From assembly GCA_000442015.1 (NCBI GenBank), contig KE561071.1:124001-166751 (forward strand): DNA of 42,751 bases, in the 5' to 3' direction. A program made the position numbers and the translations under genes. Below, one piece after another: positions 1 to 42,751 of this stretch. The number at the start of each line of letters is the position of its first letter. Positions within the stretch are counted from its first letter, which is position 1. Origin of the DNA: Rozella allomycis CSF55. Lineage: Eukaryota. The notes under the pieces were generated by a model. That model searched no databases. It was not told the DNA's origin and saw only the letters and a program-made list of their open reading frames with translations.

Positions 1-2264
1 GCAATAGTTTGTAACGTTTCCTTATAGCATTTCTTATGATGGTAGTATATGGTTCACCGAACAGCCAAGGTTCTCTTCTTTTAGTGTCAATGTGAGCGTG
101 CGCTCTAAAAAACGGTTGGAATGCACCAAATTGATACCACCGCGCCAAAAGTTCAGGTTCAGTGTTACCGAAAAAGCCACCAACGTCAGCTAATTTTTAT
201 GGTAATTTAAATAAATACCTCCAGCAAATGGTAAACCAGCCAATGAAATTGATAAAAGCATTGGGATAGAAGCTTTTAAATGGGACCACTCAGCCATGTT
301 GTCACCTGTCCAGATGGCACCATACCTATTTGACCCAGCAAAGAATGCTCTAGAAAGAACAAAAGGACGTTCATTATTTCTAGCTGATAAACCTTCAGCA
401 GTTGAGCGTTGCTATTCATTTAATATAAATTGAAATACTTGAAGTAGACCATAAATGTTGTGAACATCTCGATGCTCTACACCTTCATGATGTATATTAT
501 CTTTTGGCATTGTAATTTCTGGACCAGAAAAGACACTTTTATTGTTTTATCATTATTGTTTACCTAACTTCATTCATGTCATTCCAAATATACAAATTCT
601 TTGTAGATCCCTGATAATTCTCCAATGAGAGTTTCTCTTTCCAGAATTCTCTTGCCTTTGGATTCAAAAAGTCAATCCAGTTTGAATTTCCTTTAAATCT
701 TTAAACCCATTTCAATACCTGGCCAACACCAACCTTCAAAATCCTTTAGATTTTTATCCTTTACGAATAAACTTAATGAAGAAGCTTCTTTGCTTAAAAA
801 GTATCCATCATCCTTTTTAATGTGAGGATCTACAATTGTGACCATCAAACTTTAAATTTAATTCAATTTATTACTTTCCTTCCTTTGGCTGACAATTTAT
901 CTTGCATTTCAATTGGGTTTGGAAACTTTTGTTTATCCCACGTTAAATATCTCTTTCCATCTGTGTGTTCAATATCCAACCTTTTAAACATTCATTTCTT
1001 TAGTACCAAAGAACGTCGTATGGAATATCAAATAGATCAAAATTCTTGTCAACTGTTTCTACATCCTTTTGGTCATTGTAATTCCATCTACATTGATGAT
1101 ACGCTAATGAAAAGAGTGGGGGAAGAATTGTTGTGCCAATCACAGTCGAGTATTGCTTATAAACATCCCGAATATTCGGACCAGGGAATATGAATAGATC
1201 TAAAATTCCAGATTCACTCATCTATTCTATTTCAATCATTTAATGTACCCAATGTGTTTGAACAGCATTAGATTCTTTATATTCCACATCAATCCACGTT
1301 TCAGATGGATTTGTCCATAAAATTCCACTGGATTGACCACCCTGAGACAACATGAATGGAATGGACCCATAAAGTGAAGCAGGACTATCAAGCTCATATT
1401 CAAACACATCCAAATTATACAACCGATAAGGTTCATTATACCCCTCGTTGCTATTTTTTCTGCTTGAAAATTGATGAAACAAATTACGTAGGTTTCAATC
1501 TTAGAGATGATGCATGTTCAGGAATTCCGAAAACATTCAATGATCCAACAAATGTTAAATCCATTCCAATTGATTGGTTTCCTTTATCAAAGGCGTAATC
1601 CTTCTTTACCTTTTGGCTGTGTATCTTCTTTTCCTTTAAATATTTCTGGTGATGCAACATCCGAATTTTCTAAATTCAATAAATTATTTTCATTCAAAAG
1701 CAATATATCTTTTTCCTTGTATTTAATAGTCATTTTCAAGGGTGATTGCTGAATATCAACCTTTGCATCTACAAACACCACATTACTTTAATATCATTGT
1801 AAGAAATAACATTTTCATTGTAATNAAAATATCCATTTCCTTGTATTTAATAGTCATTTTCAAGGGTGATTGTTGAATATCAACCTTTGCATCTACAGGT
1901 ACCACATTACTTTAATATCATTGTAAGAAATAACATTTTCATTGTAATATCCAGCTGCATTGATGTTACTCTTCAACAAAACATAGTCTTTTGGTATTTC
2001 ATATCTCTCAGGCCTGCCAATTTTAACACGCACAGTCCCTTCCTCCAAAATACTCACTTTTAATTTCCAATGATCTTTATTCATGTCTTGGACAATATCT
2101 GCACTCAAAATTTTATTGTTCCAATTTATATTTTCAAGCTTGTATAAATTAGCAGGTTCGAATGAACGTTGTCTCTTGCAGAAACCACTTTGTTCACAGG
2201 TTTTAAAATCTTCTTGTTTGAATCCCATTACTAGGCCCAAGTATAGTAAAATGGGCAAAATCAT
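1..2264 (-). CDS. ROT2: Glucosidase II alpha subunit (GH31; ROT2/GANAB-like), multi-intron, 3' end runs off the window
   Basis: Signal peptide followed by [41 protein letters not shown]; the catalytic WNDMNE motif near 570-590; FAGADVGGF restored by removing a 29-nt intron (190-218). An assembly duplication interrupts it at about 1712-1948. Confidence 0.93.
1712..1948. repeat. Near-identical ~113-bp duplication across a single N (probable haplotype/assembly overlap)
   Basis: 1712-1824 recurs at 1836-1948 with a few substitutions (ttgctg/ttgttg, acaaacacc/acaggtacc). N at 1825. Confidence 0.85.
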
Positions 2265-2326
2265 TATAATTTGGACCAGGGATGGGCAATAGTGAAAAAG
2301 TTGTCAATTAAAGGAAGAGTAAAAAA

Positions 2327-2569
2327 TTAAGGGTTGACATTAGATTTCTGATTTAGAACATGTCGAGTCAAATAATTGAAAGGAATATAGATTTTTAATC
2401 AAAAACAAATTTCTACCACGGTACCATGGAGAGCGAATCAGATGAATCTCAACGGTCACTTNTTAAGGTTTGACATTCAAATAATTGTAAGGAATAGAGA
2501 TCTTTAATCAAAAACAAATATCTACCAGGGTACCATGGAGAGCGAATCAGATGAATCTCAACGGTCACT
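2327..2569. repeat. Duplicated SulP promoter and start across a single N (probable haplotype/assembly overlap)
   Basis: 2327-2461 versus 2463-2569. Both end in ccATGgagagcgaatcagatgaatctcaacggtcactt. They differ by a 27-bp indel and several SNPs. N at 2462. Confidence 0.85.
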
Positions 2570-4546
2570 TTTAATGTCAGCGGAAGCTGAGAGAGTAAAC
2601 GGGCTTGAAGAAATATTTGAAGCCAGTAATGAAGATATTCATTTCAGACCAACATCAAATCCGAGTTTATTTCGCAGAAGACTCAAATATTACTTTCCAA
2701 TTTTGAGTTGGATACCAAAGTACCAGTTGAGCGATTTATTTCACGACGTTGTTGCGGGAATCTCTGTAGCTTTTCTATTAATTCCACAATCGCTGTCGTA
2801 TTCATCTACATTGGCGAATCTGCCGCCAATGATTGGAATGACCACGGCTCTTATTCCGACATTTATATATACATTTTTTGGCACTTCAAGACATCTGTCT
2901 GTGGGACCAGAGGCGTTGATATCATTGTTGACTGGTTCAGCAATAGGTCAATATGTGATTGATGGAGGAGATGATATAATTCAATTTTCCAGTACGTTAA
3001 CTTTTATGGTTGGATGTTTTTCTTTCCTTATGGGGCTTGTCAGACTTGGATTTATAGATTCACTTTTATCCAAAGCTGTTCTATGTGGGTTTATAGTTGC
3101 AGTTGGTGTTGTTATAATAATTGAACAACTTCCATACATTTTAGGCTTAACTTTTAGCTTGGAGAAACATGAATTGACAACAATTGGAAAATTTGTAGAT
3201 GTCGTGACAAGGATTGATCAATCGTTTTACGTTGCAATAATTTATTCAATCGTTTCAATTGTTTCATTAATTCTTTTTAACAAGTATTCAAAAGGGAAAT
3301 TTAAACATTTTCCATTTATGATAATTTTAGTTACATTTTCTACTTTGATTTCTTTTCTTTTTAGACTTGATAAATTGGGATTGGGAATTTTAGGATCTGT
3401 TGAAGCCAAATGGTTGGCACCATCTTTGCCTATAAAGGGATTAGATAGAAATTCAATTAAACACGCGATGTCTTCATCTTTGTTAATTTCAATAATAGGA
3501 TTTGTTGAATCAATAGCCGCGGGAAAAAGATTTGCACAGAAAAATCATTATGCAATCTCTGCCAATAGAGAATTAGTGGCAATGGGAATTATGAACATTG
3601 TTGGATCTTTTTTTCACACTTACCCATCGTTTGGATCTTTGTCTAGAACAGTCGTTAATGAAAACGCAAAAAGCCAACTTTCTGGATTTATCTCTTCAGT
3701 AATCATTTTATTCACAACTTTATTCTTTCTCCCTTTGTTTAAATACCTCCCAAGGGCTACAATGAGCTCAGTCATTTTTGTAGCTGCTTTAAAATTATTT
3801 GAATTCGAGCCTCTAAACTTCATTTGGCAGATTAAAGCGTATAAAGAACTTTGCATGTTTCTTGGCACCTTTTTAATAACGTTATTTATCTCTGTAGAGG
3901 CAGGAGTCATCGTTGCTGTTTGCGTTTCAATTGTTTTGGTCATAAAGCATTCGACTTACCCCAGATTTATTCTTATGGGACAAATAAAGAGAGATGACCC
4001 ATCACAGCCAACTCAGAATATTCAAAATCACAAATTCAAACCGATCAGCGAATATCCCTACGCAGAAAGAGTTGAAAAAGTTTTAATTGTGAGTTTTCAT
4101 GAACCATTGTTCTTTGGTAACACTGGCCAGCTACAAGATAGACTTCGGAGACTTGAAGAATTGGGCGATTTGAATTTACATCCAAGTGACCCTTCTCAAT
4201 TAAGTACTTTTATTTCTTCATTTTTATTATAGGAGAGCCAATTGAACACGTCATTTTTGATATAGAAAATTTAACCAGCATTGATGCATCTGCAACTCAC
4301 GTTCTTTTAGATATCATTAAAGATTACAAGCGAAGAAACATCGGCATTCACTTTGTGAAATGTAGAAACACAATCAAACCCATATTCTTGCGGGCAGGAA
4401 TAATGACAATCGTTGGAACACATTGTTTCTTTAGAAAAATCGCAGAGGCGTTACGCTACATTGATGAAACAGATGCTGAAAACGGTAATGGAATTTCGAG
4501 AAAATCCTTTGGCGCCACAAGTTATTCGACTTATCGCGATTTGTAA
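2535..4546 (+). CDS. SulP/SLC26 sulfate/anion transporter with C-terminal STAS domain
   Basis: DVVAGISVAFLLIPQSLSYS, FFGTSRHLSVGP, NRELVAMG and GSLSRT motifs. A 29-nt intron (4204-4232) restores the STAS region (EPLFFGNTGQL...HVIFDIENLTSIDASA). Confidence 0.93.
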
Positions 4547-4582
4547 ATTTAACAATAAACGCATTTAAAGTTTTATTCTTTA

Positions 4583-6346
4583 TTAATCACTATCATCATC
4601 CGATGACCAATAAGAATTCGATGATCGGTCATCTGAAGAATTATCAGATGCACTAGAGTCATTATCTGAATAGCTTCCTTCAGAGCTTTGGTCAGAACAA
4701 TCAGAGGCAGAGCTACGATCATAATCACCGCAGTATTCCACTGAAGAATCATCACTGGAAGTGTCATAACGGGAATATTTTTTTCTGGAAGAATTGTCAT
4801 CTGACGAGTCGTCATCTGAAGAATCATTGGAATTTCGGGAAGATTCGCTATCATTAGACGAATCATAATTATTCGAGGAAGCATCAGAATTAGAAGAATT
4901 ATCACTCGAAGTGTCATAACGTGAATATTTTTTCCTCGAAGAACCATCATCTGAAGAGTCATCAATTGAAGAATCATTGGAATTTCGGGAAGAATCGCTG
5001 TCATTAGAAGAAGCATAGTTGTTCGAGGAAGCATCAGAATTAGAAGAATTATCACTCGAAGTGTCATAACGTGAATATTTTTTCGAGCGATGCGAAGAAG
5101 CGCTATCATTAGAGGAATCATTACTATCAGAGGAATCACCTGACTTAGAAGAATCCCCCGGGGAGTTGTTGAAGCCTTTATTTACACCTTTAGACGAATA
5201 TTTAAAAGAAAAGGCCCTACTTACTATTCTTTCAGAATCTGATTCTGGATATTTACCAATGTTTTCACAATCAAATTCAATTTTAGATGGCGTCTTTGTA
5301 GGGTTCTCTCTACGTTCTCTTTCTTCCTTCAGGACATTGCGCCAGTAGCTGCCTTGAAATGATTCCATGCAAACATTGCAAAAGATGGTTTTAAACCTGT
5401 TGTAAACATCCTCAACTCCCCACTTTTCAACTGCTACTTTTGTAACTTTATCAGTGCCCCAAACAGGAATGTCAAAATACGTCCTATATGGGGACTGAGG
5501 AGCCATAATATCGTAATGGATAGACTTGTCCGCTTTATGGCTTTTGTAAAGAAAAATAGGCTTTCCCCAAGTAGGATAGGGCTGAAATATAGGTAAATCG
5601 AAAGCATAACCGTTTGAATTGTCGAATATTGTGATTATCGGTCTATTGATAATACTTGCGACTATCCAAGCGGATAAAGTATTATCGAATCTTTCACTTG
5701 AATCTTCATTTAAACCAATTTTCTCAACGGTGGCAATGTACAGGTCAGACTTTGTAAAAGCACTAACTTGATGATAATTCCTTTTTAAAGCTTCGTTAAA
5801 GGAAATCGACATGAAAGCCTTGTATAAATCTTCTGTACCAGTGAAAATCTTTGACAATGACTTCCAGGCAGAACGGCCTTCTGTGACTGTAACAATCTTG
5901 AATGTTGAAGCCCAATCGATGCAATCATTGAATGAATTATAAATTTCTGGGGAATCACTTGAAGATTTTTCGGCACAAAATTGACCAGAAAAGTATTTTG
6001 CTGTTGTCTGCGGAAAGTTTATATGCTTCATAATGCGAATATAGTCGTGATGACCTATGTGTTCGTAAGGATCAAACTGCCTTATGGTTTTGAGTGGGAC
6101 AGTCTTTTTGGAGGCTTCATATGCATAATTTAATGTTAGCTTTGTCGATTTGTAAGCAAATTTAAAGATGATGGTCAATAATAAATAAGTGTACTGGAGC
6201 AACAAAGACGCAGTCTTTAACACAATAGGAGAAATAGAGGGGCTGGATCTATCACTTTCAAATTCAAACTCCATGTAATATTCTCTCGCCGGAAGTCCTA
6301 TCACAGCAACCGCTAGTATGGCTAGCAGCAAGACAAAAATTTTCAT
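4583..6346 (-). CDS. Putative secreted OTU-like protein (catalytic Cys replaced by Ser) with Ser/Asp-rich repeat tail
   Basis: Intronless 587-aa ORF with signal peptide MKIFVLLLAILAVAVIG. EGRSAWKSLSKIFTGTEDLY resembles OTU DGNCLFRALS..LYG.E..H. ASIINRPIITI and PIFLY...IHYD match OTU C-terminal motifs. Paralogous to 6606-8171. Confidence 0.7.
   Translation of the reverse strand: MKIFVLLLAILAVAVIGLPAREYYMEFEFESDRSSPSISPIVLKTASLLLQYTYLLLTIIFKFAYKSTKLTLNYAYEASKKTVPLKTIRQFDPYEHIGHHDYIRIMKHINFPQTTAKYFSGQFCAEKSSSDSPEIYNSFNDCIDWASTFKIVTVTEGRSAWKSLSKIFTGTEDLYKAFMSISFNEALKRNYHQVSAFTKSDLYIATVEKIGLNEDSSERFDNTLSAWIVASIINRPIITIFDNSNGYAFDLPIFQPYPTWGKPIFLYKSHKADKSIHYDIMAPQSPYRTYFDIPVWGTDKVTKVAVEKWGVEDVYNRFKTIFCNVCMESFQGSYWRNVLKEERERRENPTKTPSKIEFDCENIGKYPESDSERIVSRAFSFKYSSKGVNKGFNNSPGDSSKSGDSSDSNDSSNDSASSHRSKKYSRYDTSSDNSSNSDASSNNYASSNDSDSSRNSNDSSIDDSSDDGSSRKKYSRYDTSSDNSSNSDASSNNYDSSNDSESSRNSNDSSDDDSSDDNSSRKKYSRYDTSSDDSSVEYCGDYDRSSASDCSDQSSEGSYSDNDSSASDNSSDDRSSNSYWSSDDDSD
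4745..5085 (-). repeat. 150-bp (50-aa) coding tandem repeat, about 2.3 units, Ser/Asp/Asn-rich with KKYSRYD
   Basis: gaagtgtcataacg recurs at 4758, 4908 and 5058, an exact 150-bp period. Confidence 0.92.
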
Positions 6347-6605
6347 TGTGGCTTGACTCCGTAGATGGCGCTAATCAGTACCAAAATCGTCGTTTGCAAG
6401 CAAATAATTTAATCCCAATTTGATATAATAATTTGAGTTGTAAATGGTAACCTAAAAAAGTATTTTGCTATGTTCTCACAAAATGCTAAGGATCTGGGTG
6501 CGCCACTCCCCAAGGCCCAATGGTGAATGCAACTCACAAAACGCCAATTATATACAGAAAATAAATAATAATATGAAAAAGAAATTTTAAGATGCTAAGA
6601 TTAAT

Positions 6606-8171
6606 TTATTCTTTAAGAATGAGCCATTTGTACTTGTGTCCCATCAATTCGACTTTTGAGGATCGGGAGTTCAAGCCGGTGTTGATTTTGCAGCTAAGAA
6701 TCTTTTCCCAGATAGGAATAACAATATTGATATGATCAACTCCGTAATCACAATTGATAAATTTTAAGGTGGCCTGTTTAACGTCGTCATCGTTAAAGTT
6801 GAACATTCTCTTGTTTTGGAAATAATAATAGTAAGTCAATGCGATAATTGATCTAAATTCTTTCTTGTTTCCATACAATAAAGTAGAAATGGACTTGTAC
6901 AAAGCTTGACCTTCAAAACGACGTTGTTTAGTTCCAAACATTTTATGAAGAGAAAGATCTACAGTTTTGCCAGTGAAACCACGAGAACTTGCAGTGCTTT
7001 TAACTTCTCTCATCATTCTTATCAGATCATCTTCACTGTAATTTGTTCCAAGATAGTTGGATGTATCGTCACGTCTATAGATTTGAACGATTGAATGATC
7101 ACTGCCGCTTGAAGAAGAGGACGAAGCTGATGATCTTCTTGAACCAGGTTGATATGCTGACTCGAATTCAGGAACAGTTTGATATTGAAATTCCGGTTCT
7201 TCCCAATTACGTCCTTCAACAAAATCGGCTACAAATTCACATTTAATATCTTCAAAGTACTTTAAGAGTTTTGGCCCGAATCTTTGGAAAACATAGTTAT
7301 AATTCAAATTGTCACCGTGATACACTCTTAAAGTTGGGATTTTGACTATATCATTAACACTGCCTGATCGTGAAAGGGCAACAAGATGATATTGATAATT
7401 ATTGCCTATTTGCTGTCTATAAAGAAAGATTGGTTTTCTCCAGTTAAGACTCCTAAACACAGGAAGGTCAAAGTTATAATCTTTCTCACCCTCATACAAT
7501 GTGATGATTGGTCTATTAATAACACTAGCAGCTACCTTGGCAGCTAAAGTTCCGTCGAACGGCATACTGTCGCTGTATTTATCAATGGATTTACAAACCT
7601 TTTCATAAATTCTAATATCATCAACGCGTTCATACATTTTTCCAAAGTTTCTAATCAATCCTTCGTTGCACACAATAGCCATAAATTCCTTGTGCTTATT
7701 TTCATCACCCAAATAGATTTTCGCCAAACTTCTCCAAGCTGAATAGTCCACTTTTTCAATTTTGTCAACTCCATATTTGATCAATTCCTTATAGGGCAGG
7801 GCAAGTGAATGTGGGGGAAGAGTAAATTTTCTAACGCCTCTAAAAGAATTAATACCACCAGAAAAGTAATCACCAGTTGATGAAGCATATGGACCATGAC
7901 CTTTGCGAATCTTTTCAAGGACGTCATCATAATCAGCTTGAGACACGTAGTTGGAAGGATTGAAGTACATACGACCTTTGACCATTCTATGAACTTTTTG
8001 GAAGGGGGTCATGATCAGACTAAACATCAACGACATGAAAAAAGCCATAACAGTAGAGAGAGCAGAGTCAGATTGTATCACAGCGCTTGAATTTCTTTGA
8101 GAGCCTCGGTTTGGAGGGGCAGAGAGCACACTGCTGACCGCAACCAAAAGTAGAGCAGAAAAAATTTTCAT
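6606..8171 (-). CDS. Putative secreted protein with two degenerate OTU-like domains; paralog of 4583-6346
   Basis: Intronless 521-aa ORF with signal peptide MKIFSALLLVAVSSVLS. Domain 1: DYSAWRSLAKIYLGDENKHKEF...ASVINRPIITL...FDLPVF...KPIFLY. Domain 2: EGQALYKSISTLLYGNKKEFRSI...WEKILSCKI. Confidence 0.65.
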   Translation of the reverse strand: MKIFSALLLVAVSSVLSAPPNRGSQRNSSAVIQSDSALSTVMAFFMSLMFSLIMTPFQKVHRMVKGRMYFNPSNYVSQADYDDVLEKIRKGHGPYASSTGDYFSGGINSFRGVRKFTLPPHSLALPYKELIKYGVDKIEKVDYSAWRSLAKIYLGDENKHKEFMAIVCNEGLIRNFGKMYERVDDIRIYEKVCKSIDKYSDSMPFDGTLAAKVAASVINRPIITLYEGEKDYNFDLPVFRSLNWRKPIFLYRQQIGNNYQYHLVALSRSGSVNDIVKIPTLRVYHGDNLNYNYVFQRFGPKLLKYFEDIKCEFVADFVEGRNWEEPEFQYQTVPEFESAYQPGSRRSSASSSSSSGSDHSIVQIYRRDDTSNYLGTNYSEDDLIRMMREVKSTASSRGFTGKTVDLSLHKMFGTKQRRFEGQALYKSISTLLYGNKKEFRSIIALTYYYYFQNKRMFNFNDDDVKQATLKFINCDYGVDHINIVIPIWEKILSCKINTGLNSRSSKVELMGHKYKWLILKE

Positions 8172-8604
8172 TGTGGCTTAGTATCCACGAGGGTATGATA
8201 TAAGGAACACGCGAAGGAATGAGAAATCTAGACCAGATGTTATGCAATGATGTTACATATATAATCCAGTTACCTTTTAGAATGACTTTATCTGAATGGA
8301 GCTGTAAAGAAGATTGTAATCGTGGCCAGCGTCATTCGACTCGTTACCCTGGTTTTTACCCAAATGAGAATTATTCAAATAAATATATTTATTATTTTCC
8401 ATCATGTATGATCTACTACTCCCTTTTAAATTTTAATCTTACAGAGAAAGAAATACCTAGCTCTATAAAATATTAACCTTTTTGTACTTTTGGTAGAATA
8501 GTTATAGTGCTCAAATTTCCAACTCTACTTTAAATAGAATGAGATAAACCGACTTTTTAAAATCCACAGTCATTTTCCTATTTGGAAATTCAAGAAACAC
8601 TAAA

Positions 8605-10705
8605 ATGTTTCTTCTACTCGTCTTGGCTCTTTGCATGCTTTTCATAAATGGAAGTTGCTTGTAAATGTAATTTTAACCTACTATAGATTGACGTATGGTC
8701 TTGGTGAAAATTTGCGTTTATACAGAAAAGGCCAGAATTTGCTGTATTCATCAGTAGACTCCTTTGGGAAGATTAATGTTGTAAAGGGGACTTTAGGTAT
8801 TTGTATATTATACGTTTAATTTGATTGGAGAAAAATAAGTGGCAGTCCGATAAGATTTGATATGAGTACCTTTGCAATGCTCGAGGATAAATTGAGGGTG
8901 GAGAGTGATGGAGAATGTTGTGAATTCAATTTTGAAGGATACCTTGTTGAATGTGTGAAAGGAAAATGCTCAAAGCAAAATGAAAAGGTCTCGCCGAATG
9001 ATAATTTTGGGCCTGTTGATAATCTGAAATTGGATCGTGATGACATTAAGCAAGTATTGTTTTAATGTTTCTTTTCCAGGTGATAAAATGTGAAAACGAT
9101 GGAGTTGCAATTGTTTATAAAGATGACGCACTAAAGTATTTTGTTGGAACTGAATTTGTTTGGGAAATGAATGGTTTCCTGAATTTTCCCCAGAAAATCA
9201 GTGTTGTTAATTTTCCCAAAGAGCCAAATGTTATTGAAGATGAAGGTAGTTTTATTAATCTGAAAATTATAGTCCAACCAGAATCATTCATTGAAAACTA
9301 TTTTGAAAGATTGAAATCAATGTTTAAAATAGAAAATTTGATAGAAACTGATAAATTTGGTTTCAGAAAGATGATTGTTGTGCTTACAAGACAAGGTTAC
9401 TTGATTGGCGTAGATTCGTTAACTGGAGAAGTTTTGTGGCAGTCTAAAGAAAAGTTTAAAGATTTCTATTTATCAAAAGTTCACATTCATCCTGAAGTCC
9501 ATGCCATAACGTTAGATAATGTAAATACTTTCCATTTGTTATCAAAAGACTTTGTTTCGTTTTAATTTGTTGAATGGAAGTCAAGAGGAATTGTCGAATG
9601 TATCTTACAGTTCCATTATTAATACAAACAGAGAAACAAAGGATCATCATAAGATACATGGGTTTATTAATGACGATAAAGTTTGGTTTTCTGAAAACTA
9701 CATGATGACCCCTGTCAATTATTTTGAATTGAAAGGAAAATCTTTAATTGGAAATGTTATAGTAAATTCCACTGTGAATCAAAAATGGGAAAATATTTAT
9801 CCAAATTCAATAATTAAATCAACCAAAAGGGAGCATGTAGCTGAAATATTGCAAGGAAAAGTATTAGGTGATAGAACTACGTTGTTTAAATACACAAATC
9901 CTAATATGATTGCAGTTCTAACAAAAGGAAATCTTAATGATGACCATGCAGTTTCCATAGTAGACACTAAATGGGGAAGAATATTAACCCGAATCAATAT
10001 TAAAGATTCCAAAGGGCCATTTCATTTAAATTTTCTAGAAAACAAGCTAATAATAATCTATTCTGGAGTTAAATCTAAACGAACACATCTAGTCGCAGTA
10101 GACTTTTATGATTCTTGTGACAGTGATAAAGGATATCAGTAAAGACAGTAAAATTGCTATTATAGACAAAATTATACCATTGATTCAAAGATTTGTAGTT
10201 TTGATTTAAGTTTTATTCTTCCTGTTGATGTCAAGGCAGTTGGACACACAAACACACTGCAAGGAATCTCTACTAGACATTTTCTTGTTCTATCAGAAAA
10301 TGGAGATTTATTTAGTATTTCAAAGAATGTTTTGGATGCTAGACGACCTCTTCATAAACCGAATCATTTAGAGTCTGAAGAAGGCCTCTTTCAATATGCG
10401 CCCCTAATTAAACTGGAAGAGAAAAATATCATAAACAAAAACTCGCCTGTAATCATTAATTTTTGTTTTAAAAGATTGATGCTAATGAGATTAAAAGTTT
10501 TCCTACCGATTTAGAATCCACTACAGTCATTTTATGTACAGGTAGAGATTTTTACATGACTACTTGGTCTTCTCAACAATTTGATCGTTTATCAGAATCT
10601 TTTCAGAAAGGCCTACTTCTATCAGCCCTATTGACCCTTTCTGTTATCGCGATTATAGCTCAAAGGTCTCACAAGAAGAAAGTCTTTAAAAATTATTGGA
10701 AATAA
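8605..10705 (+). CDS. EMC1: ER membrane protein complex subunit 1, multi-intron
   Basis: Signal peptide at ATG 8605; FGFRKMIVVLTRQGYLIGVDS; GKVLGDRTTLFKYTNPN; LDARRP...EEGLFQYAP; LESTTV...FDRLSESFQK plus a C-terminal TM ending NYWK*. Internal exon boundaries are approximate. Confidence 0.88.
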
Positions 10706-10733
10706 ATTACATAAATATTTATCATTTTATTCA

Positions 10734-11722
10734 TTATTTCTTTAATGTTGAATAGTAAAAAACTCCAGCTATTGTCATTGAAATCCCTAGCAAGGATCGA
10801 TTGGTTGGTGGCTCATCAAACAAGAACATTCCTAAAACAACTACAGTGCAAAGTTTAAAGTGGCCAACAATATTATACGTCAAGGCTGACATTTTTCCAA
10901 TTATTAAAAATATCGAGAGATTCACAAAAAACGCCAACATACAAGTTCCTAATATTGCATACTTGTTCATTTAAAGAATATAGAGTTACTATAGAATTTA
11001 ATGTCCATTGGTAATTTACCAAAGCATTCAAATCTTCAAATAGAGGCAACACTATCAACAGCATTAGCGATGAGATTGGCGATTGATATAAAAGCAACTG
11101 CATGGAATTAACCTCCAATTCTTTTTGTTTACTGCCAATACTGACTTGGTAATACGATGTGACCATTACACCCAACAATGCAACAACTGCCCCTCTAAAA
11201 TTCAGTCGAACATCTGAAACTGATGCTATCATTACACCAATGCAGATCCATGTAATAGTCAGCAATGTTTTTATATTAACACTTTTGTTGTAGAAAAAAT
11301 ATTGTATAAATACAACCCCTGGTGTTGTTAACACTTTAGCCATTTGGTAAAATCCAACCGAATTATACTGAAGACTTAAATTGGTTAACACAACGAATCC
11401 ACAAAATGATGCTGACAGAGTAATAACCTTTTTAATCGGAATTCGCTTGAATTCAAATAGTCCAAGCATAGAACAAACTAGAAGACCGAAAAAGGTACCC
11501 AGAAAGTGTAGAATTGTTAGAAATGTACCTCTATCACAATTAAAATCTCTATTTACCATAATTGAAATTGTATGTTTTGAATACACTCTTATTAAGCAAA
11601 ACTATGCCCACAGACGATATCACATTAGTAACAATAAAAACAGAATTCTTTAATTTTTCGCTAACCACGTCACTCTTTTCATTGCTTTCATTGGGCATTA
11701 ACAAAACGACCTTGTCAGTCAT
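10734..11722 (-). CDS. SLC35E3-like nucleotide-sugar/triose-phosphate transporter family protein
   Basis: NVISSVGIVLLNKSV, FVVLTNLSLQYNSVGFYQMAKVLTTP, MQLLLYQSP and SALTYNIVGHFK motifs, with two short introns. Alternative start at 11698. Confidence 0.88.
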
Positions 11723-11734
11723 AAGCCAGGGTTT

Positions 11735-13279
11735 ATGAAAAATTCGACAACTTTGCAAGATTTATTTCAACAAGAGGTTGATCCAAAAGCAATAGAAAAA
11801 TTTGGCAAAATTGCCAACTGGATAGGCGCTGTTGATTCCAAGGGAAAGAAACAAAGAGAACGAGGTATGATTTTTAGCAAAAATCCAAAGGCATATCTGT
11901 TGATGATGACTTGTTTGGTACCGTTGATAGACGCTCGCAAAAATCTAAATATGCGACAAAGCAAAAGGTATTGGGGATGTGAAATTATTATAAAGGTTGT
12001 TGCGCCGAAAAAGGTATCTGCAATTCCTTTACCTTCTACTGTAAGTCATGATTGAATTGCGAGAGTGGTAGATTCTGGCAGTTAAAAAGAAGAGTACTGC
12101 TTGGAAAACAAATGTTCAGAGCAAGGGCAAATTTATTGATATCGATCCTAAATGGGAACTGTTGATGGAGTTTGAAAGAGACAATTTAATAGAGTTACAA
12201 TACAGCCCCGAAGAAGGAAAAACGCTGTAATTATTTTTGATTAAATGTGAAAGATTATCAATTGGCTCCCTTCCCAAATTTGATGGAACTTTTGACAAAA
12301 TATCAATCAAGAATCCAAAGCAGCTTTTGGAAGAAATAAAAACACCCAAAATTCCTTCCGTTGTAGAGGATCCAACAATGGCAGATTTTATTTCCAAGAG
12401 GAAAGCAAAGATTTACACCACTGATAACATCTTGAGTGCGTTGATGAGTCATTGTCGTTCTACAATTCCATTTGACTTTAAAATTATTAGAAAAGATGAT
12501 TACGTTATTATTGACGCAAGAGAAGGCTCCATATTGAGTACATTATTGTTTATAGTTTAATAGACTTTGAAACGCTACTTGAATCAACTGCCGCTGAAAA
12601 TTTAGACTTTGGAGAAGAAAATTACAATTCTCCGCTTTCCTTGATTGATGAAGTTACAAAATGTCATCATAAATTTTCTGCTCAAGTGAAGGGTCTTGCT
12701 TCCAACGATTCTCAAATAAATTATCGACTGTGGGACTTTGGAGACAATGTTCAATTGCTTTGCAGAACATCTCTCGATGCCAGCTATGAATCTGAATTCA
12801 AGTCTGGTCCTGTCTCCACTCACTGTCTTGTTGAAATCGACTCTAGAGTCACCAAAGTTGATTTCAAACAAAAAGCGGATTCCCAACGTGGTGCTATCCT
12901 TGGTAGTGAAATGCTCAATAATCCAAACAAACTTGCTAGGTGGTTGTTTCAATCTATTCTTGCAGACGCAAAGTTTCTCAAAATTGGGTAAATCAATTAA
13001 TTATTTACAATTCAGATATGTATCAAGAAAACTTTCTAGAGATAATACAAAGCATGTTATTCTAGGAACTGAAACTTATGCAGTTGACGATTTTGCTGTC
13101 CAAATTCACATGGATGTTTATAATGGCTGGGGAACTGTAAAGGCTCTTTCTGATGTTCTCTTAAATTTGCCTGTTGGCGAATATGTAATGGTTAGAACTC
13201 CAAGAAAAGTATTTCTGATTTATTTACGTAATTCCAGGGTGGACTTCGCATCTATAAAGCAAATGAAGATGATAAATAA
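11735..13279 (+). CDS. EIF3D: Eukaryotic translation initiation factor 3 subunit D, multi-intron
   Basis: KFGKIANW; DPTMADF...TDNILSALMSHCRS; YRLWDFG; DFKQKADSQRGAILGSEMLNNPNKLARWLFQSILA; YVSRK...HVILG; NGWGTVKAL...GEYVMVRTP. Stop at 13277-13279 after the last intron. Confidence 0.9.
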
Positions 13280-13343
13280 ACTAATTTTACATACAAATCT
13301 TTTGAATCTTTACTAAACGAAATTTTCATGTTTTTTGGCAAAC

Positions 13344-14314
13344 ATGAGCTCTAATATTTTGTACCAAATAAATGTACAGGATGTGTCCTCAATAAAGAGT
13401 AAGCATTTACTGTAAACGAAAATATAGCTGTTTTTAGTATTATAGACAAGTATCAAAAATCGTGCATCTTAACCTTCACAAACCGGAAAAGATGGCAAAT
13501 AAGAACATTAGATTTATCAACAGGTCTCAAAATTGATTGCAACTTGTATATAGTAACATTTTATTTTTGTTTTTAATAGAAAAATGCATCTAACCCCACA
13601 ATATCAACTGACACTATTCACATTCAAGTTGCACCAAATTTGATAGTAGAAGCTGTGAGAAACGTTCATAGAGGAATGGATATATATTTGTCAGAACATA
13701 GCATATGCTTTGTAGGTGCTGCAAGAGTAATGAAAAGTACAAATAGTCATAGAATCGAGGAATCATCATAAAGCAAATGGTACCGATTAGAATAGTGGAA
13801 GAAGAACAACCATCGTCAAATTATTTGGTTTCTGAACCAATAGTAAGTTAATGTCATAAAATTCAGTAAAGGTTCAGATTTATATGCCCTCATTTCAAAT
13901 TGTAAAGACAGCTATTGAGCAGCTCAAGAAAATAAATAGCAAATGTATAACCCTGTCTGCTAACATGGAAGGACAATTGGAGTTTCAAACCATTCATGAT
14001 TTAGGTAAAGTTAAAATGGCTTTTTCGAATCTTACAAACCCAAACAAAGGTAAAGGCGCAATTTATTATTAATTGAAACCTGCAGTCAAAATAGAAATAA
14101 ATTTTATTCTGGAATGGTAAACGTGAATCTTTTAGGGAAACTTTTATCAACACAGGGTCTAGAGCCATCGAAAATGTTATTGCGTATGGAATATTTTAAA
14201 TATTAAACAGACTTTACTAAAGATTCTATGATTACTCTTATTGTGTATTTTGAAGAAAATGAAGACAATGAAGAGTCAATATTTACATTCCACTTTCCCA
14301 CTCTAAAAGAATGA
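13344..14314 (+). CDS. HUS1: HUS1/Mec3-like 9-1-1 checkpoint clamp subunit, divergent and multi-intron
   Basis: MPSFQIVKTAIEQLKKINSKCITLSANMEGQLEF...FSNLTNP resembles the Hus1 segment LP.L..MK..VEKMK.IS....I.AN..G.L.L...F.DL.NP. The spliced N-terminus and C-terminal FTFHFPTL fit a PCNA-like subunit. Confidence 0.65.
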
Positions 14315-14363
14315 ATCAATTGCTATAAATTGCTGTAATAAAATTGCTAAATTAAAAGTTTAT

Positions 14364-15868
14364 TTATGCTTTGGATTTCTTTGACTTTTTCTCTTTCAAA
14401 GATTTGTGCTTTTTCTTTTCTTCTTTATCCTTTTTCTTTTCTTCCTTTGATTTCTTTTCTTTGATTTCTTCTTTTGGAACAATTTCATCAGTTTCTTCTT
14501 CTTTCATTGGAACTTCATCTATTTTAAGATTGAAGGGTTAATTTACCAATAGATTGCATAACTTCTTGCATAACATCAGTATTCTTTCTTGGAACGAGTC
14601 CAGATTCATAAAACATCATTCTTTCTTCAACTTGAGATTTAAGAGCCTCACCAAATTTCGTTGTTGGGTTTTCTGAAAAGCAATCTATTCTGGAAGCGAT
14701 GGAACATTTGTTAGCCAAATAACGTGAGATTCTACCTTTATTCTTTGCCCCTGCTCTTCCGATGAATGAAGAATGAAAAATGAGACCATATTTTGGAGTT
14801 TTCCCTCTTGTTTTCAAAGCTCTAAAGAGAGCCTTTTCAGCGCCAAGGATTTGAACAGTTGAGGCAGGATATTTGGAAAGGTTAGTCAAACTTCCTGCAT
14901 GGGCGATGAGTCTGGCTCCAACTATTTCTCCAATGAGGGTAGCAAGGTTTGGTGCAACAATATTCATTTTGTTTTGAAGATAAGAAAATAAACGAGCGCG
15001 GTACTCGTTAAGTGAAATCACTCTGTCAGCAAATAGTTTAATGTTGATTAAATCAATAGGAGAAATATCAGTTCCCATTGATGATCTTGCCGCGTCAATG
15101 ATGTGTTGTGCAAGATCTTCATCACCATCAACTATCTTTGTAATGTCATTTATTTTGTCTTCAGAAAGAGTGCTTTTATCACCAATAAGTTTGGCCAACA
15201 CTGCATACTTGGCATTGTCATTAACCAAGCGAACGAGTTCAGGAAAATGCCATGAATACCATTCTCTAATTCTCATTGAGAAGGTGTTAACATCCTTGTC
15301 CAATTGATCCAACAATGAAATAGCTTGAATAATCATATTGTCGCTTCTATTCACATTAAATTTCACTTTCGCTCTTGAATAACTATGACCAAGCCCCAAT
15401 TGTGCTCTAGCTAAATCTCCTTGCTTAAATTGTTTCAACATTTTCTCTCCGTGATATCTTATTCCACGGATAATCTCCAAAACAACCTCATCAAATGAAC
15501 AATTATATTCAAGCTCTTGCTTAATAGAACTAGCCAAAGCTTTATCACTAACACCGATTGTTATTTTAGATTTCTTTCCAGCATTTCCTAGATTCATTTC
15601 CAAAAAGTTCTTCAAAGATTCACCAACTATGCCTTCAGAAATATCGTTAATATTCTCCAAAGCATCACCCGCACTCTTAAAAGGCATAAAAGATTTTAGT
15701 TTAATCATTTGTCCAAATTTAGACAAATCAAGAATGCTTTTTTGCACTTCACCAAGTTCTTGTCCGATTTCCTCAGATTGGACTCTTTCAAACAATGCAT
15801 ACCCAGAAGCAGTTTCAAAAAGAATAAATAATGGCTATTTTTTCATTTAAAACTAATATTCTTACCAT
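14364..15868 (-). CDS. NOP56: Nucleolar protein 56 (box C/D snoRNP)
   Basis: [77 protein letters not shown]-rich tail. The first exon is the ATG alone (intron 15835-15865), with a second intron near 14520-14547. Confidence 0.95.
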
Positions 15869-15970
15869 TTCGATTTTTTTCTTTTTTCCAGGGCTTAGGT
15901 GGCGCGGTTTCTTTAGCTTAAATCGAATTTGAACACCACAAAACAAATTAAAAAGAATAGATTTTATTGA

Positions 15971-17407
15971 TTATTGCGAGTTTATACGGTGTTTATTATT
16001 AGAGAGCATTTTGATCTTGTTCACTAGACTCATGTCATTTCCCAACATGGCTATATCACTAGGCGTTTCGTTATGTGCATTTACTTTTGTAAAATCAGCT
16101 TCATACATATACAATAAATCAATTATGAGGTCACGAACATCATTTGTTTGTTCTATTTCCATGACATAATGGATGGGAAATTTGCCAATGATATCTGGCT
16201 TATTTGCGTCTGCCCCGTATTCTAATAACAGCATGACTATATCGACTTCTTCACAGTTAATAGCATGTATTAGTAAGGGTAGCCCATTTGAATATTCATG
16301 CACGAGATTGGGAAAACGTTCGAACAACCATTTTAGTCCTTCGACTGCACCTGTTTGCACCAAAACATGAAGGGAATTATATCCATGTTCAATCGTTTCT
16401 TCCGGGCTTATTCCTTTTTTGAACAGCCATGAAGCCGCTTCTAATTTATTGTTCAATAATGCATGCGCAAGTGGTGACAGCCAACCCATATATTCCGCGT
16501 CTCTGAATAAGCATGAATTGATTTCGTCCGCTGTTAATTTAAGCATATCTAGATATTTTTGACTGTTTGCATTGATAGCAGCTTTGAACAATGATTTGGA
16601 CATCCCAGCGTTAACAATTGCATGTATTTCGTCGTGCAGCTTGTGCTCAAAAAATTGGCCCGCAAAGTCAGGGAGTTCATTATTTAAAAAATTAATTGTC
16701 TTCCGAATTATTTTTCTCGAAACATCACGGGAAAACAGGTACTTGGCACAAACTGAGAATAATGGCCCATTGATGATAATTTTAAAAATGAATTTGAGTT
16801 TATCGAAACAGCTTAATCTCTTTATAATATTATCAACCTGAACAGGGATTTCCTTCAGTGGCAATTCGTCATCAAGTCTTTTGAATACTTTTAATGCTGA
16901 ATAAATGTCAAAATATTTTCCTGAGTGTGCGCCTTGGATGTAAAAGCTTAGCTCTGCCGTGCTTAAATTATATAACATGTTTGGATCAACTGTGAGAACA
17001 TTGTTGGTATAGTAATTCTCGATGTATGACAGGGCATTGTTCACGCTTTGTGTCCTCGTTAATACTTGCTTTTTTGCTATATTCACCCATGATTTTAAAT
17101 CAATTGGCCAAATTATTGCATTTTTGGATGAGTGAATCGTGTGCATCATCCAATCAACATCGTCGTTCGTTAGTTTCTGTGGATTTTCAAAAAGATAATC
17201 CAATCTGCTAGAAGCTAATTCGTTTAATGCTCTTGAAATCTTATAGAACTTTGAATGCACAGGCAATACATGTCTTGCAACTTCATTTATTGGGATTCTT
17301 TTGCAAACAATGGAGATAACTTCTTCAGGTAGATTTAGAATATACGAACTATTTTTCATGCGGTCGATGAAACTAAATAACAACAATATTATAGCATGAA
17401 GTAGCAT
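15971..17407 (-). CDS. Putative secreted F-box + ankyrin-repeat protein (array copy 4)
   Basis: Intronless. Hydrophobic N-terminus MLLHAIILLLFSF; F-box-like LNLPEEVISIVCKRIP...LPVHSKFYKI; C-terminal ankyrin repeats such as LLLEYGADANKPDIIGKFPIHY. Confidence 0.8.
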   Translation of the reverse strand: MLLHAIILLLFSFIDRMKNSSYILNLPEEVISIVCKRIPINEVARHVLPVHSKFYKISRALNELASSRLDYLFENPQKLTNDDVDWMMHTIHSSKNAIIWPIDLKSWVNIAKKQVLTRTQSVNNALSYIENYYTNNVLTVDPNMLYNLSTAELSFYIQGAHSGKYFDIYSALKVFKRLDDELPLKEIPVQVDNIIKRLSCFDKLKFIFKIIINGPLFSVCAKYLFSRDVSRKIIRKTINFLNNELPDFAGQFFEHKLHDEIHAIVNAGMSKSLFKAAINANSQKYLDMLKLTADEINSCLFRDAEYMGWLSPLAHALLNNKLEAASWLFKKGISPEETIEHGYNSLHVLVQTGAVEGLKWLFERFPNLVHEYSNGLPLLIHAINCEEVDIVMLLLEYGADANKPDIIGKFPIHYVMEIEQTNDVRDLIIDLLYMYEADFTKVNAHNETPSDIAMLGNDMSLVNKIKMLSNNKHRINSQ

Positions 17408-17448
17408 ATTGCACTTTGACAGTGAGATAAAAGATGTAAAGATGTTTA

Positions 17449-18909
17449 TTATTTTGTCATATCCATTATAGAAAATACAGATCGTATCAAAGAGACAATG
17501 GTATGATCAGTTTCATTTGTAACGTAGTAGTTAATGTCATGGCCAAAGTAATCAACAGAATATACCTTTTCAGGATAATTAAGTAAAATTTCGGCCACAA
17601 CATTTGTTTTATTCAAATATACACCCAGGAGTAAAGGAGTCATACCGTTTGCATCAAAACAATCTAGATCTACTCTTACTTTCAATAAAGATGACAGAAA
17701 GTAGTTGTTAGGGCTTTCTACAGCATAGTGTGCCACATAACTCCCGGTGGGATCAATGGCGTTGATATCTGCTCCAAAGTTAAGAAGTAAATCGAATGCT
17801 TCAACGCGATTAAAATCAATCGCAGTCATTAACGTAGAGTATAAACAGCCAGATATATTTGCATGTTTAGGTTCTTTGTTGAGAATCCATTCCATTCCTA
17901 ATACATGATTTTCGATTATTAAATTGTGAAGTATTGAATAGCCATCTTCTTTAATGTCTAGTCTAGCTCCATTTTCATATAGCCACTGTGCTGCTTTGAA
18001 TTTGTTTTGAAAAAGTGCTTCCTCTATCAGTAATTTTCCTTGGACTCTCAAATTTGCATCTTGAACCACCATATTAAGGACAGATATGTTTTCATGTTCT
18101 ATTGCTGGTAAGTAAAGAAAGATCCGCTCAACCTCCTTTATAATATTTATTTCTTGTATTAAGTTTTGTTCCACAAGAAAATCGGATAGAAATGCGCCCG
18201 TGACTTTAGCAATTGAACGAATCATGTCTTTGGAGTACTCTGGTTTGAAAAAAAATTTTACCAGTACTCTATGTGGCCCAATTTGATAGAGAGTCTTAAT
18301 TAAAAAACTAGTTAAATCAAAGCTGCTAAGCATATTAATTAATTCATATAAAAACTGGTCTTCGATGCCATCACCATACATTTTTGTTACAAGCAATTGA
18401 GCAACAGGTAAAGAAATACACCCATTTTTGGTTTGTGTTTTTATTTCTTTTAACGCAGTTGCAAAACTCATTGTCTTTGTTTTTATGGCTGACAAGAAAT
18501 TTTGTGATATATTTTGTCTAGATGTCATTTTGTTATAGAGATTATGGAGAATTTCATGACAATCCACTGGTGTATTTTGTTTTGCTACTTCAAACCAATG
18601 TTTCAAATTGAAGGATACCAACGCCACACCTTTTTCAAAAACAGGGAAGAAGTCGTTCAGCCATTCGATATCTTCGTTGCTCAACATTGCGGGGTTTTGA
18701 TATAAATAATTGGCCCTACCTATTACTACTCTCCTTTCTCGATTAATAGCTTTGTAAGAATTTTTGTCAAGAGTCATTAAAGATCGACAAACCACTTCCG
18801 TGCAAAAGTTAGAAAAAATATTCCTCAAAACCTCCCCGGGAAATTTTTTGAAGTGAGTTGAAGATATTTGAGCTGACAATAGTAAGAAAACTGAAAAAAA
18901 GTAGATCAT
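17449..18909 (-). CDS. Putative secreted F-box + ankyrin-repeat protein (array copy 3)
   Basis: Intronless. Signal peptide MIYFFSVFLLLSAQISS; F-box-like FKKFPGEVLRNIFSNF; ankyrin repeats LLLNFGADINAIDPTGSYVAHYA and DANGMTPLLLG. Confidence 0.8.
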   Translation of the reverse strand: MIYFFSVFLLLSAQISSTHFKKFPGEVLRNIFSNFCTEVVCRSLMTLDKNSYKAINRERRVVIGRANYLYQNPAMLSNEDIEWLNDFFPVFEKGVALVSFNLKHWFEVAKQNTPVDCHEILHNLYNKMTSRQNISQNFLSAIKTKTMSFATALKEIKTQTKNGCISLPVAQLLVTKMYGDGIEDQFLYELINMLSSFDLTSFLIKTLYQIGPHRVLVKFFFKPEYSKDMIRSIAKVTGAFLSDFLVEQNLIQEINIIKEVERIFLYLPAIEHENISVLNMVVQDANLRVQGKLLIEEALFQNKFKAAQWLYENGARLDIKEDGYSILHNLIIENHVLGMEWILNKEPKHANISGCLYSTLMTAIDFNRVEAFDLLLNFGADINAIDPTGSYVAHYAVESPNNYFLSSLLKVRVDLDCFDANGMTPLLLGVYLNKTNVVAEILLNYPEKVYSVDYFGHDINYYVTNETDHTIVSLIRSVFSIMDMTK

Positions 18910-18943
18910 AATGGTGGCTTTGCCTTTGCCAAAGAAGGGTAGA

Positions 18944-20428
18944 TCAGTTTATTGATGTTATACTTGGCCGATTTAGTAAGAAATAAGCAGCATCAATGTA
19001 TTGTACGATCATAGGGCTTGTATGATATTCAATGTAATTAAGAACAGATTCACCAAATGCATCAACAGTATTTACAAGGTCAGGCCTTCTGGATAAAATG
19101 GCAGCAGTGGTAATTGAATTATCAAGCCATATGGCTGTTAAAAGAGGTGTCCTTCCGTCAGCGTCAAGAACGTCCATGTCAACATTCCCTTCCAAGAGTG
19201 CCAAAATGAATTGAGCGTCGTTTTCTTCTACTGCTACATGGGCCACACTACTTCCTTGTAAATCTTTACCATTCACATCGGCTCCATTCTTTAATAGCAA
19301 ATTGAAGATATTAAAGTCTTGGAATTCGATTGCCAGTATCAAGGGGGTAACAGATGGAGTGCGAATGTCAATCATTTCAGGGCGTCTCTCAATAATCCAT
19401 TTTACCAAATCAAAGCGTCTGTCCATAATTGAAATGTGTAAAAGATTGTACCCAAATTCATTGCACGACAAAAGATCGGCGCCTTTTGTAAACAACCACT
19501 CTGCTGATTTCAAGGCACCATTGAATAAAGCAATTTCAAGAGGGGTTTGATTGCTTATGAATTCATTTGCATTTATTTCATATTTTTCTAAGAGATCGAT
19601 TCTTTCCAGGGTAATGAATGACGAGTAGAAATATTTCAAGAGGCCAGAATCTTTGATAATTTCTATTTCTTCAAGCATGTTATGCATAACCATATAATTA
19701 CAGAGATTCTGAAAGAGATGATTTGCTACAGTGAAGTGCGATCGTATCATGTCATTTGAATAAATAGGACGTATTAAAAATTTAATAAAAACATTCATGT
19801 AGTGTATGCTATTATTAAATACATTAAATATAAATGTAGAGAGATCAAAGCTACTTATTGCTGATATTAGCTTTTTCAAGTCACGTGAATCAATTTTTTC
19901 ATCATTCTCATTACTCTTTTGCATAATTAAAATAGCCATCTGCGTGGACAAACTGCAACCTTGGAATGCCTTAAAACTGATGTGCTCAATCGACTGTTTA
20001 AAAGTCATCGATTTGATTAGGTGTACTTCTTCTTTAGAAAATGTACATCTCTGAAGCAAATAAAAGGCTGTTTTATCAACATAGTCAGATAAAGTAGGAA
20101 ATTTCTTCTTGACCTTCATAATCCATTGCTCCCTATTGAAGGACTGAAACACTATCCGTCTTTGGAGAGTTTGCATGTTTTCCGCCATCCAAACAACGTC
20201 TTCAGCTTTTATTTTGTCTGGATTTTGAAAATAGTAATTAGATTTCCCTACTTGTTCATGTCTAGCACCATTAAGTGATTTTGCAGTAGCCTTATTGAGC
20301 AAACATAAATCGCCAAAAGTACGATTTGGGCAAATCCGAGAAATAATATTATCCAGTACATCTTTAGGTATAGAATCAACAGGTAAACAGAAGATTACTG
20401 ATGAAAAAAGAAACAATGTAAATTTCAT
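18944..20428 (-). CDS. Putative secreted F-box + ankyrin-repeat protein (array copy 2)
   Basis: Intronless. Signal peptide MKFTLFLFSSVIFC; F-box-like VDSIPKDVLDNIISRI; ankyrin repeats TPLILAIE...LLKNGADVNGKDLQG and DADGRTPLLTA. Confidence 0.8.
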   Translation of the reverse strand: MKFTLFLFSSVIFCLPVDSIPKDVLDNIISRICPNRTFGDLCLLNKATAKSLNGARHEQVGKSNYYFQNPDKIKAEDVVWMAENMQTLQRRIVFQSFNREQWIMKVKKKFPTLSDYVDKTAFYLLQRCTFSKEEVHLIKSMTFKQSIEHISFKAFQGCSLSTQMAILIMQKSNENDEKIDSRDLKKLISAISSFDLSTFIFNVFNNSIHYMNVFIKFLIRPIYSNDMIRSHFTVANHLFQNLCNYMVMHNMLEEIEIIKDSGLLKYFYSSFITLERIDLLEKYEINANEFISNQTPLEIALFNGALKSAEWLFTKGADLLSCNEFGYNLLHISIMDRRFDLVKWIIERRPEMIDIRTPSVTPLILAIEFQDFNIFNLLLKNGADVNGKDLQGSSVAHVAVEENDAQFILALLEGNVDMDVLDADGRTPLLTAIWLDNSITTAAILSRRPDLVNTVDAFGESVLNYIEYHTSPMIVQYIDAAYFLLNRPSITSIN

Positions 20429-20466
20429 GTCACGGGGCTAAGCCTTTGCCAAAAGTGAATATTTAT

Positions 20467-22044
20467 TTAATATAGAGACAAGGCCCTTCTTGCTTTAATT
20501 ATTTGCAAATGTATTTTAATATCATCATCGGCTTCAACGGTAGATAAATATTGTTCTGGTAACTCTCCAAAAGCATTTCTAGTATTCAACAAGTCCGGTT
20601 GAATATCAAGGAGGATCCTAACTAATTTGATATTTTTGTTTTGAATTGAATAATGTAGGGCTGTCATTCCATCGCAGTTTAGAGATCTAATGTCTGCCCC
20701 CATGGAAATCAAATGTCTTAGGAAAAAGAAATCTTCCATCTCAGATTCCATAGCGTAGTGGATAGGATAATTTCCGTATAGATCTGGTACTGATACATCT
20801 GCGCCCATCTTAATTAGAGCCAAATATGCGTCTTTCATCTCAAATTCTATTGCAACCATCAGAGGAGTCATTACAGTACTTCTTTCATTGATTTTTCTTG
20901 GGAATTTTTCAAGTAGCCAAACTGTTTGTAAAACCATGCCATATCGAATACACGCATGCACAATGTCTTCCCCTCGTGAGTTCAATTTATCAGGTGTCAA
21001 ACCTCTTTCTATTAGCCATTCAGCAGAGTTGAATTTAAACCCCCAGAGGGCATACATTAGTGGATGAAGTAAAGTAACCTCACCTTCAGGGAGTCTAGGG
21101 TCTACAGACAGTGTTCGATACAATTGTTTTTCTGTTATGTTTAAAGAATTTAGAAATGGTATATTATCAAAGAGAATTCCAGCTTGAAGGAAAACGTGTC
21201 CCAAGCCAGCATTCACAAGCACATTTATCTCATCTTTCATTTGAAGATTTACCATTGATATCCAAAAGTCTTCATATTGAATTGAAATATACTTTGAAAT
21301 ATTTATAAGCATGGATTTAGAATTCAGTGGGCTGAAAAGATATTTGACCAATGTTGGAAAATACTCATCATATGAAATGACCAGGTAAATAAATCTCAAT
21401 CTATCGAACGGATTAACCCTTCGGCATAGTAATTTTATGTTTCTTTCAATATCCAGCTTTTCATTATTAACATTAATTATCATTTTATCATGTATTCCTA
21501 GCGCCGTGTGAAGTGAAATATATTGATCACAATTATAACTTTGTATTAAATCTATAATTGTACTAACATTGGTGTTTGCCAGGTAATGCTTTGAGAAAGA
21601 AATTGATCTTGACACTCCAAATGGATAGAGGGAATGTAAGAAATTAAGTACGGGCTTGATAGATTCCACGGGTAGAAATTCCTTTGTTATAGTTTTAAAC
21701 ACCTTGTCACACCAACTTTTTAAGTCAACGTTTTCAAACAATGCATATGGCAAAACTCGCCATAGTTCCTCCTTCATCCAGAGTAGTTTCTTGATTGTAA
21801 CCTTGTCAGGATTTTGAAACAGGTAATTGCATTTAGCAGCAATGAAAGGTTTGGTTGTTTGGGTGATATTAGAAAAGCGTGAATTCAAAGGCTGTACTGC
21901 TAGTGCCGATTTTTCTGGCTCTAATTTGGACAAGATTGATATCAAAAGTTCATTTGGCAAATCGGTTAGTTTAGTTTTGTTTGCTATTGGACTAGATGAA
22001 ACAATCAGAATCAATGCAAGAAAGCTGACAATTAGTGTTGTCAT
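20467..22044 (-). CDS. Putative secreted F-box + ankyrin-repeat protein (array copy 1)
   Basis: Intronless. Signal peptide MTTLIVSFLALILIVSS; near-canonical F-box LTDLPNELLISILSKLEP; ankyrin repeats TPLMVAIE...GADVSVPDLYGNYPIHYA and NCDGMTALHYS. Confidence 0.85.
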   Translation of the reverse strand: MTTLIVSFLALILIVSSSPIANKTKLTDLPNELLISILSKLEPEKSALAVQPLNSRFSNITQTTKPFIAAKCNYLFQNPDKVTIKKLLWMKEELWRVLPYALFENVDLKSWCDKVFKTITKEFLPVESIKPVLNFLHSLYPFGVSRSISFSKHYLANTNVSTIIDLIQSYNCDQYISLHTALGIHDKMIINVNNEKLDIERNIKLLCRRVNPFDRLRFIYLVISYDEYFPTLVKYLFSPLNSKSMLINISKYISIQYEDFWISMVNLQMKDEINVLVNAGLGHVFLQAGILFDNIPFLNSLNITEKQLYRTLSVDPRLPEGEVTLLHPLMYALWGFKFNSAEWLIERGLTPDKLNSRGEDIVHACIRYGMVLQTVWLLEKFPRKINERSTVMTPLMVAIEFEMKDAYLALIKMGADVSVPDLYGNYPIHYAMESEMEDFFFLRHLISMGADIRSLNCDGMTALHYSIQNKNIKLVRILLDIQPDLLNTRNAFGELPEQYLSTVEADDDIKIHLQIIKARRALSLY

Positions 22045-22188
22045 TAAAAGCTTGAAACGTGAAAAGAAATTATTCGAAAATTGATTTTATATGATGGCAC
22101 TGTCTATCACGTAAGACATTTTGATTTAATCAATCAGATTTTAAACAAATTTGAATACAAAAATAGGATCTTTGAAAACTAATCGAAT

Positions 22189-23287
<1,099 letters not shown>

Positions 23288-23630
23288 TCAATTACCGGGG
23301 TGTTCGATAAGATAAACAGAAGTCTATGGAAACAGCAGAAAAGTTTAGCTGAAATTTAAATAAAATTTTATCCAACGGACTTATTTTTATAATATATTCA
23401 TTGAAAGATGTTTGAAAAAGAAATTGGCCTAAATTCATCAAATTGTAGTGGAATAGTTTTTTGGCTAACGCCCTAAACATTACAATTAAGTTAAATTAGT
23501 GGTAAGTTACGTAAAACTAAAAGTATACAAGACGATATTCAGAAACCACGTCAATTCGAAATGCAAAAATGAACTTTTGCTAAAAGGGAAATGGAAACAA
23601 AATTGTAATGATCTCTCGTAACTTAGAATC

Positions 23631-24235
23631 TAGGGCTCCTATCAAATAGTAACTATTTGTATTTGATTTGCAAATAGTTTCAAAAGGTCCAAATTATTTG
23701 CAAATAGTTATCAAATACCTAATATGTAAAATTTCGCTTATTTATACAAAAAAATGACTTCGAATGGGTCGGATGTCACTTGCGTCTTCTCACTACTTGC
23801 TCCATGTACCTCTAGACCTCCTTCGCATTGCTCCTGTAACCTTTGGAAAGCCTTATGGTGCTCGTTCCTAAAAAATTTTAACAAGTGCGACGTTACACGC
23901 GGGTTGTATTTGAATTTATCTCTGCATAATGTAAAATGCGTTTTGTCGACCTCATTCTCAGAAATGGTAATTGATCTACAAGCACTCACTATACAGTTTT
24001 TTTCGAGCGCAAACCCCTTTTTCTTCCATTGCAATATCAACTTTTGCATCGCAAACTTCACTGTGAGTCTCATCAGCACTCTTCACGGTTTTCAAACACA
24101 TGTATTAACAGTTTCAGTGGCTTGTAAGTATTTGCAAATATCGAGCAAGTCAAATAGTTACGCCAACTATTTGACTTGTATTTGATGGAACTATTTGTAT
24201 TTGATTTGATTTGATTTGATTTGATAGGAGCCCTA
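23631..24235. mobile_element. Non-autonomous hAT-superfamily DNA transposon (605 bp)
   Basis: Perfect 17-bp TIRs TAGGGCTCCTATCAAAT (23631-23647 and 24219-24235); 8-bp TSD TTAGAATC (23623-23630 and 24236-24243); subterminal CAAATAG/TATTTG repeats; minus-strand remnant resembling a BED finger (LCRDKFKY...TSHLLKFFRNEH). Confidence 0.92.
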
Positions 24236-24251
24236 TTAGAATCTCACACTT

Positions 24252-24493
24252 ATCAAGTTATTAAATAGTATTAAACTTCCAAGAGTAGTGCCTAAAGAAT
24301 CTCACACCTCCACTAAAACTACAAACAGGATAAGAACTACGTTTAATATAGATACAAGGATCAGAACAAGCTGGAGAGTAACCTTCACTTTGTAAAAACT
24401 TGTCAATCTCACGAGGAGTTTGTAGTTTTAGTGGAGGTGTGAGATTCTTTAGGCACTACTCTTGGAAGTTTAATACCTATTTAATAACTTGAT
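24252..24493. repeat. Inverted repeat (~75-bp arms, 91-bp spacer) derived from the REase-kinase gene 5' coding end
   Basis: 24252-24326 is the reverse complement of 24418-24493 except for one extra C. The arm is homologous to about 27279-27353 and 37301-37375. Confidence 0.92.
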
Positions 24494-24610
24494 GGATTTG
24501 AAGACAGGCATATGGTGGCTAAGCAACTCGTGATCTTACAAGAAAATACTGCTAAATATAACTGGCCATTTTGCCATCTAGAAATTGAGTTCATCACGGT
24601 CGAAAACCTA
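24418..24610 (-). pseudogene. 5' fragment and upstream region of a REase-kinase family copy
   Basis: gatggatttgaagacaggcatatggtggctaagcaactcgtgatc is identical to the copy at about 37373-37417. The flank resembles 27415-27530. Confidence 0.75.
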
Positions 24611-25231
24611 AGTGATCAATATTAAATTCTTTTAGTGTGGTAATAAGCTCGAAATTTTGTCAATATCTTAAAATAGAATAGTGAATTGAATGATTCAATT
24701 ATTTTGTAAAATCTGTTGCACATAGGAATGTGCCATCATGATGTCTATTTCCCTTCCCAACAAACTTCAAAGTATCAGTTCTATCGGATTTAAATTTTTA
24801 AATGATATTGGATAATGGAAAGGGCATTTATTTAAATTATTACGTCCATTATATATTATTTCATTATATATTATCTTATATCTGGATGCTCGCGGCCTCG
24901 CGCCCGTGAACAATGGATAACTAGGTCTAGATTTGTGTGGAATGGGGAATTCTCTTGGGTATTTGATGATCTTTTATTTTCTGTTGGAGCAAAACTGAAT
25001 TTTATAGTAATTAATAAAATTAACATGATCTATTGTAAGATCTCAACTTTAGGTTTACTCTAGCAGTATCGTTATCACATATCGGCCCCTGGGGCCTGGA
25101 GACTAGAGTATCCACTTCAAGAACTTAGATTTCCTAGAAAACATTCAGTACGAGACTATTAATAAATAATGACTTAACCCTTTCAACTAAATAGAGATCT
25201 TGTAACTCACATAGAAAAAAGCAGTCCACTA

Positions 25232-25812
25232 CATTAAAGATATTTTGGCAAATGGCAAGGCATAATCTGCTGCCTACACAGTAAAAGAAACAAAATCCAT
25301 AAAATTAATAAGCAGAAATTGCTTTATGGAGGCTGTTCACCTTTTTTATTCAAAAAATATTCTGGATCAGCAGCCGTAAACATCAATGACAACAATTCAT
25401 CTCCGCAAAGGGCGTTTGATAATATATTTAAAAGTATGTTAATCTTTTAAAGCTATCTTATGGCTGTACTGTCAATTTTGACATTAATCGAAATGAGAGT
25501 GAAAGCGGAGATGTCATGGAAGCAGCCGGCTTGCCAAGAATACATTTTGAAAGATCCATTTTGAAGGATCCATTTTGTTACTTAGGCACATCTATTTTGG
25601 CGTATAATGAGAGGAATTATATCAATTTGAGCAAGGTGGGTTCAACCGCTAGTAACAAAAAAGGACGACAAGCCTTTCTTCACAAATTAAGACTCGAAGA
25701 TGAGAACAATAGTACTACATATATAATACTTCCATTAAATGTATTTTTGACAAATGGAAAGGCATAATATGATGCCTACATAGTAAAAGAACAAAATCCA
25801 GAAATCAATAAG
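25232..25812 (+). repeat. Diverged ~80-bp direct repeat, copies about 500 bp apart
   Basis: 25232-25312 and 25733-25812 share caaatgg.aaggcataat.tg.tgcctaca.agtaaaaga.acaaaatcca.aaa..aataag. Confidence 0.75.
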
Positions 25813-26040
25813 GGGTCGTAAACTTACTGTCCGATAATATGATGCCTCACTGCTCAATCAGTTTTGTTATGGCTCAGATATTTGCAGCTGATTACAGTAA
25901 CCATTCCGCAAGAAAGCCGTACAACCAAAGCTAGAAATCAGGGTGACAATTTTCGCTTACGTAATAAAGGCAAATAGCTTAGTTTATGAAGACTGAAGAG
26001 TATACATTTTATGTAAATGTTTATTTGAAAAAAAGATGAG

Positions 26041-27387
26041 TCAATATTTGCAACTTTCCAGTTCTTCGGATTTAATGTTCTCATCATTGCACGGTCGAGT
26101 AAAACCAAAATCAATAATAAATACTTTGCCCTCGATGTTCTTGACAAAGTTACGATTGCAAACATCACCATGAATCAATCCTTGGTCATGAAATTGTCGA
26201 AGACAATCCTGTTTGAGACTCACAAACTCTCCTTCTTCTGTTTGTTGGCCGCAATCAGAAATAACAATCCCCGTAAACATGTCCCAAATCTTAACACATG
26301 CAATGAATTTGGGAATGACTTTGCCTTGAAGACTTTCCAATTTCTTGTACACTGATACCTCATTTTTCAACTCTTTCTCTTTCCAGGACTCTTTTGTCAA
26401 GTCCTTTAATTTAAAGATGACATTTTCGTGCCCCCAGAGATTGCCTCGAACTACGGAACCGATTCTGCCATTCGCAATACACTCATTCAACCAAAATTCA
26501 TTCTGCTTAAGGATTTTTACACCATAATTCTTGTTCTTGAGTTTCCGGTGTACTTTAGGTGTTGAGTTTGGAGTGGTGAAAGGGGATACGTGAAACCAAT
26601 TGTGGTGCGATAGTAATACAATGCCAAGAAAAGCGGAGATAATATTGAACTTGATTCCAATATCACCGCACAAACCAGGAAGAATTGTATCATGGTAGAA
26701 AGGCCTTGACACTCTCAAACAACCACCTTCCTTGTCTGTAAAGCCGCGTTCAAAAAACCAAGTACAGTTGAAATTGGTGAGAACTCCGTATTTATGTGAA
26801 TTCACCGACATGTAACCGTAAACTTGATTTACGGCCTTAAAAATCTTTTTATGATGGTACTCTTTAAGTTGACTTTCTCTCTGATAGGTTGCAATAATGT
26901 CACCAACTTCTCCCATCGCCCAGGGAGTCTTAACTTGAATTGTTCCTTTTGGCTTTCTATAAACTTCTGTTCCTTCACCGGTCATCCACAAAGCATCGAC
27001 AGCTCCAATCAAGTGGGCTTCTCCCCCGGGTTTACGAATACTGCTTTTTATTCCCATATTCTTTAAACAGGATTGAACAGGCCTGTAAATGTTTGTAAGA
27101 AGATATGCTTCTACGTCAGCTTCACAGGAACATAGCAAATCATCGTCTTCAATAAATTTCTCTTTTTCCATTTTATTACAGAAAGATTCTTTAGTAAAAT
27201 AAGTCCTAAGTGCTTCAGATACCTCTTGTTCAAACGATTCCCAAAGCAAAAGTTTTTCTGGCTCTCTTGGACAAACAGGGTTTGTAGTATTAGTGGATGT
27301 GTGAGATACTTCAGGCACTACTCTTGGAAGTTCAATACTATTTAATAACTTGATGGATTTGTAGACGGGCATATTGTGGCGATGCAA
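26041..27387 (-). CDS. CR/Crinkler-type REase-like domain + protein kinase-like domain
   Basis: N-terminal GAVDALW...GTIQVKTPW...QVYGYM...YGVLTNF (PD-(D/E)xK-like). C-terminal GRIGSV, FKLKD, ELKNEVSVY, IHGDVCNRNF and IIDFG kinase motifs. First in-frame ATG at 27372; true start uncertain. Confidence 0.75.
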   Translation of the reverse strand: MHRHNMPVYKSIKLLNSIELPRVVPEVSHTSTNTTNPVCPREPEKLLLWESFEQEVSEALRTYFTKESFCNKMEKEKFIEDDDLLCSCEADVEAYLLTNIYRPVQSCLKNMGIKSSIRKPGGEAHLIGAVDALWMTGEGTEVYRKPKGTIQVKTPWAMGEVGDIIATYQRESQLKEYHHKKIFKAVNQVYGYMSVNSHKYGVLTNFNCTWFFERGFTDKEGGCLRVSRPFYHDTILPGLCGDIGIKFNIISAFLGIVLLSHHNWFHVSPFTTPNSTPKVHRKLKNKNYGVKILKQNEFWLNECIANGRIGSVVRGNLWGHENVIFKLKDLTKESWKEKELKNEVSVYKKLESLQGKVIPKFIACVKIWDMFTGIVISDCGQQTEEGEFVSLKQDCLRQFHDQGLIHGDVCNRNFVKNIEGKVFIIDFGFTRPCNDENIKSEELESCKY

Positions 27388-27560
27388 CTAGTGATCATAA
27401 AAGAAAGTGATGTTAAATATAACTGGCCAATCATTCTCGATTTAAAGTTCTTCATCTCATTTCTCAAAGAAATGGTTGGCCATTTACTTACCATCTAGAA
27501 AAAGAGTTTATCATGGTCTATCCAAACCTTAGTTTTCCCAAGGTGATTTGAACGAATGAN

Positions 27561-30500
27561 GTTTGGAATTTCGTAAAGGGCAAATATGGAGCCGAAACGG
27601 CTAAATTGAAAATTTCAGCACGACGAGCCCTAATGAATCTTCAAATGGGTGCCGACATGAGTTTGGAACACTATATTAGAGAGCACAAGAAACTACTTAA
27701 TTGGGAGGAAAGTCTCAGGAGAAGATTTAGTCAGAGCGCTATTAAATGGAATTAATGAAGAACTCTCATTCAAGGTGGATTGTTACTTCAATAACCTAGA
27801 TGACTCAAAGAAATTCGATCATCGTTCAGTGCTCGACATGTTGCAGCAGCTTATTCAGGAGGAATCTGCACGACAAGCGACAAGGATGAAGACTGAAGCG
27901 AGAAGTGGGAATGAGGAGTTGGCATTGCAGGTGCGAGGAAGTCAGAGGACTCCGGGAAGGGTCAAGAAAAATGGTGGTGGTGGTCAAGATAATTCACGAG
28001 AGTTGAATGGAAATAATCAAGTAAATCAGATGAGACGGAAGCAATTTGAAAAACGCAAATGTTATAGTTGCGGGAGTATAGAGCGTCTCATACGGGATTG
28101 TCCTGATAAACAAGGTCGACGTAGGTCACAAAATGACGATGGACAAGAAGTTGCGTTAATGGCGGTGCAGAATCAGAGCAACAAGAAGTACGATTGGATT
28201 ATCGACTCAGGAGCAAGTTCGCATATGACGTCAAACTTGGACGTGTTTACAAAGCTAGATAGAAACATGAAAACAAATATTTTTATTGCAGATGAAAGAC
28301 AGTTGGACGTGGAAGGAGTTGGGGAAGCAGAAATAGTTGTGGAAGACGGAGAAGGCACCTTTAGCAAGCTTAAATTACTTAATGTTTATTATAGTCCAAA
28401 CCTACAACATAATCTATTATCTATTTCAAAGAGGATGAATCAACCTAATATCGACGTGGAGTTCCAGAAAGTTTGTTGCATCATCAAGAAACGCGGACAA
28501 CCAATGGCCATGGCGGAAAAAATCAATTCATTGTACATATTGAAGACATTTCCGAAGGTAGAAGCAAACAGTGAAGGATTTGTAGCTACTGAAGAAACCA
28601 ACATTATGAAGGAGACTGATGAATGGCATTTCAAATTAGGACACATCAATGAAGATTATTTGAGGTATATAAGCAAGCATAAAATGGTTATTGGAATACC
28701 AGAATTTGAAAGAGACGAGAAGATGAGTCACTGTGACATTTGCGCGGAGAACAAATCCAAGAGAACAGTCAACAGGACACCATTGAGAAGGCGAACTACG
28801 ATTGGACAATTAGTGCATGTGGACTTAGTTGGACCGATGGAAGTACTAACGCCGTCCAAGAAGAAGTACATGTTGACGATGGTCGATGATTACTCTCGAA
28901 AGACGTTTATACTATTACTGGAAAAGGAAAGCGATGCAGTGAAGCATATGTTAGAAGTATTTAATATTATTGAAACTCAAGCCAAGACGAAAATACATAA
29001 TGTAAAGAGTGATAATGGTGGAGAGTTTGGCAATGAGACATTTGAGAATTATTGTTATGAAATTGGAATTCAGCATGTGACGACAGACAGTTATTCGCCG
29101 GAAATGAATGGGGTTGTTGAAAGGCAGAATGGGATTGTTGTAGCCATGATTCGCTGTCTACTGAGGCACGCAAATTTGCCAAAATGTTTCTGGGGAGAAA
29201 TGGCAATGACGGCTGCATACTAAGTGAACCGCACGCCTGCGAAATTGTTAGAGAATAAAACGCCTGAAGAAGTCTAAAGCGGAGTGAAGCCAAATGTTGA
29301 AATGCTCAAACCTGTTGGCATCAAGTGTTATATTCATATTCCGAAGCAAAGAAGAAAGAAGCTTGACGAAAATGCTGTGGTGGGAACTTTACTTGGATTT
29401 GATGAACTCACAAGACAATATCGAGTGCGTAGAGAGAACAGTAATATGGTTGTTAAAACAGCACACGTGAAAGTTATTGCTAAGCAAGAAAGCGTGAAAA
29501 CCTCAATATCAAAGTCGAATAAAGTCTTGGATAGTTTATTGAAAGAGGCAATAAATTCAGAACCCGAGGAATGAATACGCAAAGGCGTATTCACCAGTAT
29601 GTAGAATTCAATCAATCCGAATTGTATTATCTTTAGCCGTAGAATTGCAAATGCAAATTCATCAAATGGACTTGGATACGACATACCTCAACAGCAAGCT
29701 AGATAAAGAAATATACATGAAGATACCTCAAGGTTATAACTTGGAAAATTTAGAAGGAAAAGTATGGAAACTCAACAAGGCGTTGTACGGACTGAAACAA
29801 GCTGGCAGGTAATGGAACCTGGACATTGATAGCGATTTACGAAACGCCGGATTAAAGATATGCAAGGCAGATTAGTGCATATATTTAAAGAAACAAGATA
29901 ACCGAATGGTGATTGTGGCTCTATATGTTGATGATTTGATTATATTGTCGGAACAAAATGAGCTTTTGGAAGATACAAAGAGTTTATTGAAGCAGTGGTA
30001 TTCTATGAAGGATATGGGACAGCTATCATGGATCCTGGGAATAAAGGTTGATATTGGGTCTCAGTATATTGAGTTAAGTCAGAAGCAATTTATTGTGAAT
30101 ATGCTACAGGATTTTAACATTGAAGAATGCAGTGATGTTTACAGTCCAATTGAGCCTGGTATAAAATATTCAATCGAAATGAGTCCACAAAATGAGGACG
30201 AAAGGCTAAAAATGAACGGCGTGCGATATCGTGACGCTGTTGGGCATTTGCAGTGGATTTGCAACATGACAAGACCCGACATGTCGTATGCAGTAGGGGT
30301 TGTGAGCAGGTACTGCAATGATCCGGGGTAATCGCACTGGAAGCTAGTTAAACGGATCCTGCAATATTTAAAATATTCTATGGATTATGTGTTAAGATAT
30401 GAGGAGAGTTGAAACGGGAGAATACAGGTTGTTGGATATTGTGATTCAAATTGGGCAAGCGAAATCGATGATAGGAAGTCAGTTGGTGGATATTTATTCT

Positions 30501-31085
30501 TTATTAATAATTTTTTAATTAGTTGGAAGTCCAGAGTTCAACGAGTAAATGCTCTTAGCTCAACGGAAGCGGAATATATGGCTTTGAGTGACAGAACCAA
30601 AGAAGCGTTGTGGATTATAAAAATTTTATAAGAATTGACAATTTGGAGAAACGTTGATATCAAATCAGTTTTATTAAAAGAAGACAATCGTTGAGCAATA
30701 AGTTTAGCGGAAACGGCATCAATGCATTGGAAGACAAAGCACATCGAGAACAGATATCATCATATACGGGACTACGTGAGAAAAGGATTGATCAAAATTG
30801 AGTATGAAAAATCTAAGGAAAATACAAGCGATGTTCTTACCAAGGGATTAAATCAGGGATTACATGAATATCATTGGGTGAAAATGGGAATTATTAAATC
30901 TAAGGAGGGTGTCAGAATAGATTCCAAAGAAGATTTAATAAATGAGAAGAAACCAAGCAACGGAGAATTAAACGAATGCAGAACTCTGATTGGCTCTAAA
31001 TTCTCCGATCCTGGAAACCTATATAAGGAGAATTCTTAATAAATAGACAAGGATTTCATCTTACCTTTCTAATTCTATTATAACA
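27561..31085 (+). mobile_element. Decayed Ty1/copia LTR retrotransposon (5' LTR not seen)
   Basis: Gag zinc-knuckle remnant CYSCGSIERLIRDC; protease WIIDSGASSHM; integrase WHFKLGH, CDIC, VHVDLVGP, SDNGGEF and NGVVER; RT LYVDDL; RNase H STEAEY and TKHIENRYH. The PR-IN-RT-RH order is copia-type. Multiple stops and a deletion near 29572. Confidence 0.95.
30910..31085 (+). repeat. 3' LTR of the copia element (176 bp)
   Basis: Follows the polypurine tract aaggaggg (30902-30909). Starts TGTCAGAATAGA and ends TCTATTATAACA (10/12 inverted match). Internal TATATAA near 31020. Confidence 0.8.
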
Positions 31086-31967
31086 ATGAATTCAAATCAA
31101 CCCATAGCAAATATATTAATTCAGAATTTCGTGGTCCATACGCGCCACGTCACACCGAGTCTTAAATTGTTCTCCTTCCGAAATGGTTTTNATCTCATTC
31201 TCTTTTAAGTTTTTATTAGTTTTCTTTAGGAATCAATTAATAATACTAAGAAATTACAAATCAATCCACCTAAGAAAAACCACATTTATTAAAATTAAGA
31301 GAGTTATGAGNACTTTATCTAGATTGATTAATGACAAAGAAAAGGTTCTCAAGATCGCTCAAGAAAAGAAAAAGAAGGCAAGCTGAAACCTTTCCACGAA
31401 CCCGAAAGAAAAGAAAAAGAAGGGACGAAAGCAGAGTGTCGTAAAGTCCACTCCGGTCGTGTTAACCCTGGTCGTAATAATCCCCGGATGCCCCCTGGTT
31501 ATAACTTTCTTTACTTAACACTTTAGAATACGTTATTCTTAACCATGAAATCATTACTAATCACAATTTTGATAACCACATCCGAAGACTGTACATATAA
31601 TCACACCAACCATAACTGTTTAATCTTATTTCAAAAAAACTCCCCGTCCGATTTAACGAGCACTGCGAGACTTGTTGTGGTGCCCACCGCGTCAACCTTG
31701 CAGGATGAAAGATATTCTCCAATTAAGGTTAAGTTAAAAGAGTTAATGAAAGACTGAACAAGTTGAAGTAGCAGGGACTTAAGACAACCTGTTGTATATT
31801 TCTTTTAGGTTATAGAAGATGATTTATGGCAAATGAAATTACATGTCTTCGTTCCAAAGCTTCCAAAAGCAATGGGAATTCAAAGAAACAACGAAAAAGT
31901 GTATGAATCTTGACTCGAAAAAATAGACTGCTACAATAAAACAATGTTGATGCCTGATGAAATTTAT

Positions 31968-33831
31968 TTATTTTAATTCTAGTGTTACCTCCCCGTGTGT
32001 ATTCTTGACTTTTGCTGATTCGAAAGTCGGCCCAAAGACGACTTTGTAGTAATTTTCGTTTACAAGGAGATCATCTCGTAGGGTGGGCTCACCATGTTCA
32101 TAAAAATCCAGAATGGCATAAAATTTTAAAGGAATCTTTGAGTATTTAACATCGTTTGGGTCAAACCTCCTAAAAAACATAAAATAGCATTCATACGGAA
32201 CTTGCTCATCTAATCGATTACCACCTCTTAGTAATTCGAATCCAATAGCCAAATCTTTGTTAACATATACATCCAAAAAGTCTATAATATTTCAATGCGT
32301 AAACACGGTTACCTTCACGATAAGACTGACCTACATTCACATCAATGGTGCGTTCAGGTTTCACTAATTGGTACANCAATGAAAATAGGATGGCAGTCTT
32401 GAAAAATGATTCTTGTTTTAGGACATCCATGCTATGACTCTCTAGCATTTGTTTATGAGAAAGGTTAGAAATTAACGCCAAGACAAGTTCATGATAATTC
32501 TCATCAAATCGAGCATCTGACACTCGACCTAAATACTCATGGCAATATTCCAAGCGATAATAATCTTCGATTAGCTTGCATGACATTTGGCCGCCGCCTT
32601 CAGATCGCAAGACAACAATTCCTAAATAGTTAAGAACTTCAAAACTGGGATGATCAGATGGTAACCACCTATTATAAAGAAGTTTTTCAAAGCCCCGCTT
32701 GAACTTTGATTTTTTTACCTTCAGGCCCATTTTGGCACATTCACTCAAGTGTTCCACCAAATCTTGGATTGGTACAAAACAACGATGGGACCGCAATGGT
32801 TTGTTCAAGCGACCAGCAACGATGCTTTGGTAAACATCATTTGCCGTGGTTATTCCATCCTTTGGAAAATTGTCGCAAACTTCAAGAAAAGATCGATGGA
32901 AGAGACCAGGGTGTCCAAGTGTCATGTCATGAATCAGACTAAGGACTTCTTCAGAAAAGAGATTAGGAATTTTTTCTTTAAAAAACTCATAAACCAGCCT
33001 TTCTTCGCTATCGTCAAAGTGCTGAAAGTCAACCCCTAGCTTTACTGCATAGCATGTCGGTGCATTGAAAGCACCCAAAATGCGTGGTCCGTCAAAGGCC
33101 GCAAATGAAATTATCCCCACTCTATTTTGATTCGTCACGTCGCCTTTAAAAGATTCCCAAAATAGCTAATAAAATTGACCATATTTCACATACCTTGATC
33201 CCGAACACCTTTTGTGTTTCATCAGTTATCAAGATGCAATTAGAGTTAATCATTTTATTAAAATCAATGTTATTGCGTCTTAAGAATTCTTTCACGTCAT
33301 TGAACTGGCCATAATCATCAGTGGCTCCAGTCTCAAATCCTTTAAACGATGCGACATAGACCTTCGTATTCAATCTTGCCAACTTTTGATACAGAAGTTG
33401 ACTTAGCACTGTCTTGCCTGAGAATTTTGGTGCAGATACCAACACTGGTCCTCTTCGCTTAACGCTGTCAATGAGAAGATTAACTTTGGCACTGCGATCA
33501 ATCGCCCCAGTATCTGGCAATCCCTCAAAAACACTGGTAACAAAAATGTCTAATATAATAACAAGTACGCTATAATACCTGTAAACTCTGGCTGCTGCTG
33601 TAAAAGAATATTCATTCTCTCGTCCAAAGGCTTCATTTCCTCTATTAACTGCTTCTTATCCTCTCTTAACTGCTGATAATACTTCCAAAGACCATGCCTT
33701 TCCACAGTGTCGTCGTTATTTATGAAACGCTGGAGAAGGTCTTGAAATTCGGGTGTTCTTTCAACCTCGGAAAGTTTACATTTCAATGTATCCAGCTCTT
33801 TTTCAAGTTCGGTAAGTTTAGATGCTGACAT
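31968..33831 (-). CDS. CR/Crinkler-like protein: helical header + P-loop NTPase + PD-(D/E)xK REase-like domain
   Basis: Header MSASKLTELEKEL...QLREDKKQL; Walker A SAPKFSGKT; Walker B ILITDETQ; TLGHPGL; C-terminal FLDVYVN...GFELL. Three short GT-AG introns (about 33550-33578, 33166-33193 and 32282-32312) join the four ORF-track pieces in frame. Confidence 0.7.
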
Positions 33832-34029
33832 GAAAATAAATTTCAGGGCCCAGGGGTCAATGGCGCATTTTTGATTTGAATAGAGAAGTTTATCGGAAGA
33901 AATAGACATCATCATAACTCATTAAGGAAAATTTTAAATTTTTAATCATTAAATAAGAAATCTGGATCTTTACTTTGACATCCCTCATCCCTGTAACATA
34001 TGGATCTNCTGCCAGGCCTGAAACAACTG

Positions 34030-36744
34030 TCCCAGTGCCAAAGCTACATGTTGGAGTATTCCCTGGATTCAAAAGGTTTGAATTCTCTAAACAGAAATAT
34101 ATACCGATTATGTACAGACAATGGATGGAAGAAGTTATTATTTCAGTAAATCAGTATGTTTCTTCGTTTTATGAACCGAAAGCCAATACTTATGCGTTTG
34201 CTTTAGAAGGTCNTCAAGAAACATAAAAGTGAAAACAATCCTAAGAATGAATTCAACCGCAATGACAGCGATGAAAAATATTTAGATAGCAATGAGGATT
34301 ATTCCAACAATGATGAGAAGAGCAAGATCAAGAAAACCATACAAGGCCACAATTATATTCAATATAGCCTATGCTCTACTATTAATAAAGACATTTTTTG
34401 CGAATCCCGGCCTAAGTCAATATATTTTGAGAATAGTATCACGAGAAGTCCAATATTCTGGCNTTAGAAGGTCCCCAAGGGATAGGAAAGAGTCATTGCC
34501 TTTATTTGATAGCGGCGAAATTGAAAGCTCAGATGGATATTTATCGTGTATTTTATCTTGCAGAGTGTTCGTTTTTGTTACCTGCAGACATAGATGATAT
34601 TATAAATGAGCTGATCTTTTCCTTCCCAGATGAATGCGCAATCGAANAAGCTATATGTGACATCAACATGTCGGAGTATTCCCTGGATTCAAAAGGTTTG
34701 AGGTCTCCAAACAGAAATATATACCGATAATGTACATACAATGGATGAAAGAATCAGTATGTGTTCGTTTTATGAACCGAAAGCCAATACTTATGCGTTT
34801 GCTCCCAAGGAATAGTAAAGAGCCATTGCCTTTATTTGATAAAGGCGAGATTAAAAGTTCAGATGAGTATTTATCGTGTTTTATATCTTCCATAGTGTCC
34901 GTTTTTGTTACCTGCAGATATAGGTGATATTTATAATTGAGCTGATCTTTTCTTTCCCAGATGAATGTGCAATCGAATTTATTGATAGATATAGGAAAGA
35001 TGGTGATTTAGTAAGATGTGTAAAAGATATAAAGAAATGCTATGAATCGAAAGGCATTACCGTTATACTAGTGTTTGATCAGTTTAATACAATCTATGCC
35101 GACGAAAATACCGCCAGACTGTTTAAATTGATAAAGGCATTCTCCATAACAATACCTATGATTGTTTCATATTCTGCAAATAATGACATTGCATTAACCA
35201 AGAGACCATTTGAAAAGTATTTTCCAACTAAATATGAAATATCTGATGAAGAAGCAATGGCATTTTGTAGATTATATGATGAGAATATTAACCGTGACGT
35301 TGTAAGAAAAGTAATTGCTGTAACAGGGGGGATTCCTTTAGAAATCGCTAACTGTTTTAAAGAAAAGNATCGTCTTCAATAAATTTCTCTTTTTCCAATT
35401 CATCAAAGAAAGATTCTTTAGTAAAATAAGTCCTAAGTGTTTCAGCAACCTCTTGTTCAAACGATTCCCAAAGTAAAAGCTTTTCTGGCTCTCTTGTACA
35501 CACTGGGTTCGTAGTATCAGTGGCTGTNGTCATTTTGAAGATTATACGATGCGAATATAAGCCGTGACGTTGTAAGAAAAGTAATTACCGTAACAGGGAG
35601 AATTCCTTTAGAAATCGCTAAATGTTTAAAAGAAGTGGGAAATAGTTACGATGAATCTCTGCAAAAATACGATTTGAAGAAGGATTTCATAGATTTATAC
35701 GTGAAAGAAACGGTGAAGAAAGTTTAATCGCAAATTNGAAGCAGGCTAGTAGATTTGGAATTTTGTTAGCGTATTTGACTTTGATTAACTGATATCTATT
35801 TGCTCTTAGTCTTGGAGGGTGAGTGTCGATCGAGTTTAATATTGGAATTGGAAGGTTGATGCCATCATTCNGAATACTACTGATCTACTTTGTGCGTATG
35901 ATAAGAAACTAGTTACATGCAGCATGAAATCAAATGGAGTGTATTCATACAAGTTTATAAACAATATTGCCTGGAAAGTTGTTTATAATGCTTTACTTTT
36001 ACGTAGATTGATAGATGTGAATCAACTTGATACGATATCAAAAGTTATCTTATCTTCCGCAAGAACAATGGCCACCAAGGGATCTGAGGTGGAACATTAC
36101 TTGATTGTCTCTTCAATTCTTCAAAGAAAGTTTTGGCTATCAAAAGATAAATCAATTGAATTCACAATGCATGTNCTATCGTATCTTCCACAAGAACTGT
36201 GGCACCCCGGATCTGAGGTGAAACATTACTTGATTGTCTCTTCAATTCTTCAAAAAAAAGTTTTGGTTATCAAAATATAAATAAATTGAATTCAAAATTC
36301 ATGTTCAATTCAACAGTGCCATGTTGGAATTTAAATGGACCGAAAATGCTTNAATAATAATTTAAACAATAAGGAATTTATTTTTAGATCTATGGCGCAG
36401 TCGGCATACACGACTGTAATCAAGAATTAATTACCGTAAATAANAATTTTCCTGGATTTGATTTTCTCGTTTATGACCATTTCGAAAAAAAATTGTATAT
36501 CATTCAAGTTACTATTAAAGAAAACAGTAAATCACATCGCAAAGATAATTCATTCATGATTAATACATTATTCATTCGTTTCCTTTCAAACTTAAAAACT
36601 TCTTTGCCCAATGATATAAAAGTATACGAGATATACCTTGTTCATAGTACTTACACTCTTGCTCGCTTTCAAGATGATGAATTTAATGAAATAGCACTTT
36701 CTTCACTATCTGATTGCTATCCTGCCTTGAAGGAGCTTAAGTAA
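34030..36744 (+). pseudogene. Fragmented or mis-assembled CR-like NTPase + REase gene (2-3 interleaved partial copies)
   Basis: Walker A GPQGIGKS at 34470-34493; Walker B VILVFDQFN; VTGGIPLEI; C-terminal FPGFDFLVYD...YIIQVTI. Internal duplications and many single Ns. Confidence 0.6.
35369..35527 (-). pseudogene. N-bounded fragment of another REase-kinase family copy
   Basis: Homologous to 27142-27299, with Ns at 35368 and 35528. Confidence 0.7.
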
Positions 36745-36806
36745 AGTGTGAATCATTGAATAAACACATCAATTATCTTTTATTGCTTATTCCATGAATT
36801 GTGGTT

Positions 36807-37408
36807 TTACCNACAATTATAGCTGGTAAGAACTCCATACTTATGTGAATTCACCGACATGTAACCATAAACTTGATTAACGGCCTTATAAATCTTTTTA
36901 TGATGGTGCTCTTTAAGTTGGCTTTCTCTCTGATAGGTTGCAATAATGTCACCGACGTCTCCCAACGCCCAGGAAGTCTTAACTTCAATTGTTCCTTTTG
37001 GCTTGCTATAAACTTTTGTTGCTTCACCGGTCATCCATATAGCATCGACAGCTCCAATCAAGTGGGATTCTCCCCCAGGTTTACCAATACTGCTTTTTAT
37101 TCCCATGTTATTCAAACACGATTCAACAGACTCATAAATGTATCGACGAAGACACTCTTCCACTTCAGCTTCACACGAACATGGAAAATCTTTTTCTTTA
37201 ATTAATATCTCTTCTTCCAATTTATCACAGAAAGATTCTTTAGTGATTGTTCAAACGATTCCCAAAGCAAAAGTTCTTCTGGCTCTCTTGGACACACAGG
37301 GTTTGTAGTATTAGTGGAGGTGTGACATTCTTTAGGCACTACTCTTGGAAGTTTAATACTATTTAATAACTTGATGGATTTGAAGACAGGCATATGGTGG
37401 CTAAGCAA
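36807..37408 (-). pseudogene. Truncated, frameshifted REase-kinase paralog (REase part only)
   Basis: High identity to 26770-27387 (GAVDAIW...TIEVKTSW...QVYGYMSVNSHKYGVLT). Deletion and frameshift near 37200-37245. Cut at the N at 36812. Confidence 0.8.
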
Positions 37409-37556
37409 CTCGTGATCATAAAAGAAAATAATGCTAAATATAACACTTGTAAGTTCTCAGTCCTTTTTGCTAATGCAAAACTTATCTTTAATCTGAGCCT
37501 ATGGTATAACACATTAGTTTCGATATTTTGCACATTGGAGATGTTATCATTGTATT

Positions 37557-37676
37557 CATATTTGTCAGGGAGTTAGTAGACCCTCTTTGGATCTGGTATN
37601 ATTGTATTCAGTACTGCTGGTAGTACCTTAAGATATTTGTCAGGGAGTTGTGATAGACCCTCTTTGGATCTGGTAC
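37557..37676. repeat. ~40-bp direct repeat across a single N
   Basis: atatttgtcagggagtt..tagaccctctttggatctggta occurs twice, with an N at 37600. Confidence 0.7.
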
Positions 37677-37740
37677 AAGGCATATTATTATTTAAATTTT
37701 AATTCGTCACTACAAATTAATAAACTGTAATTTTTATAAC

Positions 37741-38583
37741 TTAATGCCAAATCTTATAAAGAATGAATGATACAATAGCTACTAGAATGTAATCTGTAAA
37801 CTGTAGTGGTCTTGCCTTTGTTGTATTCCTTTTAATTTCCAGCCTAGGAGCCTGACCTTCTTCACTTTTATCCGCTTCATCTTTGATAATCTCATTAACT
37901 GTATGCTTGTTCGGTTTCCCAAAACTGAATTCTAATGGCGCCTCACCCAGTGTCCTTCCCGTACCATGAGTTTTCAAATCATCTTTAACCACCCGATCAC
38001 AAACACTGCACCTAAATTTATGCGACCTGTTTCACCATCGCCAATCAATTACTCTAAAGCCAGCCTTCTCCTTTCCTCATCACTGCATTTCAGCGACCCC
38101 ACCGCTCCATCCATATCAACAGTAAACACAGACTGCAATGCCAACAATATAGTTCTCACTAACTACACCCCCACCAAAAAGTTTACCGCCCCATGAAGGA
38201 AGCCATTCTTCCGGATGGTACCCCGTAACACTCAAACATATTTTAGTACCAGTTTCGAATCTCCCGTTTTCCTAGTTTTGTTCATTACTAATCATTACAG
38301 TGAGAAACACAATGTTGGGAGGCTTGAATGGAAATTCCGAGGGAAATAGTATCCTGCCGTGATATATGCCCTTTTCGAATACTGAATTTTGTGGACCGAG
38401 GATCGTAAAGTGCCATTCAAATAGATTCGACTGTTTAGGTGATATTAGGTTTTTACGTCGTCAACTGGATAGGCGTAGTAGTCGTAAGTTGGGGATGAGA
38501 GTTCTTTTGCTTCTGAAAGAAGTCTGCGAATCGCTGTATTTTGGGAGCTGTAGCTGGTTACCTGGATTATTAGATAGAGACAT
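37741..38583 (-). CDS. UBE2J1: Tail-anchored ubiquitin-conjugating enzyme E2, UBE2J1/Ubc6 type (mostly missed by the ORF track)
   Basis: Removing five ~26-28-nt introns gives MSLSNNPAIRRLLSEAKEL...NLFEWHFTILGP...GIYHGRILFP.EFPFKPP...NGRFETGTKICLSVTGYHPEEWLPSWGVRTILLAL...C-terminal TM ILVAIVSFIL. Confidence 0.9.
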
Positions 38584-38804
38584 TAATGTAATCCAGATGG
38601 TGGCTATGTTACGGAAACAAAAATAACAGTTGTCGCAACAACTTCGTCGCGTTGTCGAAAAAGCATTTTTCAACATTTTTTAATGAAAGTGAAATAAGAA
38701 GATATTTTAACTCATTTTTATTAAGGAATCATGATATGCCTCCTATTTTTGGTTACACAGTACTACACATATGTAGATTTAGTAAACTTGGCACCAACTA
38801 TCAA

Positions 38805-38878
38805 GCCCTTGTAGCTCAATTGGATAGAGCGTCAGACTTCTAATCTGAAGGTTGCGAGTTCAATCCTCGCCAGGGGTA
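38805..38878 (+). tRNA. tRNA-Arg (anticodon TCT), intronless
   Basis: Acceptor GCCCTTG/CAGGGGT; D arm GCTC..GAGC; anticodon arm TCAGA-CTTCTAA-TCTGA; T arm GCGAG-TTCAATC-CTCGC. Confidence 0.96.
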
Positions 38879-38884
38879 TTTTTT
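38879..38884 (+). terminator. Pol III oligo-T terminator
   Basis: T6 run directly after the tRNA discriminator base. Confidence 0.75.
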
Positions 38885-38984
38885 ACTTACATCATAAAGA
38901 GAAATTGACATTAAATAATTTTGATATGGATCTATGATTGCTTCACTGTATTTTTTAATCATAAATAATTAATCTAAATATTTT

Positions 38985-41900
38985 TTATTCATTTACAATT
39001 ATTTTAAAAGGTTCATCTAACCAAATTGATTGCTTATTTTCCAGATTTTCAACCTGTAATAAGAATTGAAATTTACCACAAACCATAAATACAATATCAA
39101 TCGGAACAGTATAATCTTGATTTCCATGGATCTTAAAAATAATTTTTATAAAGTATTTACGATTGGCAATATTTGCTGTTGAGGAGACAGGAATGAAAAC
39201 TTTCCGCTCCTTTGCAGGTTTTCATATTCATGGTTAACAATTTCAACAGGCAGTATGCGTAAACAGCACCTCAAAGAAGATTCTATTTGCGTTATTTAAT
39301 CCTCATACCAGTTAAATTTTGAACTGAAGCGAACAGACGCACTTTGGACCAACTCTGGCATTCCAGGTGACATTGACGTTCTTTATGTACAGGATCGGCA
39401 AATATATCAAGTAGCATGGTGTCTTTTAAGAGAATAGAAAGATTTCGTTTTGATAAATTGATGTTATCCAAATACAAGGATCCCTTATGATACTGGTTCA
39501 TCTTCCATTGAATGTTGATTTGATCTAAAAGATGTTTCTTGTACCAAAAATATTTTCTCTTTTCATTTTCCTACTTTCTTAATTCTAATTGGGTTTACTT
39601 GTGCTTGGGAGAGCTTTGGACCCTTTGGTACCACGTACTGGCGTTTATTTAGTAATGGTAAAGGACTTTGAAGAATTTCCTGTTGTAAAAATAACTTTGA
39701 TGTTGGTAAAATAATACGCTTCGTTGAGTGGGCAGTAATGTCAGATCTACCAGGTTTGAGACAACCGGGCAAATTAAATTTCAAAGAAATGGAGCAATCC
39801 CAATTGTTATGAATATCTAAAGCCAATAGACAATAATCTCTTGAATTTATATTTAAACTAGTATCTTCATTGAAGAGAATACTTTGGGCATTGTTTAGTG
39901 AATCCAGGCTGTCTTGACTTCCCAGGTGATCATCCCATTCAGAAGAAGTGTATTTAATTACATCAAAGTGAACACATTCGAGACATTTGGGGACTGTTAA
40001 AAGAATTCTCCATTTGAATGTTCTGACGTAATGGTATTCTGATTCGATTGCGCCGAGATTGCCGTATTCAATGATGACATCACAGCCTTTACACAAAAAG
40101 GAGCCATGAACAAGAAATTTGATGTTGATTGGATCTTTGAATGGAAGAATGGGAAGATTTATGTTATTGTTGTCATGAATGAATTCTGGTCTATTTGAAG
40201 CGTAATATTCCAATTCATAGTTGTTTTCAATTGATTCTTTGAATAAAGGATTGAATTTTATTTGGAAATAATCAACAGGGATTGTTCCAATATTCTCTAA
40301 TGACAAAGAAACTTCTTGTCTATATTAAGGGTGATTTGATAGAATTACTTTTCACCTTCAAAGAGCATTAGACTATCATTTAATAAACTATTTCTAGTCA
40401 TTTTTAATAGAGGTTGAGCTTCAATAACATTTAATTGAATTCCTTTATCATTAAAGATTGATTTATTTCCAAATTCATCAATGAAATGTTGACTTTCTGA
40501 ATCCATAATTTTTAAATTTAAACCTAAAATTTTTAATTTTCCTGTTTTGATTGGTTTAACTGAAATTTTTATTTGATAATTGAATGAATTTGGAGGGATG
40601 ATGACAGAAATAGAATCAGTTAGAAAAGCATTTTCATTATTTATTAAAGAAATCGATTGAATTTCAATTGGAAATGACATTGGATTATTAATTAATATTT
40701 CAAACATAAAACTTTCATTCATAATTAAACAATTCTAATCAAATAATGATTTCAAAGTTTACATTATTTTGTTTAGATTTTTCAAATGGATTAAATAGAA
40801 AAGTTAATTGATCTTTCTTTTCAATCTTTTCTTTTTTCATTTGTTTTGGATAAGAAGAATTTAGATTTCTATTTTTAGAATCTATTTTATTTTACGGAAT
40901 TATTTGAATTTTATTAACATCAACAAGACTAACATTTTCATTTAATATTTTAATTGAATTTTTTCTATTATTTTCCTTTTTGTTTGACAAACAAAGTTTC
41001 TTTAATGAATTAAACATTAAAGATTGTTCAGAAGAACTCATATATTTATTCATCTTTCTTAAAAACAAAGTAGTAAAGAATTGAATCAAATCTGGACTCT
41101 TTGTAGATTCTGAAATCGTTAAAACTTCTTTGCAAACAATCTTTTGAACCATCGGCCATCCTTTCAAAACAATCGAATCTTTATTTCAATTTATTTGTTT
41201 ATTACCACTTGAAATTGGCAAATGGAAATATGGAAGCGATTTCTTCATAAATGACAATGCTAAAACTCCCTCTCCATTCTTCCACAAAAGCAACGCTAAT
41301 TGTCGCAGAAAAAATGCCGCCCTTTTAAACATTTTCATTTCTAAATAAATATCACAAACATTCAAAATCAAATTAATCTTTTAAATCAAATTTTCTCGTT
41401 TACTTTTTCTTCTGTCGATAAACTCCCTTCAAATGACCACGCTTTTGATAAAATAGATGCTGCTTCAGCTTTACTATTCAATTCTACCAAAACTCTCGCT
41501 AAATTCAAACACGCTTCAGAAGCAAGCAAATGCGCAACCCCTCTTTCATACAACATTATTACATCCTTGTATCTCTCTGGGAAATCCTCTAATCTCTCCC
41601 TCAAATGCTCTTTATCTCCTTCCCTCCACTCTCATCCCAACCATAAACACCTTACCGCAACTAGATAATTGGCACTCAAAATACCCTCAATTGCACTCGC
41701 TTGCCAAATATAATCCAACCCCAGTTTAGCCGCATCAATAGCCATTGAATAATTCTGTGTTGCTCCTTGTATATTGCCAACCAGCAAATTCAAATCTCCA
41801 ACCAACTTCAATGCTCTTCCAGGCGCTCTCTTTTTCAATTTTACTTGGTCTTCATTCGTTATCGTTACATCCAACTGCATCGGCGACGATATCAGTGTCT

Positions 41901-42560
41901 TCTTTTCAATAGAATTCGCAAGTTTCCCAAAGGTTTGCAGAAATGAGCACGTGAAATCATTAATCATCGTTGCTATAAATTGTATTAAAGTGTATTACAA
42001 AGGTAAAATGATAGTTGCTCATCCTGATTTGGTATCATTATCACATTCTTTGAATTATCAGGCTGATCTTCCCTTGGCTCAAACGCAAAACATCTCTTAT
42101 TAATTATCTGCGGAAACTATATATTGACATTTTAGAAACCTACCTTTGACGTTATCTTGTTAAATCGTTCATGCGCTTCTCCCAAATCGTCATACTGCGG
42201 GCAATGCACTATACCAATAATCTTTACAAAAACAAATCCACCATTCTTACACCGGATATCTGTCTGTATATTTGGAAATCTTCCAATTGAAATAATTCAC
42301 GAGTGTAACTGTCCACAAAATCAAAAAATATGGAGCCATCCTTGGCCATTTGCTGGTTCCTGTAAATATCTTCATGTAAATTATACACATCTATTACTCG
42401 GTCCGCCAGTCAGGTCTGGTGTAATATCAGATAACATCACTTGCTCGTGTTGTTTCAGTGCCTGATAGTATTTTTCGAAAATCGGAATGTCAATAGGACC
42501 GACAGGAACAACTAATACTCTTATGCGGACATTTTGAAGAAAAGAGGGGAGGTGGGTCAT
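38985..42560 (-). CDS. TRS120: TRAPPII subunit Trs120/TRAPPC9, multi-intron
   Basis: N-terminal IRVLVVPVGPI; GRALKLVGDLNLLVG...DYIWQASAIEG; FKRAAFFLR; GWPMVQK; TFLFNPF; NPMSFPIEIQSISL. Exon boundaries are approximate. Confidence 0.88.
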
Positions 42561-42751
42561 ACAATCTCCTTTACAATTTCTTAAATTTCGTAATTGTTTT
42601 TAGTAGATAGAATATACTAAAATATAAAAAAACGGATCGTGAGATACGTGTGAATGTTAATTTTTAGGTGTTTTCGCAACAGCTTTTGTTGAGTGAGCCA
42701 TTCTTGTGGGCTGTGGCGAATCGTTCAACCTTTGAAACATTCCGTGAATCC

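Follow-up and report, generated by a model that had tools for sequence, protein, structure and literature searches.

In terms of domain order, AnkB of Legionella pneumophila, a Dot/Icm effector from a parasite that lives inside the cells of a eukaryotic microbe, places an F-box first and ankyrin repeats after it, the proposal being that it docks onto host Skp1 and redirects the host SCF ligase, as described in the available part of PMC2790608. The SSGP71 proteins of the Hessian fly, a large and fast-diverging family from a eukaryotic parasite, combine a signal peptide with an F-box and mimic host E3 adaptors (available portion of PMC7330099), and the poxvirus PRANC proteins form multigene adaptor families, directed against the host, in which ankyrin repeats are joined to an F-box-like Skp1 binder (PMC4353913 and PMC9414399, in the parts accessible). 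Serine at the nucleophile position of an OTU fold is found in Drosophila Otu and CG3251, products of duplicated genes with proposed deubiquitinase-independent roles; according to the accessible sections of PMC4654579, both are inactive in vitro, as are the natural Ser-OTU proteins tested so far, and CG3251 neither cleaves nor detectably binds ubiquitin. In the microsporidia, host-exposed proteins detected by proximity labelling fall into species-specific expansions with signal peptides or membrane segments, LRR, and RING domains, and no F-box/ankyrin or OTU-like family was found described in the available portion of that report (PMC5423893). A review, likewise available in part, reports the view that Rozella allomycis evolved many protein-interaction proteins for host manipulation (PMC6690862).

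The locus compared here lies on contig KE561071.1 of R. allomycis CSF55, in a stretch of 42,751 nt (positions 124,001–166,751, forward strand) that we call the window. Among free-standing organisms, Rozella is the nearest relative of the microsporidia, and it is a model for the origin of intracellular parasitism in the fungal lineage; no Rozella effector was found described in the literature searched. By its modelled features, a four-gene F-box/ankyrin array in the window looks like a new organism's version of a trick already known among parasites, the pathogen F-box mimic type of effector. The reading developed below, which we regard as evenly poised between right and wrong, is that the locus holds two unrelated, lineage-specific, and uncoupled families: a set of host-directed F-box/ankyrin adaptors and a pair of probably dead, membrane-anchored OTU-like proteins.

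Two tandem arrays and their origin

Six uninterrupted ATG-to-stop ORFs of 478–587 aa, all on the minus strand, form two tandem arrays of paralogs, one of two genes and one of four, in agreement with the preliminary description of six intronless minus-strand duplicates.

4583–6346, minus strand: OTU-like 1, 587 aa, identical to public protein P0115; aa 1–17 signal-peptide-like, aa ~46–64 second hydrophobic segment, aa ~150–285 OTU-like domain (nt 5492–5899)
4743–5154, minus strand: tail of OTU-like 1, Ser/Asp-rich, with 3 × 150-nt tandem repeats
6606–8171, minus strand: OTU-like 2, 521 aa, public model P0116 ends at aa 140; aa 1–17 signal-peptide-like, aa ~37–57 second hydrophobic segment, aa ~135–270 OTU-like domain (nt 7362–7769), then the C-terminal 250 aa
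15971–17407, minus strand: ANK1, 478 aa; F-box-like aa ~25–65 (nt 17213–17335), architecture as ANK4
17408–17448, minus strand: ANK2/ANK1 spacer, 41 nt
17449–18909, minus strand: ANK2, 486 aa; F-box-like aa ~23–63 (nt 18721–18843), architecture as ANK4
18910–18943, minus strand: ANK3/ANK2 spacer, 34 nt, carrying TTTGGCAAAGGC and AAGCCAC
18944–20428, minus strand: ANK3, 494 aa; F-box-like aa ~19–59 (nt 20252–20374), architecture as ANK4
20429–20466, minus strand: ANK4/ANK3 spacer, 38 nt, carrying TTTGGCAAAGGC
20467–22044, minus strand: ANK4, 525 aa, identical to public protein P0117; aa 1–20 signal-peptide-like, aa ~26–66 F-box-like (nt 21847–21969), aa ~70–320 helical linker, aa ~325–500 ankyrin repeats

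Paralogy is significant within each array. The OTU-like pair shares 30% identity across 282 aa (E 1e-24), and all six pairs of the four-gene array match at E ≤ 5.6e-23, with 24–32% identity across almost the full length. No similarity was found between the two families (E > 0.3), and tblastn found no extra copy of either within the window. Public model O9G_001185 (281 aa) is an over-spliced, shortened piece of the ANK2 ORF; as two or more of the six public models are truncated or over-spliced, secretome surveys built on them would miss these proteins.

The preliminary description set the six genes apart from every conserved gene of the window by their lack of tiny introns, a contrast that holds across the window. 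Each of nine Pfam-identified conserved genes (GH31, SulP, EMC1, TPT, eIF3d, Hus1, Nop58, GAPDH, and TRAPPC9; 45 candidates in total, three GAPDH examples read directly) has one or more frame-bridging GTA..AG introns of 25–31 nt, whereas none of the six array ORFs requires an intron by a frame criterion that in-frame, stop-free mini-introns would escape. The same filter inside the six ORFs returned four candidates, all joining short off-frame stretches. The absence of introns fits young, lineage-specific genes: both families may be intronless because they are young and fast-evolving, whereas the conserved genes retain inherited mini-introns.

In composition the arrays are native, with a codon usage (RSCU) correlation of 0.94, GC3 of 0.327 vs 0.303, and GC of 0.357 vs 0.352. 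A 20-kb repeat scan found no flanking direct repeats, and the short flanks inspected held no poly(A) remnant. Among 1.84 billion representatives, the two-gene array had two matches, both to itself; in a collection of 5.8 billion proteins, 2 of 3,510 candidates were confirmed, both from the array searched, together with 0 of 7,984 longer candidates; in viral contigs no relative was confirmed among 225 or among 75 pattern matches. Given the native codon usage, the lack of flanking repeats, and the lack of relatives, the earlier suggestion that these genes were retroposed, horizontally acquired, or inserted is unsupported.

These results bear on the notion of one co-regulated toolkit, horizontally acquired or retroposed and inserted among housekeeping genes, in which secreted F-box writers act alongside secreted OTU erasers or decoys. 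Both families touch on ubiquitin-related folds, are intronless, and lie on the same strand 7.8 kb apart, giant-virus clusters are the nearest language-model neighbours of both, and AAGCCAC stands directly before the ATG of OTU-like 1, OTU-like 2, and ANK2. These three sites are among five occurrences in the window against 3.25 expected, however, which is no overall enrichment, and the only upstream motif common to both arrays, AAGCC close to the start codon, is found ahead of GAPDH and Nop58 too. The Atlas tool warns that its taxa give no sign of transfer, and composition, flanks, and viral contigs are as described above. The interval between the blocks, about 8 kb in the preliminary description, measures 7,799 nt (8172–15970) and contains five housekeeping genes, all with introns and distributed over the two strands; both OTU-like copies lack the catalytic cysteine and have a likely transmembrane segment ahead of the domain. 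We consider such a toolkit very improbable. Ubiquitin theme aside, nothing ties the two-gene to the four-gene array, so that the functional linkage first suggested finds no backing and a toolkit is unproven.

The F-box/ankyrin proteins and a modelled Skp1 complex

Ankyrin repeats are present in all four proteins of the larger array (Pfam Ank_2, E 4e-12 to 2.9e-19, the latter in ANK3), where they constitute a separate C-terminal substrate-binding domain. Of the domain calls made earlier, this one stands, while the F-box and the OTU-like fold are probable, neither reaching the Pfam threshold.

For the N-terminal segment, no sequence-profile test attains a curated F-box threshold (Pfam PF00646/PF12937). 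The Pfam F-box-like family matches one of the four segments below threshold (E 6e-4; 17.4–20 bits vs a cut-off of 24.3) and none of the other three; the family profile falls in register with the TIR1 F-box at residues 8–48, but with E 1.3; and hhalign aligns it to the F-box of P0109, a Pfam-annotated F-box/ankyrin protein, over 27 columns at E 0.0025, with a probability of only 11.7%. The AF2 model of ANK4 aa 21–325 is all helical (pLDDT 78, pTM 0.73), and its residues 1–43 (segment pLDDT 47–56) superimpose on the cyclin F F-box 9cb3_A at rank 23 with 42 aligned residues, an rmsd of 2.9 Å, 24% identity, and Z 5.0, a value within the range that the fold-search tool calls common among helical models. 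Foldseek returned no match to the N-terminal model at E ≤ 0.001. All 10 Atlas structure neighbours are F-box clusters, at TM values of just 0.39–0.46, and the LP, the hydrophobic ladder, and the subsequent helices are retained in all four paralogs. The N-terminal segment of the array is probably a divergent F-box.

Docking to Skp1 was modelled for one paralog, using ANK4 aa 21–111 and a Pfam-verified stand-in Skp1 from a metagenome contig, which is neither the Allomyces nor the Rozella protein. The complex scored 0.83 in all three runs, as against 0.11 for the best of three controls (+0.72), with at least 89% of contacts in common among runs and a partner pLDDT of at least 77. The predicted interface sets Skp1 residues 97–163 against partner residues 3–38, which is the canonical F-box face. 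In calibration, 51 of 78 solved complexes came up to the docking mark, as did 2 of 108 mismatched pairs (39/65 and 2/126 for eukaryotes). Because F-box and Skp1 are a textbook pair, the pass may reflect resemblance to solved structures; the model thus supports in silico the docking of the ANK4 F-box on the C-terminal helices of Skp1, as likeness and not as proven binding. The idea that these proteins could recruit a ubiquitin "writer" is backed to this extent, by the F-box evidence and a modelled complex.

A hydrophobic stretch opens all six proteins of both arrays (maximum Kyte-Doolittle value over 11 residues of 2.57–3.55 in the first residues); these stretches were judged as signal peptides by a hydrophobicity heuristic and by eye. 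In the ANK proteins the stretches span ~13–15 residues; positive charges come after, not before, the stretch in three of the four, and in ANK1 initiation at a second Met (aa 17) could yield a form without the hydrophobic N terminus. From these features, the F-box/ankyrin proteins could instead be ordinary SCF substrate receptors acting on proteins of the parasite itself, the N terminus being an uncleaved anchor (N out, domains cytosolic) or, in ANK1, skipped. The order F-box, then ankyrin repeats, is ordinary for cytosolic proteins, and P0107 and P0109 have it without a hydrophobic N terminus; Skp1 is so highly conserved that the complex model suits the parasite's own Skp1 equally, and the placement of the basic residues agrees with an anchor. 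Cleaved signal peptides typically have stretches of this length, however, and a membrane span would usually be longer; the stretches are retained in all four paralogs despite 24–32% identity, and three of the four have no alternative Met ahead of the F-box. Host-exposed proteins of the sister group also follow a pattern of tandem, fast-diverging orphan families, as far as the accessible portion of PMC5423893 describes it. On balance we judge service in the parasite's own SCF to be unlikely.

The OTU-like pair

Pfam OTU (PF02338) matches neither protein of the two-gene array, even with the domains alone at E ≤ 10, and a PDB profile search gave no match. The assignment to an OTU-like fold comes from other comparisons. 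The language-model search of the Atlas gave a feature score of 0.93, with 188 of 256 features shared; the 10 best Pfam-bearing matches all share the family of the top one, 20 of 30 are in the OTU set, and structure comparison gives TM 0.49–0.58 to 10 OTU clusters. With 14 viral OTU segments as targets, of which 12 are Pfam OTU, hhalign gave one full-domain alignment of 114 columns (E 0.02, probability 2.3%), in a register that pairs Ser with the Cys, "NRPIIT" with the central strand, and "HYD" with the His motif. In Foldseek, the first 23 matches listed for the AF2 model (pLDDT 32) are all OTU deubiquitinases (ranks 1–27, E 0.087–1.3, TMq ≤ 0.31). Taken as in silico support, these results make a strongly diverged OTU-like fold probable. 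A second OTU copy, suspected by eye in the C terminus of OTU-like 2, gained no support on follow-up.

Both copies carry serine where the catalytic cysteine is expected ("GRSAWKSL" with Ser159 in OTU-like 1, "DYSAWRSL" in OTU-like 2), a residue that lines up with the invariant Cys in DGNCLFRA. At the catalytic histidine, "IHYD" of OTU-like 1 aligns with the OTU HYD, and "YQYH" of OTU-like 2 has its His one position off. With the nucleophile replaced in both, they are probably dead enzymes, and the "eraser" role given to them earlier is unsupported, the Ser-OTU precedents being inactive (PMC4654579, in the part available). A second hydrophobic segment at about aa 37–65 in both proteins (KD19 1.52 and 1.89) points to a membrane anchor with the OTU-like domain cytosolic, which suggests that the pair is membrane-anchored and not, as the preliminary description had it, freely secreted. 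We infer membrane topology, like secretion, host delivery, and targets, from such features.

It is also conceivable, though quite unlikely, that neither family acts on ubiquitin, the LPxE(L/V)L helix being a chance occurrence at the start of a helical-repeat/ankyrin binder and the OTU-like fold a reused relic, for example in a membrane protein that has a structural or adhesive role and a tail rich in Ser and Asp. Such a reading draws on sequence-level statistics that are all below threshold, on middling fold-search Z values, and on the lack of cleavage or detectable binding reported for Drosophila CG3251 (accessible part of PMC4654579). Against it, four independent kinds of test place the F-box in the same register, the Skp1 model exceeds its controls by +0.72, and the LP, hydrophobic ladder, and subsequent helices are kept throughout the paralogs.

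Proposed host-directed adaptors and known systems

In the proposed mechanism of two uncoupled families, an F-box/ankyrin protein would enter the wall-less parasite's secretory pathway and reach the cytoplasm of the host, Allomyces; in Rozella ultrastructure, host membranes surround the parasite, and a secreted protein would still need to cross them. The F-box would then dock onto the C-terminal helices of host Skp1 and the ankyrin domain would bind a host protein, after which the host SCF ligase would ubiquitinate the protein so held, or Skp1 would merely be sequestered. At only 24–32% identity, the four copies would have different targets. The OTU-like pair would serve at the parasite membrane as catalytically dead scaffolds or binders of ubiquitin, or of a ubiquitin-like protein, and not as deubiquitinases. 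With a putative export signal, an F-box modelled on Skp1, and a variable ankyrin domain in each copy, the compact four-gene array offers a directly testable hypothesis for host-cell control by a wall-less parasite.

A more far-reaching version, which we think rather unlikely, has Rozella exporting all four adaptors into the fungal host cytoplasm and commandeering host SCF to destroy or re-route proteins, while the Ser-OTU neighbours bind ubiquitin chains without cleaving them in the surface membrane, at the host-parasite interface. If this were so, a member of the fungal lineage would for the first time be seen to use F-box mimicry on another fungus. The adaptors would have arisen when an endogenous F-box/ankyrin gene gained a signal peptide, in convergence with AnkB, PRANC, and SSGP71, and the spacers of 34–41 nt would imply overlapping transcription of the four genes as a single unit. 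The Rozella lineage would then be a further origin of SCF hijacking, a strategy already used by bacteria, viruses, and an insect.

The F-box/ankyrin proteins are reminiscent of AnkB in being pathogen-made and in having the probable F-box ahead of the ankyrin repeats. Unlike AnkB, which is bacterial and delivered by type IV secretion, they are eukaryotic, with a signal-peptide-like start, a helical linker of ~250 aa, and a four-gene tandem array; AnkB carries a C-terminal CaaX motif, and no sequence relationship between it and the Rozella proteins is detectable. SSGP71, whose signal peptide, F-box, and rapid divergence recall the signal-peptide-like start, probable F-box, and rapid divergence of the Rozella proteins, differs in carrying an LRR, in belonging to an animal parasite of plants, and in having experimental evidence for binding to wheat Skp1-like proteins as against the model obtained here (PMC7330099, available portion). 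PRANC proteins are likewise adaptors from multigene families, but they are viral, with N-terminal ankyrin repeats, a truncated C-terminal F-box, and no signal peptide in the accessible accounts (PMC4353913, PMC9414399). Drosophila Otu and CG3251 share the serine and the duplication with the OTU-like pair, but they are cytosolic and recognisable OTUD4 homologues (PMC4654579, in part), whereas the Rozella pair has a signal-peptide-like start, a probable membrane segment, and no detectable sequence relatives. As lineage-specific expansions with signal-peptide-like or membrane segments, both Rozella arrays resemble the host-exposed families of the microsporidia, the sister lineage, as the available part of PMC5423893 describes them.

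Two tandem sets of uninterrupted ORFs

The gene map, based on a Pfam run on stop-to-stop fragments of this AT-rich eukaryotic DNA (GC 0.29–0.39), contains two groups of minus-strand ORFs.

Gene map of the window, in map order, with the basis of each assignment in brackets
GH31, minus strand, first in the map (Pfam)
SulP/STAS transporter, plus strand (Pfam)
Two orphan ORFs, minus strand: OTU-like 1 (4583–6346) and OTU-like 2 (6606–8171)
EMC1, plus strand (Pfam)
TPT transporter, minus strand (Pfam)
eIF3d, plus strand (Pfam)
Hus1, plus strand (Pfam)
Nop58, minus strand (Pfam)
Four ankyrin ORFs, minus strand (Pfam): ANK1 (15971–17407), ANK2 (17449–18909), ANK3 (18944–20428) and ANK4 (20467–22044)
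GAPDH, minus strand (Pfam)
Kinase-like ORF, then Ty1/copia element, then TRAPPC9, after GAPDH (Pfam)

The six ORFs (1,437–1,764 nt, all on the minus strand) were confirmed as uninterrupted, and BLAST separates them into the two tandem paralog sets proposed in a preliminary description of this DNA. OTU-like 1 and OTU-like 2 are 30% identical across 282 residues (E = 1e-24), and ANK1–ANK4 are mutual paralogs over nearly their full length (24–32% identity, E ≤ 5.6e-23 in 6/6 pairs). No similarity between the two families was found by BLAST, and no extra copy of either was found in the window. A short hydrophobic stretch opens all six proteins. Judged from the reading frames, the public models of 17449–18909 and 6606–8171 are defective. 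The former, O9G_001185 (281 aa), starts at an internal methionine and has three in-frame pieces spliced out; because these pieces carry residues invariant in the four paralogs (an FD..F motif, a lysine and one entire ankyrin repeat), the contiguous ORF was taken as the better model. The latter ends at 140 aa of an ORF of 521 aa. ANK1 and ANK3 were not found in the protein collection within the length ranges searched.

Introns in the window are 26–31 nt long, begin with GTA and end in AG, and three of them can be read directly in GAPDH. A script that seeks such short introns connecting two open frames returned 45 candidates across ~16.5 kb of conserved genes, with at least one in each of the nine, in agreement with the earlier claim that every conserved gene is interrupted. 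In the six ORFs (9.3 kb), the reading frame requires none, and the four candidates there connect short off-frame stretches only. Since ~25 introns would be expected at the average density by our own arithmetic, and ~4.6 at the lowest density (SulP, one in 2 kb), the contrast within this window is real; in-frame, stop-free mini-introns may nevertheless lie inside the six ORFs, where the sequence offers candidates. The non-conserved kinase-like and copia ORFs are likewise uninterrupted, and for this reason the rule seems to be that lineage-specific genes lack introns, not that signal-peptide genes do.

Two features of neighboring genes are recorded here. In Nop58 (15835–15868), exon 1 seems to consist of nothing but the ATG, with a 31-nt intron (GTAAGAATATTAG...AATAG) starting right after it. 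At 26044–27387, 27661–31036 and 36810–37456, two related kinase-like ORFs flank a Ty1/copia-type retrotransposon, whose domains (gag-pre-integrase, integrase and RVT_2) lie in fragments separated by frame breaks; near-identical 29-mers are common to the kinase-like ORFs on either side. The window has 19 N bases, mostly between ~31.1 and 36.4 kb.

The six ORFs had been suggested to be retroposed, horizontally acquired or inserted. Their codon usage is that of the conserved genes (RSCU r = 0.94; GC 0.357 versus 0.352; GC3 0.327 versus 0.303), and no direct repeats were found flanking either block. The Atlas taxa had hinted at giant viruses as a source; in viral contigs, the related-locus search confirmed 0/225 and 0/75 pattern matches. 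With native codon usage, no flanking repeats and no confirmed relatives in viral contigs, a foreign, retroposed or inserted origin is unsupported. Nor did the evidence uphold a joint toolkit. The blocks are separated by five housekeeping genes, which occupy both strands. The candidate regulatory motif linking the blocks, AAGCCAC, stands just 5′ of the ATG in three of the six genes; its count in the window (5, with 3.25 expected) shows no enrichment. Because AAGCC motifs precede GAPDH and Nop58 too, this element looks like a general start-site signal. AAGCC or TAGCC lies 0–30 nt before the ATGs at 6346, 8171, 18909, 20428, 23284 and 15868 (OTU-like 1, OTU-like 2, ANK2, ANK3, GAPDH and Nop58, respectively), and may be a general Rozella transcription-start or initiation-context signal, which would imply very short 5′ leaders.

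The probable F-box/ankyrin array

In all four ANK proteins, Pfam detects ankyrin repeats over the last third of the chain. This part matches solely generic repeat proteins; the 114 matches span only 7–58% of the query, confined to the repeat region, and are scattered among animals, fungi and bacteria, and therefore point to no donor of the domain. For the N-terminal 300 residues, no relatives outside the array were found in protein collections or viral contigs, and a profile of the N-terminal 305 residues of the four ORFs, run against 5.8 billion proteins, gave two matches, both from this array (the 525-aa ANK4 product and O9G_001185, a hypothetical protein of Rozella allomycis CSF55 encoded on the same 166,751-nt contig).

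In each of the four proteins, the hydrophobic N-terminus is followed immediately by the pattern LPxE(V/L)(L/I)xxI...L. The sequence tests for an F-box are all sub-threshold and mutually consistent in register: a Pfam F-box-like match in one of the four (E = 6e-4, 20 bits, below the 24.3 cut-off), a match of the family profile to the TIR1 F-box in the PDB (residues 8–48, E = 1.3), and an hhalign alignment of 27 columns at the extreme N-terminus (E = 0.0025) with P0109, a genuine F-box/ankyrin protein whose Pfam F-box is precomputed.

The AF2 model of ANK4 residues 21–325, built from the four-sequence alignment, is all-helical and confident (pLDDT 78, pTM 0.73). Foldseek returned nothing at E ≤ 0.001 for this model, the best match being Puf4 (0.05). 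When searched exhaustively with VIA, the model superimposes through its first 43 residues on the F-box of cyclin F (Z = 5.0, rmsd 2.9 Å, 42 residues aligned, 24% identity), and its last 60 match the ankyrin domain of OspC3. The helical linker in the middle matches only generic helical repeats (best Z = 5.6, VIA-align wide) and is therefore assigned no fold. The structure neighbors in the Atlas are F-box clusters in 10/10 cases (TM 0.39–0.46).

Complex modeling gave the sharpest test of the F-box. ANK4 residues 21–111 were paired with a stand-in Skp1, taken from a metagenome contig and recognized by its Pfam domains Skp1_POZ and Skp1, and the model scored 0.83 in all three runs (controls 0.11, 0.00 and 0.00), with at least 89% of contacts common to the runs, a partner pLDDT of at least 77, and an interface of Skp1 97–163 against partner residues 3–38. 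In the calibration of the tool, 51 of 78 solved complexes reach the mark, as do 2 of 108 mismatched pairs; for eukaryotes the counts are 39/65 and 2/126. Because F-box/Skp1 complexes are already solved, this pass indicates that the segment is F-box-like to the model and is not proof that ANK4 binds Skp1. Taken together, the sequence register and the models make it probable that the N-terminal segment is an F-box. On metagenome contigs, fungal-type Skp1 genes without introns are common (loci L036, L031, L092 and L118), and the 11-residue motif LILAANYL(D/N)IK by itself retrieved at least 120 metagenome loci.

The spacers of the array, at 17408–17448, 18910–18943 and 20429–20466, measure 41, 34 and 38 nt, and an exact 12-mer, TTTGGCAAAGGC, is common to two of the three and occurs nowhere else in the window. 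As spacers of 34–41 nt are too small for separate promoters and terminators, the transcripts of the four genes may overlap or be polycistronic. Overlapping or polycistronic transcripts occur in microsporidia.

The OTU-like pair

The OTU-like family matched nothing except its own genes in Pfam, in searches of PDB sequences and when HMMER was run over all 1.84 billion representatives; the family profile had no match among PDB sequences at E ≤ 10, and a single-protein search gave just a proteasome subunit (E = 0.54). The protein-language-model search retrieved OTU clusters (score 0.93, 188/256 features), with a family shared by the 10/10 best family-carrying matches, and the model that the Atlas itself provides can be aligned with 10 OTU clusters (TM 0.49–0.58). 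Against 14 OTU segments from viral contigs, 12 of them Pfam-confirmed, hhalign produced a single 114-column alignment (E = 0.02) that pairs SAWKSL with CLFRAI, NRPIIT with the central strand and HYD with the His motif. Our AF2 model from the two-sequence alignment is too poor for residue reading (pLDDT 32.1) and was used for Foldseek ranking only; the first 23 rows listed (ranks 1–27) are all OTU deubiquitinases, including DUBA, nairovirus vOTUs, Cezanne, OTUD1, VCPIP1 and otubains, at weak E values of 0.087–1.3. These searches and models make an OTU fold probable.

The pair had been assigned an "eraser" role, which is unsupported on two counts. First, the position of the defining catalytic cysteine is serine in both copies, and we therefore do not class them with the OTU cysteine proteases. 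In Drosophila, naturally occurring Ser-OTU proteins were inactive, and one showed no detectable ubiquitin binding (PMC4654579). Second, each protein carries another hydrophobic segment around residues 37–65 (KD19 1.52 and 1.89), after which comes a Lys/Arg-rich stretch. Should the first segment be a signal peptide that is cleaved off, these heuristics predict a type I membrane protein with the OTU-like domain facing the parasite cytosol, a topology that does not fit a freely secreted enzyme. The pair is best read as putative membrane-anchored pseudo-enzymes.

The 20 bases across the two start codons (6335–6354 and 8160–8179; reverse complement AAGCCACAATGAAAATTTTT) are 100% identical, against no more than 30% identity between the proteins, which points to selection or gene conversion in this region. 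The tail of OTU-like 1 (4743–5154) comprises three 150-nt tandem repeats, 71–88% identical, that code for a Ser/Asp/Asn-rich end; this repeat explains the opposite-frame ORF at 4573–5139 as an artefact. OTU-like 1 shows a weak partial repeat (E = 0.026–0.10). By eye, the C-terminal part of OTU-like 2 seemed to hold a second OTU copy, which neither hhalign (E = 0.27 over 16 columns) nor BLAST (E = 0.27) supported.

Proposed role of the array and known F-box mimics

The earlier interpretation is partly supported: the F-box and OTU-like calls are strengthened by the Skp1 model, the register and the fold searches, and the evidence does not support an eraser role, a joint toolkit or a foreign origin. 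The order of F-box first and ankyrin repeats after it is an ordinary arrangement for cytosolic proteins, as in P0109 and P0107, F-box/ankyrin proteins without a hydrophobic N-terminus; the unusual element of the ANK proteins is therefore their signal-peptide-like start. The main rival reading takes the four proteins to be internal, membrane-tethered SCF receptors of the parasite itself. The reading we favor is that they are exported F-box adaptors: the F-box would dock on host Skp1, and the divergent ankyrin domains would select host proteins and present them to the host SCF ligase, with secretion, entry into the host cytoplasm and targets being what we infer.

Rozella allomycis is an obligate endoparasite whose host is the water mould Allomyces (PMC6690862). 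The proposed mechanism agrees with the view that Rozella expanded protein-interaction proteins for host manipulation (PMC6690862). It also matches what is described for microsporidia, whose host-exposed families are lineage-specific (PMC5423893). No description of these genes was found in the literature on Rozella F-box/ankyrin, signal-peptide, ubiquitin or secreted proteins; the genome paper (James et al. 2013), which lies outside that coverage, may bear on this. Pathogen F-box mimicry is already known as a kind, and the Rozella array would be a sequence-orphan member of it in a lineage without one in the literature covered, the genome paper again excepted. The F-box mimic mechanism is established for AnkB of Legionella, for ankyrin/F-box proteins of poxviruses and for SSGP71 of the Hessian fly, whereas in Rozella it is proposed from sequence and models.

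Follow-up and report, generated by a model that had tools for sequence, protein, structure and literature searches.

A tandem array of four leader-bearing F-box-like/ankyrin genes in Rozella allomycis, candidate adaptors for host SCF ligases

Architecture of the array

The window analysed here is a stretch of 42,751 nucleotides from Rozella allomycis CSF55, and it carries four uninterrupted ATG-to-stop open reading frames, all on the minus strand: A1 (15971-17407, 478 aa), A2 (17449-18909, 486 aa), A3 (18944-20428, 494 aa) and A4 (20467-22044, 525 aa). The spacers measure 41 bp (A1/A2), 34 bp (A2/A3) and 38 bp (A3/A4), in exact agreement with a first-pass annotation of this DNA, which had placed four co-oriented frames of 478-525 aa at intervals of 34-41 bp. 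Each protein consists of a hydrophobic leader, an F-box-like domain, a helical middle part and ankyrin repeats, and the four are homologous over their whole length, with pairwise identities of 24-33% in the alignment and A2 as the closest paralogue of A3 (33%). When all six reading frames of the window were searched by hmmsearch with an N-terminal profile, these four copies were the only ones found.

The C-terminal ankyrin repeats are certain at the level of sequence. They occupy 20515-21072 in A4 (approximately residues 325-510, identified with the Pfam Ank families), 18989-19546 in A3, 17500-18024 in A2 and 15998-16495 in A1, all on the minus strand and with limits estimated from the alignment; about five or six repeats per region can be counted by eye. 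Against an Ank_2 cut-off of 27.3 bits, A1, A2, A3 and A4 score 47 (E = 4e-12), 54.2 (E = 2.2e-14), 69.9 (E = 2.9e-19) and 62.5 bits (E = 5.7e-17), respectively, and further Ank families exceed their own cut-offs in each protein (clan Ank: PF12796, PF13637, PF00023, PF13606), so that the repeats described at first pass reach Pfam gathering scores in all four. Further upstream in the proteins lies an NY..QNP...W motif, found by alignment at residues 73-89 of A4 (21778-21828), with counterparts at 20189-20239 in A3, 18661-18711 in A2 and 17147-17197 in A1 (minus strand throughout). Five residues are invariant among the four proteins (P30, Y74, N78, P79 and W89 in A4 numbering), which indicates that the shared (N/D)Y..(Q/E)NP...W motif claimed earlier is real.

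No in-frame ATG precedes the start of any of the four genes, and in A1-A3 the spacers of 34-41 bp leave no room for an upstream exon that would remove the leader, an objection anticipated in the first-pass annotation. We consider intronless genes the better reading, though two public gene models differ: EPZ33217.1 spans only the last 243 aa of A3, EPZ33216.1 (281 aa) represents A2 without its N-terminus, and both omit the leader and the F-box. A4, the exact sequence of which is public as P0116, is the sole array gene with a correct full-length public protein model, and the exact sequence of A1 is absent from the public protein collection. With one correct public model for four genes, proteome-based secretome or F-box surveys of the Rozella genome would miss the family.

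The gene models also bear on whether these could be plain cytosolic F-box/ankyrin proteins, or duplicates that are silent or in decay, in which the N-terminus has no targeting role or the true start lies elsewhere. An in-frame methionine of A1 (Met17) directly after its hydrophobic stretch, and the far-downstream starts of the public A2 and A3 models, would suit such a reading; however, the frames run uninterrupted for 478-525 codons and show conserved residues along their whole length, the leader is kept in all four proteins despite identities of 24-33%, and the truncated public models omit family-invariant residues. Furthermore, A4, A3 and A2 have no other in-frame methionine before residues 90, 91 and 45, respectively, and later starts would cost the protein its F-box, in part or entirely. 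We therefore regard this reading as very unlikely.

Two of the spacers share a 12-mer, TTTGGCAAAGGC, located at 20442-20453 (minus strand) in the 38-bp spacer upstream of A3, with a second copy (18922-18933) in the 34 bp that precede A2. With one mismatch allowed, the window contains no further match, and two or more matches occurred in 6 of 100 shuffles; the 12-mer could act as a control element common to both genes or have been left over from the duplication. A scan for bacterial-type promoters and terminators, which is uninformative for a eukaryote, gave 30 promoter-like sites against 28.0 expected.

The F-box-like domain and a modelled complex with Skp1

Behind the leader, an F-box-like domain is assigned in A4 to residues 26-63 (21856-21969) from a sub-threshold Pfam match, the helix pattern and modelled Skp1 contacts; the corresponding stretches are 20267-20380 in A3, 18739-18852 in A2 and 17225-17338 in A1, all on the minus strand. 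The four motifs proposed at first pass, LTDLPNELLISILSKL in A4, VDSIPKDVLDNIISRI in A3, FKKFPGEVLRNIFSNF in A2 and LNLPEEVISIVCKRI in A1, occur as written. Profile comparison gives a split answer to the HMMER-type check that had been suggested: the ankyrin repeats pass in all four proteins, whereas the F-box gathering score is reached by none. The isolated A4 segment scores 21.5 bits (E = 2.1e-4) against F-box-like (PF12937; gathering score 24.3), with E = 0.0038 in the full-length search, and 15.8 bits (E = 0.013) against F-box (PF00646; cut-off 20.5), a family to which A1 aligns below the same cut-off with 12.9 bits (E = 0.11); A2 and A3 have no Pfam F-box match at E up to 10. F-box-like and F-box were nevertheless the sole matches of the isolated N-terminal segments among 24,736 Pfam models, in two of the four paralogues.

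The AlphaFold2 model of A4 (pLDDT 77, pTM 0.72) places L29-P30 ahead of three helices (31-38, 43-50 and 55-63), and a shorter model (pLDDT 74) is similar; within the F-box-like stretch itself the pLDDT is only 56-73. Besides the invariant P30, hydrophobic columns 29, 33, 34, 37, 38, 41, 50 and 53 (A4 numbering) are kept in all four proteins, as are the hydrophobic positions of the general F-box consensus (L/I/F/L-P, E/D, L/V, I/V, L/I/F). Fold searches list F-box proteins as well, with weak scores. In BFVD, searched with A4 residues 22-140, 28 of the 50 matches listed are named F-box, one of them 'F-box domain and ankyrin repeat protein' (TM 0.25-0.47; best E = 0.057, probability 0.95); the first 25 ranks from the PDB include five F-box rows, i.e., FBXO42, Cdc4 (twice), FBXO31 (probability 0.66, rmsd 3.1 over 52 columns) and Skp2; and 8 of 10 rows from the ESM Atlas structure search are F-box, cyclin-F or FBXL clusters (TM 0.38-0.45). 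In the PDB and BFVD no match reached E ≤ 0.001, and all TM values stayed below 0.5. An hmmsearch of PDB sequences with the N-terminal profile, read out to E = 10, gave no F-box protein; its only match, a nucleoid occlusion protein (E = 0.3), was rejected, as were the generic alpha-solenoids (E > 0.1) that were all the 310-residue A4 model retrieved from PDB folds.

The predicted complex with Skp1 that had been called for was computed with ESMFold2 from A4 residues 22-140, for this paralogue only, with a metagenomic Skp1 of unknown origin as stand-in and run without supplied alignments. An ipSAE of 0.83 was obtained in each of three runs, against a best of three of 0.02 for the controls, and this passes a mark that 51 of 78 solved complexes attain, as do 2 of 108 mismatched pairs. 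The runs have at least 95% of their contacts in common, with a partner pLDDT of 79. In the model, A4 docks onto the C-terminal domain of Skp1: the predicted interface comprises Skp1 residues 80-163 and A4 residues 23-58 and 70-81, and residues 70-71, 74-75, 78 and 81, which reach into the invariant motif, are among the contacts. The result may reflect memory of the many solved Skp1-F-box (SCF) structures, and comparison of the paralogues shows no significant excess of conservation at the predicted interface over the remaining positions (permutation p = 0.29 and 0.36).

Taken together, several partly independent tests support the view that the post-leader motif behaves as a divergent F-box, and the models support an F-box fold with likeness to Skp1-bound F-boxes. 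Of the original F-box assignment, the three-helix pattern and the Skp1 model stand, the fold neighbours are suggestive at weak scores, and the Pfam cut-off is missed throughout.

The shortfall in Pfam scores, with no match at all in A2 and A3, leaves some room for a different role, in which A1-A4 are secreted or surface ankyrin proteins with an F-box-like stretch that no longer recruits SCF, the motif serving sorting, host uptake or stability of the helical domain while the ankyrin repeats bind or sequester a target. The lack of preferential conservation at the modelled interface fits this role, as do the host-targeting motifs that follow signal peptides in other parasites, RxLR and PEXEL (PMC8595600). 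We consider it improbable in view of the wide margin of the predicted complex (0.83 vs 0.02) and of the hydrophobic pattern, the invariant proline and the interface residues Y74 and N78, all kept despite identities of 24-33%.

The leader, lineage and site of action

The leader covers residues 1-21 of A4 (MTTLIVSFLALILIVSSSPIA; 21982-22044), where the N-terminal Kyte-Doolittle maximum lies, and corresponds to 20381-20428 in A3, 18859-18909 in A2 and 17366-17407 in A1, all on the minus strand. A hydrophobic leader in each protein, as annotated at first pass, is confirmed by the position of the most hydrophobic 15-residue window, the extreme N-terminus in all four (mean 2.0-2.8); no later 19-residue window in A1-A4 exceeds 1.6. 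Uncharged runs extend over 21 (A4), 15 (A3), 13 (A2) and 10 (A1) residues, so that three of the four leaders fall below membrane-span length, and inspection by eye shows small residues that could serve at positions -1 and -3. In the AlphaFold2 model the A4 leader is a low-confidence helix (pLDDT 41-45). From their composition, the leaders look like signal peptides. Elsewhere in the window, glucosidase II alpha, an ER-lumen enzyme (identified with E = 6.5e-7 to PDB neutral alpha-glucosidase AB), has a similar leader without a charged n-region.

Searches for relatives led back to the array. A full-length profile run against 1.84 billion representatives was dominated by giant ankyrin proteins, and only P0116, P0174 and P0178, the window's own three public models, stood out among the matches listed, beyond which weaker paralogues could lie. 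A word-based search with full-length A3 gave 114 matches, all covering at most 58% of the query and through ankyrin repeats only; the 310-residue N-terminal profile found only P0116 and P0178 among 3919 candidates; and A4 residues 22-72 alone, a query of little information, gave 9 candidates with only A4 itself found. None of 596 pattern matches in a metagenome scan with the N-terminal profile was confirmed, and two scans of viral contigs confirmed no sequence relative. This absence of orthologues outside the array genes fits a lineage-specific, fast-diverging family, and the conserved orthologues in free-living fungi that would have argued against an effector role did not appear in the searches run. 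A horizontal origin was considered and set aside: the G+C content of the array (0.345-0.352) matches that of its flanks (0.33-0.38), and the neighbours are intron-bearing Nop56 and GAPDH genes.

The leader could alternatively be an uncleaved signal anchor, in which case A1-A4 would be endogenous membrane-tethered F-box proteins with the N-terminus out and the bulk in the cytosol, working with the parasite's own Skp1-Cul1 at the ER, the mitochondrial outer membrane or the plasma membrane. The F-box evidence fits this arrangement equally well. Lysines follow the hydrophobic stretch in A4 (NKTK), A2 (HFKK) and A1 (DRMK), and the n-regions are uncharged in three of the four proteins; under the established positive-inside rule, such a basic flank and uncharged n-regions favour a cytosolic C-terminus. 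The A4 run of 21 residues could span a membrane, and together with the trailing lysines of A4, A2 and A1 this would favour an N-out, C-in anchor. Leaderless proteins with an N-terminal F-box and ankyrin repeats exist (P0107 and P0109, with PF00646 and/or PF12937 together with Ank families), and membrane- or mitochondria-associated F-box proteins have precedents in yeast Mdm30/Mfb1 and mammalian FBXL4. On the other hand, the runs of A1, A2 and A3 are short for a bilayer span, the modelled Skp1 contacts start at residue 23, two positions beyond the end of the hydrophobic run, which would crowd the complex at the membrane, and the lack of fungal orthologues in our searches would be unusual for a housekeeping SCF receptor. 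Membrane tethering therefore appears unlikely to us, though it deserves to be kept in mind.

The source organism bears out the 'fungal-type endoparasite' suggested at first pass: Rozella is a member of the earliest-diverging fungal lineage, has microsporidia as close kin and cannot be grown without a host. To our knowledge, almost nothing has been established on how it controls the host cell. It forms an unwalled intracellular plasmodium that phagocytoses host cytoplasm, as described earlier (PMC6317583), and the array is thus made by a parasite living inside a eukaryotic host cell, as expected of pathogen mimics of SCF adaptors.

A1-A4 probably form a family of SCF adaptors of the F-box/ankyrin type that is specific to Rozella and equipped with a secretory leader, and it is plausible that they are exported to the host. 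Since Skp1 and cullins reside in the cytosol or nucleus, and cleavage of the leader would take a protein out of the parasite cytosol, export is the most coherent reading; to the combined proposal, export of such adaptors to act on host SCF, we assign a probability of roughly 0.45. The proteins would be tandemly duplicated, strongly diverged substrate adaptors of the SCF type, in which a signal-peptide-type leader precedes a divergent F-box docking on the Skp1 C-terminal domain. Behind it would come a linker of helices containing the invariant NY..QNP..W motif, then a middle part that is helical throughout and, as substrate holders, five or six ankyrin repeats. Exported by the wall-less intracellular thallus, they would enter the cytoplasm of the Allomyces host, engage Skp1-Cul1 there and steer host proteins towards ubiquitylation. 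Leader cleavage, export, passage across any host membrane, binding to host Skp1 and the targets are steps that we infer. A secreted protein may still have a host membrane to cross, and ankyrin proteins normally fold in the cytosol, which counts against the proposal. The host-SCF role put forward at first pass is favoured by the endoparasitic source, the ankyrin repeats and the F-box-like behaviour, and is weakened by F-box scores under the Pfam cut-off in all four proteins.

The further-reaching claim, that genuine F-box/ankyrin adaptors leave Rozella by its normal secretory pathway, reach the fungal host cytoplasm and rewire host SCF, is possible, if doubtful. If true, it would be the first fungus-on-fungus case of F-box mimicry and the first in the Cryptomycota/Microsporidia lineage, it would imply that large folded repeat proteins cross between parasite and host by an undescribed route, and the four diverged paralogues would each have a host target of their own. 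The array is a small, clearly bounded family with a biochemical handle, i.e., candidate Skp1 binding via an LP-type F-box; it would offer a first molecular entry into Cryptomycota effector biology and permit comparison with microsporidian secreted RING families. Among the papers listed as naming both Rozella and F-box, titles and abstracts gave no evident account of such proteins, and an earlier mention in the original genome paper or its supplements is possible.

Comparison with known systems

Pathogen mimics of host SCF adaptors include Legionella pneumophila AnkB, LegU1, Ralstonia RipG/GALA and Agrobacterium VirF (PMC2790608, PMC12602876; for RipG7, PMC4617103). Like the array proteins, these come from intracellular or invasive pathogens and have an N-terminal F-box followed by a repeat domain; unlike them, they rely on type III or IV systems for injection and lack a eukaryotic leader of the Sec type, and outside the ankyrin repeats no sequence relationship to the array was found. 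AnkB has a C-terminal CaaX farnesylation motif (PMC2916131), which is absent from A1-A4: their C-termini (..ALSLY, ..ITSIN, ..DMTK and ..INSQ) have no cysteine four residues from the end.

Poxvirus and Orientia proteins carry their ankyrin repeats N-terminally and a truncated F-box C-terminally, the reverse of the array, where the F-box comes first and the ankyrin repeats last. Poxvirus ANK/PRANC and Orientia Ank proteins combine ankyrin repeats with an F-box-like Skp1-binding element and act as host SCF adaptors (PMC4353913, PMC9414399, PMC4148323). They have no leader, being made in, or injected into, the host cytosol, and A1-A4 gave no Pfam match to the PRANC family at E up to 1. In structure, A4 residues 22-140 come closest, with weak scores throughout, to F-box and F-box/ankyrin proteins of giant viruses (Pandoravirus, Marseillevirus, Orpheovirus, Klosneuvirus), and the clusters nearest to residues 22-310 in language-model features are ankyrin clusters of Nucleocytoviricota and green algae; the giant-virus proteins, in contrast to the array proteins with their leader, need no secretion signal.

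By analogy, secretion of ubiquitin-system mimics would not be without parallel in eukaryotic parasites, as SSGP-71, NemLGF2 and Plasmodiophora illustrate (PMC4617103, PMC4928854, PMC8595600). Nematocida displodere NemLGF2 (235 members) combines a signal peptide with a C-terminal RING (PMC4928854), and Plasmodiophora brassicae has an ankyrin- and RING-rich predicted secretome (PMC8595600); for both, action on the host ubiquitin system has been proposed. They resemble the array as lineage-specific families of intracellular eukaryotic parasites that join a predicted signal peptide to a ubiquitin-ligase or protein-binding module, and differ in that the ligase module is a RING rather than an F-box and the families are far larger; no homology was detected. 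The Hessian fly SSGP-71 proteins have a signal peptide, a cyclin-like F-box and LRR, and members are reported to interact with host Skp proteins (PMC4617103), whereas the array comprises only four genes, known from sequence and models. Leucine-rich repeats there are replaced here by ankyrin repeats after a long helical middle, and an insect on a plant by a fungus inside a fungus. Both come from a eukaryotic parasite and form a duplicated or large family whose members combine a secretion signal, putative in the array, with an F-box at the N-terminus and C-terminal repeats that would choose the target.

Organization of the gene array and its public models

The four genes lie on the minus strand as uninterrupted open reading frames at 15971–17407 (A1, 478 aa), 17449–18909 (A2, 486 aa), 18944–20428 (A3, 494 aa) and 20467–22044 (A4, 525 aa), with intergenic spacers of 41, 34 and 38 bp, respectively; an ORF listing of the window reproduced exactly the limits in the first-pass annotation, i.e., four co-oriented frames of 478–525 aa spaced by 34–41 bp. 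The proteins can be aligned end to end at pairwise identities of 24–33%, A2 and A3 being the closest pair, and searching a six-frame translation of the window with a profile built on residues 1–310 recovered only these four copies. The proposed C-terminal ankyrin repeats are borne out in all four proteins, where several ankyrin families score above the Pfam gathering thresholds, and the final ~180 residues hold five or six repeats as counted by eye.

An exact protein look-up identified the organism as Rozella allomycis CSF55, and the initial guess of a fungal-type endoparasite was correct; a review depicts Rozella as a plasmodium that lacks a wall, lives inside the host cell and takes up host cytoplasm by phagocytosis (PMC6317583). 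The array is flanked by a Nop56-type gene, in which an apparent ATG on the minus strand (~15830–15870) is followed directly by a ~40-nt GTAAG...AG intron, and by a GAPDH gene (22189–23026) split into ORF pieces by short introns; in contrast, A1–A4, each ~1.5 kb, have no introns. Because the G+C content of the array (0.345–0.352) is the same as that of its flanks, and because of these neighbours and the Nop56 intron, the array is, as judged from sequence, native to a eukaryotic genome that is compact yet carries introns.

The 12-mer TTTGGCAAAGGC occurs on the minus strand at 18922–18933, in the 34-bp spacer upstream of A2, and at 20442–20453, in the 38-bp spacer upstream of A3. In the window it is confined to these two spacers, at least two matches being found in 6 of 100 window shuffles, and each copy precedes a small GGC-NNN-GCC inverted repeat. 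The 12-mer could be a core promoter element, a 3'-end element or a leftover of the A2/A3 duplication.

For three of the four genes, public protein sets hold either a faulty model or none, which is new. A4 is present there with its exact sequence (P0116), and A1 had no exact match in the public protein collection. A2 is represented by EPZ33216.1 (P0178; 'hypothetical protein O9G_001185', R. allomycis CSF55), a partial model of 281 aa that begins at ORF residue 128, and A3 by EPZ33217.1 (P0174; source names 'ankyrin' and 'hypothetical protein O9G_001186', same strain), a partial model of 243 aa that begins at ORF residue 246. Both omit in-frame GT..AG pieces (96, 24 and 114 nt in A2, 18 nt in A3) that carry family-invariant residues. 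Given the far-internal starts and the loss of these residues, the truncated models are probably annotation artefacts that conceal the leader and the F-box.

Among 3919 candidates, the N-terminal profile retrieved the window's own proteins only, and it found nothing in metagenome contigs or in viral contigs. A4 residues 22–72 as query matched A4 alone; with full-length A3, database matches ran through the ankyrin repeats only and covered at most 58% of the query, and a full hmmsearch was dominated by ankyrin proteins. By these searches, which are of limited sensitivity, the family looks Rozella-specific.

Several other features were observed in the window. A second pair of tandem paralogues occupies the minus strand at 4583–6346 (587 aa) and 6606–8171 (521 aa), with 30% identity over 282 residues (E = 1e-24). 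Both proteins begin with MKIF and a classic hydrophobic leader, neither has a Pfam family, and the first ends in a long, repetitive Ser/Asp-rich tail; from their sequences, they may be another secreted parasite family. A copia-type retroelement fragment at 27838–29223 and 29906–30331 (plus strand) contains GAG-pre-integrase, Pol beta-barrel and integrase core domains (E = 2.6e-20 to 1.9e-9) in a region of strongly positive GC and AT skew. A 443-aa ORF at 26041–27372 (minus strand), whose C-terminal end shows only weak, sub-threshold similarity to kinases (Pkinase, 21 bits versus 31.7), may encode a divergent or truncated kinase-like protein.

The F-box-like segment and its modelled complex with Skp1

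Pfam was searched with the whole proteins and with their isolated N-terminal segments. Among the whole proteins only A4 matched F-box-like (E = 0.0038); its N-terminal segment matched the same family with E = 2.1e-4 (21.5 bits versus a cut-off of 24.3) and F-box with E = 0.013, and the A1 segment matched F-box with E = 0.11. F-box families were the only Pfam families matched by the segments. The F-box assigned to every protein in the first-pass annotation is in part upheld, with support from fold and Skp1-complex models; however, all four proteins fall below the Pfam cut-off, and the A2 and A3 segments gave no F-box match in Pfam. A search of PDB sequences with the N-terminal profile found no F-box protein. 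The proline and the canonical hydrophobic F-box columns are kept in all four paralogues.

An AF2 model of residues 1–310, built from the four sequences only, is all-helical and fairly confident (pLDDT 77, pTM 0.72), with the leader as a helix of low confidence. An F-box consists of an LP pair and three short helices; in the model, L29-P30 is followed by short helices at 31–38, 43–50 and 55–63. The 1–310 model matched only generic solenoids among PDB folds. With the model of residues 22–140 (pLDDT 74), FBXO42, Cdc4 (twice), FBXO31 and Skp2 appeared within the first 25 PDB ranks, FBXO31 with a probability of 0.66 and an rmsd of 3.1 over 52 columns. In a viral fold library, F-box was named in 28 of the best 50 rows (best E 0.057, probability 0.95), and a structure search of the ESM Atlas with its own A4 model gave F-box, cyclin-F or FBXL clusters in 8 of 10 rows (TM 0.38–0.45). 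No single match in the PDB, viral library or ESM Atlas searches is significant by itself, and it is the agreement among them that suggests an F-box.

A stand-in metagenomic Skp1 was obtained by searching DNA with a degenerate pattern that encodes a short Skp1 motif. This brought up a single giant-virus contig and numerous contigs from metagenomes; Pfam verified one of the ORFs as Skp1, and 20 full-length ORFs were aligned. The first of these Skp1 proteins was modelled with A4 residues 22–140 in ESMFold2, the alignments being unused. The complex reached an ipSAE of 0.83 in three of three runs, compared with 0.02 for the best of three controls (A4 only, same stand-in); since many Skp1–F-box complexes have already been solved, this result for a single paralogue speaks of likeness rather than binding. 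Of 78 solved complexes, 51 attained the ipSAE mark applied, as did 2 of 108 mismatched pairs. The partner pLDDT was 79, and the runs had 95% or more of their contacts in common.

The modelled interface involves Skp1 residues 80–163 and A4 residues 23–58, together with 70–71, 74–75, 78 and 81, which places the invariant NY..QNP motif, already pointed out in the first-pass annotation, at the modelled interface. Interface positions were not significantly better conserved than other positions among the paralogues (p = 0.29 and 0.36). We consider it likely that A4 carries a working Skp1-binding F-box, and we would put the chance that all four proteins do so at roughly two in three.

Separately, one giant-virus metagenome-assembled genome includes a contig (L001) that encodes, at 261–737 on the minus strand, a 159-aa Skp1 homologue (PF01466, E = 3e-26; PF03931, E = 9.8e-11), i.e., a virus-borne SCF core subunit.

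The N-terminal leader and proposed export toward the host

Hydrophobicity is maximal at residue 1–4 in each of the four proteins, and there is no membrane-type segment further on. The uncharged N-terminal runs of A1–A4 (10, 13, 15 and 21 residues, respectively) match signal-peptide h-regions in length. The main alternative is that these are endogenous F-box proteins held on a parasite membrane by an uncleaved anchor; in three proteins the hydrophobic stretch is trailed by basic residues, a pattern that would suit an N-out, C-in anchor better than a cleavable signal peptide, but in three of the four the run is short for a membrane span. The unusual n-regions are no argument against a signal peptide here, since a charged n-region is also missing from the leader of the ER-lumen enzyme glucosidase II alpha, whose first exon lies in the window (1893–2264, minus strand; E = 6.5e-7 to PDB neutral alpha-glucosidase AB). 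No upstream in-frame ATG precedes any of the four starts, and starting at the next in-frame Met in A2, A3 and A4 would delete the F-box partly or wholly. We lean somewhat towards the view that the proteins enter the secretory pathway and lose their leader by cleavage.

F-box function requires cytosolic Skp1, and a cleaved leader takes a protein out of the parasite's own cytosol. Together, these favour export of A1–A4 toward the host, the reading we prefer, in line with the first-pass proposal of secreted effectors that hijack host SCF ligases.

Pathogen F-box mimicry is well known, as are secreted ankyrin proteins. SSGP-71 (PMC4617103), NemLGF2 (PMC4928854) and the Plasmodiophora secretome (PMC8595600) offer precedents for mimics of the ubiquitin system secreted by eukaryotic parasites. 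The listed papers naming both Rozella and F-box do not, judging from titles and abstracts, seem to treat such proteins. What would be new is the combination of a leader, an N-terminal F-box, a long helical part and ankyrin repeats in one protein, and the presence of such an architecture in a member of the Cryptomycota that parasitizes another fungus.
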